Shown here: positions 1 through 64,000 of the stretch, piece by piece
How the letters are laid out: each line of letters opens with the position of its first letter
How positions within the stretch are numbered: position 1 is the first letter of the stretch
Assembly: GCA_046483495.1 (NCBI GenBank)
Contig: JAWODC010000064.1
Location: 55,892 to 119,891 of the forward strand
DNA: 64,000 nt
Direction: 5' to 3'
Origin: Desulfobacterales bacterium
GTDB taxonomy: Bacteria > Desulfobacterota > Desulfobacteria > Desulfobacterales > UBA5616
Position numbers and translations under genes: made by a program
The notes under the pieces: model-generated
Told to the model about the DNA's origin: nothing
The model's input: the letters and a program-made list of their open reading frames with translations, nothing else
Database searches by the model: none

Positions 1-822
1 CGTTTTGTCGATGCGTGGAAATTCGCCGAGCTGTTTGCGCTTCACCAAATCAGCCAATACCTCCGTGTAGTGCAGCACCTCGAATCGGCCCCCGAATTCC
101 GGATATCGATTTTTAAACACGTGGTACGAATGCGGTGACAGAACGATAATTTTGCCGACCCCCAGTTCGGCAAACTGTTCGATATTTTTACGGGCGATGG
201 ATTCGAAAAGAGCGTCTTCTCCCAATAAGTCGACCTCGTTGCCGTCGGTGATTTCTTTTTCCCCCAAAACACCGAAAGATATGCCGCCTGCACTGAGGAT
301 ATCCCCCAATGCCCGGGCGGCGGACTGCGCACGGGTGTCATAGGATCCTTCACACCCGACATAAAAAAGAAATTCCTGGCCCCGGTACGGTTGAAAGTCT
401 TTTCCTTCCATCCACCCGGTCCGCCGTTTTGCGGATATGCCATAGGGATTGCCGTATTTTTGAACATTGTTTAAAAATTTCTTCACCATCGGCGGAAGAA
501 GCCCCATATCAACCATTTCAGTTTTTGCGGCGGTCACCATATTTACGATGTCGTCGCTGAAGCTCAAGGGGCATTTTTCAACACAATTTTTACAGGCGGT
601 ACAGGCGTAGACGATCTCCGCCAAATGCTCGGACCACTCCAGTTCCCCATTGACCCAGGCCCTGATCAGCCACAACCGGCCCCCGGTCGAGTAGCTCTCC
701 AGCCGGAACCGGGCATATGCGGGACAATTCGTAATGTCGCTCCAGTCGGTTGGGAATTTGCAGTACCCGCACCTGAAACATCGGTGGATCATATCGTGGT
801 ATTTATAGTTCGTAAGGGCCAT
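1..822 (-). CDS. (Fe-S)-binding HdrD/GlcF-like protein (N-terminal 4Fe-4S motifs plus CCG domain); 3' end runs off the window; absent from the ORF track
   Basis: Manual translation from ATG 822 (TAATG overlap with the upstream stop, RBS GGAGG): MALTNYKYHDMIHRCFRCGYCK...CTACKNCVEKCP...GNPYG...FYVGCEGSYD...SPHSYH. Frame stays open to base 1. Confidence 0.85.
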   Translation of the reverse strand, partial: MALTNYKYHDMIHRCFRCGYCKFPTDWSDITNCPAYARFRLESYSTGGRLWLIRAWVNGELEWSEHLAEIVYACTACKNCVEKCPLSFSDDIVNMVTAAKTEMVDMGLLPPMVKKFLNNVQKYGNPYGISAKRRTGWMEGKDFQPYRGQEFLFYVGCEGSYDTRAQSAARALGDILSAGGISFGVLGEKEITDGNEVDLLGEDALFESIARKNIEQFAELGVGKIIVLSPHSYHVFKNRYPEFGGRFEVLHYTEVLADLVKRKQLGEFPRIDKT

Positions 823-2180
823 TATTTCACCTCCCAGTTTCCAGGGTTCATGATGCCGTTGGGATCGAGCAGATGCTTTACTTTTTTCATCAGCGCAAGC
901 GTATTGGGATCCATGCCCTTCATCATCAGTTCCTGGCCGAAGACCGCAGGTTTCCAGATAACGCCTCCAAGTTCCATCACCAGTTCATCGGTTTCATGTA
1001 AGGCTTCACGGGCATGGCGGACGGTTTCGTCGTCAGCACGGTTGAAGGCGTATGACCAGGAAAACATCATGGCATGGGCGCATCCGATGACACGGCCCAG
1101 AATTGTATATGGTATGAAATGACGTGTGGATATTTCGGCACCCCGGCGGTAGCATTCCGGGTAAGCCGAGACCGGCACGATCGATCCGACATACTCGAAT
1201 CCGCCCCCTTTTTTCCAGTCGGAGGATTTGCTTACCTGAGGCCGCTGTATCTCCTGGGAGACTGCCGCAATACCGCCTTTGCCGGATTCGATATAGGGTG
1301 CAAGCTTGACATCGAATATCAGCTGCCGTTTCAGTTCCATCTCCTCTTTCGAGTCCCCGCTTATGTTGATGCTGATGTGGTGCAGCCGGTCGGAAAACGG
1401 AGGAATGGCCGCACTGAATGCCACCAGGTCCTCGGTCATGCCTAGGTGGGACAATTCAAAAAGAATCTCCGGAACGAGTGCTTCGTCTTCCACGACAAAA
1501 ATATCCGTATCGCGGATCTTCTTATAGGGAAACAGCTTCAACGACACTTTCGTGATGATTCCAGTAGCACCGTTCCAGCCTAAGAACAGTCCGATGTCCG
1601 GCAGGGGATGAAGCGTGAACCAGTCGGCGCCGACCGCACAGCTCCCGAAAGTGCAGATCTCTCCCGTGGGGAGGACGACTTCCATCCCATTGATCATATC
1701 GGTGTTGAATCCGTAAGGATGGGCCAAATCCCCCTGGCCATGAATGGCCAAATTGCCGCCAATCGTGGCTGCCGGAGGTGCGCCGGGTTCTGAGTGCATG
1801 AGGTTGGGATGGTGCTTGTGCAGGTAGGCGGTCAGCTTTCCATGGGAAGCTCCGGCTTCAACCACGGCGTATCGGGCTTTTTCGTTAACCTCGAGAATGC
1901 CGTCCATACGTTTTAAATCCACAGCGATACCGCCTTTGAGCGGGAGAGCCAGTCCGGCGAGAGACATTCCCCCGCCCAGTGGAACAACAGGGATATTTGC
2001 CTCGTTGGCCAGTTTAAGGATGCGGCTGACCTGTTCGGCGGATTTCGGCGCAGCCACATAATCCGGCCACATAGGCTCGGATGTTCCCAGGTCCTTGGAA
2101 TAGGTAAAGAGTTCCTCCCGCTGTTGTGACGCATACCCATCCCCGACAATCTCCACGATCGCGCGATACGTTTTATCCAT
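822..2180 (-). CDS. FAD-binding oxidoreductase, GlcD/D-lactate dehydrogenase (VAO) family
   Basis: 452 aa with PLGGGMSLAG, ATIGGN, MEVVLPTGE, GATGIITK and C-terminal DPNGIMNPG motifs. Confidence 0.85.
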   Translation of the reverse strand: MDKTYRAIVEIVGDGYASQQREELFTYSKDLGTSEPMWPDYVAAPKSAEQVSRILKLANEANIPVVPLGGGMSLAGLALPLKGGIAVDLKRMDGILEVNEKARYAVVEAGASHGKLTAYLHKHHPNLMHSEPGAPPAATIGGNLAIHGQGDLAHPYGFNTDMINGMEVVLPTGEICTFGSCAVGADWFTLHPLPDIGLFLGWNGATGIITKVSLKLFPYKKIRDTDIFVVEDEALVPEILFELSHLGMTEDLVAFSAAIPPFSDRLHHISINISGDSKEEMELKRQLIFDVKLAPYIESGKGGIAAVSQEIQRPQVSKSSDWKKGGGFEYVGSIVPVSAYPECYRRGAEISTRHFIPYTILGRVIGCAHAMMFSWSYAFNRADDETVRHAREALHETDELVMELGGVIWKPAVFGQELMMKGMDPNTLALMKKVKHLLDPNGIMNPGNWEVK

Positions 2181-2182
2181 TA

Positions 2183-3232
2183 TTAACTCCCTCCACTTGC
2201 TTTTTCACCGATGGCGAGTCTGCACAAATCGCTCATAAACAGGGGCAAAATTCCGTTTTCAGCAACCTTTTTGCCCAGCGTTTCCACGCAAGCCGGGCAG
2301 TTGAAAACGCATATTTGCGCCCCGGCTTCTTTCATATCGTCGATATTTTTTTCCTGAAGCTCCATTGCCAATCGTCGGCTTCCTTTTCGTTTCTGACCCA
2401 GTATGGTCCCGCCGCAGCAAAGCGCGTTTTCGCCAATGTACTTGCGCTGAACATGCTCGACGCCGATAAGGTCGAAAATCCTGTCAACGAACACATACTT
2501 GTCCGAAGACAATCTCGAGGAGCAGGGCCGCTGATAAGCAACCTTGAGGTGCAGCGGCTTGATCTCATCTTTCAATTCGACCAGCCGGTGATAAAGATAC
2601 TCGAACAAATGAATGGACGTAAAAGGCACCTCGATGCCGAAAGCCGGTGCATAGTGGGCGTAGGTTCCATAGCACTCGTCATGAAAGTGAACCACCTCTT
2701 TAACCTTATGCGCGGCAATCGTCTCGATAACTTTTTCCAGCCGTTCGTTAATAACGGAAGTCCTGGCAAAGTGCAGGTACATGAGTTGGCAGAAATAATG
2801 AAACATCTTTCGGGGATCGGTTGACATCAAGGTGAGGTTTTCGAAAAGGCGCCCCTGCGTGAATCCGGCCAGGTTGCTGAACACGCCCAGATTGAGTGCC
2901 GTCCCGCGGATTTCGGAAATCTCCGGCTCACCGCGAAACGGTATGCCGACCTGCACCCCGCGCTTCACCAGGGGATCCGGCAATGGGGGCACATTCAATT
3001 CCTCCTGGCGTTGAACGATCAGGTAAAAAGGGTGATTACCCCTTTGGCAGTATTCTTCACACGCATAGCAGGTCACACATTCGTGAAGGACAAAAGAGTC
3101 TTCTTTGTTGATGATTTTTTGGATTTCGACTTTTGCCTCAGCCGCATCGATGGAAATGTATTGGCATTTCGTCAGACAGTCATTGGTTTCACATTCCAGG
3201 CATTTATTTTCGTCAAATTTCAATGTAATCAT
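2183..3232 (-). CDS. (Fe-S)-binding CCG-domain protein
   Basis: N-terminal CLEC...C...C and CVTCYACEEYC motifs; YQRPC, LCCGG and FNCPAC CCG motifs; RBS GGAGG. Confidence 0.85.
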   Translation of the reverse strand: MITLKFDENKCLECETNDCLTKCQYISIDAAEAKVEIQKIINKEDSFVLHECVTCYACEEYCQRGNHPFYLIVQRQEELNVPPLPDPLVKRGVQVGIPFRGEPEISEIRGTALNLGVFSNLAGFTQGRLFENLTLMSTDPRKMFHYFCQLMYLHFARTSVINERLEKVIETIAAHKVKEVVHFHDECYGTYAHYAPAFGIEVPFTSIHLFEYLYHRLVELKDEIKPLHLKVAYQRPCSSRLSSDKYVFVDRIFDLIGVEHVQRKYIGENALCCGGTILGQKRKGSRRLAMELQEKNIDDMKEAGAQICVFNCPACVETLGKKVAENGILPLFMSDLCRLAIGEKASGGS

Positions 3233-3418
3233 GAACGAACCTCCTAATGGACGCTGTTTACGGTCATTGATCCCCCGGATTCAGGGCGAATCCAACGTTC
3301 CTGACCCCACACCGTTCCGGCTGCCGAAGCAATGATCCGCGGATGTCCTTTTCGGCGTCGGCGGCACTTTAAAGAGAGAGGTCGAACTGCAGCACCCTTG
3401 TGTCGGCAACGGTGCGGT

Positions 3419-4345
3419 TCAATCCAGGTCAAGTAAATTTTTGGCATTCCCCCCGAGGATGGCGGAAACTTCCGCATGGGAGAAGGATATCCCGTGGGGA
3501 GCTTTTTCCGGCAGATCCCGAATCAGGGCGATCCAATCCCCGGCGGGACGAATGACTCTCATAATGGGATCGTCCGTGGCGAAAAGAATCTTTTCAACAC
3601 CCACAAAGTCGATGATATCACGAAGTTCCCGACAAAAAAGATCGTATTTTGCGATCGCATATGTATCCCACATGGCCAGATCACCGTATAAGTTCGGCTG
3701 GTGAGTCGCCAGCGAGGCCCATGACCGCCAGTTGATCAGCCCCATGTGCGCGGCAATCACCCTTACTTCAGGAAAATCCACCCCGATATCCGCCAGTCGC
3801 ATCGGTTCGGCAAAGTGGGCTCGTGACGGCGGCCCCAATGGTCCGGTATGGGAGAGAAGAATGCCGTTCTCGGCAGCTAAAATCTCGAGCAGTCGGTAGG
3901 ATTCACGGCCGGCCGGATCATATCCGTAATCGGCGTGATATTTGAGCCCTTTCATACCGAACGCTTCAAAGCATTTTTTGAGCAGGTCGGGAGCGTTCGG
4001 ACGCCTCGGATCCACACCGGCCAATGCCATGACCCGTTTGGGATATTTCTGCGCAACGGCGGCGACCATTTGGTTTTGCATGAGCATCATTTCTTCGGTG
4101 ATATGGCCGCTGTCCGAGTTGTCGACGGCACAGACAACGGTAAAATCGATGCCGGCGGCATCCATCGCGGCGATGAGTTTGTCGCCATCCGGGTCGGACC
4201 AGTATTCCGTCGCTTTCGCCGTGAGGTCGGCCATATCCACGTTCATGCCGATAAGCTTGGCCGATCGAATCGGATCTTTCAGCACTTCAGATATCAGTTC
4301 TTCAGGAATAAAGGGAATCTGGTGGTAATGAACATCGACAATCAT
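3419..4345 (-). CDS. Amidohydrolase family protein (Amidohydro_2)
   Basis: Start set to ATG 4345 after GGAGG; DVHYH, GLKYH, HTG, AAHMG and ILFATDDP motifs. Confidence 0.85.
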   Translation of the reverse strand: MIVDVHYHQIPFIPEELISEVLKDPIRSAKLIGMNVDMADLTAKATEYWSDPDGDKLIAAMDAAGIDFTVVCAVDNSDSGHITEEMMLMQNQMVAAVAQKYPKRVMALAGVDPRRPNAPDLLKKCFEAFGMKGLKYHADYGYDPAGRESYRLLEILAAENGILLSHTGPLGPPSRAHFAEPMRLADIGVDFPEVRVIAAHMGLINWRSWASLATHQPNLYGDLAMWDTYAIAKYDLFCRELRDIIDFVGVEKILFATDDPIMRVIRPAGDWIALIRDLPEKAPHGISFSHAEVSAILGGNAKNLLDLD

Positions 4346-4514
4346 GGGGTTACCTCCGGAAGAGGATTGCAGGTTCACATTTCGGGGTTCACCGCCGCGG
4401 TTTGGGCATGAGAGAAATCGAGGCCCGGCTACGGCGTCTTGGCAAGCGTTTTTTGAACCATACCACAACCAATTAAAAGATCAAGCAATTAAACATCAGC
4501 CGTATGCGTCGAAT

Positions 4515-4543
4515 TTGACAAGACACGCATAATCACATAGCAT
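4515..4543 (+). promoter_or_regulatory. Putative sigma70 promoter
   Basis: TTGACA-N17-TAGCAT upstream of AGGAG and ATG 4572. Confidence 0.55.
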
Positions 4544-4571
4544 GTAGACAGCCGATCACAAGGAGACGATT

Positions 4572-5318
4572 ATGGCAAACGGCAATATCCATACGGAGAG
4601 ATTCACGCTTGTGAGCGAGGGGCTTCGTTTAAAAGGTTTTTGGGCCCGGCCTCGAGATGCAGCCGGACCTCTGGCGACCGTGCAGGTGCATCACGGCGGA
4701 GGGGGATATGAAACGGTGTATGAAGACATGGCCGTCGAATACGCCCGCGAAGGCATGGTCGGGGTTACGCTGATTCATCGGGGCTATGCCGGATCCGAAG
4801 GAGAAATGGAGTATGGCAAAGGTGAAATACGGGATATAAAAAACCTTACCGACAAACTGATCGAACAGCCGTTTGTGGACCCCTTACGGCTGGGGATCAT
4901 GGGATACTCCAGAGGAGGCCACAACGCCGTTTTGGCAATTGAACACATCGGCCGTTTCGCCGCCGGCGCGCTGTGGAGTACGCCTGTGGACATGAGGGAA
5001 TTGATCCGTTCCGTTCCCTGGGTCTCCCGGATTATCGGCGGGTCATGCGACGATATACCCCACGAATACGATATCCGGTCTTCGATCAACTATGTAGACA
5101 AAATCACCTGCCCGTTGCTTATCCTGCACGGCGAACAGGACGATGTCGTTTCGGTTGAGCATGCCGTAAGGCTGGCCCGTGCACTGGAAGCACGTCACAA
5201 GCCGTACGAGTTGACCCTCTTCCCGGGTGAAGGCCATAACTGGACGCTTAGAGGATTTGAGAACAACCGCCGAATGACAACGGCCTTCTTCAAACGCTGT
5301 CTACGTGTCGAAGGATAA
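4572..5318 (+). CDS. Alpha/beta hydrolase, S9 peptidase-like
   Basis: HGG, GYSRGG nucleophile elbow, LILHGEQDDVV and EGH motifs. Confidence 0.85.
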   Translation: MANGNIHTERFTLVSEGLRLKGFWARPRDAAGPLATVQVHHGGGGYETVYEDMAVEYAREGMVGVTLIHRGYAGSEGEMEYGKGEIRDIKNLTDKLIEQPFVDPLRLGIMGYSRGGHNAVLAIEHIGRFAAGALWSTPVDMRELIRSVPWVSRIIGGSCDDIPHEYDIRSSINYVDKITCPLLILHGEQDDVVSVEHAVRLARALEARHKPYELTLFPGEGHNWTLRGFENNRRMTTAFFKRCLRVEG

Positions 5319-6047
5319 GATCCGCGACACAAACGCCGGCTTTCCGCTCGTCTCGTTTTTGCCCATGATGTCCCACAAGCCCCTCTCCTGATGGGACTCG
5401 ATGACGAGCTCCACCTCATCCTTTTCAAATATCTCCGAAAGATAAGTCATTTGCAGGTGCCGAACCCGCCTCGGCCTCTCGGATATCAGGTGATGTGCAT
5501 CGACGGCCCACCTGACACATTCCGTATTGTTTACATGACCGTTTGCGTCCAGTGAACTGTACAATACGGGGAATCGATGGACGGAGTTTCCCGAAAGCAA
5601 GGGTTTGAGGCGGTTTAATTTGTCTGCGAAGACGGTCTCGGCCGATGCGGGGATATTCAAATCGAAAGCGGTAAGCTTCATCGGTTTTCGATTTTCTGTA
5701 TGCATGATAAGCCATTCCGAACCGGCTTTCAGCAGTTTTTTCCCATCCTTGAGCGATACGGCGAATTCTCTTTGGGCGATAAGCCGGTTTTGCAGGCTGG
5801 GCCATGTTCTGACTTCAAAAACATCGGAATAAACGGGAAAGTCATACACCGCCATTTTGATGTTATACAGCACCCAGCACGAATGTGAATGCTTAAGAAC
5901 CGCTGCACCACAGCCCAGCGCCTCGGCATGAGACACAGCCGTCTCCTGGAGATATTTCACCATGGCATGCAAATGAATTCTACCGTCAGGCCGGCATTCA
6001 TGCGATTTCACTGAATAGGAATACGAAAGTATACAATGCCTTTTCAT
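5301..6047 (-). CDS. Acyl-ACP/acyl-CoA thioesterase
   Basis: YLQETA..HA, VRTWP and LDANGHVNN motifs. Confidence 0.85.
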   Translation of the reverse strand: MKRHCILSYSYSVKSHECRPDGRIHLHAMVKYLQETAVSHAEALGCGAAVLKHSHSCWVLYNIKMAVYDFPVYSDVFEVRTWPSLQNRLIAQREFAVSLKDGKKLLKAGSEWLIMHTENRKPMKLTAFDLNIPASAETVFADKLNRLKPLLSGNSVHRFPVLYSSLDANGHVNNTECVRWAVDAHHLISERPRRVRHLQMTYLSEIFEKDEVELVIESHQERGLWDIMGKNETSGKPAFVSRILSFDT

Positions 6048-6275
6048 GGTTCAGGTCCGCGACAAAATGAACGCGGCTTTCGTTTTTTCATCGAAGGACC
6101 GAGCGGCTTGGCCGTTTGCCGGCTCGGGTGACCCAAACCTACCACATGTCATCGAGATACAAAACAAAAATTCCATTTCCAGCTTCGGGCTCATGGTGCA
6201 ACAGTTCAGGCATCATTATATGTCGAACGGCCCAAACCGTGTTGTCATGAAGACCGATCGTTAAATCAATAACGC

Positions 6276-6304
6276 TTGACACATTAAACGAAGACTCCTA
6301 TATC
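6276..6304 (+). promoter_or_regulatory. Putative sigma70 promoter for the acyl-CoA dehydrogenase operon
   Basis: TTGACA-N17-TATATC. Confidence 0.45.
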
Positions 6305-6573
6305 TTTTCATTGGAAATCTAAGGGCTTTCTCGATGCATGGTTTTCCGAACGGATGGATATCGTCCGGTGCACGAAAACTTCCGGGTTTCAGCCCTCATA
6401 AGCGGAAGAACGGTAAATCCCATGTTCTTTTTACAACATTCCGACACTTTAAAATACCCGTTTACAGCATCAGGTGTGCATAGGCTCGAACATAGCCGCC
6501 GCAACCGAATCGATGGGCAACCGCAGGCCGTTTGCATTAGACGGCATATAACCTTTAGCGGAAGGAGGCCAGA

Positions 6574-7839
6574 ATGGACTTTGATATTCCAAAAGAAATC
6601 GCCGATTACCTGAATGAACTGGACGAATTCATTGAACGTGAAATCAAGCCCTTAGAACGTCAGGATGACAATATCCGCTTTTTCGACTACCGGCGGGAAA
6701 ATGAACGCACGGACTGGGACAGGGGCGGTCTGCCCAGCGAAAATTGGGAGGCCTTGCTGGCGGAAGCCCGGCGGCGGGCCGATGCCGCAGGGCATTACCG
6801 ATATCCCTTCCCGGAAGAATACGGCGGCAGGAACGGGACCAATCTCGGCATGGCCATCATTCGTGAACATCTCGCTGCCAAGGGTCTGGGGCTTCACAAC
6901 GATCTTCAAAACGAGCACTCCATCGTAGGCAACAATGTGGGGCTGCTCCTGATGATCGAATACGGCACCGAATCCCAGAAAGAAAAATGGATCGACGATC
7001 TGGCCGATGGAAAAACCGCCTTCGCTTTCGGCATAACCGAACCCAACCATGGTTCGGATGCAACTCATATGGAAACCGTTGCCGTCAGAGACGGTGACGA
7101 CTGGGTCATCAATGGAGAAAAAACCTGGAACACCGGCGTTCACAGGGCTCCCTACGATCTGGTGTTCGCCCGCACAAGCGGAAAAGCCGGAGATGCAAAA
7201 GGCATCACGGCGTTTTTAACACCGATGAATGCCCCCGGGGTCAAGGTGGAACAGATGCTCTGGACGTTCAACATGCCGACCGACCACGGGCACGTATCGT
7301 TTACGGATGTTCGGGTCCCGGATGACGCCATTTTCGGCGGAGAAGGCCGTGGACTGATGGTGGTGCAGCATTTTTTCAACGAAAACCGCATTCGTCAGGC
7401 CGCATCCAGTCTGGGAGCCGCCCAGTACTGCATCAACGAGTCGGTCAAATATGCCAAGGAACGAAAACCTTTCGGCAAACCCCTTGCCGTGAACCAGGGG
7501 ATTCAATTTCCCTTGGTCGAGCTGCAGACCCAATGCGAGATGGTCCGGGCGCTGATTCATAAGACCGCCTGGATGATGGATAAATACGGGGCCTTTTCAG
7601 TATCGGACAAGGTCTCCATGTGCAACTACTGGGCCAACCGGCTTTGCTGCCAAGCGGCGGACACCGCCATGCAGGTGCACGGCGGTATCGGGTATTCCCG
7701 GTACAAACCGTTTGAGCATATCTACCGGCATCATCGGCGCTACCGAATCACCGAAGGCGCGGAGGAAATCCAAATGCGTCGGGTTGCCGGTTACATGTTC
7801 GGCTTTATGAAACAGCAAAAACCAAAAGGCGTGGAGTAG
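6574..7839 (+). CDS. Acyl-CoA dehydrogenase (LvaC/ACAD10-11-like context)
   Basis: FGITEPNHGSDA, INGEKTW, QVHGGIG and RITEGAEEI motifs; RBS AGGAGG. Confidence 0.92.
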   Translation: MDFDIPKEIADYLNELDEFIEREIKPLERQDDNIRFFDYRRENERTDWDRGGLPSENWEALLAEARRRADAAGHYRYPFPEEYGGRNGTNLGMAIIREHLAAKGLGLHNDLQNEHSIVGNNVGLLLMIEYGTESQKEKWIDDLADGKTAFAFGITEPNHGSDATHMETVAVRDGDDWVINGEKTWNTGVHRAPYDLVFARTSGKAGDAKGITAFLTPMNAPGVKVEQMLWTFNMPTDHGHVSFTDVRVPDDAIFGGEGRGLMVVQHFFNENRIRQAASSLGAAQYCINESVKYAKERKPFGKPLAVNQGIQFPLVELQTQCEMVRALIHKTAWMMDKYGAFSVSDKVSMCNYWANRLCCQAADTAMQVHGGIGYSRYKPFEHIYRHHRRYRITEGAEEIQMRRVAGYMFGFMKQQKPKGVE

Positions 7840-7918
7840 ATCTTTACATGAATGAATCGGCCGAATAAAAGGGGCCCGGTTAACCGGGGATGCCGTTGTG
7901 TTTACGAGGATGAAATAA

Positions 7919-9379
7919 ATGAGTGAGGAAAAAAAGGCAGTCGAAATCAAACCGGATGTGACAGAGGCGGTTCAGGCAGCCCTTGCCCGAAGAATCGACG
8001 GATTTGAAGCGGTGGTCTCGTGTGACCGGTTGTCCGGCGGCGCCAGCCAGGAAACCTATCGCATTGTCATCAGGACCAGGGATGGTGAGCAGAAGCTTGC
8101 CATGCGGCGTGCACCCGCCGGCATTCCAAAACCGGCGGTGGACGGCGGGCCCGGCCTGGCTATGGAGGCGAAGCTGATGCAGCTGGCCAGAGAGGCCGGT
8201 GTTCCCGAACCGGAGGTTCTTTTTGTTGCCGAACCGGAGGACGGGCTTGGCGAAGCGTTCGTGATGGAATGGCTGGACGGCGAAACACTGGGCGCCCGAA
8301 TCGTCCGCTCCGAGGAACTTGCCGGAATACGCCCCCACCTGGCATATCAATGCGGCCGGATTCTGGCAAAAATCCACGCCATCGACCTTAAGAAAACCGG
8401 GCTTGACAAAATGCTGCACACCATGGACCCCGAGGCGATGGTCGAACAAACATGGAACAATTACAAGTACTTGAATACGCCGCAGCCCATGATCGACTTC
8501 GCAGGAAGATGGCTCATGGAGAACCTTCCCAAGAACACCCGGACCACGCTGGTCCATAATGATTTCCGAAACGGCAATATCATGGTGTCCAAAGAAGGCG
8601 TGATTGCTGTTCTGGACTGGGAACTTCCCCATATCGGAGATCCCATGCGCGATTTGGGCTGGATATGCACCAATTCATGGCGGTTCGGAAACAGCGAACT
8701 GCCCGTTGGCGGCTTCGGCCGATACGAAGACCTGTTCCGCGGTTATGAAGAAGTCTCGGGCATCGAGGTTGATCCGTATCATGTCAAGTTCTGGGAAGTC
8801 TTCGGATCCTTCTGGTGGGCCGTGGGATGCCTTCTCATGGCGGAGCATTACAGAAGCGGCCCGGACAAAACCGTTGAAAGGCCGGCGATCGGCCGCCGTT
8901 CGTCGGAATGCCAGGTAGACTGCGTCAACTTGTTGATTCCGGGAGGTGTAACGCTGGTTGAACCGGCGAAAACGCCCACCTCCACGGAAATGCCTCGAAT
9001 CGAGGAACTTGTTGTCAGTGTCCGCGACTTTCTGCGGGATGACATCATGGCCCAAACCAAGGGGCGAACGAATTTTATGGCACGAGTCGCATCCAATTCC
9101 CTGGATATCGTTTTACGGGATCTCACGCTGGGACCTACTCACCGGAAACGGGAGCTCGAGCGGCTCAGGCGACTCTTGTCAACCGACGGGGATTTGGACT
9201 CCCTGCGCTGGAAACTGGTAAACGGCCTTCGAGAAAAGACGATACAATTGGACCAACCGGGACTTTCCGAACACTTGCGCGAATCGGTGGTAAACCAGAT
9301 TGCGATCGATCAGCCCCGCTATTCCGGTTTTAAAACAGCACTGAAAATATCCGCCGATGCCCCCCGCAGGCATCCATGA
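7919..9379 (+). CDS. APH-family phosphotransferase fused to a C-terminal DUF6285/LvaB-like domain
   Basis: LSGGASQET, LVHNDFRNGN, LDWEL.HIGDP..DL; C-terminal ~125 aa EELVVSVRDFL...ARVASNSLDIV...AIDQPRY. Confidence 0.8.
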   Translation: MSEEKKAVEIKPDVTEAVQAALARRIDGFEAVVSCDRLSGGASQETYRIVIRTRDGEQKLAMRRAPAGIPKPAVDGGPGLAMEAKLMQLAREAGVPEPEVLFVAEPEDGLGEAFVMEWLDGETLGARIVRSEELAGIRPHLAYQCGRILAKIHAIDLKKTGLDKMLHTMDPEAMVEQTWNNYKYLNTPQPMIDFAGRWLMENLPKNTRTTLVHNDFRNGNIMVSKEGVIAVLDWELPHIGDPMRDLGWICTNSWRFGNSELPVGGFGRYEDLFRGYEEVSGIEVDPYHVKFWEVFGSFWWAVGCLLMAEHYRSGPDKTVERPAIGRRSSECQVDCVNLLIPGGVTLVEPAKTPTSTEMPRIEELVVSVRDFLRDDIMAQTKGRTNFMARVASNSLDIVLRDLTLGPTHRKRELERLRRLLSTDGDLDSLRWKLVNGLREKTIQLDQPGLSEHLRESVVNQIAIDQPRYSGFKTALKISADAPRRHP

Positions 9380-10149
9380 AACCGGAAGCCATGATCGATG
9401 AACCTTTTATCGAAACCGATGCCCGCATCCATTACCTGGATCCACGGCTTCGCATAATCGCTGCAACGGCCTATGCCTTTTCGGTGGCACTGCTCCAGCG
9501 GTTCGAACCTCTGACGGTTGCTGTCGTGCTGTCCCTGCTGATGATCATCGCGGCCGGTGTGGACATGCGCGCCGTATGTAAGCGCCTGTTGGTGTTCAAC
9601 GGCCTTATTCTGCTGTTTTGGCTGGTGTTGCCGCTGACGTTCACCGGTGAAGCCCTTTATCGCATCGGACCTTTAACCGTTACCCGCCCGGGGGTTATCA
9701 TGGCCGCCAGGATTACACTGAAAGCAAATGCAATCATGCCGGCATTCATTGTCCTGGTTTCCACACTTCCCGTGGCGGAAATAGGCCACGCCCTGGAAAA
9801 GCTCAAGGTGCCGAAAAAGATCGTGCACATCCTCCTGTTGACGTACCGGTATATTTTCGTCATCGAACAGGAATACCAGCGATTACGGCGGGCCATGCGA
9901 GCGAGGGGATTTATTCCGAAAACGAACCTTCACACCTACAAAACGTATGCTTACCTGATCGGTATGATATTCGTTCGTTCGTTGGACCGGGCCCATCGCG
10001 TTCACCAGGCCATGATCTGCAGGGGCTTTAATGGAACATTTCATTCACTGAGACGGTTTTCTTTAAAAACGTCGGATTTTGTTTTTTCAGCGGTTATGGC
10101 CGCCGCTGTCATTGGACTCGAGGTGATGGAATGGTTGCCGATCCGGTGA
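9376..10149 (+). CDS. cbiQ: Cobalt/nickel ECF transporter T component
   Basis: LDPR, LTYRYIFVIEQE..R...AMRARGF and RVHQAMICRGF motifs; hydrophobic. Confidence 0.88.
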   Translation: MKPEAMIDEPFIETDARIHYLDPRLRIIAATAYAFSVALLQRFEPLTVAVVLSLLMIIAAGVDMRAVCKRLLVFNGLILLFWLVLPLTFTGEALYRIGPLTVTRPGVIMAARITLKANAIMPAFIVLVSTLPVAEIGHALEKLKVPKKIVHILLLTYRYIFVIEQEYQRLRRAMRARGFIPKTNLHTYKTYAYLIGMIFVRSLDRAHRVHQAMICRGFNGTFHSLRRFSLKTSDFVFSAVMAAAVIGLEVMEWLPIR

Positions 10150-10889
10150 TCCTCAAACTGGAAAAAGTCGACTTTGCTTATCCAAACGGCCGGACTGTTC
10201 TGAAAGAAGCCGATTTTTCACTTCATGCAGGCCAAAAAATCGGATTGATCGGCCACAACGGAAGTGGAAAATCGACGTTTCTCCATGTACTGGTCGGATT
10301 ACTGCAAATATCCGGCGGATGCATCCGTTTTTTCGGGGAACCGGTGAAGACGGAAAAGGACTTTCAAAAAGTAAGGCGGCACATCGGCCTTGTCTTCCAG
10401 AATTCCGATGACCAGCTTTTCAGCCCCACGGTTCTGGAAGATGTCGCCTTCGGGCTTTTGAATCAAGGCACGTCGGGGGATCAGGCCCGGGAAATTTCCA
10501 GAAAGATGCTGGCGGACCTGGATCTCGAGGCTTTTGAAGACCGGGTCACCTACCGGTTGTCCGGCGGGGAAAAACGGCTCGTATCTCTGGCCACGGTGTT
10601 GGTGATGAAACCCCGGGTGCTGCTTCTCGATGAACCGTTTACCGGACTCGACGAATTTACCCGGGATCATATTATCGACATTTTGAGGCAACTCGACATC
10701 AGCTACATCATTGTCTCTCATGAATATGATTCTCTGGAACGTACCACGGACATTATCTGCAGCATGGATCAGGGCAAAATTATCTATAACGGGGATTCAT
10801 CCATTCTTCACAGCCATTTCCATCGGCACCCCGGCGGCACCATCCTCCACCACCACAACAATACCGATGGCAAGCCAAATGCGGATTGA
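10131..10889 (+). CDS. cbiO: ECF/ABC transporter ATPase with His-rich C-terminus
   Basis: GHNGSGKS, FQNSDDQLF, LSGGEK and LLLDEP motifs; tail HSHFHRHPGGTILHHH. Confidence 0.85.
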   Translation: MVADPVILKLEKVDFAYPNGRTVLKEADFSLHAGQKIGLIGHNGSGKSTFLHVLVGLLQISGGCIRFFGEPVKTEKDFQKVRRHIGLVFQNSDDQLFSPTVLEDVAFGLLNQGTSGDQAREISRKMLADLDLEAFEDRVTYRLSGGEKRLVSLATVLVMKPRVLLLDEPFTGLDEFTRDHIIDILRQLDISYIIVSHEYDSLERTTDIICSMDQGKIIYNGDSSILHSHFHRHPGGTILHHHNNTDGKPNAD

Positions 10890-11796
10890 AGATCATTTTT
10901 TATTTCAGAAGGATTTTTTTCGCCGGAATTTCCGTCTTTTCGATGTCTATTTTCGAAATACCCCCGAGGCGCTTCACGGTGAAATCGAAAAAAAGATTAA
11001 AACCCTGGCAGGTTATGAAGAAACGATGACATGGCCCGTTATCCGGGGGCCTGGGTTTTGCGGCGCCACCCATCCGGGGGCCGGAAAAAGCTTTAATGCG
11101 ATCATGACGGACGGCAACCCGTCATTTTACAACAGCGACTGTCTTTACATTCACCCCGGGATGGGGATTTTTGCCGTATCGGACCCACCGGGAGTCACCA
11201 CTATCAGTCGCCGTCTGTTTGAAAAACTCGATTCACGATTGGCTCGAACGGCGGGAGATCACACGGATGCCGTTATCGATGAGCTTGCCGCCGAAATTCC
11301 GGCAAACCTCAATCCTACACTGGCATTAATCCGGTTTCAGAAACGGAAATTTGCAGCAAAGGCAAACCGGGCGAACGTTTATATCGCCGGCGACACCGCC
11401 GTCTATCGGGGTAATTTTCACACGAAACACATCGAACAGCTCAACGGCAGTCCGCATTTCTGGGGTACCGCATGCCGCCAATCACGATCTTGCGAATTGG
11501 AAATCGGCAGCGGAGACTTTTTCGTCATTGTCAGTGACGGCATCGGCAGCTTAAGGCAAATCGATACCTGCAGTTCAGTCGAAGAAATGTTTTTGAATCT
11601 GATTCTTTACCAACCGGACCGTTTTGCTGAAATCATAACCGGGGACTGCAACCGGGTTTACACACTGAAAACAAACGGCTCGTCTCGAACCCTTCTGGGT
11701 GGAACCGACGATATAACCGTCCTGCTCCTCATTCCGTCTCAACTGGATTACACCCCTTTGAAAAAGGGCTGCATCCTTGGAGGATTCATCGGGTGA
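10867..11796 (+). CDS. PP2C/SpoIIE-like phosphatase-fold protein
   Basis: NSD, IFAVSD, AGDT, VIVSDG and DDITVLL match the PPM motif order. Start uncertain (10867 or 10879). Confidence 0.6.
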   Translation: MASQMRIEDHFLFQKDFFRRNFRLFDVYFRNTPEALHGEIEKKIKTLAGYEETMTWPVIRGPGFCGATHPGAGKSFNAIMTDGNPSFYNSDCLYIHPGMGIFAVSDPPGVTTISRRLFEKLDSRLARTAGDHTDAVIDELAAEIPANLNPTLALIRFQKRKFAAKANRANVYIAGDTAVYRGNFHTKHIEQLNGSPHFWGTACRQSRSCELEIGSGDFFVIVSDGIGSLRQIDTCSSVEEMFLNLILYQPDRFAEIITGDCNRVYTLKTNGSSRTLLGGTDDITVLLLIPSQLDYTPLKKGCILGGFIG

Positions 11797-11839
11797 ACCC
11801 GGCAACGATACGATCGGACCCCTGATCAGCCGCACCCGG

Positions 11840-12010
11840 TTATGCGGCATATCGCTGCTGGATGGTATTGCGGTCTTCTTCTGAAAGCGATTTCAGATAC
11901 GATTTCCATCCCGGGCACCATCCGATGTGCCATTTCCAGAATCGGCCCAAAAAAGATTTTGGATTTTGATCGTACCGGGCTCTTAACTTGCAGGATTCAC
12001 AACGTGCCAT
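11840..12010 (-). CDS. Small Cys/Trp-rich hypothetical protein (56 aa)
   Basis: GGAGG 8 nt upstream of ATG; MARCESCKLRARYDQNPKSFLGRFWKWHIGWCPGWKSY... Confidence 0.65.
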   Translation of the reverse strand: MARCESCKLRARYDQNPKSFLGRFWKWHIGWCPGWKSYLKSLSEEDRNTIQQRYAA

Positions 12011-12417
12011 ATCCATTGCCTCCGTTGCTGGTGATTTCGAGGGCAAAAAAAATTGAAAGAATACATATATTATATCCTTTTTCATCATGTTGCACAAGCA
12101 TTTCTGCGAGTTCGAAATCCTATGATTACGTTGATGTTCATGTACATTCGGGCTCTTCGATACCCTGCAGCCGATTTCAGTACGGATAGGGTGTATCCCC
12201 CTTGTAACCTACCGATTTCGACCAGGGGGAGAGCCTGTCGGAAAAAAAATAGATGGTAAACAGGGCTTCGACATGCTAAATATTCGGTGATTTTTTCGTC
12301 TTTTGGAAAATCGGCTCCGCCCGAAAGCTTAAGGATATTGACAATTTCATCCCTGCTGGTTATTGGGTCACATAATCCAGAAATGTCGTTTCCGGATGAA
12401 CACTAAAAGGTATTGTT

Positions 12418-13302
12418 ATGCACACATACCGAAACTGGTTTTTAGCCAGCCGACCGTGGTCATTTACGATGACGGCCATATCCGTCAGTGTCGGCACCAC
12501 GGTTGCGGCGCTTGGCGGCCATTTTTCATGGACGATTTTTATGATTTCCATTTTCGCCGCCGTTTTGCTGCATGCCGCCACAAATCTGATCAACGACTAC
12601 TATGATGTCAAAAACGGCGTCGATACGGTGGAGGCCTGCACCGCTCAGTACCGCCCGCATCCGTTGGTCGAAGGAAAACTGAAAGCCTCCCAGGTTGCCG
12701 TTGCCGTCTCGATCATGTACTCAATATCTGCGCTGGTCGGACTTTTTCTAATCCTGACAAGAGGCTGGCTGCTGCTTCCCATTTGTTTGACCGGCGTATT
12801 CGCCAGCTTGATGTATACGGCCCCGCCCTTGAAATATAAATACCACGCACTGGGGGAAATGTCCGTTTTCTTGATGTGGGGTCCGCTCATGGTGGAAGGA
12901 GCCTACTTCGTCCAATCCCGGACGTTGAGCCTCGATGCATTCTGGATTTCGATGCCCTTCGGCGTCTTGGTAGCTCTGGTTTTGCTGGCCAATAATATCC
13001 GCGATATTTCTCACGACCGCAGCAAGGGAATTTCGACCATCGCCATACACCTCGGACGACGAAAAGGGCTTTATCTTTATTACAGCCTTATTCTCCTGGC
13101 CTACCTGGGCATTATCGTAATGACGATAACCGGTCTGCTGCCGCCGTGGTCCTTGATCGTCTTAATTTCGGCTCCACTGGCTATGCGGCTCTTGAGCACC
13201 ATGCTCAAGCAGGTTCCCAAGGATGCCGATGCAAGGACGGCTCAATTGGATACCATTTTCGGTCTGCTTCTTGTGATCTCCCTCGTTCTGGGGGGATTGT
13301 GA
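12418..13302 (+). CDS. menA: 1,4-dihydroxy-2-naphthoate prenyltransferase (UbiA family)
   Basis: SRPWSF, NLINDYYD..NGVD, YT..P..YKY..LGE and NNIRD...D...G..T motifs. Confidence 0.85.
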   Translation: MHTYRNWFLASRPWSFTMTAISVSVGTTVAALGGHFSWTIFMISIFAAVLLHAATNLINDYYDVKNGVDTVEACTAQYRPHPLVEGKLKASQVAVAVSIMYSISALVGLFLILTRGWLLLPICLTGVFASLMYTAPPLKYKYHALGEMSVFLMWGPLMVEGAYFVQSRTLSLDAFWISMPFGVLVALVLLANNIRDISHDRSKGISTIAIHLGRRKGLYLYYSLILLAYLGIIVMTITGLLPPWSLIVLISAPLAMRLLSTMLKQVPKDADARTAQLDTIFGLLLVISLVLGGL

Positions 13303-13925
13303 CCACGCGGACGCCTCGGCCGACATCCATTTGGGCCACCGTACTGCTCGCCTTTTTTCTCTGGTTTATCGCCTTTTACCTGACGCTGTCGATTTTCTGG
13401 TTTAAAATTGCTGCGGCTGCGGCCATTTTGGCGGGGCTTTCTATCCTGCTTCAGCCCGGAGGTTACGATCGGGTCACGTTCAGTAGGCGAAGCATTATGA
13501 TCGGCTTGGCATCGGCGGTGATCTTGTACGGGATCTTTTATCTCGGAAAAACACTATCCACAGCTATTCTGCCCTTTGCCCCGCATCAGATCGGCGGTAT
13601 TTACGGCAAGGGGACGGGAACGCCTGTGTGGATTATTTTGCCGCTGCTTTTTTTCATTACCGGACCTGCGGAAGAGTTTTACTGGCGGGGCTTTTTACAA
13701 AAGAATCTCATGTTACGACACGGGCAATTCCGGGGATGGCTGCTGACAACCGCCATCTATGCAGGGGTCCACATCTGGTCCTTCAATTTCATGCTGATCG
13801 GTGCAGCCGCAGTCGCCGGTGCCTTCTGGGGCTTCATGTACTGGCGGCTCAAGGATCTTTCTCCGGTAATTATCTCCCATGCTGTTTGGAGTTCCGTGAT
13901 ATTTGCCGTTGTGCCCATGAACTGA
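13299..13925 (+). CDS. CPBP (Abi/CAAX) intramembrane metalloprotease
   Basis: AEEFYWRG, YAGVH and SHAVW motifs; GTG start overlaps the menA TGA. Confidence 0.85.
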   Translation: MTTRTPRPTSIWATVLLAFFLWFIAFYLTLSIFWFKIAAAAAILAGLSILLQPGGYDRVTFSRRSIMIGLASAVILYGIFYLGKTLSTAILPFAPHQIGGIYGKGTGTPVWIILPLLFFITGPAEEFYWRGFLQKNLMLRHGQFRGWLLTTAIYAGVHIWSFNFMLIGAAAVAGAFWGFMYWRLKDLSPVIISHAVWSSVIFAVVPMN

Positions 13926-13960
13926 AGTGCCGTGGGTAATCGGGCTCTTCGCCTTTACTC

Positions 13961-14104
13961 AGTGTCCATCCAGAAATAGGCAATTTCGCGTGAGTTCAAG
14001 ACGTGCGCAAGATCGAAACCGCAGGAATAGTGTGATGTTTTGAGGATTTCGATTTTGCGTCCAACGCAGAAATCTCGTGAAAGGGCCATTTATGTATGAA
14101 CACT
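13961..14104 (+). repeat. ~145-bp structured MITE-like intergenic repeat, copy A
   Basis: Ends AGTGTCCATCCAGAAAT / ATTTATGTATGAACACT are inverted; core AACCGCAGGAATAG...TTTTGAGGA; about 90% identical by eye to 52970-53113. Confidence 0.88.
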
Positions 14105-14135
14105 ACTTACACCATTTACTTCTAAAGGTGATATT

Positions 14136-14921
14136 ATGACATTTGAACGCGTTATTCTGGAAATCAAGGACACCATCGCCGTACTTACGCTGAACCACCC
14201 GAAAGCATTGAATGCCATATCCCGACAGATGAACCGGGAAATTCAGGATGCCCTGGATCTGATCGCCCGGACCGACAGCGGGGCACGCTGCCTGCTGATC
14301 ACCGGCGCCGGGCGGGGATTCTGCGCCGGCGCTAACCTCATGGATGACCCTCCGAATGATGGCCTGTCGCCGGGACAGCGGCATGTGAGCCGTTGGCTCC
14401 CTCTGTTTTTGAAGCTGCGGGACTTGCAAATGCCGACCGTCTCTGCGGTTAAGGGACCGGTCGTCGGTGTGGGCATGAGCCTCGCACTTTCCGCCGATAT
14501 TATACTGGCCGGCAGAAGCGCCTATTTCCTCCAGGCATTTGCCAGAATCGGCATCGCTCCGGACGGCGGCGCCACCTTTATCCTACCCAGGCTCATCGGG
14601 AAAGCCAGGGCCATGGAACTTTCACTCTTGGCGGATCGACTGCCCGCCGATAAGGCGTATGAATGGGGGCTGATCAATCGATTATGCGATGATGAAGCAC
14701 TGATGGATGAAGCCATGGACATGGCGGCCCGCCTGGCGAAAGGCCCAACCGCCGCTTTGGGGGCCACCCGGAAAGCCTATTGGATGGCGTTTGAAAACAC
14801 CTATGAACGGCAGTTTTATCTCGAGGGCGACATCCTGGAAGAGCTTTCCCGGACGGAGGACAGTGTCGAGGGAATAAAGGCTTTTGTCGAAAAGCGCGAA
14901 GCCCGGTTCAAGGGGAAATAA
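14136..14921 (+). CDS. Enoyl-CoA hydratase/isomerase (crotonase family)
   Basis: LNHPKALNA, GRGFCAGANL, GIAPDGG and EGIKAFVEKR motifs. Confidence 0.9.
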   Translation: MTFERVILEIKDTIAVLTLNHPKALNAISRQMNREIQDALDLIARTDSGARCLLITGAGRGFCAGANLMDDPPNDGLSPGQRHVSRWLPLFLKLRDLQMPTVSAVKGPVVGVGMSLALSADIILAGRSAYFLQAFARIGIAPDGGATFILPRLIGKARAMELSLLADRLPADKAYEWGLINRLCDDEALMDEAMDMAARLAKGPTAALGATRKAYWMAFENTYERQFYLEGDILEELSRTEDSVEGIKAFVEKREARFKGK

Positions 14922-15004
14922 TCCTTCTCCGGAACGCCGTTTTGCGGGGCCCGGGCATCATTTCCCCTGCTCCATCGGCAGTCGATGTTCTATTGATTTT
15001 TGGC

Positions 15005-15143
15005 CCTGATCATGCTTATATATTTCTTTATTCCATTTCTGCGTCGGCCGGAAGCCGGTATTCCCAGAGGATCTAAAGTGTTCTTCGGATAACATTTTCC
15101 GGCCGCCTTGAATTGAACCGAACCTTCTTTTCCGGGTGGACAC
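15005..15143 (-). repeat. Degenerate repeat copy B
   Basis: Minus strand reads GTGTCCACCCGGAAAAG...TTCAAGGCGGCCGG...CCGGCCGACGCAGAAATGG; right end is decayed. Confidence 0.6.
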
Positions 15144-15196
15144 ACGTTACCTGCGGAAAAATTCCATGCCCTTTTTCGAGATAAGGAGATTTCTTT

Positions 15197-16372
15197 ATGC
15201 GTCAACCCCTTTCCGGTTTTCGGGTTATCGACTTCGGCCATTATATCGCCGGTCCGTATGCCGCCATGCTGCTGGCGGAACAGGGAGCAGAAGTGATCAA
15301 GGTGGAGCGCCCTTCCGGAGACCCCTATCGCAGCGAGCCCGGGTTCATGGTGTTCAACCGCAGCAAAAAAGGGATTCGGCTGGACTTGAAGAGGGAAGAA
15401 GGCCGGCATATCGCCCGGGATTTAACCCGCCATGCCGATGTGATCGTGGAAAATTTCCGGCCGGGGACGGCCCAACGCCTCGGTATCGATTATGAGACGA
15501 TTTCCAAAGAAAATTCCCGTGCGGTATATTGTTCCATATCCGGATTCGGGCAATCCGGGCCCTACCGGGATATCCCCGGATGGGATCCCATCGTGGCATC
15601 CTATGCAGGTGTGTATGTCGAACAGGGTGGGGGCGAGGAAAATCCGCCTCTTTTTCTTGTGCTGCCCCTGCCCAGCTATTACGCCGCTTTCATGGCGGCA
15701 TTCGCCGTGGCCACTGCTCTTGTGACCCGTGAAATCACCGGCAACGGACAGCGCGTCGACATCTCGTTGTTCAAAGCCATCATGGCAACACAGAGCACAT
15801 ACATGTCCGAGTTCGAGGGCAAGATCCGCATACCCGGCGCGGCCCGAAGCAATCAGCAGGGCGCCATGCCCCTTTATAAACTCTACCAGGCCGGCGACGG
15901 CAAGTGGTTTTTTCTTGCACTTGGCAACCCGACTTTTTTTACGAAGTTTGCATTGGCTATGGGCCATGAAGAATGGCTGACGGACCCGATTTTCGAAGGA
16001 GCTCCGTTTTTGATACTGCCGCCGAGAAATGTCCGGCTTATCGAGAGGTTTGAAAAGATGTTTGCAGACCGCACACGGGATGAATGGATCGCCTTTTTGC
16101 AAAAAGATGACATCCCTTGCGCTCCGGCCGATTCCGTAAAACAATTTATGTCCGATCCCCAGGTGGCGGCAAATCGAATGGTTGTTGAAATCAATCAACC
16201 GGGCATTGGCCCGGTCCGTGAAATGGGTGTGCCGGTAAACCTGGAAAACACCCCTGGAGAAGTAAAAGCGGCCTGCCCTGAAGTCGGACAACATACACGT
16301 GACGTGTTGGACGGACTGCTTGGGTATACTTCGGAAAAGATTGCAGCGCTGACCGACAAACACGTTATCTGA
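15197..16372 (+). CDS. Class III CoA transferase (CaiB/BaiF), subunit 1
   Basis: IAGPYA..LLAEQGAEVIKVE, NRSK, ENFRPG and SISGFGQSGP motifs. Confidence 0.9.
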   Translation: MRQPLSGFRVIDFGHYIAGPYAAMLLAEQGAEVIKVERPSGDPYRSEPGFMVFNRSKKGIRLDLKREEGRHIARDLTRHADVIVENFRPGTAQRLGIDYETISKENSRAVYCSISGFGQSGPYRDIPGWDPIVASYAGVYVEQGGGEENPPLFLVLPLPSYYAAFMAAFAVATALVTREITGNGQRVDISLFKAIMATQSTYMSEFEGKIRIPGAARSNQQGAMPLYKLYQAGDGKWFFLALGNPTFFTKFALAMGHEEWLTDPIFEGAPFLILPPRNVRLIERFEKMFADRTRDEWIAFLQKDDIPCAPADSVKQFMSDPQVAANRMVVEINQPGIGPVREMGVPVNLENTPGEVKAACPEVGQHTRDVLDGLLGYTSEKIAALTDKHVI

Positions 16373-16387
16373 TAAACGGGAGGAACT

Positions 16388-17557
16388 ATGCATCCGTTGG
16401 AAAAAGTGCGTGTTGCAGATTTCACCACGATGATAAACGGCCCCTATGCCACCATGATGCTGTCCGATATGGGCGCGGATGTGATTAAAATAGAGCCCCC
16501 GTACGGCGATTCGTGGCGCGCCGTCGGAGGGGGGTTTCTCTCCTGCAACCGGGGAAAGCGGGCCGTAGCCGTGGACTTGAAAAAGGCCGAGGGAAGGCAG
16601 GTGGTGTTTGACATTATCGAAACCTCGAATATCGTCGTAGAGAATGCCCGATGGGGGGTATGGCATAAACTTGGATTGGATTATGAATCGGTTAAAGAGA
16701 AAAAGCCCGATCTGATCTATCTTTCGATTTTATCTTTCGGATCCACCGGCCCCGATGGCGAAAATCCGGGATTCGATCCCGTGCTTCAGGCAAGGAGCGG
16801 ACAAATGGTGGGCCAGGGAGGCATCGGAAAGCCTCCGGTTTACCACCTGATTGCCTTGAATGATCAGGCCGCCCCCATGCTTGGGGCCTACGGGGCCGTT
16901 CTCGCCCTGCTCTCACAGATCCGCCACGGCAAAACAGCCCGGCGTGTGGAAACCTCCCTGACAAACGCCTCCATTGCACTGCAGGCAGGCGAATTCGTCG
17001 ATTATGAAGGCGAAAATGTCCGTCGTCCAGGAGATACGGACCTGCGCGGTCTGAATGCCCTGATAAGGCTGTACCAGGCCGCCGACGGCCGGTGGCTTCA
17101 ACTGTGTTGCCCGTATGAACGGGACTGGCAGAATTTATGCCGAATACCCGAATTTGACTTTCTTTTGTCCGACCCGAGATTTGCTTCATCCGAAAATCGC
17201 ATTGAAAATGACGCCGCGCTGACCGGCCTGTTGTCGAAAACGATTACCCAAAAAACGGTAACCGACTGGATTCCCATCCTGCAGGAAAACGAAGTCCCCG
17301 CGGCACCCGCACAAAGTGCGGACGAAGTGCTCCAGGACTCGCATTGTCTGAAAGCCGGCGTCTTCGACGACCGGAAGGATTCGGTTTTCGGAATGGCGCG
17401 GCTCGTCGGGATCGGACCGCAATTTTCGGAAAGTTCGGGTATCATTCGGCGGCCTGCACCGCTTCTCGGAGAGCATACCGAAGAGGTGCTGACCGAAATC
17501 GGATACGCAAAAGAAAAAATTCGCGCCTTGAGGAAGGCGAAGGTCATTTATTACTAA
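16388..17557 (+). CDS. Class III CoA transferase (CaiB/BaiF), subunit 2
   Basis: GPYA...LSDMGADVIKIEP, NRGKR, GFDPVLQA and APLLGEHT motifs. Confidence 0.9.
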   Translation: MHPLEKVRVADFTTMINGPYATMMLSDMGADVIKIEPPYGDSWRAVGGGFLSCNRGKRAVAVDLKKAEGRQVVFDIIETSNIVVENARWGVWHKLGLDYESVKEKKPDLIYLSILSFGSTGPDGENPGFDPVLQARSGQMVGQGGIGKPPVYHLIALNDQAAPMLGAYGAVLALLSQIRHGKTARRVETSLTNASIALQAGEFVDYEGENVRRPGDTDLRGLNALIRLYQAADGRWLQLCCPYERDWQNLCRIPEFDFLLSDPRFASSENRIENDAALTGLLSKTITQKTVTDWIPILQENEVPAAPAQSADEVLQDSHCLKAGVFDDRKDSVFGMARLVGIGPQFSESSGIIRRPAPLLGEHTEEVLTEIGYAKEKIRALRKAKVIYY

Positions 17558-17618
17558 ACCTGCATAGCAGCGCGAAAAACCCGAACGTAAAAAATCTACA
17601 ACCAAGGAGGATGCTCGT

Positions 17619-17990
17619 ATGTACAAACGCTATATCGTGGAAATCGGCATGGGCGTCGATCAGCATGGCCACAAAAAAAACCCGACCAACGCTGCAGTCA
17701 AGGCGATAAAAAACGCCATTTCTAACAATTGCCTTGTGGGTCTGGCGGATATCGTGGGGATGAAGAGCCCCGCCGATATGCAGGTGGATGTGCTGATCGC
17801 GGTTCCCTACCCTGAAAATATCGACCGGGAAGGGGTTCTCGCCGCCATCCCCTTCGGGTCTAAAAACCTTACCGTAGTAAAGGGCGGGATGACCACCTCG
17901 GGTCTGCCGGTCCCGGCACTTGGGGATACCGACGGCGAAGTGCTGGTGGCCACGGCATCCGTTACGGTAAATGTAAAGGTGAATGAATAA
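17619..17990 (+). CDS. Lin0512 family protein
   Basis: KRYIVEIGMGVDQHG...T.AAVKAIKNAI...IPFG...GGM pattern; RBS AGGAGG. Confidence 0.8.
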   Translation: MYKRYIVEIGMGVDQHGHKKNPTNAAVKAIKNAISNNCLVGLADIVGMKSPADMQVDVLIAVPYPENIDREGVLAAIPFGSKNLTVVKGGMTTSGLPVPALGDTDGEVLVATASVTVNVKVNE

Positions 17991-18101
17991 CCGGCATCCA
18001 AAGCATCAAAAATCAAACACCCCGGCGCCTGTATGCGCATGCCGGAGGTTCGGATACAAGAAAAAATCGTTAACACATTCAAGCCACCAGGGGAGGACGC
18101 C

Positions 18102-19124
18102 ATGAAAGCAGCCTGTTACCATGGTTTGCGGGATATCACCTGTGAAGACATCGAAAAGCCCGCGATTATCGAACCCACCGATATTATCGTTAAAGTGGAG
18201 GCCTGTGGGATCTGCGGATCGGACCTTCACTCGTATAAGCTTGGGCTCTTTCCGGAAATCAGCATGGATACACCCAAGGGGCGGGTTCCCGGACATGAAT
18301 TCGGCGGTACGGTGGTTGAAACCGGGAACCGGGTGGAAGGAATCGAAACCGGAGACCGGGTCACGTGCATCGCCATGGGCGCCATGGCGGAATATGTGCG
18401 CGTGAGCAATGCATTTCCGGATCTGACGGTATATAAGCTGCCGGATGAAGTCGATTTCGAAGAGGCTGCAACCGTAGAACCGCTGGCCACCTCGCTTCAT
18501 GCCGCCCGAAAGGCCGAACCGGCCGAAGGGCAAACCGCGGTGGTGTTCGGTGCAGGAATCATCGGTTTGGGGATTATCCAATGCCTCAAGGCCATGGATA
18601 TTCGACTTGAGCACATCATCGCCGTGGATGTATCCGACAGGCGCCTGGAAATCGCCCGCAAGCTCGGCGCAACGCATTGCGTCAATGCCCTTCGTGAAGA
18701 TCCGTACGAAAAGGCCGTGGCGCTCACCGGCACCATTCCGTTTTCCTTGATGCCGGATGCGGGGAGCTTCCCCGCGGTAGATATCGTATATGATGCCGTC
18801 GGCTATATCGTCGAGCGCTCCGGTGTGCCGGTGTTCCAGCAGGCACTCCATATTGCCCGTGAAGGGGGCAGTGTGGTAGTCGTCGGGGTGTTCGAGCAAA
18901 ACGTTACGCTGGATCTTTCCGATCTGGTAACCAAGCAGGTCAATGTATTCGGATCATTTGCCTATACGCCTGATGAGGTTAAGCAGTGCATCGAATGGAT
19001 CAAAGCGAAAAAAGTCGACCGAAAAATGCTGATCAGCCATATTATGACTGTCGATCGGTGCAAGGATGCTTTTGACACGCAAGCCGATTTCGACGGATCC
19101 GTCAAAGTGCTGATCAAGCCCTGA
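18102..19124 (+). CDS. Zinc-binding (MDR) dehydrogenase
   Basis: CGICGSDLH, GHE and GAGIIG motifs; the structural-Zn Cys lobe is absent; start after GGAGG. Confidence 0.9.
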   Translation: MKAACYHGLRDITCEDIEKPAIIEPTDIIVKVEACGICGSDLHSYKLGLFPEISMDTPKGRVPGHEFGGTVVETGNRVEGIETGDRVTCIAMGAMAEYVRVSNAFPDLTVYKLPDEVDFEEAATVEPLATSLHAARKAEPAEGQTAVVFGAGIIGLGIIQCLKAMDIRLEHIIAVDVSDRRLEIARKLGATHCVNALREDPYEKAVALTGTIPFSLMPDAGSFPAVDIVYDAVGYIVERSGVPVFQQALHIAREGGSVVVVGVFEQNVTLDLSDLVTKQVNVFGSFAYTPDEVKQCIEWIKAKKVDRKMLISHIMTVDRCKDAFDTQADFDGSVKVLIKP

Positions 19125-19200
19125 CGAAAACGGGCTTTTCCACCAGTGGATTTCTCCTTGCCGCCCTTAGTCGAAAACGGCGGCTCCGAAAGGAGGGGTT

Positions 19201-20742
19201 ATGATGTATCACCACAGCACGTATGCACGAAAAAAACCCGACACTCCCGCTTATTATATGGCTGAAAGCGGTGAAGCAGTGACGTGGAGCATGCTCAACC
19301 GGCGCATCAATCGCCTGGTCCGGTATTTCAGAGACATCGGGCTGGCACCCAAAGACCATATCGCCATCTGCATGGAAAACAATGCCCGCTTCTTTGAAGT
19401 GACCGGCGCCGCCGGAGATGCAGGCCTGATATTCACCTGCATCAGCACCCATTTAAAAGTCAGCGAAACAGAGTATATCATCAATAACTGCGAGGCCGTG
19501 GTATTCATCACATCCTATTCCCAAAAAGAGCTTGCCGAAGCCCTGCGCGGCCGCACTCCGAATGTGCGCCATCGGCTGATGACCGGCGGCACGATCGAAG
19601 GCTATGAATCTTACGAGGATGTTACCGGCCGGTATCCCACCGATCCCCTGCCGCTCGGAATGGCCGGCCGGGCCATGCTTTACTCCTCAGGAACGACCGG
19701 CCTTCCCAAAGGAGTGCTTTCCACGGTTGAAGATCGGCCGGTCGGGGAGCTGGGACCTTCCGGAGAAATAATGATTTCGCTGTATCGAATGAATGAAGAC
19801 ACCGTGTACCTTTCCCCGGCTCCGCTTTATCATTCGGCCCCTCTGGTGTTTTGCGGCATAACCCTTGCCGTAGGCGGCACCGTTATCGTCATGGAAAAAT
19901 TCGATGCTGAAAAATCGCTTGCACTGATCGAAAAACACCGGGCTACCCACAGTCAATGGGTTCCCACCATGTTTATCCGGATGCTGAAGCTTCCAAAAGA
20001 AGTCAGGGAAAAATACGACATTTCCAGCATGAAGCTTGCCGTTCACGCCGCAGCGCCCACACCGGTTGAAATCAAAGAGCAGATGATCGAGTGGTGGGGC
20101 CCCGTTTTTCTCGAATATTACGGCGGTACGGAAGGCAGCACCATGATTATGATTTCATCAGAGGAGTGGATGCAGCACAAAGGTTCGGTTGGAAAATGCT
20201 ATATCGGCAAAATCCACATACTCGATGAGAATGAAAACGAAATGCCGGTAAGAGAACCGGGGTTGATATACATTGAAGACGGAAACCCTTTCGAGTATCA
20301 CAAGGAGCCGGAGAAAACGGCGGAATCAAGGACTTCCAGGGGATGGTCCACCATGGGAGATATCGGGTACCTCGATGAAGACGGGTACCTTTATCTGACC
20401 GATCGAAAATCCAACATGATCATCTCCGGCGGTGTGAATATTTATCCCCAGGAAACGGAGAATCTCCTGACCCTCCATCCAAAGGTGCTGGATGTAGCGG
20501 TTTTCGGTATACCCCATGAAGAGTTCGGGGAGGAAGTAAAAGCGATTGTCGTTCCCGCCCGTTTAGATGAAGCAGGTTCTGAACTCGAGGAAGAGCTCCT
20601 GTCATACTGCAAGGAGAATATCTCCCATATTAAATGTCCCAAAAGCATTGAATTTCGCGAGAATCTGCCGCGGACTCCCACCGGAAAACTGCTGAAACGA
20701 TTATTGAAGGAAGAATACCGGCATAACGGCCGAAGCATTTAG
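19201..20742 (+). CDS. Acyl-CoA synthetase (AMP-forming)
   Basis: YSSGTTGLPKG, YGGTE, GDIGYLD, SGGVNIYP and TGKL motifs. Confidence 0.92.
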   Translation: MMYHHSTYARKKPDTPAYYMAESGEAVTWSMLNRRINRLVRYFRDIGLAPKDHIAICMENNARFFEVTGAAGDAGLIFTCISTHLKVSETEYIINNCEAVVFITSYSQKELAEALRGRTPNVRHRLMTGGTIEGYESYEDVTGRYPTDPLPLGMAGRAMLYSSGTTGLPKGVLSTVEDRPVGELGPSGEIMISLYRMNEDTVYLSPAPLYHSAPLVFCGITLAVGGTVIVMEKFDAEKSLALIEKHRATHSQWVPTMFIRMLKLPKEVREKYDISSMKLAVHAAAPTPVEIKEQMIEWWGPVFLEYYGGTEGSTMIMISSEEWMQHKGSVGKCYIGKIHILDENENEMPVREPGLIYIEDGNPFEYHKEPEKTAESRTSRGWSTMGDIGYLDEDGYLYLTDRKSNMIISGGVNIYPQETENLLTLHPKVLDVAVFGIPHEEFGEEVKAIVVPARLDEAGSELEEELLSYCKENISHIKCPKSIEFRENLPRTPTGKLLKRLLKEEYRHNGRSI

Positions 20743-20766
20743 GTGTTATTTGGTGCATCCAGAACA

Positions 20767-21558
20767 CTATTTGATAATTCTGAGCCGGTGGCTGTCCTTT
20801 AAAGCCTCCCACAGGTGCTGAATAATAACGTCGGACGCGTTTTCAACTCCGAGATCCTCGTCGCCTGCCACCGTACGACAGGACGTCATCAGCCGGGGAT
20901 TTTCATCCCGGAGACCGAAAGAATCCCTGATGTATTTTCCCAAGGTGGCATCGAGCAGAACAAGTTCGCTGAAGCCCATATTGGCGATCACCACCTTGTC
21001 CTTCAGCGGCAGTTCGGACACCAAACGGGTTACGGCCCTTGCCACCGTGTCGGGCAGATCGGATTTCGTCAGGGGAAGTTCAAAGGAGAGTGCGGCGTCA
21101 TATTCGATATGGCATAAATAAATCGCGCTCTCCAATATATCCATAGCGGCTTTGCAGATGCTGCTGTTTGGCGCCGTTTCTCCAGAAATATTGAGCACTT
21201 TGATATGGTAGGTCATCATCCATTTGCAAATCTGCGATGCGACTTCGAATCGGGAGCCGCCTTCCAGCGTGATGGCCAGAAAGGGCTTTTTCAAACGGCC
21301 GGCCCACCGGCACATGCTGCCTGCCGCATCATCGGATTGATTTTCGATAAAAAGCAGCGTGCCGTCGGAAAACCGAATATTTTTTTTCATGCAGCCCGAT
21401 TCGCCTTCCGGCACTTCTCGTAAGCGGTATCTCGAGGGCAAAGCCTTTTTCGAGCCTACCGGAATCCAACCCCCGTGCGGGATATTCAATTCAATCGCGA
21501 GGTCGAGGGCCGACTGTTCGACACCCTCCCGGCCTCCGGTTAGAATTTTTTCAATCAT
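20767..21558 (-). CDS. Putative molybdenum-carrier (SLOG) domain protein with C-terminal DUF6794-like domain
   Basis: KILTGG..GV...ALD.A....IPHGGW, SDGTL and VLNISG; C-terminal LPDTV..AV...LGKYIRDSFGL. Confidence 0.7.
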   Translation of the reverse strand: MIEKILTGGREGVEQSALDLAIELNIPHGGWIPVGSKKALPSRYRLREVPEGESGCMKKNIRFSDGTLLFIENQSDDAAGSMCRWAGRLKKPFLAITLEGGSRFEVASQICKWMMTYHIKVLNISGETAPNSSICKAAMDILESAIYLCHIEYDAALSFELPLTKSDLPDTVARAVTRLVSELPLKDKVVIANMGFSELVLLDATLGKYIRDSFGLRDENPRLMTSCRTVAGDEDLGVENASDVIIQHLWEALKDSHRLRIIK

Positions 21559-21810
21559 GCATTTTTCTCAAAGTTTAGCATCGGTAAGTTAACCGGCGCC
21601 CTTTTGCACCTCTGCAGACCCTTTTCTGAATAAAAAGCCGTTGTCCATTCCATTGTATAGCTGCAAATATCCGGATCGTCAAGATCGAGGCGCGATGGGT
21701 ATCGATGTCGTTTTCTGCGGAATATCTTGACTTTTTCACGAAATCATGAAGGCTTCTCTCGGGTTTCAATTTTGGCATATGAATTGAGAAAATAATCCAT
21801 GTAAACGGAG

Positions 21811-22479
21811 GTGAATGTGAACGGATTTGCCAAACGCTTTGCTATCCCTGTGGCTGTGTCCGCGTGCCTTATCCTGTTTTTTATCCGCACCGGTTTCGCC
21901 GATACCGAATTTGTTTACCGCCCGGAAATCAACCTGGTCGGCCCGCTGACGGAAAGACTTTTCTGGATAGCCGCCATCGATCCGAGGCTTTCTGATGATG
22001 CGCAAAAAGCCGATGAGATCGGGCTAAATGCCGGAATCAAATGGAAACATTACAGATTCGCCGCATTTACAGCGGATTACAAATATATCAGCAAGGGGGG
22101 AACGGACAAGCAAAACGAATCTCGACCCCGGCTTGCCGTTGAACTGTACGCCCCTTTGGGCAACTTTGGTGTGGCCCTGCGGAACCGGTTCGAGTACCGC
22201 ATGAAAGAGGGGGAAGATGATTACTGGCGATACCGGGTGCGGGTCAAACTCAAATTTCCCGCAATTGGGAACACTATCCCATTTATCTATGAAGAAGTCC
22301 TTTACGAGTTCGGGGATATCGACGCGATTGACAGAAATGAGGCCGGCCTCGGCATTGCAACGCCTTTGGCGGAAAACCTCGGCCTCACGATTGACCTTCG
22401 GTTTCGCAACAATAAATCCGACGGGGACTGGGAGACGGCAGAAAAACACCTGCTTACCGCGTTGACATACGCGTTTTAG
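21811..22479 (+). CDS. DUF2490-like outer-membrane beta-barrel protein
   Basis: Signal peptide, E.RP, RNRFEYR and WRYRVR motifs; terminal Y-A-F. Confidence 0.7.
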   Translation: MNVNGFAKRFAIPVAVSACLILFFIRTGFADTEFVYRPEINLVGPLTERLFWIAAIDPRLSDDAQKADEIGLNAGIKWKHYRFAAFTADYKYISKGGTDKQNESRPRLAVELYAPLGNFGVALRNRFEYRMKEGEDDYWRYRVRVKLKFPAIGNTIPFIYEEVLYEFGDIDAIDRNEAGLGIATPLAENLGLTIDLRFRNNKSDGDWETAEKHLLTALTYAF

Positions 22480-22480
22480 T

Positions 22481-22499
22481 CATTTCTGGATGGGCACTA
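22481..22499 (+). repeat. Isolated right terminal inverted repeat of the repeat family
   Basis: CATTTCTGGATGGGCACTA matches the right end of copy D (CATTTCCGGATGGGCACT). Confidence 0.6.
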
Positions 22500-22780
22500 G
22501 GCAATCATCCGAGCAGTGACAGACGGGTTGATGCGTTCGGCTGCCGTTTGCCGCACGTGCTCTATTCAGCCGTTTCGTATCTGAACGTCTTTAGATTGGA
22601 AGCATCCGCATGAGGTCCCATCCTTTCATACAAATGCATACAAATTAATAAATAAATTATATTCAGCTAGCAGATTGCTTGACTTTGCCCTATTTATTTG
22701 GCAAAAAAAACGATTTGATGAAATTGCCTTTCGTTTCTTTTATTTAAAGGCTGATGAAGGGCTATAAAACAGGAGGAATT

Positions 22781-23461
22781 ATGATCGTTGCGGAAAGAAA
22801 GCCTCTCGACGAAATCAAAACCCTGGTAAAGGATTATCGTAAGGTTTTGACGGTCGGCTGCGGCACCTGCGTGGCCGTATGTCTGGCAGGGGGGGAAAAA
22901 GAAGCCGGCATTTTAAATGCCGAATTGAAGTTGGCGCGCAATCGCGATTCAAATCCCATCGAGCTGGGCGGCATCACTGTCGAAAGGCAGTGTGATATGG
23001 AATTTCTGGACGAGATCGAGGGGGTGGTCGATGAATATGACGCCATCATCTCGTTGGCCTGCGGCGCAGGAATACAATTTATCGCCGAGCGTTTTCCGGA
23101 TAAACCGGTATTGCCGGGAGTGAATACCACCTTTATCGGTGCAAATCGGGACGTCGGCTGGTATGAGGAAAAATGCCGGGCATGCGGCAGCTGCCTTCTC
23201 GGCTTGACCGGCGGCATATGTCCGGTCACCATGTGCGCCAAAGGCCTGTTTAACGGACCCTGCGGGGGGACCAACCAGGGCTCTTGTGAAATCAACAAAG
23301 ACCAGCCCTGTGCCTGGTACCTGATCTATGAGCGGTTGGCCAAGCAAAACCGGCTGGATTTGATATTGGAAATTTGCCCGCCCAATGAATGGCGGAATAC
23401 GACACCGCGCACCCTTATTCAACCGGCTTACAAGAGTCGGAATGAAGCATCAAAGGCCTGA
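22781..23461 (+). CDS. metV: Methylene-THF reductase small subunit MetV (module 1)
   Basis: GCGTC..VC..GG, ERQC, LACG.G, C..CG.C.L..TGGICP...CAKGL.NGPCGG...CAW; RBS AGGAGG. Confidence 0.88.
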   Translation: MIVAERKPLDEIKTLVKDYRKVLTVGCGTCVAVCLAGGEKEAGILNAELKLARNRDSNPIELGGITVERQCDMEFLDEIEGVVDEYDAIISLACGAGIQFIAERFPDKPVLPGVNTTFIGANRDVGWYEEKCRACGSCLLGLTGGICPVTMCAKGLFNGPCGGTNQGSCEINKDQPCAWYLIYERLAKQNRLDLILEICPPNEWRNTTPRTLIQPAYKSRNEASKA

Positions 23462-23516
23462 ACCGGTACTTAACGGACGATCTACCGCTGGTGAATTCAA
23501 TGATAAGAGGAAGAAT

Positions 23517-24446
23517 ATGGATATGAAGTCAGGCAGTAATCTCGAAAAAATCTTGAAAGCAGGACATTTTGCATTTACCGGAGAACTTGGGCCTCCCAGG
23601 GGCGCAAATGTTGAAGTGGTCCGTGAAAAGGCCAAACACCTCGTCGGCCGTGTCGACCTGGTGAATATTACGGACAATCAGACCGCCATGGTACGAATGT
23701 CCAGCTGGGCCGCCTCTCTGATAGCTTTACAGGAGGGATTGGAACCCAATTACCAGATGGTCTGCCGGGACCGGAATCGATTGGCCATGCAGGCCGACAT
23801 TCTGGGTGCGTATGCTCTGGGTATCCGGAATATCCTTTGCCTTTCCGGCGATCATATGCAATTCGGCGATCATCCCTATGCCAAAGGGGTATTTGATATC
23901 GATTCCATCCAACTTATCGGCATGGTTAAGAAAATGCGGGATGAAGGGCAGTTTCTCGGCGGAGCCGATATCGAAACGCCCCCAAAGCTGTTCATCGGCG
24001 GAGCGGCCAACCCGTTTGCCGATCCCTTCGAATGGCGTGTATATCGCCTGGCCAAAAAGGTAAAGGCCGGCGTTGACTTCATTCAAACCCAATGCATTTA
24101 CAATATGGAAAAAATGAGGGAATGGATCAAGCAGGCCAATGACATGGGACTGACCGAAAAGGTATATATTCTTGCCGGAATCACCCCCATGAAAAGTCTC
24201 GGTATGGCACGGTATATGAAGCTGAAGGTGCCGGGAATGGACGTGCCCGATGATGTGATCAAACGCCTCCAAGGGGTGGATAAAAAGAAGCAGTCGGAAG
24301 AAGGCATCAAGATGGCCTGCGAACAGATCGAAGAATTAAGGGAAATGAAGGGTGTTCACGGGATACATCTGATGGCCATCGAGTGGGAGCATAAGGTACC
24401 CGAAATCGCCGAACGGGCAAAGATGCTGCCTCGGCCCCAGGTTTGA
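23517..24446 (+). CDS. metF: Methylenetetrahydrofolate reductase MetF (module 1)
   Basis: ELGPPRG, NITDNQ, CRDRNR, LSGDH and FIQTQ motifs. Confidence 0.92.
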   Translation: MDMKSGSNLEKILKAGHFAFTGELGPPRGANVEVVREKAKHLVGRVDLVNITDNQTAMVRMSSWAASLIALQEGLEPNYQMVCRDRNRLAMQADILGAYALGIRNILCLSGDHMQFGDHPYAKGVFDIDSIQLIGMVKKMRDEGQFLGGADIETPPKLFIGGAANPFADPFEWRVYRLAKKVKAGVDFIQTQCIYNMEKMREWIKQANDMGLTEKVYILAGITPMKSLGMARYMKLKVPGMDVPDDVIKRLQGVDKKKQSEEGIKMACEQIEELREMKGVHGIHLMAIEWEHKVPEIAERAKMLPRPQV

Positions 24447-24521
24447 TAGACGGCACCATCCAATGGGCAAACCAAAAGAGCGGCTTGCCCTTTATGAAAA
24501 AACAAATCAAGGAGTTTCCAA

Positions 24522-25712
24522 TTGAGTACTGAAAATAAATCTATACTGGTCATCGGAGGCGGAATAGCCGGTCTAACATCGGCCTGGGAATTGTCACGAT
24601 TCGGCTACAACGTTGAACTGATCGAGAAAACGTGCTTTCTGGGAGGACATGGCATCCAGTTCTGCTGCAAGGCCACGGATGAATGCGTTCAGTGCGGCGC
24701 GTGCTCAGTGGAAGACATGCTGAAAAAAGTCGTTGAAGCACCCAATATCACCATTCATCTCGCCACTGAGGTGGAAAGTATACATCGAAACGGCACATTT
24801 TCAGTTAAATTGAAAAAAAGCTCGCTACAGACAGCTGATTCGGAGCAAGGAATCATTCAAGGAATCATTAAGGGATATTCCAAAAACAACCGGCCGCTTT
24901 ATGTCGTAGTCGACCCACAGAAAGCCGATCATATTCCTGAGGACGCCGTGAATGTAAAGAATCTGGGCACGGACGGCCGACTGGAAGCGGATGCCGTGAT
25001 TCTGGCCAGCGGATTTGAACCCTTCAGGGCCGAAATAAAATCGACGTATGGATACGGCCGATTTAAAAATGTCATCACCGGCATGGATCTCGAGCGCCTT
25101 AAACGCAATTACGGAAGAGTGGTTCGACCATCCGATGAAAAGCCGCCGGAGCGTATCGCATTTATTCAATGCGTGGGAAGCCGGGATGAGCGGCTGGGGA
25201 ATCTGTGGTGCTCCCAGGTATGCTGCCCTTATGCCATGCGAATGGCCAGAGACGTCAAATACAATAATCAAGAAGCGAAGATCACGATATTTTACATGGA
25301 CATTCAAAATGCAGGAAAGAATTTTCCTGAGTTTTACGCGAAATGCAAATCCGAAATGAAATTCGTCCGCACCATTCCCGTAGATGTCTTTCCTTTGGAA
25401 AACGACCGGCTCAAAATGCGGTATCTCGATGAACCAAACGGCACGCCGGTAGAGGACGAATTCGACCTTATTGTCCTGTCGATAGGGATTACACCCGGAC
25501 CCGACAACCGAGCCCTGGCCGAACTGCTGGGCCTTAGCCTGAATAAGGACGGTTTTGTGGCAAGCACTGACTCTTTAAACCGGACCACAACCGCTGCAAA
25601 CGGGGTTTTCATGGCGGGAACTATTGAAGGACCGAAGACGATTGCCGCCTCTATTGCCCATGCAGGGCATGCGGCCCGCGAAGTGATGAAATTTTTGGGG
25701 GTAAGCAAATGA
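24522..25712 (+). CDS. hdrA: HdrA-family (QmoA-like) flavo-Fe-S protein
   Basis: TTG start after AGGAG; GGGIAG, CVQCGAC, IQCVGSRD...CSQVCC and FYMDI motifs. Confidence 0.85.
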   Translation: MSTENKSILVIGGGIAGLTSAWELSRFGYNVELIEKTCFLGGHGIQFCCKATDECVQCGACSVEDMLKKVVEAPNITIHLATEVESIHRNGTFSVKLKKSSLQTADSEQGIIQGIIKGYSKNNRPLYVVVDPQKADHIPEDAVNVKNLGTDGRLEADAVILASGFEPFRAEIKSTYGYGRFKNVITGMDLERLKRNYGRVVRPSDEKPPERIAFIQCVGSRDERLGNLWCSQVCCPYAMRMARDVKYNNQEAKITIFYMDIQNAGKNFPEFYAKCKSEMKFVRTIPVDVFPLENDRLKMRYLDEPNGTPVEDEFDLIVLSIGITPGPDNRALAELLGLSLNKDGFVASTDSLNRTTTAANGVFMAGTIEGPKTIAASIAHAGHAAREVMKFLGVSK

Positions 25713-27364
25713 CAGAACAGATTCAAACGGAGTGGGAAGAAATAAACATCAATACCGACGTCCTTGTGATCGGCAGCGGGTACACGGGACTTGCGGCAGC
25801 AAGGGAGATCAGTGCATCCGGGTATCCGGTGATATTGGTTTCATCCGACAGCGCCGCTGCGGATTCGAGCGAAATCCGCCCGCTCGAGGGGTTGGAAGAT
25901 TCCGCCCGGAAAGAACTTGCCGGACTCGCAAAAGAAGTCGAGTCGGATTCGAACATTAAAATGCTCAAAAAAGCACGCTTAGTCGACGCAAGAGGTGTTC
26001 CCGGAGATTTTACCGTTCGTCTGGCATATCCGCAAAAGGAAGAAGTGGAAGAAAAGGTCGGTGCGATTGTCATTGCCACCGAATTCTTCAGCAAACCGGC
26101 AAACGGCGCTTACAACCTTGCGCTCTCCGATCGGATTCTCTCGCTGTCGCAATTCGAGGAAATGATCAAAGGTCCAAAGAAAGATACATTTTCTGGAAAA
26201 ACCATCGCCTTTGTTTTCGGTTTTGCCGGGGAAAGCACCCCCCTGGCCATGGAAAAAATATTCAGAGCGGTATTGGCCGCGGAATCGTTGGATGACTGTA
26301 CGCCGTATGTATATGCCGGAAACCTGAAAGTCGCCTCTGAAGGGTTGGAGCGGTTGTTTTTGGAAAGCAGGGACCGGGGCGCTAACTATTTTAAATTAAA
26401 TCAACCTCCCGTTATCGATGCCGATGGAAGCATTATTACCTTTACGGATCCGGTAACGAATTTGGAAATGGAAGCCGCACCGGACTACATTATTATCGAG
26501 GAAGAACTCAAAGCAGATGCAGCAAATGAACGCCTCTCCAACATTCTCCGCATCGATGCGGGTCCGGGGAATTTTCTGCAGACCGAGAATGTGCATCGCT
26601 TTCCCGTCCGTTCGAACCGTGAAGGCATATTCGTCATCGGCGGTTCACGAGACATACAGGGCATGCCCGCAGCCATAATGGATGTTGACAACGCCGTTTT
26701 GGAAATCAAAAACCTGCTGAAAGACGGCCGCATTACGACCCCGAAAAATAAGGCCCTACTGGATATTGGAAAATGCACGTTCTGCATTACCTGTTACCGC
26801 TGCTGTCCGCATGGCGCGATTTACTGGGATGAGACGAATAAACCCGTAATTTCTCTTGTCGCATGCCAGGCTTGCGGCATATGCGCCAGCGAATGTCCCA
26901 TGGACGCCATCCAAATCGGAAGCTACACGGATGCCGAGATCATGGATCTGCTCAAATCCACTGTCGAAGCCGAAACAGCAAACCCGCGAATCGTGGCGTT
27001 CTGTTGTCAGAATTCGGCTTATGAAGCCGGCTTGATGGCAGAATCATTCGGCTTGGAGTTGCCCGCCAACCTGCAGATCATTCGCGTGCCCTGCGCAGGC
27101 AAGGTGGACCTTGAATACATTCTGAATGCTTTTGTGGAAGGAGCCGAGGGAGTTCTTGTAATGACCTGTCATCCGGGAAATTGCCTTTCGGAAAAGGGCA
27201 ACACCTATGCCAAATGGCGCGTTGAAGATGCTCAACGCAGGCTGTCTGAAATCGGCATGGAGCCGGAGCGTCTCGGGTTCGTGACCCTTGCTTCAAATAT
27301 GGGAAGCGATTTTTCTTCGGCCGTGATTGAAATGCGGGATAAGCTGAATGATCTGAAAACATAA
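25709..27364 (+). CDS. HdrA-ferredoxin-MvhD fusion (QmoB-like architecture)
   Basis: GSGYTG; CTFCITCYRCCP and CQACGICASECP; C-terminal MvhD domain AFCCQNS...VPCAGK...GAEGV...CHPGNC. Confidence 0.85.
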   Translation: MTEQIQTEWEEININTDVLVIGSGYTGLAAAREISASGYPVILVSSDSAAADSSEIRPLEGLEDSARKELAGLAKEVESDSNIKMLKKARLVDARGVPGDFTVRLAYPQKEEVEEKVGAIVIATEFFSKPANGAYNLALSDRILSLSQFEEMIKGPKKDTFSGKTIAFVFGFAGESTPLAMEKIFRAVLAAESLDDCTPYVYAGNLKVASEGLERLFLESRDRGANYFKLNQPPVIDADGSIITFTDPVTNLEMEAAPDYIIIEEELKADAANERLSNILRIDAGPGNFLQTENVHRFPVRSNREGIFVIGGSRDIQGMPAAIMDVDNAVLEIKNLLKDGRITTPKNKALLDIGKCTFCITCYRCCPHGAIYWDETNKPVISLVACQACGICASECPMDAIQIGSYTDAEIMDLLKSTVEAETANPRIVAFCCQNSAYEAGLMAESFGLELPANLQIIRVPCAGKVDLEYILNAFVEGAEGVLVMTCHPGNCLSEKGNTYAKWRVEDAQRRLSEIGMEPERLGFVTLASNMGSDFSSAVIEMRDKLNDLKT

Positions 27365-27396
27365 TCACCCCCGGTGACCACCGAAAATCGACACTA

Positions 27397-27452
27397 AAGA
27401 AGACCTTTGAAAGTCCGTCCTGACAGGATCGGCTTCAAAGGTCTTTTTTTTT
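27397..27452 (+). terminator. Intrinsic terminator after module 1
   Basis: AAGACCTTTGAA...TTCAAAGGTCTT stem followed by a T-run. Confidence 0.8.
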
Positions 27453-27534
27453 AAAATGTCCTTGTAAAAAATGGATCATGCCATTAATAATGAAGAAGAA
27501 CCATCGCAGTGGATTTGCACAACAGGAGGTATTC

Positions 27535-28005
27535 ATGAAAAAACATATACTGGTTGCATTTGACGATTCTGAAAACGCAAAGCGGGCGGTAAACTATTTA
27601 GCCGAAATTTTAAACCCTGACAGTCATGTTACGCTTTTAAGTATCATGTTGGACACCGAAGCTTTGTGCAATATGAACAGCCCTGAGTTAACGCCCTATT
27701 TTAAATCTCAGCAAAGCAGCTTTTGCGTATTGGAAGACAAAAAAAAAGAACTATTGCAAAATGCCCTCGATCAGGCCAAAACAGCCCTTGTGGATGCCGG
27801 GTTCAAAGCATCGAATATCAGGATTAAATTGAATCCCAAAAAGCACGGCATTGCCCGGGATATCCTGATTGAAGCACAGTCCGGATACGATCTGCTGGTA
27901 ATGGGCAGAAGGGGTTTGTCCGGAATCAAGGATTTTTTCCTCGGGGGCGTATCACAGAAAGTTTTTTCACATGCAAAAGATATCTCCGTTTTGATCGTTA
28001 ATTAG
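27535..28005 (+). CDS. Universal stress protein
   Basis: ILVAFDDSENAKRA and DLLVMGRRG.......LGGVSQKV motifs; RBS AGGAGG. Confidence 0.9.
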   Translation: MKKHILVAFDDSENAKRAVNYLAEILNPDSHVTLLSIMLDTEALCNMNSPELTPYFKSQQSSFCVLEDKKKELLQNALDQAKTALVDAGFKASNIRIKLNPKKHGIARDILIEAQSGYDLLVMGRRGLSGIKDFFLGGVSQKVFSHAKDISVLIVN

Positions 28006-28171
28006 TATCCATCCGGAGTTAGAAGGTTTTGATCCTGATCCGGGCATGCGTTTCTTTTTGGAGCCACAGGAACAGTGAACCATTTTAAGGGCTTCAAAAA
28101 ACGCCAGAACGCCGCTTCAGTCTGGTCTCCATCCGGAAATGAGAAAATTCGCTTCAGGTAGAGGCGGCCGG
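28003..28171 (+). repeat. Two adjacent degenerate or partial repeat copies
   Basis: TAGTATCCATCCGGA...GCCACAGGAACAGTG...ATTTTAAGGG (decayed core), then TCCATCCGGAAATGAGAAAATTCGCTTCAGGTAGAGGCGGCCGG (left arm of the copy D/F type). Confidence 0.6.
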
Positions 28172-28288
28172 CAGCTCGATCTTCCCGTGACGTGCCGATA
28201 GGCCCAAACACCATTGACAATCGCCAAACATGATTATATTTTTGAAAAAATGTGTATCGGCAGCCGCTTTGTGTACTGTAATTTTTAC

Positions 28289-28434
28289 TACAAGGCGTCT
28301 CAAAATAAAGATTTTGGTCCAAGATCAAGACCGAGACACATGTTGAACCGCAGGCATACGCTTGTATGTTGAGGATTGAACATGCGGCTCCAACGAAGAG
28401 ATTCGGGCAAAAGATTATTTTGAGATGGCTTGTA
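28289..28434 (+). repeat. Repeat copy C with a different terminal inverted repeat
   Basis: TIR TACAAGGCGTCTCAAAATAA / TTATTTTGAGATGGCTTGTA (18/20 complementary); core AACCGCAGGCATACGCTTGTATGTTGAGGA. Confidence 0.85.
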
Positions 28435-28607
28435 AATAATGCCTATTCATCCAAAAATTCAATGGATCGAACCATAACCAATCACCTGGGACGCCCTTTT
28501 TTGATGTAGAAATCAGCAGATCCGGTTAATTTAAAATGGGCACCGAACAAAAATCGTGTAGATGCCATTCGTATTTTGGGCCGAACATAGCAGTTAGGAA
28601 TTACCAG

Positions 28608-28868
28608 ATGGAAGAATTAGATATCCCGGAAGGACTGAAATTCTCATACAAGCGGGTGATGAAGCGGGCGCCCAGCGAACTGAAAGAAGATGTGGATTTT
28701 CAAAGAAAAACGCTGATTTATCTACGGATTGGCGGAGAACGTTTGGCCAGGCAACGCATTGAAATAACAAAAAAACAATTTCGAGAAGGGTATCTATTTC
28801 TGGATCGGCTGATGCCTGAGGAATCGCAGGATGACGATTCACCGGATGAACCCGTAGACAACCCTTAG
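28608..28868 (+). CDS. Hypothetical protein (86 aa)
   Basis: AGGA RBS; natural composition with acidic tail; co-directional with the downstream kinases. Confidence 0.55.
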   Translation: MEELDIPEGLKFSYKRVMKRAPSELKEDVDFQRKTLIYLRIGGERLARQRIEITKKQFREGYLFLDRLMPEESQDDDSPDEPVDNP

Positions 28869-28931
28869 TGTTCGAGATCTTATGTCATCCCGCGAAATGA
28901 ATCAACCCTGCCTTCATAAACGGGAGCCCTT

Positions 28932-30407
28932 ATGCAAACGGATCATTTCAGAGATTATTTCCTCAAGGCCGTCGATGCATTCAAACGGAAGTTTTTCATC
29001 ATCACCTCGAATTTTGAGATACTTGCCGTAAATGCCGGTGATTTCGATATGCCCGTCCAAAACCTCATCGGCAAAAAATGCCACCAGGAATTCAGCGGCC
29101 GCATATCACCCTGTGATAATTGTCCCGCACTCGAAGCGCTTTACACCCAATCGTCCGCCATATGGGAATCCCGGGCGAATTCATTGAAGGAAGACCATGG
29201 TTCATGCCTGTATGCTTATCCGCTGCTGTCCGGCAATGAAACCGAAGCCGTCGCCGTTATGGATTTTGATCTCCCCATCTTAACCGGACTTGAAGAGAAG
29301 CTGAAAAGATCCAATGCCTTCTTGAGAAACCTGATGCTCAGTTCGGTGGACGGCGTAATTGCGGCGGATCTCAACGGCAAGCTGCTGATTTTCAACGATG
29401 CCGCATCTGAAATCAGCGGCTACGAAGTAGAAGAGGCCCTTTCAAAATTGGATATAAGAGATATTTACCCGGGCCAAGGTGCAAAAGAAGTAATGAAAAA
29501 ACTTCGAAGCGACGATTATGGCGGTAAAGGGAAGCTCAAATCCTACCAGGTGGATTTTTTGCGAAAAACCGGTGAAATCATCCCCATCAGCCTAAACGCC
29601 GCGATTGTTTATGAAGGAGAAAAAGAGGCCGCCACAATCGGCTTTTTCCATGATTTGCGGGAACAGATCGAAATGAAGAATGAGCTGGAAAAAACACAGG
29701 TTCAGCTGCTCCAGGCTGAAAAAATGGCTTCTCTTGGAAAACTGGCCGCCGGTGTCGCCCATCAGCTCAACAACCCGCTGGGAGGCATCACCCTTTTTAC
29801 CAAGCTCGTCATGGAAGAATACGATCATGAAGAGGCGGTTATCGCGGATTTAAAGCGCATTCTGAAGGACGCTGAACGCTGCCGCGATACGGTGAAGGAG
29901 CTTCTGGAATTCGCCCGTCAAACTCGCCAGGAAACGCGCCTTCATGATATCAACCAAGCCATTTCCAGAACGCTCTTTCTTCTTGAAAATCAAGCCCTTT
30001 TTCAGAATATTGAAATTGAAAAAAAATTATCCGATGATCTCCCACCGGTTCCCGGAGACATTCAACAGCTGAACCATCTTTTCATGAATATTATATTAAA
30101 TGCCGCCCAGGCCATGGAGGGAAGTGGAAAGCTGACCATTGAAACAAAACGGGCTGAACAGAAAGACAGCGTGTGCATTTCCATCTCGGATACCGGTCCC
30201 GGCATTCCCGATGATGTGATGCCCCACATATTCGACCCTTTCTTTACTACCAAAGAAGCAGGGAAAGGAACGGGGCTTGGGCTTAGCATGGCCTATGGAA
30301 TTGTCCAAAATCACGGGGGAGTCATCTATGCCAAAAACTTTCCGGGCCGAGGCACCACGTTTACGGTCGAACTTTCGCTCAAGAAACAGGAAAAGTTGAA
30401 TGACTGA
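28932..30407 (+). CDS. PAS-domain sensor histidine kinase (NtrB-like)
   Basis: PAS domains, AHQLNNPL H-box, DTGPGI and FDPFFTTK..GKGTGLGL. Confidence 0.92.
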   Translation: MQTDHFRDYFLKAVDAFKRKFFIITSNFEILAVNAGDFDMPVQNLIGKKCHQEFSGRISPCDNCPALEALYTQSSAIWESRANSLKEDHGSCLYAYPLLSGNETEAVAVMDFDLPILTGLEEKLKRSNAFLRNLMLSSVDGVIAADLNGKLLIFNDAASEISGYEVEEALSKLDIRDIYPGQGAKEVMKKLRSDDYGGKGKLKSYQVDFLRKTGEIIPISLNAAIVYEGEKEAATIGFFHDLREQIEMKNELEKTQVQLLQAEKMASLGKLAAGVAHQLNNPLGGITLFTKLVMEEYDHEEAVIADLKRILKDAERCRDTVKELLEFARQTRQETRLHDINQAISRTLFLLENQALFQNIEIEKKLSDDLPPVPGDIQQLNHLFMNIILNAAQAMEGSGKLTIETKRAEQKDSVCISISDTGPGIPDDVMPHIFDPFFTTKEAGKGTGLGLSMAYGIVQNHGGVIYAKNFPGRGTTFTVELSLKKQEKLND

Positions 30408-31896
30408 GGATCAATTTGCCAAAACCCTTGAAGTGTTGGTCATCGATGATGAACAAAGCATCCGGGAAGGCGCCAAGAGAATTTTAGACCGCATGGGATT
30501 TCAGGTGCTGCTTGCGGCCGATGGCCGGCAAGGGCTGAATTCCATTGAACGGCACAATGTCGGCATTGTTCTGCTCGACCTGAAGATGCCTGGAATAGAC
30601 GGCATGGAGGTGCTTTGCAGAATAAAACAACTGGACAGCAGTATACTCGTGATCGTCATTACCGGTTTTGCCACCCTCGAAACGGCGATCGAGGCAATGA
30701 AGGGCGGCGCCTATGACTTCGTGCCGAAGCCGTTTGAACCCGACCAGTTGAGGATTGTCGTCAATCGGGCGAAGGAAACACTTCGGCTGACCCACGAAGC
30801 CCGGAAAGCTGAATTGGAAAGGCAGCGCACGCTCAGTGACCTCGGCATGGAAAAAAGCCGGATCCGGACCATTATCGAATCCCTGCCCAGCGGATTGGTC
30901 GTAACCAATGCGAATGGGCAGGTGGTACTGATGAACCCCGCCTTCAAAAAACTCTTCGACATCGAGCCGTATCGGGCTGTCGACGAACCCATTCATAAAT
31001 ACATTCCGGATGAGGATTTATGCCGATTGGTCATGGACATCAGCAAGGGGAAGTATATCGATTTCGAGGATATTCCGACCTACGAATTTGCATTGGGTTC
31101 GGACAAGTACCTTCTGGCCAGAGGTCAACCGGTATTGAGGGATCGCAAGGAATGTTTGGGGGCCGTGGTCACATTTATGGACATCACCGCAATGAAGGTG
31201 CTCGACCGCCTGAAAACCGAATTCGTGGCGAAGGTTTCTCATGAACTGAGGTCGCCTTTGTCTACCATACACGAACAGATTACACAGGTGATCAAGGATA
31301 CGGCTAAGGAAGAACTCGAAAAAGAGCAGGATATTCTGAGTCGAGCCAAAGAAAAGACACAGGGTTTGATCTCCCTCATCGGCGATTTGCTGGACCTGTC
31401 CCGAATCGAATCGGGCTCGACCATGATGCAGCCGAAGAGCATCAAGATCGAAGAGTTAATCAAGAGTATCGTGGATTTTTTGAATTCAAGGGCCAAAAGC
31501 AAAAACCAGGTCCTTCGGTTTATTCCTCCGGATGAACCCTTGCCCGAGTTCAATCTGGATCCGATGGCATTGGAAAGTATTTTCGGCAACCTCATCACGA
31601 ATGCCATCAATTACACCCCAAACGGGGGTGACATAATCGTAGAAATCAAACGCGGCCCCGGCACGGCCAGGATAAACGTCATCGACAACGGCTTCGGCAT
31701 CGAGGCCAAATATCTGGAAAAAATTTTCGACAAGTTTTACCGGGTAAAAACGGATCAAACGAGGTTCATTACAGGCACCGGACTTGGGCTTCCCATCGTA
31801 AAGGGATTGGTCGATTCTCTCGGTGGGTCCATCACGGTGGACAGTACGCCGGGTATGGGCACGACGTTTACGGTAATTTTGCCGTTCTCCACGTGA
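30400..31896 (+). CDS. Hybrid receiver-PAS-histidine kinase
   Basis: VIDDE and LLDLKMP receiver; SHELRSPL, DNGFGI and GTGLGL. Confidence 0.92.
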   Translation: MTEDQFAKTLEVLVIDDEQSIREGAKRILDRMGFQVLLAADGRQGLNSIERHNVGIVLLDLKMPGIDGMEVLCRIKQLDSSILVIVITGFATLETAIEAMKGGAYDFVPKPFEPDQLRIVVNRAKETLRLTHEARKAELERQRTLSDLGMEKSRIRTIIESLPSGLVVTNANGQVVLMNPAFKKLFDIEPYRAVDEPIHKYIPDEDLCRLVMDISKGKYIDFEDIPTYEFALGSDKYLLARGQPVLRDRKECLGAVVTFMDITAMKVLDRLKTEFVAKVSHELRSPLSTIHEQITQVIKDTAKEELEKEQDILSRAKEKTQGLISLIGDLLDLSRIESGSTMMQPKSIKIEELIKSIVDFLNSRAKSKNQVLRFIPPDEPLPEFNLDPMALESIFGNLITNAINYTPNGGDIIVEIKRGPGTARINVIDNGFGIEAKYLEKIFDKFYRVKTDQTRFITGTGLGLPIVKGLVDSLGGSITVDSTPGMGTTFTVILPFST

Positions 31897-31912
31897 TATC
31901 TTCTAAAACGGC

Positions 31913-32776
31913 TCATCCGGTTTCCTTCAGGGCCTTTAAAAACTCGCTGTGATCCACCTGAATGCCGGTCCAAAGGCCAAACGTTCTCTTTGCCTGGTGC
32001 GCCAGCGTTGAAAGGCCGTCCGAAAATCGGATGTTCTTAAAGCGGGCCACGTCCTGCCATATGCTGCTGGTTCGGCCATAATTCAGATCCAAAAGCAATT
32101 CACAATCCTTGACGTCCAGGTTCGAGACGATATCCACCAATTTTCCCGCTTCATGGTAATCCGAAACCGACGTGGCATTGACGATGATGTGCGCCTGTAA
32201 GGGCTCTGAAGCCAATCGATCAAGGGGTACGGCCCGGCCGCCTAGTTCGGCGGCGATTTTATCCGCCTTTTGCAGATTCCGTGCAGCAATAAGGACGGAT
32301 TCGGCCCTCAGCCAGTTTAAAATGAATACAGCGGCCCTGGCCGCACCGCCGGATCCAAACACCAAAGCGGTTTTGTTGGTGGGATCGACCCCGAGCGACT
32401 CCAAGGCATCCATCATTCCGACCGCGTTTGTGTTGTACCCCTTAAGGCGTTGACCGTCACTGGCGATCGTGTTTATGGCACCGATGATTTTGGCGCTTTC
32501 CGACACGGTGTCTAAAAAGGGGATAACAGCCTCTTTATAGGGGACCGTGATATTGGCACCGGCTATATTTAAAATCTTGAGGCTGTTAACGGCTTCACCG
32601 AGGTGATTCGGCCTCACCATAAATGGAACGTATGCGCCTTTGAGCCCGATGCGTTCAAGAACACGTGTAAACATCATGGGGCTTTTCGACTGAAATACCC
32701 GCTCATCACTTATGATGCAGAACACTTTCCGGCCGATTTCAGGTTTGGCATTTCGCAGAGAAAAGATATCGCTCAT
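31913..32776 (-). CDS. aroE: Shikimate dehydrogenase-like protein (NTD motif reads NTN)
   Basis: SKSP, GANITVPYKE, GAINT, GSGGAARA, NATS and DGL..LAHQA motifs. Confidence 0.75.
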   Translation of the reverse strand: MSDIFSLRNAKPEIGRKVFCIISDERVFQSKSPMMFTRVLERIGLKGAYVPFMVRPNHLGEAVNSLKILNIAGANITVPYKEAVIPFLDTVSESAKIIGAINTIASDGQRLKGYNTNAVGMMDALESLGVDPTNKTALVFGSGGAARAAVFILNWLRAESVLIAARNLQKADKIAAELGGRAVPLDRLASEPLQAHIIVNATSVSDYHEAGKLVDIVSNLDVKDCELLLDLNYGRTSSIWQDVARFKNIRFSDGLSTLAHQAKRTFGLWTGIQVDHSEFLKALKETG

Positions 32777-32914
32777 AGATTTGTTTGGAATAAAAAGCCC
32801 TTACCCTGATACGGGAAGGGCGGTAATTGGCAAAGACAGAGCGACCCTAAAGAATGGATGTGAATGCTTATTCAGGTTTTTGCACCGAAGTACACGTCAA
32901 GAAACGATTTTCGG

Positions 32915-33310
32915 CTACGAACCGATACCCAGCAGATTTTTGACGCTTTGGGTGATTTCCTCGGCAGTGGCCGGTTTAGGCAGATAGTCGTCGGCCTCCA
33001 TTGCCATACCATTATAATGCGAATACCGGGTGGAGGAAACGTGGTCGGCAACCGCCGTCAGCATTAAAATGGGAATACCGGCGTATCGTTCGTCACTTTT
33101 CACTTCCGAGCACATTTTATAGCCGTCCTTTTCAGGCATCATTACATCCAGTACAATGAGATCCGGCGGTGACTGATGCACTTTTTCCAGCCCTTCAACA
33201 CCATCATATGCCACCTGCACTTCAAATCCTTCCTTTTCTAAGTTGCTTTGAACGATTGAGACAAAATCCGGCTCGTCGTCAACAACCAATATGGTTTTTT
33301 TATCAGTCAT
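32915..33310 (-). CDS. Single-domain response regulator
   Basis: VVDDE, LDVMMP, LTA and KP motifs. Confidence 0.9.
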   Translation of the reverse strand: MTDKKTILVVDDEPDFVSIVQSNLEKEGFEVQVAYDGVEGLEKVHQSPPDLIVLDVMMPEKDGYKMCSEVKSDERYAGIPILMLTAVADHVSSTRYSHYNGMAMEADDYLPKPATAEEITQSVKNLLGIGS

Positions 33311-33379
33311 TATCCTCTCCTTTGCTGATATGGCTTTTGGGTTAAGAAAGAAACGTCCGAGAAAAACACAAACTACGGA

Positions 33380-34312
33380 TTATTCGACAGTTGGTCTGGG
33401 GAAGAGGCCTGCTCTTTCGACAATCTCCGGGACCTTTTCCTCCCATTCGATCGCCATAATGTGAAATCCGGCAACACCTTCTATAAATTTTAACCTTTCT
33501 ATGGATTCAATGCAAATGTTTATTCCGACTTCCGCCTGCTTTTCCTTTGGTGCCTCGGACATGCGCTTTACCACCTCATCCGGAACATCCATGCCCGGCA
33601 CCCTGTTTTTCATATAACGGGCCATGCCGGCCGATTTCATCGGCGTCAAGCCTGCCAAAATATACACCTTTTCATGAAGACCGCGGTCCCGGACCTGGCG
33701 CATCCATTCCTCGAATCGATCCAGGTTGTAGATGCATTGGGTCTGAATGAATTCGGTGCCGCAGGCGATTTTTTTGGCAAGCCGGGGCACCCTGATGTCA
33801 AAGGGATCGGCAAATGGATTCGCCGCCGCGCCGACAAACATTTGGGGCGGCCGCTTGATGTCGTCGCCTCCCAGGAATTTGCCTTCATCCCGCATGTATC
33901 TGACGGTTTGAACCAGTTGCATCGAATCCAGATCATAAACATTCTGTCCCTGCTTGCTGTCACCGAAGCTCTGATGGTCGCCGGAAAGGCAAAGGATGTT
34001 ATGAATATCGAAAGAAGCCGCCCCAAGAAGATCACTCTGAATGGCGATCCGGTTTCGGTCTCGGGTTACCATCTGCAAAACCGGCTCCAGCCCCATAAGC
34101 TTTAAGCGAATACAGGCAGCCAGGCTGGACATGCGCGCTACAGAGGTTTGATTGTCGGTCACATTGACGGCATCGACGTAATCTTTGATCACATTCGCTT
34201 TTTCGACAATGACTTCCGGATCACTTCCCCGAGGGGGACCGCACTCCGAGGTAACGGCCATGTGGCCGGCGGCGAGAATCTGTTCAAGTTTGCTCGGTGT
34301 CTTTACCTTCAT
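33380..34312 (-). CDS. metF: Methylenetetrahydrofolate reductase MetF (module 2)
   Basis: ECGPPRG, NVTDNQ, RDRNR, LSGDH and FIQTQ motifs; ATGA overlap with the metV stop. Confidence 0.92.
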   Translation of the reverse strand: MKVKTPSKLEQILAAGHMAVTSECGPPRGSDPEVIVEKANVIKDYVDAVNVTDNQTSVARMSSLAACIRLKLMGLEPVLQMVTRDRNRIAIQSDLLGAASFDIHNILCLSGDHQSFGDSKQGQNVYDLDSMQLVQTVRYMRDEGKFLGGDDIKRPPQMFVGAAANPFADPFDIRVPRLAKKIACGTEFIQTQCIYNLDRFEEWMRQVRDRGLHEKVYILAGLTPMKSAGMARYMKNRVPGMDVPDEVVKRMSEAPKEKQAEVGINICIESIERLKFIEGVAGFHIMAIEWEEKVPEIVERAGLFPRPTVE

Positions 34313-34977
34313 ATCTGCACATCCTCCCTGACAACTTTTCTGGGGCCTCCCGCCCGATCCGTGCTCCAATCCTTTATAGGCTGCACCTTTTCATAGATGT
34401 CCAGTTTTCCCAGCGCCTTCAGCCGGTCAACGATCAGCTGCCACGCGCAGTCAACATCTTTGCTGATCTCGCATTTGCCGTTTGACGATCCGCCGCAGGG
34501 CCCGTTCAACAGCCGCTTGGCGCATCGGGAAACCGGACATATCCCCCCGGTTACCGCCAAAATGCAGGAGCCGCATGCCTGGCATCGTTCGGTCCACAAC
34601 CCCCGCTCCTCGGTCACTCCAAGAAAGCAGGTATTGACGCCGGGAAGAACGGGAATGGCGGGATATGCCTCTGCCGTGAACTGGACACCGACGCCGCAGG
34701 CCAATGACAGAATGGCATCGTATTGGTCGGCCACATCACGTATTTCTTCCAGGTATTCACGATCACATTGGCGTTCCAGTGTATTTTCATCGATTTTGAC
34801 GTCCCTGCCCTGCTGCAAAAAATACATCCGCAACGCCGACGCCAACACACCGACTTCCTTCTTGCCTCCCGCCTCGCAGACTGTCACGCATTCGTTGCAG
34901 CCTAAAACCAGGATTGCGTTATAATCCTTGACGGTTTCGATAATTTCCTCGATCGGTTTTTTGTCAGCAACAATCAT
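34309..34977 (-). CDS. metV: MetV (module 2)
   Basis: GCNECVTVC..GG, ERQC and CQACGSC...TGGICP..RCAK.LLNGPCGG motifs. Confidence 0.9.
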   Translation of the reverse strand: MIVADKKPIEEIIETVKDYNAILVLGCNECVTVCEAGGKKEVGVLASALRMYFLQQGRDVKIDENTLERQCDREYLEEIRDVADQYDAILSLACGVGVQFTAEAYPAIPVLPGVNTCFLGVTEERGLWTERCQACGSCILAVTGGICPVSRCAKRLLNGPCGGSSNGKCEISKDVDCAWQLIVDRLKALGKLDIYEKVQPIKDWSTDRAGGPRKVVREDVQI

Positions 34978-35016
34978 TTGCCTGCCCTTTCATCTTAATG
35001 TGTTACCCGGCCTGCA

Positions 35017-35451
35017 TCATGCGGCGGATCTTTTCCTGGCCGTTTTTATAGGATTCGGCCCCAGTTTACGGATGCGTTCATCCATTTCCACTGCAAACTG
35101 CGCAAATCGGGTGCCTTCCCCGGAAGACAGGTTGTACATCTGTGCCCGTTCACCGCCGATGCCGATGGTGTCCAACAGGCGCTGAACCTGCTCAACCCGC
35201 TTCCGCGCCCTGAAATTGCCGTTGGTATACTGGCAGGAGCCCTCCTCGCAGCCGACCACGTAAACGCCGTCCGCACCTTTTTCAAAGGCCTTCAGCATGT
35301 GTATCACATCGACTTTTCCAGTACAGGGAACCAGAATAATCTTGATGCTTGACGGGTATTTCAATCGCATTGAACCTGCCAGGTCCGCTGCTGTATACCC
35401 TCAGAAATTGCAGCAAAACGCGATGATGATCGGTTCAAAATCTTCACTCAT
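35017..35451 (-). CDS. mvhD: MvhD hydrogenase iron-sulfur subunit, predicted selenoprotein (Sec17), 144 aa
   Basis: ATG 35451 (ATGA overlap with the hdrA stop) reads [19 protein letters not shown](35401-35403)-GYTAADLAGSMRLKYP..., continuing in frame into ORF 35017..35370. Confidence 0.9.
35372..35386 (-). promoter_or_regulatory. Putative bacterial SECIS element of mvhD
   Basis: GGACCU-GGC-AGGUUC hairpin beginning 14 nt after the UGA. Confidence 0.7.
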
Positions 35452-38400
35452 AACACTCCCTCCAATAGTGAATCCACTTTACACATAATCTGGTTGTCTT
35501 CGTACCAGTTCAACTCGATGGCCTTGGCCGGGCACTCCGCCGCACAAACGCCGCACCCGCGGCACAGCGCTTCATCTATTTCGCTGACGCCCTGTTCGTT
35601 GATTATTGGAACCCCGTAAGCGCAAGACCTGACACAGATAAGGCACGATGCACACTTTTCCGGGTCGACTTTAGCCGTTACCGCGGACAATGTAATCCGG
35701 TCCTGGGACAAAAACGTCGTTGCTCGTGAGGCCGCCGCAAAAGCCTGCGCAATGGCCTCCGAGATCAGATTCGGGCTGTGGGCCGTACCGCAGACAAAAA
35801 TTCCCTCGGTAGCCAAATCCACCGGCCGAAGTTTAACGTGGGCTTCCATGAAGTAGCCTTCTTCGTTTCTGGCAAGCTTCATAATGCTTGCCAATTCTTC
35901 GGTGTCTTCGGGCACCATCCCTGCGCTGAGGGCAAGCAGGTCCGCGGTGACGCTGAGCTTTCGACCGAGGATATGATCCGTAAAAACGACTTCGATACCC
36001 TCATCGGTTTTACTAACCGAAGGCATGTCTTCAGGATCATAACGGAAAAAGAATATCCCTTCCCGGCGGGCCTCGGTATAATACTCCTCCAAAAATCCGT
36101 ACATTCGCATATCCCGGTAAAGGATGTAGACATCGGTGTCCGGCTTTATTTTTTTAATCCGGAGTGCGTTCTTAACCGCACTCTGGCAGCATACCCTCGA
36201 ACAGTTGGGGTTGTTTTCGTTTCTGGAGCCGACGCACTGAATCATGACGACCTGGTTTACGTTGATGTCATTCTCGTGGAGGTGTTTTGCCAACTCGACT
36301 TGCGTCATGACCCGGGCGTCGGTGCCGTATAAAAATTCAGTAGGTTGATATTCACCGGCACCCGTTGCCAGAACAACGGCCCCATGATCGATTTTACGCT
36401 CGTACATGCCCGGACCGACCAGTATTTCGGTCGTAAAATTGCCTTTGAATCCGGAAAATCCAACGACAAGCGACTGGGTCAACACCTGAATTTTCGGATG
36501 AGCCGACGTCATTTCTTTTAGTTCATCCAGATAGGGTGCGACGGCGACCCCTTCAATCGTCTCGATAAGGCGGTTGGCCATACCGCCGAGCTCGGCTTCC
36601 TTCTCCAGGAGAACGGTTTCGAACCCCTGGTCCGCAAGGCTTAGGGCGGCATTCATTCCGGCAACTCCGCCACCCAAGATTAGCGCCCGTTTGTTCACCG
36701 GAATCACCCTCTCATGAAGCGGATACAACGACAACGAACGGGCTACTGCCATACGGACCAGTTCCTTGGCTTTTTCCGTGGCTTTTCGGGGATTGTCCGA
36801 ATGAATCCAGGAGTCCTGATTTCGTATGTTGGCCATTTCAAAGAGATACTTGTTGATGCCGCATGATATCATGGTATCCATGAATATGCCTTCATGGGTT
36901 TTGGGAGTACAGGACGCCACAACCACGCGGTTCAATCCCTCTTCGACGATCACTTCTTTCATTTTGTCCTGGGTGTCCTGAGAACAGGTAAACAGGTTCC
37001 GGCCCACGTATACCACATTCGGCAGGGTGGCCGCATAATTTGCGACTTCCTCGACATCCACAACCCCGGCGATGTTGATGCCGCATTTGCACACGAACAC
37101 ACCGACCCGAGGAGGCTGTTCGGAGACATCTATTTCATCCGGAATTTCAACGGTTTTGGTCAGCGTATTCCTGGCATCGGCAAGTTGACGCCCGGCACAC
37201 ATCGCCGCTGCACTCGCATCGATTACCGAGGACGGTATATCTTTAGGCGCCTGAAAAACACCGCAGGCGAATACGCCTTCACGCGATGTCGAGACCGGCT
37301 CAAAAAGCGGTGAATCGGCAAACCGGTGCCGGTTCAATTGAACGTTAAGCCGTTTGGCCATTTCTTTTGCCGGTTCTGAAATCCGGAGCCCTACGGAAAG
37401 AACCACCATATCGTATTCTTCCGAGATGATCTCCCCTTTTTCGTCGGCATACCGCACGATAAGGTTGCCGGTGCGTTTATCCTCATCGATCGTATGGACC
37501 CGGGCCTTTTCGAACCGGACCCCCTCCTGATGCTTGGCCCGATTGTAATATTTCTCATAATCTTTTCCGAAAGACCTGATATCCATATTGAAGATGACGC
37601 AATCCAACTCCTCATCCGAATGCTCCTTGGCGATCATGGCTTCTTTAATCGCATACATGCAGCAGACCGAAGAGCAGTATTCATTTCCGCAACGGTTGGT
37701 ATCACGTGATCCGATGCACTGCAGCCAGGCGATTTTGCGCGGCTCCTTATTATCCGAAGGCCTGATCAGATGCCCCAGTGTGGGGCCGGAAGCACTTAAA
37801 ATACGTTCGAATTCAGCGCTGGTCAGAACATTGGGACTGCTTATATAATGGTACTGATCTTCCAGTACGGATGGATCATAAGTCTCGCTGCCCGGGCACA
37901 ACACCACGGATCCGACTTCAATCGCCCGCTCGACAGCGGCATCGTCATGAATAATCGCTTCGGCGATGCAGGCGTGAACACATTGGTAACACTCCGAACA
38001 AATGCCGCATCTCAAGCATCGGGAAGCTTCCGCCAGGGCTTCTTCCTTATCGTATCCCATGGTAACTTCGTTGAAATTCCCTTCCCTTTGTGCCACAGAA
38101 AGCTTGCTGAGCGGGATTCTGGCTTTCGTTGCCTCCCCGGCGGTTTCCGGTTTTTCGAAAGACCACTCCTGTTCTCTGCCGGCCGCTAAATCCTCGCCGT
38201 TAAGGTAGCGCCGGATGCTTTCGGCCGCAGCCTTTCCGCACTCAACGGCCTCTACAACCGATTTCGGACCGTATACGGCATCACCGCCGGCGAATACCCA
38301 CTCGATCGGTGTTTGGAACGTGATCGGATCGGCTCGAAGCCCACCCGGAGGCGTTGTTTCGATCGCTTGGGTTTTTGCAAACGCCAAATCCGCCATTTGT

Positions 38401-39905
38401 CCAATGGCGACAATCACCGTGTCCGCAGAGAGTTTCATGAGATCGTGTTCATCATATTGCGGAGAAAACCGCCCGTTTTCATCAAAAACCCGTGTGCATT
38501 TTTTGAATTCCACCTCGGAGAGTTTTCCGTCTCTGCTGATGAACCGCTTGGGCCCGTAAGAATTGACGATGTCGACATTTTCTTCCACGGCCTCTTCGAC
38601 TTCATAATCCCAGGCCGGCATTTCATTGCGGGCCTCCAGGCACACCATGTGAACCTGGTCGGCCCCAAGGCGCCTTGCGGTCAGGGAGACATCCACGGCC
38701 ACATTTCCACCGCCGATGACCACGACATTTTTGCCGATTTCCGCATGCTTCCCCAATGCAGCATCCCGGAGAAACGGAACACCGGGCAAGACGCCGTTCA
38801 TGTCTTCCCCCTCGATGCCCAGCTTGCGGCTTTCGTGAAGCCCCGTGGCCAGGTAGACGGCCGAATATCCGTCCTGCTTTAAGCTGTCCAGGGTAATATC
38901 CGTTCCAAATGACACCCCGGTTTTGATGGAAACCCCCATCGTTTCGATCATGCCGATTTCAGCTTTAAGAATATCCCTGGGCAGGCGGTATTCGGGAATC
39001 CCGACCGCCATCATTCCTCCTGCAACGGACAATTTCTCGAAAACGGTCACCTTATAGCCTTCCAGTGAAAGGTAATAAGCCGCCGTCAGTCCCGACGGAC
39101 CGGAACCAACGATGGCGATGCTTTCCTGTTTGGCTTCTCCGATCTCCGGAATATAGGGGTTTTCGGATCTTACATCCTCATCGGCCAAAAATCGATGGAG
39201 GGCCTGAATGGAGAGTGCCTGGTCCACATCATTTCGAGTACATTCCCCTTCGCACGGATGATGGCAGATTCTGCCGCATACGCCGGGAAAGGGATGCTCT
39301 TCTTTGAACAGCGCCAGGCCTTCCCGGTATCTACCTTCATTGATCAATGCAACGAAGCCCTGGATACTGACGTGCGCCGGGCAGGTTGCCTTGCAGGGGG
39401 CCGTCCCGCGCTTGCTGATGGCATATGCACCCGGGATCGCCTGGGCATATTTTTTGTAAATCGCCTTTCGCTCCGAAAGGCCCTTATCATACTCGTTCGG
39501 GACGGAAATGGGGCAGACTTCGGCACATTCACCGCAGCTGGTACACTTGGCCGGATCGATGAATCGCGGCTCCTGCCTGATTTTTGCTGTAAATCGCCCC
39601 GGAATCCCGGTTAGATCCATCAGTTCGGTATTTGTCAATAATTCGATGTTCAAGTGCCGGCCGACCTCGACCAGTTTGGGCGAGATCACTCACATGGCAC
39701 AGTCGTTGGTGGGAAATGTTTTGTCCAGTTCGGACATCATTCCGCCGATGGCCGACGACTTTTCCACCAGATAAACGTAGTAGCCTGAATTTGCGAGATC
39801 CAGGGCCGACTGCATACCGGCTATACCGCCGCCGACAACCATGACCGATCCGGTATGGCCGTTGTTTGCGCCATCCACTGAGCGGCTGTTTTTTTCTCTT
39901 TCCAT
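35448..39905 (-). CDS. hdrA: Large HdrA (HdrL-type: HdrA-ferredoxin-GltD-like-HdrA-ferredoxin), predicted selenoprotein (Sec72), 1485 aa
   Basis: ORFs 39690..39905 and 35448..39689 are contiguous and in frame: [20 protein letters not shown]. Contains two QC(I/V)GSR...CS..CC clusters and a GltD-like insert (CPAH, GSGPSG, GIPEYRL, GGGNVA, AGGD). Confidence 0.92.
39657..39674 (-). promoter_or_regulatory. Putative bacterial SECIS element of hdrA
   Basis: CUGGUCG-AGGU-CGGCCGG hairpin beginning 15 nt after the UGA at 39690-39692. Confidence 0.72.
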
Positions 39906-39971
39906 TTAAACTACCTCATTTTTTCTTCATTGTTCTTACATGAAAGGGCCTAAACGGGAAAACCGTATGGA

Positions 39972-40841
39972 TTATACGTGATCAAGGATATCGTGAATTT
40001 TATTTTCCCAGCCGATGGTTGAAACAGCTGCCCCGCTGAATCCATTTTCTTTCAACAGCAAAATAGTATCAGCGGCAATTCGAATGCATTCACGCACCTT
40101 GTCCGGGGCCTTCTGGAGCTGCTGGATCAAGTGATCCGGAATATGGACATGCTTTACATTTCGAGCCATATACCGGGCCATACCGATGGACTTGAGAAGC
40201 AGTACCGTCGGTACAATCGGCGTTTTCGAATGATCCACACGATCCAGAAACGGTTTTATGGAGGATAAATCAAATACAGGGGGGGTTATAAAAAAAGAAA
40301 CTCCCTTTTTTATTTTTTCGTTCATCTCCCTTATTTCCGCTTCAAGGGCGTCGCCTGTAAGGCCGGTATTCACGACGGCACAGGTAGTAAATTTCGGACT
40401 TCCCAACAGTTCGATTCCCGCCATATCCCGTCCATTGGCAAGTTGTTCGATGACGTCAAGCAGATCCGGCAACTGAAGGTCGTAAACCGCTTTGGCTTCG
40501 TGATGGTCACCATAACTCGGATCCTCACCGGTAACCACCATGAGGGTATCTACACCGGCTGCGCCCGCCGCCAATAAATCCGCTTGAAGAGCCAACCTGT
40601 TTCGGTCACGGCAGTTCACCTGCATGATGGTAGGCATACCTGCCTTTTGAAGCAGCAGCGATCCGCCAAGGGAACTCATCCGCATGACGGCATTGCTCAT
40701 CTCAGGCACGATAAAGGCATCCACCCGGCCCTTGACCCGGTTGGCATTTCGAAGCATTGCCGACACATCCACGCCCTTGGGGGGCTCCATTTCAGCGAGG
40801 ATAACAAATTGACCGGAATCGATTTTCGACTTTAGCTGCAC
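39972..40841 (-). CDS. Divergent MetF-family protein
   Basis: GTG start after GGAGG; EMEPPKG, RMSS and CRDRNR.ALQADL are present, but it has VPEM, GEDP and ITPP where MetF has VTDN, GDH and QTQ. Confidence 0.85.
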   Translation of the reverse strand: MQLKSKIDSGQFVILAEMEPPKGVDVSAMLRNANRVKGRVDAFIVPEMSNAVMRMSSLGGSLLLQKAGMPTIMQVNCRDRNRLALQADLLAAGAAGVDTLMVVTGEDPSYGDHHEAKAVYDLQLPDLLDVIEQLANGRDMAGIELLGSPKFTTCAVVNTGLTGDALEAEIREMNEKIKKGVSFFITPPVFDLSSIKPFLDRVDHSKTPIVPTVLLLKSIGMARYMARNVKHVHIPDHLIQQLQKAPDKVRECIRIAADTILLLKENGFSGAAVSTIGWENKIHDILDHV

Positions 40842-41152
40842 AGAAAACCTCCAGAAGAATTTTCCATTTTCCACAACAATTGATGATTGTATGGTTTATG
40901 AATTCGATTCATCAATACCAAGAATAAATTATTATAGTCAAGTAAAACAATTTTAAAAAATGAGTTGCAATCATTTACCGTATATCATGAAAGAAATGGT
41001 CTTTACTTTGTACAGCAGAAAAGCCGGCGCGCCGTTTGGCGGTTTTAGACAAACGGTCGATACGCATATGGAGATCGGTATCAACCTTTTTGGAGTGGAA
41101 CAGAAAAAAGCGGGAGGTGCGGCATAACGGTCAGAAGCCCATGTAAAGCATT

Positions 41153-41782
41153 TTATTTTTTCAGGCCTTTCGTAAAAATATCGAAGGCTATTTCCAGCGT
41201 ATTTTTCAAATAATCCTTTTCCTGGTTCAATATATTTTTGCTGGCTTCCCACAATATAACACCGGAAAACAAGGACCAGAAAATATCGGCAAGTGCAATG
41301 GGATGACGGTTGACAAACACCCCTTTTTTTATGCCTTCCTCGATTACAGTTGCAATGCCGCCGATTGATTTTCTCGATAATTCATTAATCTCATCGAGGA
41401 ATTCCGGAGATAAATTTTTCAGGGTTTCACTGGATTGAAGATGGAACAGATTAATGATGGTCAAAGGATCGAAATTATAGACATCGAACATGGCCTCTCG
41501 AAGGGCCGTCATCTTTTGTTCGGGATCCAATCGTTTCTCGTCATTGACATGCTGAACCCGAATATTGAGGTACTGCAAAATCCGCAAGGAAAGGGAGGCG
41601 TACAGCTCCTCCTTGTTTTTGAAATAGAGATAGAGGGTTCCAGGGCTTAGTTCGGCTTCGCTGGCAATGTCTTCCATTGTAGCTTTGTTAAAACCCTTTT
41701 CGGAAAACACACGCTTGGCCGCTACGATAATCTGCTGTCTGCGTCTTTCCCGCTCCCGTTCTTTTCTTTCCTGAATTCCCAT
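41153..41782 (-). CDS. TetR/AcrR family regulator
   Basis: AAKRVFSEKGF..ATMEDIA...LSPGTLYLYFKNKEEL helix-turn-helix. Confidence 0.92.
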   Translation of the reverse strand: MGIQERKERERERRRQQIIVAAKRVFSEKGFNKATMEDIASEAELSPGTLYLYFKNKEELYASLSLRILQYLNIRVQHVNDEKRLDPEQKMTALREAMFDVYNFDPLTIINLFHLQSSETLKNLSPEFLDEINELSRKSIGGIATVIEEGIKKGVFVNRHPIALADIFWSLFSGVILWEASKNILNQEKDYLKNTLEIAFDIFTKGLKK

Positions 41783-42095
41783 TTTTGATGTCCTGAATTT
41801 AATTTATTTACAATATGACTTTTTAATTTAATTTTAAAATTTAATCAAGAAAGATGTTCCTTAAAATTGAAAAAAAATCATCTATTTATTTTAATAATAA
41901 AAAATAATTATCATTTTGCAAAAATCATCTGCTCTCAGCGTTCTTCCCCCAAAACGTTCTAAAAAAATAAAGCTAAGCAATTATTTGATTTTCTGCCAAT
42001 CCCGAAGAAAACCCGAAGAAAATGAGTTAAGCCGACAAAAAAGGGGATTACATAATCCATTTTAGTTCCGGAATCAACAGAAATTTGAAGACGAA

Positions 42096-43163
42096 TCAGA
42101 TAGGACGGGTTCTTTCAATTTCCTCAGCGGCACCGGCCATGAGATGTTGGATGGTTGTTTTAAATGCCCCGAATCGATTGTCCCGGGTTAAGCCGTGAAA
42201 AAATCGATAATAGATTTGCTGCAGGATAACGCCCAAACGAAAAAAATTGAAGCCCATGTAAAATGACAGATTTTCAATCGGCCGCCCCGCCAGTCTTTCG
42301 TAATATGCCGCTAATTCTTCCCGGCAAACCGCCCGGCTCAAGAGGGGAGGCAGGGACCCCACCGCCGCTGTTTCCGGAGTATTGCGCCGGGGCCACCAGA
42401 TCAGTGTATACGCCAAGTCGGCGGCCGGATCTCCAATGGTGGCCATTTCCCAATCCAGTATGCCGGAAATGGTGACCGGGTCTGCGGGGTCCACCAGGAC
42501 GTTGTCAAATTTATAATCGCCGTGTACGATTCCGGGATGCTCCGTATCAGGCGGAACGTGATGCGCGAGCCATTCCATTACGTCCTGACAATCAGGGGCA
42601 TCCGGTGTCTTGGATCCTTCCCAGCGCTTGGACCAGCCCGTAACCTGCCGCCCCATATATCCCCGGGGTTTTCCAAAATCGCCCAAGCCGATGCGGCGAT
42701 AGTCGATCGAATGCAGCTCATACTGGGTCTCGATCAGATTATAACAGAGCCGTTCGGCCTGATCGGCGTCAATGTGAATCCCTTGGGGAATGTCACCCCG
42801 TATGACAATGCCGTTTAGCCGCTCCATGATCAAAAACGGACAACCGATAATGGAGACATCTTCCGTGTAGACAAGCGGTTTTGGTGCACATGGAAACACG
42901 GGAGCCAATGCATTCAAAACTTTATATTCCCTGCCCATGTCATGCGCGGATTTGACCTTGGTTCCGAACGGCGGCCTTCGCATCACCATCTCATAATTGC
43001 CGAACTTCAACAAATACGTCAAATTGGAATGGCCACCGGGAAATTGTTTAACTTCCATACTCCCCGCTGCTTCGGGGATTCTGCTTTTAACATAAGCCTC
43101 CAGATCGTTTACCGGGATTTCTTCGCCGGTTCGAACGTTGCCGGCCTCTTCATTAACCGCCAT
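42096..43163 (-). CDS. APH-family phosphotransferase (ACAD10/11 kinase-like)
   Basis: QFPGGHSNLTY, RRPP, AHDMGRE, VHGDYKFDN and LDWEMATIGDP motifs. Confidence 0.88.
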   Translation of the reverse strand: MAVNEEAGNVRTGEEIPVNDLEAYVKSRIPEAAGSMEVKQFPGGHSNLTYLLKFGNYEMVMRRPPFGTKVKSAHDMGREYKVLNALAPVFPCAPKPLVYTEDVSIIGCPFLIMERLNGIVIRGDIPQGIHIDADQAERLCYNLIETQYELHSIDYRRIGLGDFGKPRGYMGRQVTGWSKRWEGSKTPDAPDCQDVMEWLAHHVPPDTEHPGIVHGDYKFDNVLVDPADPVTISGILDWEMATIGDPAADLAYTLIWWPRRNTPETAAVGSLPPLLSRAVCREELAAYYERLAGRPIENLSFYMGFNFFRLGVILQQIYYRFFHGLTRDNRFGAFKTTIQHLMAGAAEEIERTRPI

Positions 43164-43209
43164 TTTTATCTCCTCTAGCCAAACTGAAGCTGCAATGTTG
43201 AAACAGCCG

Positions 43210-45195
43210 TTAACACAAAAAAAGGGAAAACAGGTTCTTTTTCGCATCGACATGCTGGATTTTCACATCGATGACATCCCCCGGTTTGAGCTTGACGCCG
43301 CCCGGCACGCTTATCTCGGCTTCAATCATGAACTCGGGAAGCAGAACCTGCCGGCTGTTTTTCCTCTTCATCAGCACAAAGGCTTGATGCTTCTCACCGA
43401 TTTTGCCTTCAAGATGCTTCAAGGTCCAATATCGGTTTCGGGACTGTTGAATGCGGAAAACCTGCTGCAGCCGCACCTCCAGTATTTGTATCATACGGTT
43501 GATTTCGTCGCTCCCATAGGGCGTCTCAAGACCGAACACCGCCCGTAACTGGCGCTGTGTTACCAGATCGTAATATTTCCGAATCGGTGATGTCGCCGTC
43601 ACATAAGCGTCCAGTCCAAGCCCGGAATGGCTCTCCGGCATATCCGACAGCTTAAACCGGCTGAGCAGACGGCGCTGCATGTAATTTTGAAAGAGGGAAC
43701 CCTCCTCATTTTTGTAAAGACGCTCTTTGGGCTGCTGCTGTGTCCTGTAAACAGCGGGCATGGCTTTTTCCGAGAGATATTTCGCCTGCAGCCAATTGGC
43801 CATGATCATCATTTCGGCAATCAGCATTCTTCCCGGACTTTCCCGGTCGATTCGTTGAAAATGGAGTTCACCACGGTCATCCAGCCACAACTGTGTTTCG
43901 GGAAGAGAAATATGCACGGCGCCCTGCATCAACCGCTGTTGCCGGAATTTTGAGGCGATTTCGACGAGGCAGGCGATTTTTTCGTTTTCGGAGGCCATGG
44001 CGTCCACATCTGCATAGGTCATTTGCCGTTTTACCTGAATGATGCTGGGGACCACGTTATATTCGATGATTTTAGCCGCCGCGGTCAGTTTCACCAATAC
44101 ACTGATGGCCGGCCTGGGCGAATCGATCAGCAGGCTGCACACTTCTTCCGACAAGACCGCAGGAATCATGGGGATTTTACGATCCGGCATGTAAATGGAA
44201 CTTCCCCGGTTCATTGCTTCTTCGTCAACGGGGTCGCCTTTTTTCACGTAATGAGCCACATCGGAAATGTGAATGCCGACCCAAAAAAAGTCACCGTCCC
44301 GCTCAAGGCTTACGGCATCATCGAAATCCCGGGTTTCGGGGCCGTCTATTGTCACGATTTCATGATCGGTAAGGTCCTTGCGGCTTTCCTTTAAACGATC
44401 CGGGTCTGCATACCGGGAAATGTGTCGGGCGGCGTTTACAACGGGTTTTGGAAAGTCTACGGGTATTTCCATCCTCAGCAGTTCAATATTCTCATTTTCA
44501 TCGAAAATGTTGAACATGACAAGAATAGGGAACAGATCCTCGTAGGCGGAAATGCCCGCTCTTTTCAGCATTTCTTTACCTATGGCATAATGCGGGCTGT
44601 CTTTTTCGTAAAGATAAAGAGACTTGATAATTTCGAGTAAGTCGTCACAAAAATCTTCATCAGCCGGTTTTTGCCGCCCGGAAACCCTTTTCAGCCATTG
44701 TCCGCCCTCGTCGATGATGCGCCTCTTCCTGTCTTCCCCCTTCTTTTGCGCTGATAACTGCTCGACCTGCTCTTCCGTATAGGGAAAAAATCGATTCTGA
44801 TCGAATTTAAAATACAGCCTGTTTTGAAAAAAAGCACGGATCACGGCCGCTTCATAATCATTATCATCGTCATCCGGAAACCACAGGTCGGCGACAAGCT
44901 CGGCGCTCAGCCATTCCTTTTCTTCATGAAGCAATTCCCAGAGCTCTTTTACGTTTACCTGATCAGCCAAACCGGCACGGCGACGGGCGGTATCCTTCAG
45001 AAGGTCCACAAGACCGTCTCTGGGCATGGCGGTATCCACCCGTTTTTCACCGGCAGTCAGAATGCGGCCGGGTGAAAGACTCACTTCCCGGTTGGATTCG
45101 TTCAGAAGATGAAGTTTCTGTTTCTTATTTTCCAAAACGACTGCACTCAGGATTTTTTGACGATCGATATAATCGACGATTTGCCCCGGTTCCAT
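43210..45195 (-). CDS. rnb: RNB-domain exoribonuclease (RNase II/R family)
   Basis: TIDGPETRDFDDA, HISDV, EMMIMAN and HSGLG..AY..ATSPIRKY motifs. Confidence 0.88.
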   Translation of the reverse strand: MEPGQIVDYIDRQKILSAVVLENKKQKLHLLNESNREVSLSPGRILTAGEKRVDTAMPRDGLVDLLKDTARRRAGLADQVNVKELWELLHEEKEWLSAELVADLWFPDDDDNDYEAAVIRAFFQNRLYFKFDQNRFFPYTEEQVEQLSAQKKGEDRKRRIIDEGGQWLKRVSGRQKPADEDFCDDLLEIIKSLYLYEKDSPHYAIGKEMLKRAGISAYEDLFPILVMFNIFDENENIELLRMEIPVDFPKPVVNAARHISRYADPDRLKESRKDLTDHEIVTIDGPETRDFDDAVSLERDGDFFWVGIHISDVAHYVKKGDPVDEEAMNRGSSIYMPDRKIPMIPAVLSEEVCSLLIDSPRPAISVLVKLTAAAKIIEYNVVPSIIQVKRQMTYADVDAMASENEKIACLVEIASKFRQQRLMQGAVHISLPETQLWLDDRGELHFQRIDRESPGRMLIAEMMIMANWLQAKYLSEKAMPAVYRTQQQPKERLYKNEEGSLFQNYMQRRLLSRFKLSDMPESHSGLGLDAYVTATSPIRKYYDLVTQRQLRAVFGLETPYGSDEINRMIQILEVRLQQVFRIQQSRNRYWTLKHLEGKIGEKHQAFVLMKRKNSRQVLLPEFMIEAEISVPGGVKLKPGDVIDVKIQHVDAKKNLFSLFLC

Positions 45196-45476
45196 GGTAC
45201 GACTTATAACAACCCCCAAATGTAAAGTCAATGTGATCAAACCGGCCGGATGTCGACTGAAATTGTTAGTGGCAGTGAATGTTCAATGCGTTTTTAAGTA
45301 GAACTAACTAATTGATTTTACAATATTTTATGATTGACATAAACATTTGGAACCGATAGGATGTGTTTAAAAAAGAGATTGATGGTGGTTTTAATACTAC
45401 ACATACGAAAAGTCCTCTCAAAACGATCACGGCGGCATATTGTTTTTGAGATGACCTTAAAATACAAGGATATAAA

Positions 45477-45836
45477 ATGGCTGCACAAACCACACACACC
45501 AACACAGAATTTTCTTTAACAGCTATTGACACGATCATCCATAGGATCGAAAAGAAAATCCGGGAAGGTGAACTGCTGTTAAAAAACGGCTCCATCAATC
45601 GGGAATCGCTTGAATGCTGGGAACATTCTGCGTGCCTGCTGCTAAAAAAGTCCGCACATATGGATCCCGTAGTCGTAAACCGATTCTTGTACTGCGGCAC
45701 CTTCAGCGACACTACCGGATATACCGGCAAATCCTTCCCAAAAACCCGGTGCGCAATGAGCCTCTATGATAAAATCAGGATTCTGGATTATCATATCGGC
45801 ATGCTGAAAAGAGAAAAAAAATTCGCCTCCCGATAG
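45477..45836 (+). CDS. Hypothetical protein (119 aa)
   Basis: AAGGA RBS; fills the gap between rnb and dsrT; no recognised motif. Confidence 0.5.
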   Translation: MAAQTTHTNTEFSLTAIDTIIHRIEKKIREGELLLKNGSINRESLECWEHSACLLLKKSAHMDPVVVNRFLYCGTFSDTTGYTGKSFPKTRCAMSLYDKIRILDYHIGMLKREKKFASR

Positions 45837-46031
45837 TACGTGCCCACCTGAAAACGGATGGACACCGGTACGTTTTTCCCCTTGACCTATACGTCATGCC
45901 TACAGGATTGTAACGATCACCCTTACTGACCATGCGGTTCTTCGCTGCGGGATCGGCTGAAAGCTCGACCCTGCGGTTACGTGCGCCCTGCCCACGAACA
46001 TCCCGCCGCGGCACGGCCGGAAGTCACTGAT

Positions 46032-46175
46032 GATGCCCATTCAGAAATGAAAAAACTCGCTTCAGGTAAAGGCGGCCGGGTAATTTTAACCGCAGGAATA
46101 CGCCGAGTTTTTGAGGAATAAAAATGTTCGGTCAACGCAGAAATCGAGTGAATCAGCCATTTCCGGATGGGCACT
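46032..46175 (+). repeat. Repeat copy D
   Basis: TGCCCATTCAGAAATG / CATTTCCGGATGGGCA inverted ends; core TTTTAACCGCAGGAATAC...TTTGAGGAATAAAA. Confidence 0.88.
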
Positions 46176-46183
46176 GATTATGC

Positions 46184-46212
46184 TTGACATGCACTATGTT
46201 CTTGATTATAGG
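46184..46212 (+). promoter_or_regulatory. Putative sigma70 promoter of dsrT-dsrMKJOP
   Basis: TTGACA-N17-TATAGG. Confidence 0.6.
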
Positions 46213-46276
46213 TTCGTTTTTGAGTTTGTCCCTGAAAAAAATCACATTAATGATTTAAGATGCATAACGATTCATC

Positions 46277-46810
46277 ATGAGAATTAGCGATATTTTAGCA
46301 AGGAAAAAATCTCGTATTCTGGAGGAGTGGTTTAAGACCGTTATCGAAACCTACGCTCAGGATACGGCCCATTTTTTAAAAAACCAGAAAGACCCGTTTG
46401 CAAATCCGGTCGGCAGCAATATTGTATCCGGCTTGACATCTCTGTTGGAATTTTTGATCAACCCGGCGGACAACCCCGATGTGGATGCATTTATAGACAA
46501 GATCATCCGCATCCGTGCGGTTCAAACCATGTTTTCCCCTTCCCAGGCTACAAAATTCATTTTCGACGTGAAAAAAATCATCAGAAATACCCTCGAGAAG
46601 GAACTTCATACAACGGACGAATATAAGCAATTGGCGGCCCTTGAGGACCATATCGATTTTCTTGCTCTGAAAGCATTCGATATATTTGTCGGATGCCGCG
46701 AAAAAATTTATGAGCTCAAGGCAAACCAGGAAAAAAGAAGGATGTACACGGCACTTGAACGTGCAGGGTTGATAACCGGGGTTCAAGGTGGTGAATCCCA
46801 AGAAATCTAA
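46277..46810 (+). CDS. dsrT: DsrT (RsbRD N-terminal domain protein)
   Basis: W...ETY, KDPFANPVG, IRIRAVQ..FSPSQA..FIF..K and AFD....CREK motifs; immediately upstream of dsrM. Confidence 0.85.
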   Translation: MRISDILARKKSRILEEWFKTVIETYAQDTAHFLKNQKDPFANPVGSNIVSGLTSLLEFLINPADNPDVDAFIDKIIRIRAVQTMFSPSQATKFIFDVKKIIRNTLEKELHTTDEYKQLAALEDHIDFLALKAFDIFVGCREKIYELKANQEKRRMYTALERAGLITGVQGGESQEI

Positions 46811-46900
46811 CGCATTTTTCAGAAATCGGCTGAATACCGAAGCGAATGATCTCCATTTTTTCGCCTATCGGTTTAGCGCCAAAAAGTGAGGTGTTGGTAA

Positions 46901-47923
46901 ATGAATGTAAATTATTTCTTTTCCCTCATAGCGGTGGTTGTGCTGTTTCTTCTGGCCTATGTGGGCGTAGAGGTGTTCGGCCTTCATATGGTTTTCGGGG
47001 TGGTGATTCCTTATACCGCATTTTTGCTGTTTGTCGGCGGCTTTATCTATCGAGTAATGGATTGGGCGAAATCGCCCGTACCGTACAGAATTCCGACCAC
47101 CTCCGGACAGCAGGCCACCCTCCCCTGGATCAAGCAGAACAAAATCGACAATCCTTCCACCACACGAGGCGTTATCGCCCGAATGGCATTGGAAGTCTTG
47201 CTGTTTCGGTCTCTTTTCAGAAACACCCGCATGCAGCTCAGGGATGGAAAACTCAGTTATAAATGGGAAATTTGGCTCTGGGTGTTTGCTCTCGCGTTTC
47301 ATTATGCGTTTCTTGTGGTTTTGATTCGCCATTTGCGGTTTTTCCTCGAACCGATTCCGTTTTTCGTTCAGGCGGTGGAAACGGTGGATGGATTTTTCCG
47401 GGTTGAATTTTTCAGCACGATTTTTCAAGTAGGCCTGCCGGCGATATATTTATCCGGCCTCGTTTTATTGGCCGCCGTCACCTTTCTCCTGTTGAGAAGA
47501 ATCGTCAACCCGCAAATGAGATATATTTCACTGGCCTCCGACTATTTCCCCCTTTTCCTCATCATCGGAATTGCGATCACCGGCGTCATGCTGCGGTACT
47601 TTACGAAAACGGATATCGTCGGTGTTAAAGAACTGACGATGGGACTGGCCACCTTTCACCCGACGATACCGGAAGGCGTGGGAGGCCTTTTTTATGGTCA
47701 CCTGTTCTTTGTCAGTATTCTGCTGGCCTATTTTCCCTTCAGCAAGCTGATGCATTTGGGCGGTGTTTTCTTGAGTCCTACGCGGAACCTGGCCAACAAC
47801 AATCGTGCGGCAAGACACGTCAATCCTTGGAATTACCCCGTGCCGGTCCACACATACGAAGAATACGAAGATGAATTCAGGGAAAAAATGATTGAAGCCG
47901 GTCTGCCGGTGGAAAAGGAGTAA
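46901..47923 (+). CDS. dsrM: DsrM (NarI-like membrane cytochrome b)
   Basis: WAKSPVPYRIPTTSGQQ, FH...LIRHLR, YFPFSKLMH and YEDEFREKM..AGLP motifs. Confidence 0.95.
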   Translation: MNVNYFFSLIAVVVLFLLAYVGVEVFGLHMVFGVVIPYTAFLLFVGGFIYRVMDWAKSPVPYRIPTTSGQQATLPWIKQNKIDNPSTTRGVIARMALEVLLFRSLFRNTRMQLRDGKLSYKWEIWLWVFALAFHYAFLVVLIRHLRFFLEPIPFFVQAVETVDGFFRVEFFSTIFQVGLPAIYLSGLVLLAAVTFLLLRRIVNPQMRYISLASDYFPLFLIIGIAITGVMLRYFTKTDIVGVKELTMGLATFHPTIPEGVGGLFYGHLFFVSILLAYFPFSKLMHLGGVFLSPTRNLANNNRAARHVNPWNYPVPVHTYEEYEDEFREKMIEAGLPVEKE

Positions 47924-47927
47924 CTCA

Positions 47928-49559
47928 ATGAAAGATCTTCCGAAATCAGAAGAATTTTTATCGAATATCAAACACACGCCCCCGAAAAAGGGATGGATGG
48001 ACACGCCGGTTGAGATTCGAAAGGGCATGTATTGCTACGCGTCGAACCCCAAAAGCGTGGAATATGTGGGACTTCCCTATGCCAGGGAGTGGAACCCTTT
48101 AGATGAAGATTGGAAGCTGCCCGACAACTGGCAGCAGATTATCCATGAAGGGTTCAAGGAGCGTCTCGAACGATTCAGGACTTTCAAGGTTTTCATGGAC
48201 ATTTGTGTGCGTTGCGGCGCCTGTGCGGATAAATGCCATTTTTATATCGGGACCGGCGATCCGAAAAACATGCCGGTGCTGAGAGCAGAGCTTCTGCGTT
48301 CCGTCTACCGCAACGATTTTACCACCGCCGGAAAAATTCTGGGGCGCCTTTCCGGAGGCCGAAAGATGACGCTCGAAGTCCTCAAGGAGTGGTGGTATTA
48401 CATGTTTCAATGCACGGAATGCCGGCGCTGTTCGGTTTTCTGCCCCTACGGGATCGACACCGCGGAAATTACCATCATGGGCCGGGAATTGCTGAATTTA
48501 CTCGGATTGAATATCGACTGGATCGCCACACCGGTCGCCAATTGCTACCGGACCGGGAACCACTTGGGAATTCAACCCCATGCCTACAAAGACATGCTGG
48601 ACTTTTTTGTCGAGGACATCGAAGAGGTGACCGGCGTCCCAATGGAGCCAAGCTTCAATAAAAAGGGGGCCGACATTCTCTTTATCACCCCCTCAGGTGA
48701 TGTGTTTGCCGATCCGGGAACATACACCTGCATGGGATACCTGATTCTTTTTCACTACCTGAGAGAAAAATACGGCTTCGATATTACCTGGAGTACGTAT
48801 GCCTCGGAGGGAGGCAATTTCGGCTTCTTCACCTCCCATGAGACGGCGAAGCGGTTGAACGCAAAAATGTATATGGAGGCGAAACGGCTCGGGGTCAAAT
48901 GGATTCTTGGCGGTGAGTGCGGCCACATGTGGCGGGTGATTCATCAATATATGGATACCATGAACGGACCGGCGGATTTCCTGGAAGAGCCGGTCAACCC
49001 GATTACCGGAACCAAGTTTGAAAACGCGAAATCCACCAAGATGGTACATATCGCCGAATTTACCGCCGATTTGATCAAACACGGCAAGCTGGAGATGGAC
49101 ACCTCCCGCAACGATCATATCGTGGTGACGTACCACGATTCCTGCAACCCGGCGCGGGGCATGGGCCTGCTGGAAGAGCCCCGGTATGTGCTCAAGCATG
49201 TGTGCCGTAATTTTTACGAAATGCCCCCCAACACCATTCGCGAACAGACGTTCTGCTGCGGCGGCGGCTCAGGGCTGAATGCCGGTGAGGATATGGAACT
49301 GAGAACGGCCGGCGGTCTGCCGAGAGCCAATGCCGTCAGGCATGTCCATGAAAAGCACGGCGTCAATATGCTGGCCTGCGTTTGCGCCGTGGATCGTGCC
49401 GTATTTCCGGATCTGATGAGTTATTGGGTCCCGGAAGTGGATGTCACAGGACTTCATGAATTGGTGGGCAACGCCCTGATTCTGTCGGGCGAAAAGAAAC
49501 GAACCACGGACCTGCGCAGTGAACCGCTGCCGGGAATGGAGGATGAAGCGGATGAATGA
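47928..49559 (+). CDS. dsrK: DsrK (HdrD-like Fe-S protein)
   Basis: CVRCGACADKC, CTECRRCSVFCPYG, GECGHMWR, HDSC and CCGGG motifs. Confidence 0.95.
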   Translation: MKDLPKSEEFLSNIKHTPPKKGWMDTPVEIRKGMYCYASNPKSVEYVGLPYAREWNPLDEDWKLPDNWQQIIHEGFKERLERFRTFKVFMDICVRCGACADKCHFYIGTGDPKNMPVLRAELLRSVYRNDFTTAGKILGRLSGGRKMTLEVLKEWWYYMFQCTECRRCSVFCPYGIDTAEITIMGRELLNLLGLNIDWIATPVANCYRTGNHLGIQPHAYKDMLDFFVEDIEEVTGVPMEPSFNKKGADILFITPSGDVFADPGTYTCMGYLILFHYLREKYGFDITWSTYASEGGNFGFFTSHETAKRLNAKMYMEAKRLGVKWILGGECGHMWRVIHQYMDTMNGPADFLEEPVNPITGTKFENAKSTKMVHIAEFTADLIKHGKLEMDTSRNDHIVVTYHDSCNPARGMGLLEEPRYVLKHVCRNFYEMPPNTIREQTFCCGGGSGLNAGEDMELRTAGGLPRANAVRHVHEKHGVNMLACVCAVDRAVFPDLMSYWVPEVDVTGLHELVGNALILSGEKKRTTDLRSEPLPGMEDEADE

Positions 49560-49941
49560 TCGGAATAAAATCATTGCGGGATTAATTATCTTTGTCGCTA
49601 TAATTACGTTTCCCCTCTGGTTCAACATGGGCAAAGCCGCGCCTGTTCCGGAACCGGAGTTGACGGCCAAGGCCAAGGCCGCAGAAAGATGCGTGGAGGA
49701 AACCGACTTCATGACCGCCGAACATATGACGCTTCTGGACCTGTGGCGGGAATCGGTCGTTCGTGAAGGCAGACGGCTCTACACCAACAGCAGCGGCAAG
49801 TCATTCGACATGAGCCTTTCCAACACCTGTCTGGATTGCCACTCGAACAAGGCGGAATTTTGCGACAGGTGCCACACATACGCTTCGGCGGATCCTTACT
49901 GCTGGGATTGCCATATCGATAATCCGAAGGAGAATGAGTAA
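49552..49941 (+). CDS. dsrJ: DsrJ triheme cytochrome c
   Basis: N-terminal TM helix; HM..L..WR..VVR; CLDCH, CDRCH and CWDCH. Confidence 0.93.
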   Translation: MNDRNKIIAGLIIFVAIITFPLWFNMGKAAPVPEPELTAKAKAAERCVEETDFMTAEHMTLLDLWRESVVREGRRLYTNSSGKSFDMSLSNTCLDCHSNKAEFCDRCHTYASADPYCWDCHIDNPKENE

Positions 49942-50720
49942 TGGAACGCAGCAAACGAAAGTTCTTGAAAATTGCCGGAATCTCGGCCGTGGGCCTGGGA
50001 ATGTCACCCGCGTTAAAAGGCTTTGCCGAGCAGGCCGGACCGAAAGCCGTGCTCGGCCGGGCTGAAAAAGCATTGACGGCCAGGCACTGGGGCATGGTTA
50101 TCGATACCCGAAGGCTGAAAACGTATCGGGATATCAAGCCGCTCATCGAGGCATGCCACAGGATACACAACGTTCCGGAAATAGCCAACGAAGACCACGA
50201 AATTAAATGGCTATGGGCGGAACCTTACGAACATGCTTTTCCCTCCAAGGAAAATAAATATCTGGATGAACGCATGGAACTTCAGTTGTTTCCGGTTCTG
50301 TGCAACCACTGCGAAGACCCGCCCTGCGTTCGGGTATGTCCGACAAAGGCGACATTTAAAAGGGAGGAAGACGGCATCGTGATGATGGACATGCATCGAT
50401 GCATCGGTTGCCGATTCTGCATGGCCGGCTGCCCGTACGGATCGCGAAGCTTTAATTTCAGGGATCCGAGGCCGTTTATCCCGGAAATCAATAAGGAATA
50501 TCCCACCCGGATGAAAGGTGTTGTGGAAAAATGCAACTTTTGTGCAGAAAGACTCGCCCAAGGCAAGATGCCGGGATGCGTCGAAGCATCCAATGGTGCG
50601 CTCGTATTCGGCGACTTGGACGATCCAAACTCTGAAATTCGAAAAGTCCTTAGGGAAAATTACACGATCAGACGCAAACAGGCCCTGGGTACCGGTCCAT
50701 CGGTCTATTACATAGTGTGA
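49941..50720 (+). CDS. dsrO: DsrO periplasmic Fe-S protein
   Basis: Tat-like KRKFLK; CNHC..PPC..VCP, CIGCRFC...CPYG and EKCNFC motifs. Confidence 0.93.
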   Translation: MERSKRKFLKIAGISAVGLGMSPALKGFAEQAGPKAVLGRAEKALTARHWGMVIDTRRLKTYRDIKPLIEACHRIHNVPEIANEDHEIKWLWAEPYEHAFPSKENKYLDERMELQLFPVLCNHCEDPPCVRVCPTKATFKREEDGIVMMDMHRCIGCRFCMAGCPYGSRSFNFRDPRPFIPEINKEYPTRMKGVVEKCNFCAERLAQGKMPGCVEASNGALVFGDLDDPNSEIRKVLRENYTIRRKQALGTGPSVYYIV

Positions 50721-50727
50721 GGTGGTT

Positions 50728-51885
50728 ATGCTTGAATTAGCAATCAAAGGCGATAAAAAGTATTGGGGTTGGATCATCGCGCTGCTGGGATTGATCGGCA
50801 TCGGATTTGCCTTTTACCTGTGGCAGCTGCATTTCGGTCTTGGAATCACCGGAATGAGCCGCGATGTATCCTGGGGATTTTATATTGCAAACTTTACTTT
50901 CCTTGTCGGGGTCGCCGCCGGAGGCGTCATGGTGGTCCTCCCGTACTATCTTCACAATTATAAGGCCTTCGGCAAGGTTACCATTCTCGGCGAATTTTTG
51001 GCCATCGGATCGGTGGTCATGTGCATCCTGTTTATCCTGGTGGATCTGGGGCAGCCTATGCGTATTTTCAACGTGCTTCTCCATCCCACTCCGAACTCCG
51101 TTTTGTTCTGGGATACAGTGGTGCTGAGCGGTTACCTGTTGTTGAACGTAGTAATCGGCTGGAACGTGCTCGAAGCCGAACGGAACGGAACGGCGCCTCC
51201 AAAGTGGGTCAAGCCGCTTATTTACATCTCCATTCCATGGGCGGTGAGCATCCATACGGTAACGGCCTTTCTATATGCCGGTCTTCCGGGAAGGGGCTTT
51301 TGGATGACCGCTATTCTGGCGCCGCGTTTTTTGGCTTCAGCGTTTGCCGCCGGACCGGCACTGCTCATTCTTCTCTGCATGGTCATTCGGAAAATTACGA
51401 AGTTCGATCCGGGCAGGGAACAAATACAGGCACTGGCCAAAATTGTGGCTTATGCCATATGCATTAACGTCTTTTTCTTTCTCTGCGAGGTATTCGTGGT
51501 GTTTTACAGTAACATTCCGGAGCACACGGCACACCTGCAGTACCTGTTTGCGGGTTTTCACGGCTATGATGCCTATGTGCCCTGGATGTGGGCGTCCATG
51601 ATATTGATGGTCCTGGGGATTATTCTATTGGTCAATCCATCGACCCGCAAAAACGAAAGCGTTCTGGCCGTCGCCTGCGTCGTGGTATTCGCCGGGACAT
51701 GGATCGACAAGGGCCTGGGCATGATCTCGGGTGGATTTGTCCCCAACCCGCTTCATCATGTAAACGAATATATTCCAACGGTCCCGGAAATCATTATCGC
51801 CCTTGGCGTATACGGCATCGGTGCGCTGGTTATCACATTGCTGTATAAGATCGCCGTTTCCGTTAAACTCGAAGTAAAAGCCTGA
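50728..51885 (+). CDS. dsrP: DsrP (NrfD-family membrane protein)
   Basis: TGMSRDVSWGFYI, DLGQP, SIHTVTAF and APRFLASA motifs. Confidence 0.93.
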   Translation: MLELAIKGDKKYWGWIIALLGLIGIGFAFYLWQLHFGLGITGMSRDVSWGFYIANFTFLVGVAAGGVMVVLPYYLHNYKAFGKVTILGEFLAIGSVVMCILFILVDLGQPMRIFNVLLHPTPNSVLFWDTVVLSGYLLLNVVIGWNVLEAERNGTAPPKWVKPLIYISIPWAVSIHTVTAFLYAGLPGRGFWMTAILAPRFLASAFAAGPALLILLCMVIRKITKFDPGREQIQALAKIVAYAICINVFFFLCEVFVVFYSNIPEHTAHLQYLFAGFHGYDAYVPWMWASMILMVLGIILLVNPSTRKNESVLAVACVVVFAGTWIDKGLGMISGGFVPNPLHHVNEYIPTVPEIIIALGVYGIGALVITLLYKIAVSVKLEVKA

Positions 51886-51904
51886 TATCATTACCATCGT
51901 ATGT

Positions 51905-51937
51905 AAAAAGGGCATCTGATTCCGGATGCCCTTTTTT
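51905..51937. terminator. Bidirectional intrinsic terminator between dsrP and fdhD
   Basis: AAAAAGGGCATC-loop-GATGCCCTTTTTT. Confidence 0.85.
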
Positions 51938-52736
51938 ATGTGGTCAGTCTTTCTTTACCACAAAAAATATCCAGACCCGATCTCTTGGACAGGCATGCCA
52001 GTGTCATATTCAGTTTGTCGGCCAGGTCCACGGCAAGGCTTGTGGGTCTGGATACCGCTACTATGAGAGAAATTTTCGCCCGGGCGGCTTTTTGCACCAA
52101 TTCATAGCTGATTCGAGAAGAAAGCACCAGGATGTCGGCCTGATGCAACCGGTGCTCCAAAAAGAGTTTACCGATCGTCTTATCGAGAGCGTTGTGCCTG
52201 CCAACGTCCTCGGCGGCGCTTAGCACGTCACCTTGCATTGTATGAAGTGCGGCGGCATGGGTCGAGCGGGTTCTTCGACGAAGGGGCTGAAGGAGAGGCA
52301 GATCACTTACCAGCTTTTCAACCCGCCGCGCCTCGATCACAACGTCATCCGACAGGGGCTCAATCCATTGAAAGAAATCCTCCACCACCTCTTTTCCGCA
52401 TATACCGCAGCTCGTCCGGCTCAAAAACAATTGGCGGTCCATGATTTGAGGAAAGGCTTTGCGCCTGGCTTCACTCAAGGTAACCGCCACTACATTGGTG
52501 TCGGCACCGTCACAGAACGCCAACGTCCCCACATCCTGTGGAGCATCGATGATGCCCTCGCTAAGGCATAAACCGGCCGCGTGGGCGATTTCCTCACCGG
52601 GCGTCCGCATAACCACCACATAAGGCTTACCCTCCACCTGTATAGAAAGAGGCTCTTCAGCAACAAGCCGATCAGAAATGGATGTCATCCGGTGGCCGTC
52701 CCAGCGGCATATCGTTCGTTCTTTACATCTGTCCAA
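51936..52736 (-). CDS. fdhD: Formate dehydrogenase accessory sulfurtransferase FdhD
   Basis: EEPL, MRTPG, SCGICG, EDVGRHNALDK and SSRISYELVQKA motifs. Confidence 0.92.
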   Translation of the reverse strand: MDRCKERTICRWDGHRMTSISDRLVAEEPLSIQVEGKPYVVVMRTPGEEIAHAAGLCLSEGIIDAPQDVGTLAFCDGADTNVVAVTLSEARRKAFPQIMDRQLFLSRTSCGICGKEVVEDFFQWIEPLSDDVVIEARRVEKLVSDLPLLQPLRRRTRSTHAAALHTMQGDVLSAAEDVGRHNALDKTIGKLFLEHRLHQADILVLSSRISYELVQKAARAKISLIVAVSRPTSLAVDLADKLNMTLACLSKRSGLDIFCGKERLTT

Positions 52737-52750
52737 AATCCTCTTCCTCC

Positions 52751-52840
52751 TTATCCTTAAAAATCTTAGGTATAACTCGCGTTAAAAATGTTTCGTCCGC
52801 CTTGAAACGATCGAATTTTCGCATTTCCCGATGGACGCTA
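52751..52840 (-). repeat. Partial repeat copy (left two thirds) abutting the fdhD RBS
   Basis: Minus strand TAGCGTCCATCGGGAAATGCGAAAATTCG...TTCAAGGCGG...TTTTTAAC...TTTTAAGGATAA aligns to copy F. Confidence 0.65.
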
Positions 52841-52969
52841 ACGACAGATTTCTCTTGACAAAAGATGCATTTATATTAAGTATAAGTGTTTTTGAATTAT
52901 AGGTGATATGTAGCGTTTTACGATCTGATATTATAGTGTTTAGAGAGGTTTTCAACAGTTTTCGTTAAC

Positions 52970-53113
52970 TAGTCCATCCAGAAATAGGCGATTTCGCGTG
53001 GGTTCAAGGCGGGCGCGAGATCGAAACCGCAGGAATAGTGTGCTATTTTGAGGATTTCGATTTTGCGTTAAACGCAGAAATCGCGTGAAAGGGCCATTTA
53101 TGGATTGACACTA
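52970..53113 (+). repeat. Repeat copy E in the rplU leader region
   Basis: TAGTCCATCCAGAAATAGG...ATTTATGGATTGACACTA; near-identical to copy A. Confidence 0.9.
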
Positions 53114-53155
53114 ACTATCGGGATTCCGGTCGACAGTATCGAAGGGAGAATTTAT

Positions 53156-53467
53156 ATGTACGCTATCGTGAATACCGGCGGAAAACAATATAAGGTTCGC
53201 GAAGGGGATACGCTGCGGATTGAAAAAATCAATGGGGAATTAGGCTCTGAAATATTATTCGACCAGGTCCTGATGGTTTCGGACGGTGATAGTGTCAGCA
53301 TTGGGCGGCCTGTACTTGAAAACGCAGCGGTCAGTGGCCATGTCGTCGAACAGGGAAAAGCAAAGAAGATTATCGTTTTCAAGTACAAGCGACGAAAACG
53401 ATATCGCAGAAAACAGGGCCACCGGCAGCAGTTCACGGCGGTAAAGATCGACAAAATTACCATTTAG
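53156..53467 (+). CDS. rplU: 50S ribosomal protein L21
   Basis: MYAIVNTGGKQYKV...KYKRRKRYRRKQGHRQ. Confidence 0.97.
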   Translation: MYAIVNTGGKQYKVREGDTLRIEKINGELGSEILFDQVLMVSDGDSVSIGRPVLENAAVSGHVVEQGKAKKIIVFKYKRRKRYRRKQGHRQQFTAVKIDKITI

Positions 53468-53654
53468 CGGCCTCAATAACAGCGCCGAGGCATCTTCGGC
53501 CCCGGAGACACCGTTTTATCTGGTTTGAAACCGCAAATTATCTGACATTAATTGCGGTTTCTACAAAGGCCGAATTCTTGCTCCGTCCGGAAATCGCCGT
53601 TTCAGGGTGGGCATTCTATCATCGTTTATCCATATTTTTTTAGGGAGTTATATA

Positions 53655-53909
53655 ATGGCACATAAAAAAGCGGGCGGAAGCTCAAAAAATGGACGAGACA
53701 GCAACGCGCAGCGAAGGGGCGTTAAGCGGTTTGGCGGACAAAGTGTAAAAGCGGGCAATATACTCGTTCGACAGCTCGGAACCGTCATTCACCCCGGCGC
53801 CAATGTAGGCATGGGCCGCGATTATACCATTTTCGCCAAGATAGACGGCATTGTCGCTTATGAACGGCTTGGACGTTCACGCAAAAAAGTCAGCGTATAT
53901 GAAGCGTGA
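53655..53909 (+). CDS. rpmA: 50S ribosomal protein L27
   Basis: [16 protein letters not shown]. Confidence 0.97.
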
Positions 53910-54907
53910 AATTTATAGATGAAGCGATGATCACCGTTGAATCCGGCAGCGGCGGCAGCGGGTGCGTCAGTTTCAGGCGGGAAAAATATATACCCCGCGG
54001 CGGACCGGATGGTGGGGACGGCGGTAAAGGCGGTGATGTCGTTCTTCGCTCCACTACCCGAAAACGCACCCTTTACCAATTTCGGTTTAAACGGCAATTC
54101 AAGGCCCAAAACGGTGCGAACGGTCAGGGCAACCGGAAATCCGGCAAACGCGGCAATGATCTTGTCATCGAAGTGCCGCCCGGAACGGTCGTGATGGACA
54201 CCGAAAGCGGTGAGATGGTCAAGGATTTCACCGATGCCGAAGAAACCTTCATCGTTGCCCGGGGCGGCAGAGGCGGGCAAGGCAATTCACGGTTTAAATC
54301 AGCCACTCATCGAGCCCCTCGGTTTGCCCAGAACGGGGAATCCGGTGAAAAAAGGGTACTCAAACTCGAATTAAAGCTGCTGGCCGATGTCGGCATCATC
54401 GGACTGCCCAATGCCGGCAAATCCACGCTGATCAGCACCATATCATCGGCAAAACCAAAAATCGCCGACTACCCATTCACCACCCTGATTCCCAATCTCG
54501 GCGTGGTCAAAACGGATTGGGCCGAACCGTTTATCGTGGCTGATATCCCGGGGTTGATTGAAGGCGCCCATCGGGGGGCGGGCCTCGGCACCCGTTTTTT
54601 GCGGCATATTGAAAGAACCCGCATTATTTTGCACCTGATCGATGCCTCGGCAATCGATGCCGAAAATCCTCTGAAGGATTTTCAAACGATCACGAACGAA
54701 CTTGTCATGCATAACCCCCTTCTGGCCCAAAAACCCCAAATTGTCGTTCTCAATAAAATGGATTTGCCCGGAACCGATAAACAGGCCGACCGCTTTTCAT
54801 CGGCCATGTCCGGAAAAATGGTGTTCCGGATTTCTGCGGCAACCGGTGAAGGGGTAAATCGGCTGTTATCGAAGGTAGTCCGCTTACTGGATATGGAACA
54901 TGGTTAA
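53906..54907 (+). CDS. obgE: GTPase ObgE
   Basis: Gly-rich Obg fold; [17 protein letters not shown] and NKMD motifs. Confidence 0.96.
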
Positions 54908-56051
54908 TCTACGACAAAACGCCTTTACTCATGCCAAACGCATCGTTGTAAAAGTGGGGAGCAATGTACTGACATGGGATTCCGGTCTGAATTTAGATGC
55001 CATTCAGTCGCTCAGTGAACAAATCTCCGGTTTGCATGACAAGGAAAAGGAAATCATTTTGGTCAGTTCCGGAGCAATGGCCTCCGGGATCAAGAAAATT
55101 GGACTAAAGAAACGTCCGGATCTGATTCCTCAGCGGCAGGCGGCGGCGGCGGTCGGTCAAGCCGGTTTGATTATGGAATATGAAAAAGCATTTGCGCGCT
55201 ACGGCAAAAAGGTGGCCCAGATACTGCTGACCAGAGACGATCTTTCAAATCGTCGCCGCTATTTAAATGCCAGAAATACGCTGTGCACACTGCTCGCCTG
55301 GAAAGTGGTGCCCATTATCAATGAAAATGATACGGTCATGATCGAGGAAATCAAATTCGGAGACAACGATCAATTATCCGCCATGATCACGCTCCTGCTT
55401 GACGCGGACCTGTTGATCAACCTCACCGATATCGATGGGTTGTTTGACAAAGACCCCAGGACCCATAAGGATGCCGTCCTCATTCCGGAGATTACCCGCT
55501 ATAACAAAACGATTGAGCAGTATGCCGGTAAAATTCCCGGAGCCCTCGGAACGGGCGGCATGTTGAGCAAAATCAAAGCTGCAAAAAAAGTCACTACCGC
55601 CGGAGTGCCGATGATTATCGCAAACGGAAAGAAAGAAGGCCTTCTTTTCGACTTGTTTGCCGGGGAAAAAACAGGCACATTTTTTTTGCCGAATCGTGTC
55701 AAAATGACCTCGCGTAAATGCTGGATCGGCTTTAACGTTAAACCGAAAGGTACCCTGATTATCGATGACGGGGCGGCAACGGCCATTCTAAAACGAGGCA
55801 AAAGCCTGCTTCCCAGTGGAATCGTCGGCGTAACAGGCGATTTCGCCGTAGGATCGGCAGTAAAAATCCGAAAAGCGGAAACCGAGGATTTGGGCATCGG
55901 CCTCGTGAATTACAGCGCGGCGGATATTCGCAAAATCATGGGGCTGAAGACCACCATGATACGTGAGCGGCTCGGCGAAAAAACCTATGACGAAATTATA
56001 CATCGGAATAACCTGACGGTAACGGATGAGTTTGCATTAGAAGAGAAATGA
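54900..56051 (+). CDS. proB: Glutamate 5-kinase
   Basis: VVKVGS, VSSGA, NENDT, FGDND and GTGGM motifs; PUA domain. Confidence 0.96.
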   Translation: MVNLRQNAFTHAKRIVVKVGSNVLTWDSGLNLDAIQSLSEQISGLHDKEKEIILVSSGAMASGIKKIGLKKRPDLIPQRQAAAAVGQAGLIMEYEKAFARYGKKVAQILLTRDDLSNRRRYLNARNTLCTLLAWKVVPIINENDTVMIEEIKFGDNDQLSAMITLLLDADLLINLTDIDGLFDKDPRTHKDAVLIPEITRYNKTIEQYAGKIPGALGTGGMLSKIKAAKKVTTAGVPMIIANGKKEGLLFDLFAGEKTGTFFLPNRVKMTSRKCWIGFNVKPKGTLIIDDGAATAILKRGKSLLPSGIVGVTGDFAVGSAVKIRKAETEDLGIGLVNYSAADIRKIMGLKTTMIRERLGEKTYDEIIHRNNLTVTDEFALEEK

Positions 56052-56106
56052 TCCATCCGGAATCGGCAGGTTCCAACCCGGAAAAAAGCAGGGGGATTCA
56101 TCACCA

Positions 56107-57363
56107 ATGGAAATCGAAAAAACCATTTTAAACATGGCCGTAAACGCTCGAGAAGCGGCCCGGGAAATGGCGCACTGCAAAACATCGGCAAAAAATAACG
56201 TGCTTCTCGAAATTGCCGAGAACCTGACCAAGCGCCGCGATTTTCTTCAAGCGGAAAATCGCAAGGACCTGGAACGTGCAAAAACATCAGGCCTCTCGGA
56301 TGCCATGCTGGACCGTCTTACCATCAGAAATCAGACCATTCAGTCGATGGCCGACGGCCTCGTGCAGGTTGCGGCCATGGATGACCCTGTCGGCGCTACA
56401 GGCAAAACGTGGATCAGACCGAACGGCCTCGAAGTTTCGAAAATGAGAATTCCACTGGGAGTTATCGGCATCATTTATGAGTCCCGCCCCAACGTTACGA
56501 TAGATGCTGCAGGGCTTTGTTTGAAAGCCGGTAATGCCGTTATTTTACGCGGGGGATCAGAAGCGCTTTTCTCGAACCAGGCACTGGCGGGCATCATCCA
56601 TAAAGCGCTCGAAAAAGAAGGGCTGCCCGGAACCGCAGTACAGGTCATTCCCGTCCGGGACCGTGCCGCGGTAAACGCCATGCTGGCCCAGGAAGAATAT
56701 ATCGATTTGATCATCCCCCGCGGCGGAGAGGGCCTGATTCGTTTTGTGGTGGAAAATTCAACAATTCCGGTTCTCAAACATTACAAGGGCGTCTGCCATG
56801 TGTATGTGGATAAGGGGGCGGACCTGGACATGGCCCAGGAAATCAGTATTAACGCCAAGGTTCAGCGGCCGGGGGTATGCAATGCCATGGAAACCCTTCT
56901 CGTTCATAAGGATGCGGCTCATGAATTTCTTCCCCGGGTCGCCCGTCAATTCGCATCGGCCAAGGTGACGTTGAGGGGATGCGAGAAAACGCTTGATCTG
57001 CTGCCCGACATCGAACCGGCTGCGGAATCGGATTGGGCCGAGGAATATCTCGACCTGATTCTCGCGGTCAAGATTGTTTCCTCCATGGACGAGGCTATGG
57101 CGCACATCGCCCGTTACGGTTCCGACCATACGGAGTCGATCGTTACATCGGATTACGAGCGGGCAAGACGGTTTTTAAGGGAAGTCGATTCTTCCGTTGT
57201 TCTCGTAAACGCCTCGACGCGATTTAACGACGGCGGCGAACTGGGGTTAGGGGCGGAAATCGGAATCAGCACCTCCAAACTGCATGCTTTCGGCCCCATG
57301 GGAATCGAAGAGTTAACGACAACAAAGTTCGTTGTTTTGGGCGACGGACAAATTCGGGTTTAA
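56107..57363 (+). CDS. proA: Gamma-glutamyl phosphate reductase
   Basis: IYESRPNVT, IPRGG, VCNAME and NASTRF.DG...GAEIGIST.KLHA.GP motifs. Confidence 0.96.
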   Translation: MEIEKTILNMAVNAREAAREMAHCKTSAKNNVLLEIAENLTKRRDFLQAENRKDLERAKTSGLSDAMLDRLTIRNQTIQSMADGLVQVAAMDDPVGATGKTWIRPNGLEVSKMRIPLGVIGIIYESRPNVTIDAAGLCLKAGNAVILRGGSEALFSNQALAGIIHKALEKEGLPGTAVQVIPVRDRAAVNAMLAQEEYIDLIIPRGGEGLIRFVVENSTIPVLKHYKGVCHVYVDKGADLDMAQEISINAKVQRPGVCNAMETLLVHKDAAHEFLPRVARQFASAKVTLRGCEKTLDLLPDIEPAAESDWAEEYLDLILAVKIVSSMDEAMAHIARYGSDHTESIVTSDYERARRFLREVDSSVVLVNASTRFNDGGELGLGAEIGISTSKLHAFGPMGIEELTTTKFVVLGDGQIRV

Positions 57364-57374
57364 AAGGAGCTTCG

Positions 57375-58043
57375 TTGAAGAAAATAGGGCTTTTCGGCGG
57401 CACGTTCAATCCCATTCATTTTGCCCATTTGAGAACGGCACTGGAAGTGAAGGAAGAATTCAGCCTGGACAGCATCGTACTGATTCCTTCCGCCATTCCA
57501 CCGCATAAAAAGCCCGATCATATCGCTGAAGCCGAACAGAGGCTTCATATGATCCGGTTGGCCATCGCGGATGATCCGGACTTTTCCTTCTCTGATATAG
57601 AACTGCAGCGAACAGGCCCCTCATTTACCATAGAGACGGTTCACTATTTCAGCAAAATGAGCGATCCGGCCGCCGAACTATTTTTCGTCATCGGATCGGA
57701 TGCCTTTTGCGAACTCGACACCTGGAAATCGTATGTTGAACTTTTAGCCTCCATTCCCTTTATCGTCATGATCAGGCCGGAAACGCCCTGTCCGGATCCG
57801 GAATCCAAATCCGGCCAAATTGAAAATTTCCTGCATGACAAAATATCGAAGGACTATGTCCTCCACCGTTCGAAAAACGGGTATTTTCATCCGGAGCTTC
57901 AGCCCGTGTATATTCAGAAAGTGACAGCCATGGATATTTCTTCAACCCGGATCAGAACGATTATCCGTCGGCACGGCTCCATACGATACCTCGTACCCCA
58001 GACGGTGGAAACATTCATTTTAACCAAAGGACTCTATAGATGA
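57375..58043 (+). CDS. nadD: Nicotinate-nucleotide adenylyltransferase
   Basis: GGTFNPIH.AH, PPHK, IGSDA and ISST.IR motifs. Confidence 0.95.
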   Translation: MKKIGLFGGTFNPIHFAHLRTALEVKEEFSLDSIVLIPSAIPPHKKPDHIAEAEQRLHMIRLAIADDPDFSFSDIELQRTGPSFTIETVHYFSKMSDPAAELFFVIGSDAFCELDTWKSYVELLASIPFIVMIRPETPCPDPESKSGQIENFLHDKISKDYVLHRSKNGYFHPELQPVYIQKVTAMDISSTRIRTIIRRHGSIRYLVPQTVETFILTKGLYR

Positions 58044-58453
58044 CACAAAAAACGGAGCCCGCACTCGATCTTTTTTTAAATATCATCCAAGAGCGAAAAG
58101 CCTTGGATATCGTAGTGCTGGACGTATCCGGGCTGTCTTCGGTAGCAGACACATTCATTATCTGCAGCGGCCGCTCCACCCGCCAGGTGAGCGCCATTGC
58201 AGATCACATACAATCCGAAATGAGAAAGATCGGCGTCAAGCCTCTGGGAATCGAGGGAAAGACCGCCGGGCACTGGATACTGATGGACTACGGGCATATC
58301 GTAATTCACATATTTTTTACCGAAACGCGTGAGTTCTTTAATCTGGAAGGACTGTGGAGCGATGCCGAACGCATTGATATTCCTGCACCGGCTCAAAAGC
58401 CTGCGCCGCATGAAAATGACACTACGGCATTCGTTTTCAATGATGACGATTAG
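58040..58453 (+). CDS. rsfS: Ribosome silencing factor
   Basis: KALDI, ICSG.S.RQV.AI and WILMDYG...HIF....R.F.NLE.LW motifs. Confidence 0.95.
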   Translation: MTQKTEPALDLFLNIIQERKALDIVVLDVSGLSSVADTFIICSGRSTRQVSAIADHIQSEMRKIGVKPLGIEGKTAGHWILMDYGHIVIHIFFTETREFFNLEGLWSDAERIDIPAPAQKPAPHENDTTAFVFNDDD

Positions 58454-58489
58454 TTGGTGTCCATACAGCGAAGCTGGGAGCTTTTGCGA

Positions 58490-60034
58490 ATGTTGACCAA
58501 ACCCGTATGCCTTTTGATGATTTTAGATGGATGGGGAATAGGTGAGAACGATGAAACAAATGCTATTTACATGGCCCGCACACCGAATCTGGACCGCCTC
58601 GAACACGCTTACCCCCACACACGGCTTGCCTGTTCGGGAGAAGCCGTCGGGCTGCCCTCGGGCATCATGGGAAACTCCGAAGTCGGCCACCTGAATATCG
58701 GGGCCGGCAGAATCGTCTACCAGGATCTTCTGAGAATCGACAAATCCATCGAAGACGGGTCTTTTTTCCAGAATCCGGTCCTTTGCAAGGTTATGGAAGA
58801 TGTGCGTGCCTGTAGAGGAGCCCTTCATTTGATGGGTTTGGTGTCGGATGGCGGCGTTCATAGCCAATTGTCACACGTGTTCGCACTGCTCGATATGGCC
58901 CGGAAAAAGGGCCTTACCCGTGTGTTTATCCATGCCGTGTTGGACGGGCGGGACACGCCGCCCGACAGCGGCATAACGTATATACGCCGTCTGGTAAAAC
59001 ATTTGCAGCAGAATGGTATAGGTCGGATTGCAGACATTTGCGGGCGTTTTTACGCCATGGATAGGGATACACGCTGGGAAAGGACCCGGAAAGCCTATGA
59101 AATGGTTGTAAATGGAATCGGGCTTGCCGAAACCGATCCTGTCGAGGCTGTAAAAAATGCCTATACCCGTGGTGAAACCGACGAATTCGTTCGACCCGTG
59201 GTGATGGTGGATAGCTACGACCGCCCATTGGCAACGGAACAAAACGGGGATGGCATGATTTTTTTCAATTTTCGGGCTGATCGGGCACGTCAAATTACCC
59301 GGGCCTTCACTGAAACCGAATTTGATCGATTCGTGCGAGGACCGAAACCGGCTTTTTGCACTTACGCCTGCATGACGGTTTATGACGAAACATTCGATCT
59401 GCCGGCGGCGTTTCCTCCGGAACACTTGAAAGACATACTGGGAGAGGTCGTGAGCCAAAACGGCTTATCCCAACTCCGAATCGCCGAAACCGAAAAATAT
59501 GCCCATGTCACCTATTTTTTCAACGGCGGAGAGGAAAAATCGTTTCCCGGTGAGGATCGATGCCTCATTCCCTCTCCCAGGGACATTGAAACCTATGATA
59601 AAAAACCCCAAATGAGTGCGCCGGAAGTGACTAAAGAACTGATAAGGCGAATAAGAACCGATAAATATGATCTCATCGTGCTGAACTTCGCCAATATGGA
59701 TATGGTCGGCCACACGGGAAACATGCAGGCGGCCGTTTCGGCCTGCGAAACGCTGGATATCTGTGTAGGCGAAATCGTTGCCTCTGTTTTGGATAGAAAG
59801 GGTACGGTCCTGATTACCGCAGACCACGGAAATGCTGAAAAGATGATCAGTCAAAACGCATCGCCGCATACCGCGCATACGCTGAATAAGGTGCCGTTTT
59901 TCCTTGTAGACGATCGCCATCGGCAAAGGCAATTGAAATCCGGTGGGGCCCTATGTGATATCGCCCCCACCCTTCTGAAGGTCCTCAACCTTCCTAAGCC
60001 CGGCATCATGACGGGCAAGTCTTTGATTATGTAA
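58490..60034 (+). CDS. gpmI: 2,3-BPG-independent phosphoglycerate mutase
   Basis: ILDGWG, MGNSEVGH, DGGVHS, AETEKYAHVT, DMVGHTG and ADHGN motifs. Confidence 0.96.
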   Translation: MLTKPVCLLMILDGWGIGENDETNAIYMARTPNLDRLEHAYPHTRLACSGEAVGLPSGIMGNSEVGHLNIGAGRIVYQDLLRIDKSIEDGSFFQNPVLCKVMEDVRACRGALHLMGLVSDGGVHSQLSHVFALLDMARKKGLTRVFIHAVLDGRDTPPDSGITYIRRLVKHLQQNGIGRIADICGRFYAMDRDTRWERTRKAYEMVVNGIGLAETDPVEAVKNAYTRGETDEFVRPVVMVDSYDRPLATEQNGDGMIFFNFRADRARQITRAFTETEFDRFVRGPKPAFCTYACMTVYDETFDLPAAFPPEHLKDILGEVVSQNGLSQLRIAETEKYAHVTYFFNGGEEKSFPGEDRCLIPSPRDIETYDKKPQMSAPEVTKELIRRIRTDKYDLIVLNFANMDMVGHTGNMQAAVSACETLDICVGEIVASVLDRKGTVLITADHGNAEKMISQNASPHTAHTLNKVPFFLVDDRHRQRQLKSGGALCDIAPTLLKVLNLPKPGIMTGKSLIM

Positions 60035-60049
60035 AAGACGGTGAATACA

Positions 60050-60586
60050 ATGTCTGAAAACAAAGATATTACTTTTATAAGGGATTTTGCCACAGGCAAA
60101 GAAATACCATTGATCGGATCGGAAGAAAATCGCCAGGCGGTTGAAAAAATGCTCATCAATGATAAAGGGTACGATTCATCCGATATCGATATCGATGTCG
60201 AGATCGCTTTTAACGTAAAAAATATGCCCTACAAATCCAAAGTGGACCTTATCGTGACCGTCGACAAAACACGATTTATGCTGGTCAAGTGTGTTGCCGG
60301 TTCCATCGGTTCGTGGGAACGCGAAGCATTGGCCGCGGCTCGGATTATCGCGCCCTACCCGATTCCGTTCACCTTGGTATCCGACGGCAATGACGCAACC
60401 GTTATAAATACGATTACGGGGAAGGTCATTGGAAATACGGCGGTTGACATTCCAACAAAGAACGGCGCCTTGCAATACCTGGCAAATTTTACTCCGAATC
60501 CTTTGCCGGACGAACGGTTTGAGAAGGAGCGGCTTATTTTCAGAACCTATGATACCATGAATGTCAATGTCCTCCGAGATGAATAG
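60050..60586 (+). CDS. Stand-alone type I restriction HsdR N-terminal-like domain protein
   Basis: EENRQ.....L...KGY....I and VDLIV motifs. Start is 60041 (GTG) or 60050. Confidence 0.65.
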   Translation: MSENKDITFIRDFATGKEIPLIGSEENRQAVEKMLINDKGYDSSDIDIDVEIAFNVKNMPYKSKVDLIVTVDKTRFMLVKCVAGSIGSWEREALAAARIIAPYPIPFTLVSDGNDATVINTITGKVIGNTAVDIPTKNGALQYLANFTPNPLPDERFEKERLIFRTYDTMNVNVLRDE

Positions 60587-60719
60587 CTCGAAAAGACTGC
60601 CTCGGCAATGTGCCCATACCTGTTCGATTCTCCAGGCAGGCTCATGTCAGCGGTATCCGACATCTCGGAGCAAAACGTCTTGAGACACCAAGGCGGTCGC
60701 CGAAAAGGCCACAAAGGTC

Positions 60720-60748
60720 TTGACATTGCGATAAGTATCACTTAATTA
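60720..60748 (+). promoter_or_regulatory. Putative sigma70 promoter with overlapping inverted repeat
   Basis: TTGACA-N17-TAATTA; TAAGT-ATC-ACTTA at 60732-60744. Confidence 0.45.
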
Positions 60749-60868
60749 ATTGCATCGTCAAATTCTATGACCCTGTAAACGGTTCAGGCTGACCATTCCC
60801 GCATCTCGGTTTTTTTGTTGTATAAAACCCGCTCTGAACAACCTGTCAGCCCATTAGGAGAAACATTA

Positions 60869-61513
60869 TTGAAAGAAAATTCAATGCCTTATTTTGATGA
60901 GCCAAATGGGGACGAAGAGATGTTCAACAAGGCATCTCTGCCGCCGGGAGGGGTTAAACTCATCGATACGTTGAAAATTCTGCTCAAGGATAAGGAATTC
61001 AACGCCATTACCACGGCAGAAATAGCAAAAATGGCCGGCGTCAATGAAGCCCTGATTTACAAGTATTTCAGGAGCAAACGGGGATTGTTGCACGCGGTTC
61101 AAACCGATTTCACAAATCACTTTTTTAAACATATTGCTTCAAATCTCAAGGGAATACAAGGCGCTTCCAATAAGTTAAAGAAAATCCTGTGGGCGCATAT
61201 CAATTACTATCTCGAAGATCCCGTATTTGCGAGAATTCTCGTTTTGGAGGTCAGAACATACCCGGGCTACTTTAAAAGTGAAAGCTATTACTGGATTAAG
61301 CGATATACCCGTCTGGTGCGTCAAATCATTGAAGAAGGCATCCAAGAACAGGAAATCAGGAGCGATTTGCCCAGTTGGGCGATTATGCAGATCATTATGG
61401 GGGGAATAGAGCACTTGATCATGCCCAACGTTTTGTTTAAACGAGAACTGGATACGGATGAATTGACCGAATATCTATGGGAAGTCATTTTCAAAGGTAT
61501 AAAAAAATCTTGA
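60869..61513 (+). CDS. TetR family regulator
   Basis: ITTAEIAKMAGVNEALIYKYFRSK helix-turn-helix. TTG start after AGGAG; ATG 60884 is an alternative. Confidence 0.9.
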   Translation: MKENSMPYFDEPNGDEEMFNKASLPPGGVKLIDTLKILLKDKEFNAITTAEIAKMAGVNEALIYKYFRSKRGLLHAVQTDFTNHFFKHIASNLKGIQGASNKLKKILWAHINYYLEDPVFARILVLEVRTYPGYFKSESYYWIKRYTRLVRQIIEEGIQEQEIRSDLPSWAIMQIIMGGIEHLIMPNVLFKRELDTDELTEYLWEVIFKGIKKS

Positions 61514-61567
61514 ACCCATTGCGTATAAACATGCCGTTCGCCTGCCGTGCCTTTTTCTGAAATTAAA

Positions 61568-61712
61568 TAGTTCCCATTGGAAATGAGAAAATCCGCTTCA
61601 GTTCAAGGCGGCCTGAAATTTTTAACCGCAGGAATACGATACGTAATTTGAGGATTAGAATTTTCCGGCAAACGCGGAAATGGAGTGGATCAGCCGTTTC
61701 CGGGCGGGCACT
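61568..61712 (+). repeat. Repeat copy F
   Basis: TAGTTCCCATTGGAAATG...TTTTAACCGCAGGAATAC...TTTGAGGATTAG...CGTTTCCGGGCGGGCACT. Confidence 0.85.
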
Positions 61713-61744
61713 CAAATGTATATGATCCTTGTGAGGATAACGAC

Positions 61745-62383
61745 ATGACCGTCAAACAGGTTCTGTTGTCGAAAATGGATGTATTTTGTTATATCATTGG
61801 AGATGACGACACGGGAAAATGCGCCTTGATCGACCCTGCTTTCGATACGGAAACCATATTGGATGAGGTTGATGGTTTTGGATTTCGGGTAGCAGCCGTT
61901 ATCAATACCCACGGGCATTCGGATCACAGCGCCGGAAATTCGGCAATCATAGAGGCTACCGGAGCAAAACTTTACATCCATCAAGCCGATGCCAAAAAGC
62001 TTTCCGGATTGGCAGGCAGTGCCTTTTCCCGGTTGCTGGGCGGCAAGCGATCTCCTGAAGCCAATGTTTTTCTTGAGGATGGCGATACGATACCCATTGG
62101 AAATACGGCATTGAACGTGATTCATACACCCGGACATACACCCGGTGGCATTTGCATCCATATACCGGGCCATGTTTTTACCGGAGATACCCTGTTTGTA
62201 GGCGCTGTGGGTAGAACCGATCTTCCCGGAGGATCTATGAAGCAGCTGTTGGATTCGATTCATCGAAAACTTTACACACTGCCGGGAAATACGCGGGTGT
62301 GGCCCGGTCATGATTATGGCGAGTTTCCTTACTCCACTATCGAAACGGAAAAAAAGACAAACCCTTTTACACTCGGTGACTGA
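61745..62383 (+). CDS. MBL-fold metallo-hydrolase (glyoxalase II family)
   Basis: THGHSDH, HTPGH, FTGDTLF and PGHDY motifs. Confidence 0.92.
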   Translation: MTVKQVLLSKMDVFCYIIGDDDTGKCALIDPAFDTETILDEVDGFGFRVAAVINTHGHSDHSAGNSAIIEATGAKLYIHQADAKKLSGLAGSAFSRLLGGKRSPEANVFLEDGDTIPIGNTALNVIHTPGHTPGGICIHIPGHVFTGDTLFVGAVGRTDLPGGSMKQLLDSIHRKLYTLPGNTRVWPGHDYGEFPYSTIETEKKTNPFTLGD

Positions 62384-62413
62384 CCGGGATGCGATCAGGC
62401 CAATGATATAAAG

Positions 62414-62548
62414 GAGCCCATTCAGGACCGGCTGATTCGCTCTATTTCGATGTGGGCCGAAAAAATTTTTATCCTAAAAAGTATATTTCTGCGGTTAAAA
62501 TACACCGGCCACCCTGGACTCAATCGAATCTCATTTCTGAATGGACAC
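62414..62548 (-). repeat. Repeat copy G
   Basis: Minus strand GTGTCCATTCAGAAATGAG...TTTTAACCGCAGAAATA...TTAGGATAAAA...AATCAGCCGGTCCTGAATGGGCTC. Confidence 0.8.
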
Positions 62549-62575
62549 AAATCAGGAGCATTATCGGTTTACGAC

Positions 62576-62836
62576 ATGAAAGATAAAAACGGCTATTATT
62601 ATTATCCGTTTCCCATGAATAAAAAAGTGCGCATGTATGTCAAACGACATAAAAATGAAATCTTTTTTAGGATGTGGAATCAGGATGACCCTCAACTATG
62701 GGAAGAGCATGGATGGGTTCCCCATGAAGCCATCGAAAAAGCGACCAAGTTATACAAGGGGAAAACTTTTAACCCGCATGAGGCATATGACGTTCGTTTG
62801 GCAAAAGCCCTTCTGGATGGTGCCGTTGACGACTGA
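62576..62836 (+). CDS. Hypothetical protein (86 aa)
   Basis: MKDKNGYYYYPFP.NK.VRMYV...W..HGWVP; the upstream extension in the ORF track is repeat-derived. Confidence 0.7.
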   Translation: MKDKNGYYYYPFPMNKKVRMYVKRHKNEIFFRMWNQDDPQLWEEHGWVPHEAIEKATKLYKGKTFNPHEAYDVRLAKALLDGAVDD

Positions 62837-62972
62837 GCGATTACCTTTACATTTTACCCGTGATAAGATAACGTTGAAAAAAAGCGTTTTTCGGACTGCA
62901 TGGCTTTTGGCGGCTTTGGGGCTGAGCAGATTCGCTCTTTTTTTATGAACCGCGAGCACGTAGAGGCATCCC

Positions 62973-63392
62973 ATGTTCAAACGTATTCTCGTTCCAACCG
63001 ATTTTTCGGAAAAAAGCAAGCATGCTTTTGATATAGCATTGAACATCGCGAGGATGGGTGAGGGAAAAGTGGTACTTTTGCATGTTATAGAAATGATTGC
63101 AGATTCGACTTTCGAGGAATTTGAATCATTTTACACCCGGCTCGAACACAAGGCCGAAAGCTCGATGAATGCATGGATAAAGGCACATCCGTCCGGTGCC
63201 GATTTCGTGGAAAAAGAAATCATATATGGTAACAGGGCCTTAGAGATCGTCAAATTCTCGGAAGACCACGAAATGGACCTTATTGTGTTGAATTCCCACA
63301 AAATCAATGTCGAAGACCCCGGCGGGGGATGGGGAACCATCAGCTACAAGGTCAGCATATTGGCCGACTGCCCGGTGATGCTCGTTAAGTAA
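62973..63392 (+). CDS. Universal stress protein
   Basis: MFKRILVPTDFS, DLIVL and CPVMLVK motifs. Confidence 0.92.
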   Translation: MFKRILVPTDFSEKSKHAFDIALNIARMGEGKVVLLHVIEMIADSTFEEFESFYTRLEHKAESSMNAWIKAHPSGADFVEKEIIYGNRALEIVKFSEDHEMDLIVLNSHKINVEDPGGGWGTISYKVSILADCPVMLVK

Positions 63393-63446
63393 GTAACCCC
63401 GATTTTGAACCCCACGAATAACAGAACCGATGGTTTTTGGATGTTC

Positions 63447-63478
63447 CCGTAGGGGCGAAAAATTTTTCGCCCCTGCGG
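63447..63478. repeat. GTAG-type REP-like palindrome
   Basis: CCGTAGGGGCGAAAAATTTTTCGCCCCTGCGG. Confidence 0.7.
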
Positions 63479-63571
63479 AAACATTCGAAACTGAATCGAG
63501 ATGGCTCATTTCAATGGACGCCGCGTATAGGTCTGATTGGGATTGGAAAGCCGTTTCGGTACCGCGCAAAT

Positions 63572-63774
63572 TTATTGAGATTCTGAACGGAACAAATCTC
63601 TTCTTCGATTCGGCAGAAAATAATGCATCCTGTTTTTTCTGACCGATGACAAATCATCTTTTTTTAAATCAACCACCAGCATTCCTTCCCCATTGCAAAA
63701 TTTTTCACTGAGAAGTTGTCCGGATGGAGCGATGACCATGGCCAGACCGGGGAACACCAGTCCACTGCCGTTCT
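63572..63774 (-). pseudogene. 3' fragment of a carbon-nitrogen hydrolase (nitrilase family)
   Basis: NGSGLVFPGLAMVIAPSG...EGMLVVDL....L..VR...M.YFL..RR resembles a CN-hydrolase C-terminus; in-frame TGA just upstream and no N-terminal part. Confidence 0.6.
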
Positions 63775-64000
63775 GCTCATTATCCAATCACTTCTTACTG
63801 GAACTTGGAGAAAGCCATTGTTTTTCTCAAAATTGCAAAATGGTCGGGCGCCAAAACACTCGGGCATCTTCATGGAGGCTCCTTTGATGTATTCTGGACG
63901 AATCTCTCTGCAAGGAGAAAGGCGTTTGCCCAAAAAGAATTGAACAAGCTTGATGCCCTGATTGTGCTCAGCGATTACTGGAGGTACTGGGTCTGCGAAC
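63775..64000 (+). pseudogene. 5'-truncated internal fragment of a GT4-like glycosyltransferase
   Basis: AHYPITSYWNLEK...KTLGHLHGGSFDVFW...LDALIVLSDYW; upstream in-frame TGA at 63733 and no start codon in between. Confidence 0.55.

Follow-up and report, generated by a model that had tools for sequence, protein, structure and literature searches.

The window analysed here, a stretch of 64,000 nucleotides from a Desulfobacterales genome (assembly GCA_046483495.1, contig JAWODC010000064.1, positions 55,892 to 119,891), carries a family of short repeats among its genes (Table 1). Family sequence is present at all 11 sites listed in a preliminary description of this DNA, and a genome-wide profile matches 10 of them, the exception being the lone terminal repeat. 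Copy A has a CAAX protease gene on one side and an enoyl-CoA hydratase gene on the other.

Table 1. Family copies and related features in the window.
Feature	Position	Strand	Remarks
Copy A	13962..14103	+	subfamily a2, ISNCY-type ends
Copy B	15005..15143	-	subfamily a1, decayed, without 3' end; profile match 15027-15144
Lone ISNCY-type terminal repeat	22481..22497	-	at stop codon
Decayed a3 copy	28005..28096	+	TA-nn-TA target directly before
a1 fragment, 5' third	28125..28173	+	
Copy C	28291..28432	+	subfamily b; common core, IS1182-like ends, TA on either side
Core-less palindrome, 26 nt	45840..45865	+	two ISNCY-type ends joined
Copy D	46033..46174	+	subfamily a1
a1 fragment, 5' part	52751..52838	-	at start of FdhD gene
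Copy E	52972..53111	+	subfamily a2, upstream of rplU
Core of copy E	53005..53078	+	outer module around inner module and apical hairpin
Copy F	61570..61711	+	subfamily a1
Copy G	62414..62548	-	subfamily a1, decayed

Seven copies had been called near complete. This is true of A, C, D, E and F, whose rod fold is stable (z -3.2 to -8.0, equalled by none of 200 shuffles); the fold is weak in the decayed copy G (z -1.9) and in copy B, now without its 3' end (z +0.2). The sequence does contain the stem pairs given for A, C, E and F. The motifs described as fixed are present but less fixed than claimed: among the seven long copies TCAAGGCG is exact in three (B, E, F), while AACCGCAGG and TTGAGGA are exact in five (A, C, D, E, F). 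In copy E the outer module reads CAAGGCG ... AACGCAG with a spacer of 59 nt, the inner module reads CC-GCA-G / Y-GA-GG-A, and the element is flanked by a perfect 6-bp target duplication (52966-52971 and 53112-53117). The corresponding flanks of copy A (13956-13961 and 14104-14109) agree at five of six positions. Copy C, unlike the other copies, has different ends and a TA target, a difference overlooked in the preliminary description.

Collecting copies from the whole genome, as had been suggested, gave 263 profile matches at E<=0.01, 161 of them near full length; the reversed genome gave none, which excludes chance. The elements are 142-143 bp long and have terminal inverted repeats, and the long matches lie mostly between ORFs (181, with 11 inside an ORF call). 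A 6-bp duplication of the TA-nn-TA type is exact in 14 of 105 anchored copies (shuffled mean 0.8, maximum 4), with no excess of duplications at 2, 3 or 7-10 bp among these copies, and TA stands on either side of nine of ten b-type copies. A search of related genomes for empty sites found the copy E site empty in G001, G002 and G003 and the copy F and G sites both empty in G001 and G003; at the copy D site another decayed copy lies nearby in G001 and none in G003. The family is thus a MITE: short, non-coding and dispersed, with terminal repeats, target duplication and empty orthologous sites. The duplication, the empty sites and ends that match an insertion sequence (below) bear out the proposal of a non-autonomous mobile element. 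Although a plain MITE had been set aside, the family does belong to the MITEs and has a cognate IS. As a kind, such elements are familiar, and relatives of this family are already in print.

A Pfam scan of 29 of the window's 162 ORFs of >=90 aa revealed no transposase, in line with the preliminary description, and a genome-wide search with PF01609, PF05598 and NF033593 gave a single match, outside the window's contig. The genome's one intact PF01609 transposase belongs to an IS1634 element whose ends lack family sequence, and it was rejected as the partner. Six pairs of terminal repeats 0.2-4 kb apart in the same genome, as well as 20 unpaired-looking ends in G041, G042 and G006, were considered as insertion sequences and proved to be MITEs or mini-palindromes. 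Related genomes, on the other hand, contain ISNCY elements with matching ends, whose transposases score 433-447 bits against NF033593 (cut-off 325). We take these elements to be the ISDol1 group of ISfinder, with a duplication of 6-7 bp. IS and MITE have in common the terminal repeats GTGTCCATCCA and the TA-nn-TA duplication, which is exact and 6 bp long in 7 of 11 ISNCY copies (one further copy has a 7-bp duplication), and they occur together in G041 and G042; Desulfosarcina alkanivorans PL12 is a host of both. They differ in that the IS is 1.68-1.69 kb long, encodes a DDE transposase of 452-453 aa and has no core. In this assembly (96.7% complete) no intact ISNCY transposase was found, only a left-end remnant on contig C50.

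The MITE is not a simple internal deletion of the IS, because both of its repeats resemble the right end. AAA occupies positions 13-15 at both MITE ends in 90-100% of 91 copies; among the IS ends compared, 7 of 8 on the right carry it and none of 8 on the left. An origin from left end, IS interior and right end of ISNCY failed when tested, the core being absent from the three ISNCY elements examined; when the model was run on 98 IS loci, it gave 11 matches, and the eight inspected were separate elements beside the IS. An IS1380 pair in one genome (L233/L029) shows the same pattern, and the b-type ends match their candidate partner only loosely (L204 vs L005). Judged by ends and duplication, the MITE likely borrows the transposase of the ISNCY insertion sequence in trans; this enzyme would be responsible for a-type copies, and an IS1182-like one for b-type copies.

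Once inserted, copies decay neutrally, with motifs lost as fast as stems. Substitution is 7.4% in motifs and 5.9% in stems for a1 copies (64 of 98), and 2.9% and 3.3% for a2 copies (36). Orientation to transcription is also inconsistent. In this genome copies behind stop codons show no preference (51 sense, 59 antisense), and a weak bias is seen before start codons (63 vs 35, p 0.006) and between tandem genes (58 vs 36, p 0.03); elsewhere the trend behind stop codons is opposite (11 vs 20), and the weak bias is not repeated in 51 loci (11 vs 14). A bias against the G-rich strand (68 vs 40) was judged from local skew in a fragmented assembly, and neither it nor a replichore pattern was seen in two complete chromosomes. 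Neutral decay and the lack of consistent orientation together indicate that selection likely acts on copying and not on an RNA function for the host. The suggestion of a host structured RNA thus fares badly. If copies were regulatory RNAs or riboswitch-like elements kept for neighbouring genes, as the label 'predicted short RNA elements' proposes for a Geobacter family (PMC2700814, in its description of them), one would not expect their flanking genes to be mutually unrelated, as they are, nor the syntenic sites of relatives to be empty, the copies to decay and target duplications to be present. For the family as a whole this explanation is largely refuted, and we give it almost no credence; single domesticated copies are possible.

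What the elements share is the folded core. We aligned 55 cores with plain MAFFT, leaving out of 56 representatives the row with an insertion (L003). Pairing amounts to 85.4%, against 58.8% in shuffled and 34-42% in slid alignments, a test that overstates covariation as the rows are related, and both sides change in 33 of 40 stem pairs. The covarying core of the preliminary description is therefore upheld, with a one-strand bias in addition. In alignment A1 the motifs CAAGGCG, CCGCAGG and GAGGA are invariant by construction, since the search pattern contains them; independent of the pattern are only the downstream AAC motif, present at 82 of 121 genome loci and 0 of 21 viral loci, and the subfamilies found by profile. 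Mismatches on the motif strand are G.T in 182 cases and A.C in 37; with the four G.T-rich columns removed, G.T still exceeds A.C in 15 clusters, with the reverse in 5, of 25. Purine-purine mismatches exceed pyrimidine-pyrimidine ones in 23 clusters and the reverse holds in none. The inner module occurs arm-swapped on the same strand in 28 of 301 phylum genomes (control 0). Of 24 such loci, 23 also have the outer motif, at a spacer of 58-62 nt, and over three inner architectures, that of ERIC among them, the outer spacer is held at 56-63 nt. Because the mismatches are G.T and purine-purine and the arms are swapped on the same strand, the folded motif strand would be the selected form.

Template switching in a quasi-palindrome yields compensatory changes without selection. 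The core might accordingly do nothing: inherited from one old MITE, it would owe its paired changes to template switching and its varied ends to recombination. The right arm does mirror the left in one copy (C81:52), motif conservation is inflated by the pattern, and the copies decay neutrally. Template switching, however, removes mismatches, whereas here the unpaired loops are retained even where the intervening stems have been replaced completely; moreover, it predicts no excess of G.T over A.C, and the spacer is held across three architectures. We consider this account improbable.

G.U pairs, like G/A loops, are a typical feature of RNA, and the folding energies of the two strands lie further apart when computed with RNA parameters (-8.5 vs -3.9 kcal/mol). 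A MITE whose co-transcribed rod presents loops to which a protein of the host binds or which modulate cleavage by RNase, with core lineages tolerated near genes or favoured in transposition via RNA, would explain the G.U-rich stems and purine-rich loops. It would fit the weak sense bias before start codons in this genome and the position of copy E in a likely rplU leader, as well as the orientation-dependent mRNA decay described for ERIC in Yersinia (PMC2229807, in its section on ERIC). Against it stand the orientations behind stop codons, the apical loops, none of which is a GNRA or UNCG tetraloop in 56 cores, and the neutral decay of inserted copies. On balance we regard a fold acting as RNA as unlikely, albeit the most serious competitor. 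The inner module was also compared with the kink-turn consensus, which has a 3-nt bulge followed by G.A and then A.G pairs; all 55 rows have G at the second position, paired to T or C, and the kink-turn was rejected.

Elements from at least seven phyla carry the core between IS1380-, IS1182- and IS5-like ends, and the central rod is not an IS interior, the IS interiors examined being without a core. In a tree of 56 cores only 2 of 53 branches are well supported, and some of its end labels are mistaken (three rows wrongly called IS1380, one ISNCY row missed); we give little weight to its rejection of a single clade for the six rows with ISNCY ends (p-AU 0.012). Strand-specific recognition of mismatches is typical of HUH enzymes, and palindromes of 26-45 nt in which the ends are joined without a core exist both here (45840-45865) and elsewhere (L134, L141, L142, L147). 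The core could on that account be a separate mobile hairpin, comparable to REPINs, that inserts into short IS-end palindromes by means of an HUH or other single-strand enzyme. The duplication, however, lies outside the IS-type ends and matches that of the IS, and we found no fixed junction between core and arm. Neither an HUH nor another nuclease family recurs among 109 flanking proteins, no RAYT gene was detected among these proteins from other genomes or the 29 window proteins, and 21 pattern matches in viral contigs, none with the downstream motif, include no real element. A separately mobile hairpin is therefore very improbable.

Whether the family had been described was left open in the preliminary description. 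Rfam 15 gives no match in the window at the gathering threshold and four chance matches (E>=1.8) in 52600-53300. The outer motif, however, is part of the ERIC consensus, and the core is listed in Geobacter metallireducens. ERIC (IRU, RU-1) is likewise a rod-shaped non-coding MITE, and its consensus as printed in Table 1a of PMC2759123 carries, on the reverse strand, the outer module CAAGGCG ... CAACGCAG in the same fold, with a spacer of 61 nt against 58-60 nt in the Desulfobacterales family. Model R1, which was ERIC-free when built, gave five matches in E. coli K-12, and the top four are ERIC copies (E 5e-6, 1e-4, 8e-4 and 0.09), identified as such by eye against the consensus. ERIC differs in its length (127 bp vs 142 bp), in its arms and ends, and in an inner loop that is symmetric (GA/GA vs GCA/GA); it has TA ends, seen here in the b-type only, instead of the 6-bp duplication of a-type copies. 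Rfam family V_AS5 (RF02818) overlaps the ERIC consensus with a score below threshold. The bacterial-MITE reviews name no transposase for ERIC in their sections on it, and that of 2007 (PMC2229807) there leaves its movement mechanism as a question for future work.

The 24 elements Gmet_R1001-R1024 of Geobacter metallireducens were published in 2009 under the name 'predicted short RNA elements' (PMC2700814). By eye and with no model score, the printed rows show a central palindrome with flanking modules, as in the Desulfobacterales core: 5 of 24 carry the inner module, printed on the opposite strand, 19 have the arm-swapped form, and seven have an exact outer CAAGGCG. Where it lists these rows, that account mentions neither terminal repeats nor a target duplication, names no IS partner and makes no connection with ERIC. 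RUP, Correia/NEMIS, Nezha and Chunjie, as described in the relevant sections of PMC2229807, PMC3184786 and PMC10969869, are also short and folded, with IS-like terminal repeats, target duplication and frequent stop-codon sites; they differ in having one IS family apiece, and a core common to MITEs of different IS families is not reported for them in those sections. A catalogue of MITEs from 183,232 genomes (PMC11602168) may already list these families.

The family may also resemble pneumococcal BOX. In attC sites, IS200/IS605 and REP hairpins an imperfect hairpin is read on one strand through its unpaired bases. The present family differs in its DDE-type duplication, in having no integrase or HUH gene nearby, and in that the core AAC has no GTT partner.

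Taken together, we hold, with about an even chance of being right, that these 142-bp non-coding MITEs are likely moved in trans by an ISNCY-family DDE transposase, and that their rod, likely folded on a single DNA strand, would raise the rate of copying. The folded middle recurs between unrelated IS ends, in several phyla and partly in ERIC, and for this reason likely helps miniature elements to copy themselves. Selection would act on the transposing lineage, because the motifs persist between families and not within inserted copies. The fold may act as DNA: it would pair the two termini of so short an element and hold out two G/A-rich loops, a set distance apart, for recognition. As the transposase is variable, the reader is probably a host factor that is conserved. 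New families could arise when a core beside an IS copies the IS right end to both of its sides by hairpin-templated synthesis. More tentatively, and with somewhat less confidence than an even chance, we suggest that the core is a pan-bacterial single-strand adapter, with ERIC as a member, that would let miniature elements parasitise the unrelated DDE transposases of ISNCY, IS1380, IS1182 and IS5. It would acquire a new pair of ends by duplicating the right end of an IS on either side of itself, and a conserved host factor would read the G/A loops in their fixed geometry and so drive transposition.

The movement and the conserved middle of ERIC-type repeats have been open questions since 1990-91. 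As the present family combines an ERIC-like outer module with an identifiable autonomous partner of matching ends and duplication, the role of the core becomes directly testable. MITEs are commonly pictured as deleted insertion sequences; in this family, by contrast, it is the interior that is retained and the ends that are replaced. Repeats of this kind may be mistaken for small regulatory RNAs, which is what happened with Geobacter in 2009. Elements also fall into length classes near 120-126, 142 and 175 bp, with few members.

Family sequence was found at all 11 sites that the preliminary description had assigned to one repeat family. Its count of seven near-complete copies holds for A, C, D, E and F, which are long rods with fold z-scores of -3.2 to -8.0, while G (z -1.9) and B (z +0.2) are decayed. 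Genome-wide collection with an iterated profile yielded 263 family matches in the 4.19-Mb genome, of which 161 span 80% or more of the model; the reversed genome, used as control, gave none. A direct Rfam match, which had been named as a possible counter-finding, was absent when the family was compared with Rfam. The genes encoded in the window are unrelated ones of metabolism and the ribosome; the nearest relatives, going by tree labels, are Desulfobacterales.

Five subfamilies were distinguished in the source genome. Direct repeats of 6 bp (consensus TA-nn-TA) flank the a1-a3 copies: of 105 that could be anchored, 14 have an exact repeat (shuffled mean 0.8) and 34 have one when a single mismatch is allowed (5.5 shuffled). 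Nine of the 10 intact subfamily b copies have TA on both sides. Common to all five is the core, in which an outer module of CAAGGCG facing AACGCAG is followed inward by the variable stem, an inner loop (GCA facing GA, with a bulged A next) and a short hairpin at the apex.

Subfamilies of the element in the source genome
Subfamily	Copies	Length (bp)	Ends	Other feature
a1	98 full	142-143	GTG(T/C)CCATCC	
a2	36 full	142-143	GTG(T/C)CCATCC	
a3	10 full	142-143	GTG(T/C)CCATCC	
b	10 intact	141-142	unlike a1-a3	includes copy C
fifth	18 of the 30 rows of its search		third end type	C-G to G-C swap within inner motif

Several variants were noted. Members of a 175-180-nt class (loci L016, L029, L045, L101 and L121) carry the GA/GCA module a third time, within the outer stem, and small palindromic units of other kinds sit inside the arms or the apical loop at L003, L137, L139, L149, L150 and L380. 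A GC-rich inverted repeat just before copy D (~45930-45980(-)) contains an exact AACCGCAGG at 45978(-) and may be an older core whose arms differ. Two ISNCY-type ends joined without a core form palindromes of 26-45 nt (45840-45865, 12403(-), 53614(-); L134, L141, L142, L147), which would be either deletion products or the smallest mobile form. In the copy at G000:C81:52-195 the right arm mirrors the left near-perfectly, either through template switching or as an artefact of assembly at the contig end. Two fifth-subfamily copies with identical flanks, at the ends of source-genome contigs C27 and C50, are likely a single locus assembled twice.

The proposal of a non-autonomous mobile element is borne out by the 6-bp target duplication, by empty sites and by insertion sequences whose ends match. 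Where relatives share the gene order, they have ~120-160 bases fewer at the sites of E, F and G, and family sequence is missing there. A DDE transposase search of genomes rich in the element recovered insertion sequences of 1.68-1.69 kb that share the MITE ends, and their transposases score 433-447 bits on the ISNCY model NF033593 (cut-off, 325 bits). Of 11 ISNCY copies, seven have an exact 6-bp duplication of the MITE type and one a 7-bp duplication; two have none and one is cut by a contig end. The matching ends and the duplication suggest that the ISNCY enzyme moves the element, and we are highly confident that the MITE family is real, with a likely ISNCY partner. A genome-wide search of the source genome found no full ISNCY transposase, only a left-end remnant with the enzyme's first codons on C50. 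There (G000:C50:4951-4500(-)) the remnant is followed by another hairpin element and then by a reading frame whose start, we assume, resembles a GIY-YIG nuclease. An intact 544-aa IS1634 transposase (L001, on source-genome contig C25) was rejected as partner, being unrelated to the family; it adjoins another inverted-repeat element.

The core does not derive from the insertion sequences. It was absent from all three ISNCY elements examined, and the covariance model gave 11 matches on 98 IS loci, of which the eight inspected are separate elements adjoining the IS; four of these directly abut an IS end at a shared target. End capture could draw on such junctions with intact IS (L206, L210, L223, L348). 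It is the IS right end that both MITE ends resemble: positions 13-15 read AAA in 90-100% of 91 MITE copies, and in ISNCY this triplet is present in 7/8 right ends and 0/8 left ends. The same rule is seen in an IS1380 element (L233) and a 180-nt element (L029) of one genome.

The exact core pattern was found at 121 loci in 3 of the 64 parts of the GTDB collection, from which ~3,800 stretches are estimated for the whole. A downstream AAC motif, absent from the search pattern, is present at 82 of these loci, and at 69 together with a paired stem; none of 21 viral matches has it. Real elements carry record labels of Thermodesulfobacteriota, Acidobacteriota, Planctomycetota, Myxococcota, Pseudomonadota, Bacteroidota, Omnitrophota and Actinomycetota, although MAG labels may err. 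Eight of 41 genomes in the relatives sample have the pattern, the source genome included. Element ends match IS1380 (L233) and IS1182 (L206 with L021, in one genome) and, more loosely, IS5 elements (L307, L308). No recurring family was found among 109 flanking proteins.

Covariation of the core, as had been claimed, was recovered when 55 non-redundant cores were aligned with MAFFT: pairing is seen in 85.4% of cells vs 58.8% when shuffled, a control that related rows, as these are, can beat, and 34-42% with partners slid; motif columns are fixed by the search pattern. Changes on both sides occur in 33 of 40 core pairs. The fold prefers one strand (G.T 182 vs A.C 37; 51/55 rows vs 0), also without the four G.T-rich columns (27 vs 11 rows; 15 vs 5 of 25 clusters). 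In 23 clusters there are more purine-purine than pyrimidine-pyrimidine mismatches, the reverse in none. A sister form, present in 28 of the 301 genomes searched from the phylum (control, 0), has the arms of the inner module exchanged without a change of strand; this differs from an inversion and makes sense only if the strand folds. Arm-swapped loci keep the outer motif in 23 of 24 cases, at a spacing of 58-62 nt (present form, 56-63 nt, mostly 58-60).

The ERIC consensus, as printed in PMC2759123, contains the complete outer module when read on the reverse strand. In E. coli ERIC copies this module folds alike, with a 61-nt spacer, and a model built without ERIC (R1) gave five matches on the K-12 chromosome, the best four being ERIC copies, which also score on Rfam V_AS5 below threshold. 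ERIC differs in inner hairpin, length and ends, so it is related to the family without belonging to it. The core also occurs in Geobacter metallireducens, where it was listed in 2009 (PMC2700814) as 24 "predicted short RNA elements"; by eye, 5 of the 24 rows have the present inner module and 19 are arm-swapped. The literature searched, with few subscription papers and without the primary ERIC papers or the supplement of a large MITE catalogue, gave no account of one core across MITEs of different IS families, nor of the core's link to ERIC.

Within subfamilies, motifs and stems are substituted about equally often, at 7.4% vs 5.9% in a1 (the 64 of 98 copies that are 80% or more alike) and, over 36 copies, 2.9% vs 3.3% in a2. 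Our inference is that selection on the core acts in the copying lineage rather than on the resting copy. What is selected is probably one folded strand, serving the spread of the element itself. That strand has an even chance of being DNA. An RNA fold is less likely, and we rate DNA about twice as probable. The motif strand is more often sense before start codons in the source genome (63 vs 35, p 0.006) and in tandem genes there (58 vs 36, p 0.03), a bias not repeated in other genomes (11 vs 14). Behind stop codons, sense and antisense copies number 51 and 59 in the source genome and 11 and 20 elsewhere, and the 56 apical loops include no GNRA or UNCG loop. Two promoter-like blocks starting with TTGAC, at 52850-52895 and 46178-46215 of the window, are kept in relatives G001 and G003, and G002 shares the former. 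Between this first block and rplU lies copy E, and copy D directly precedes the second.
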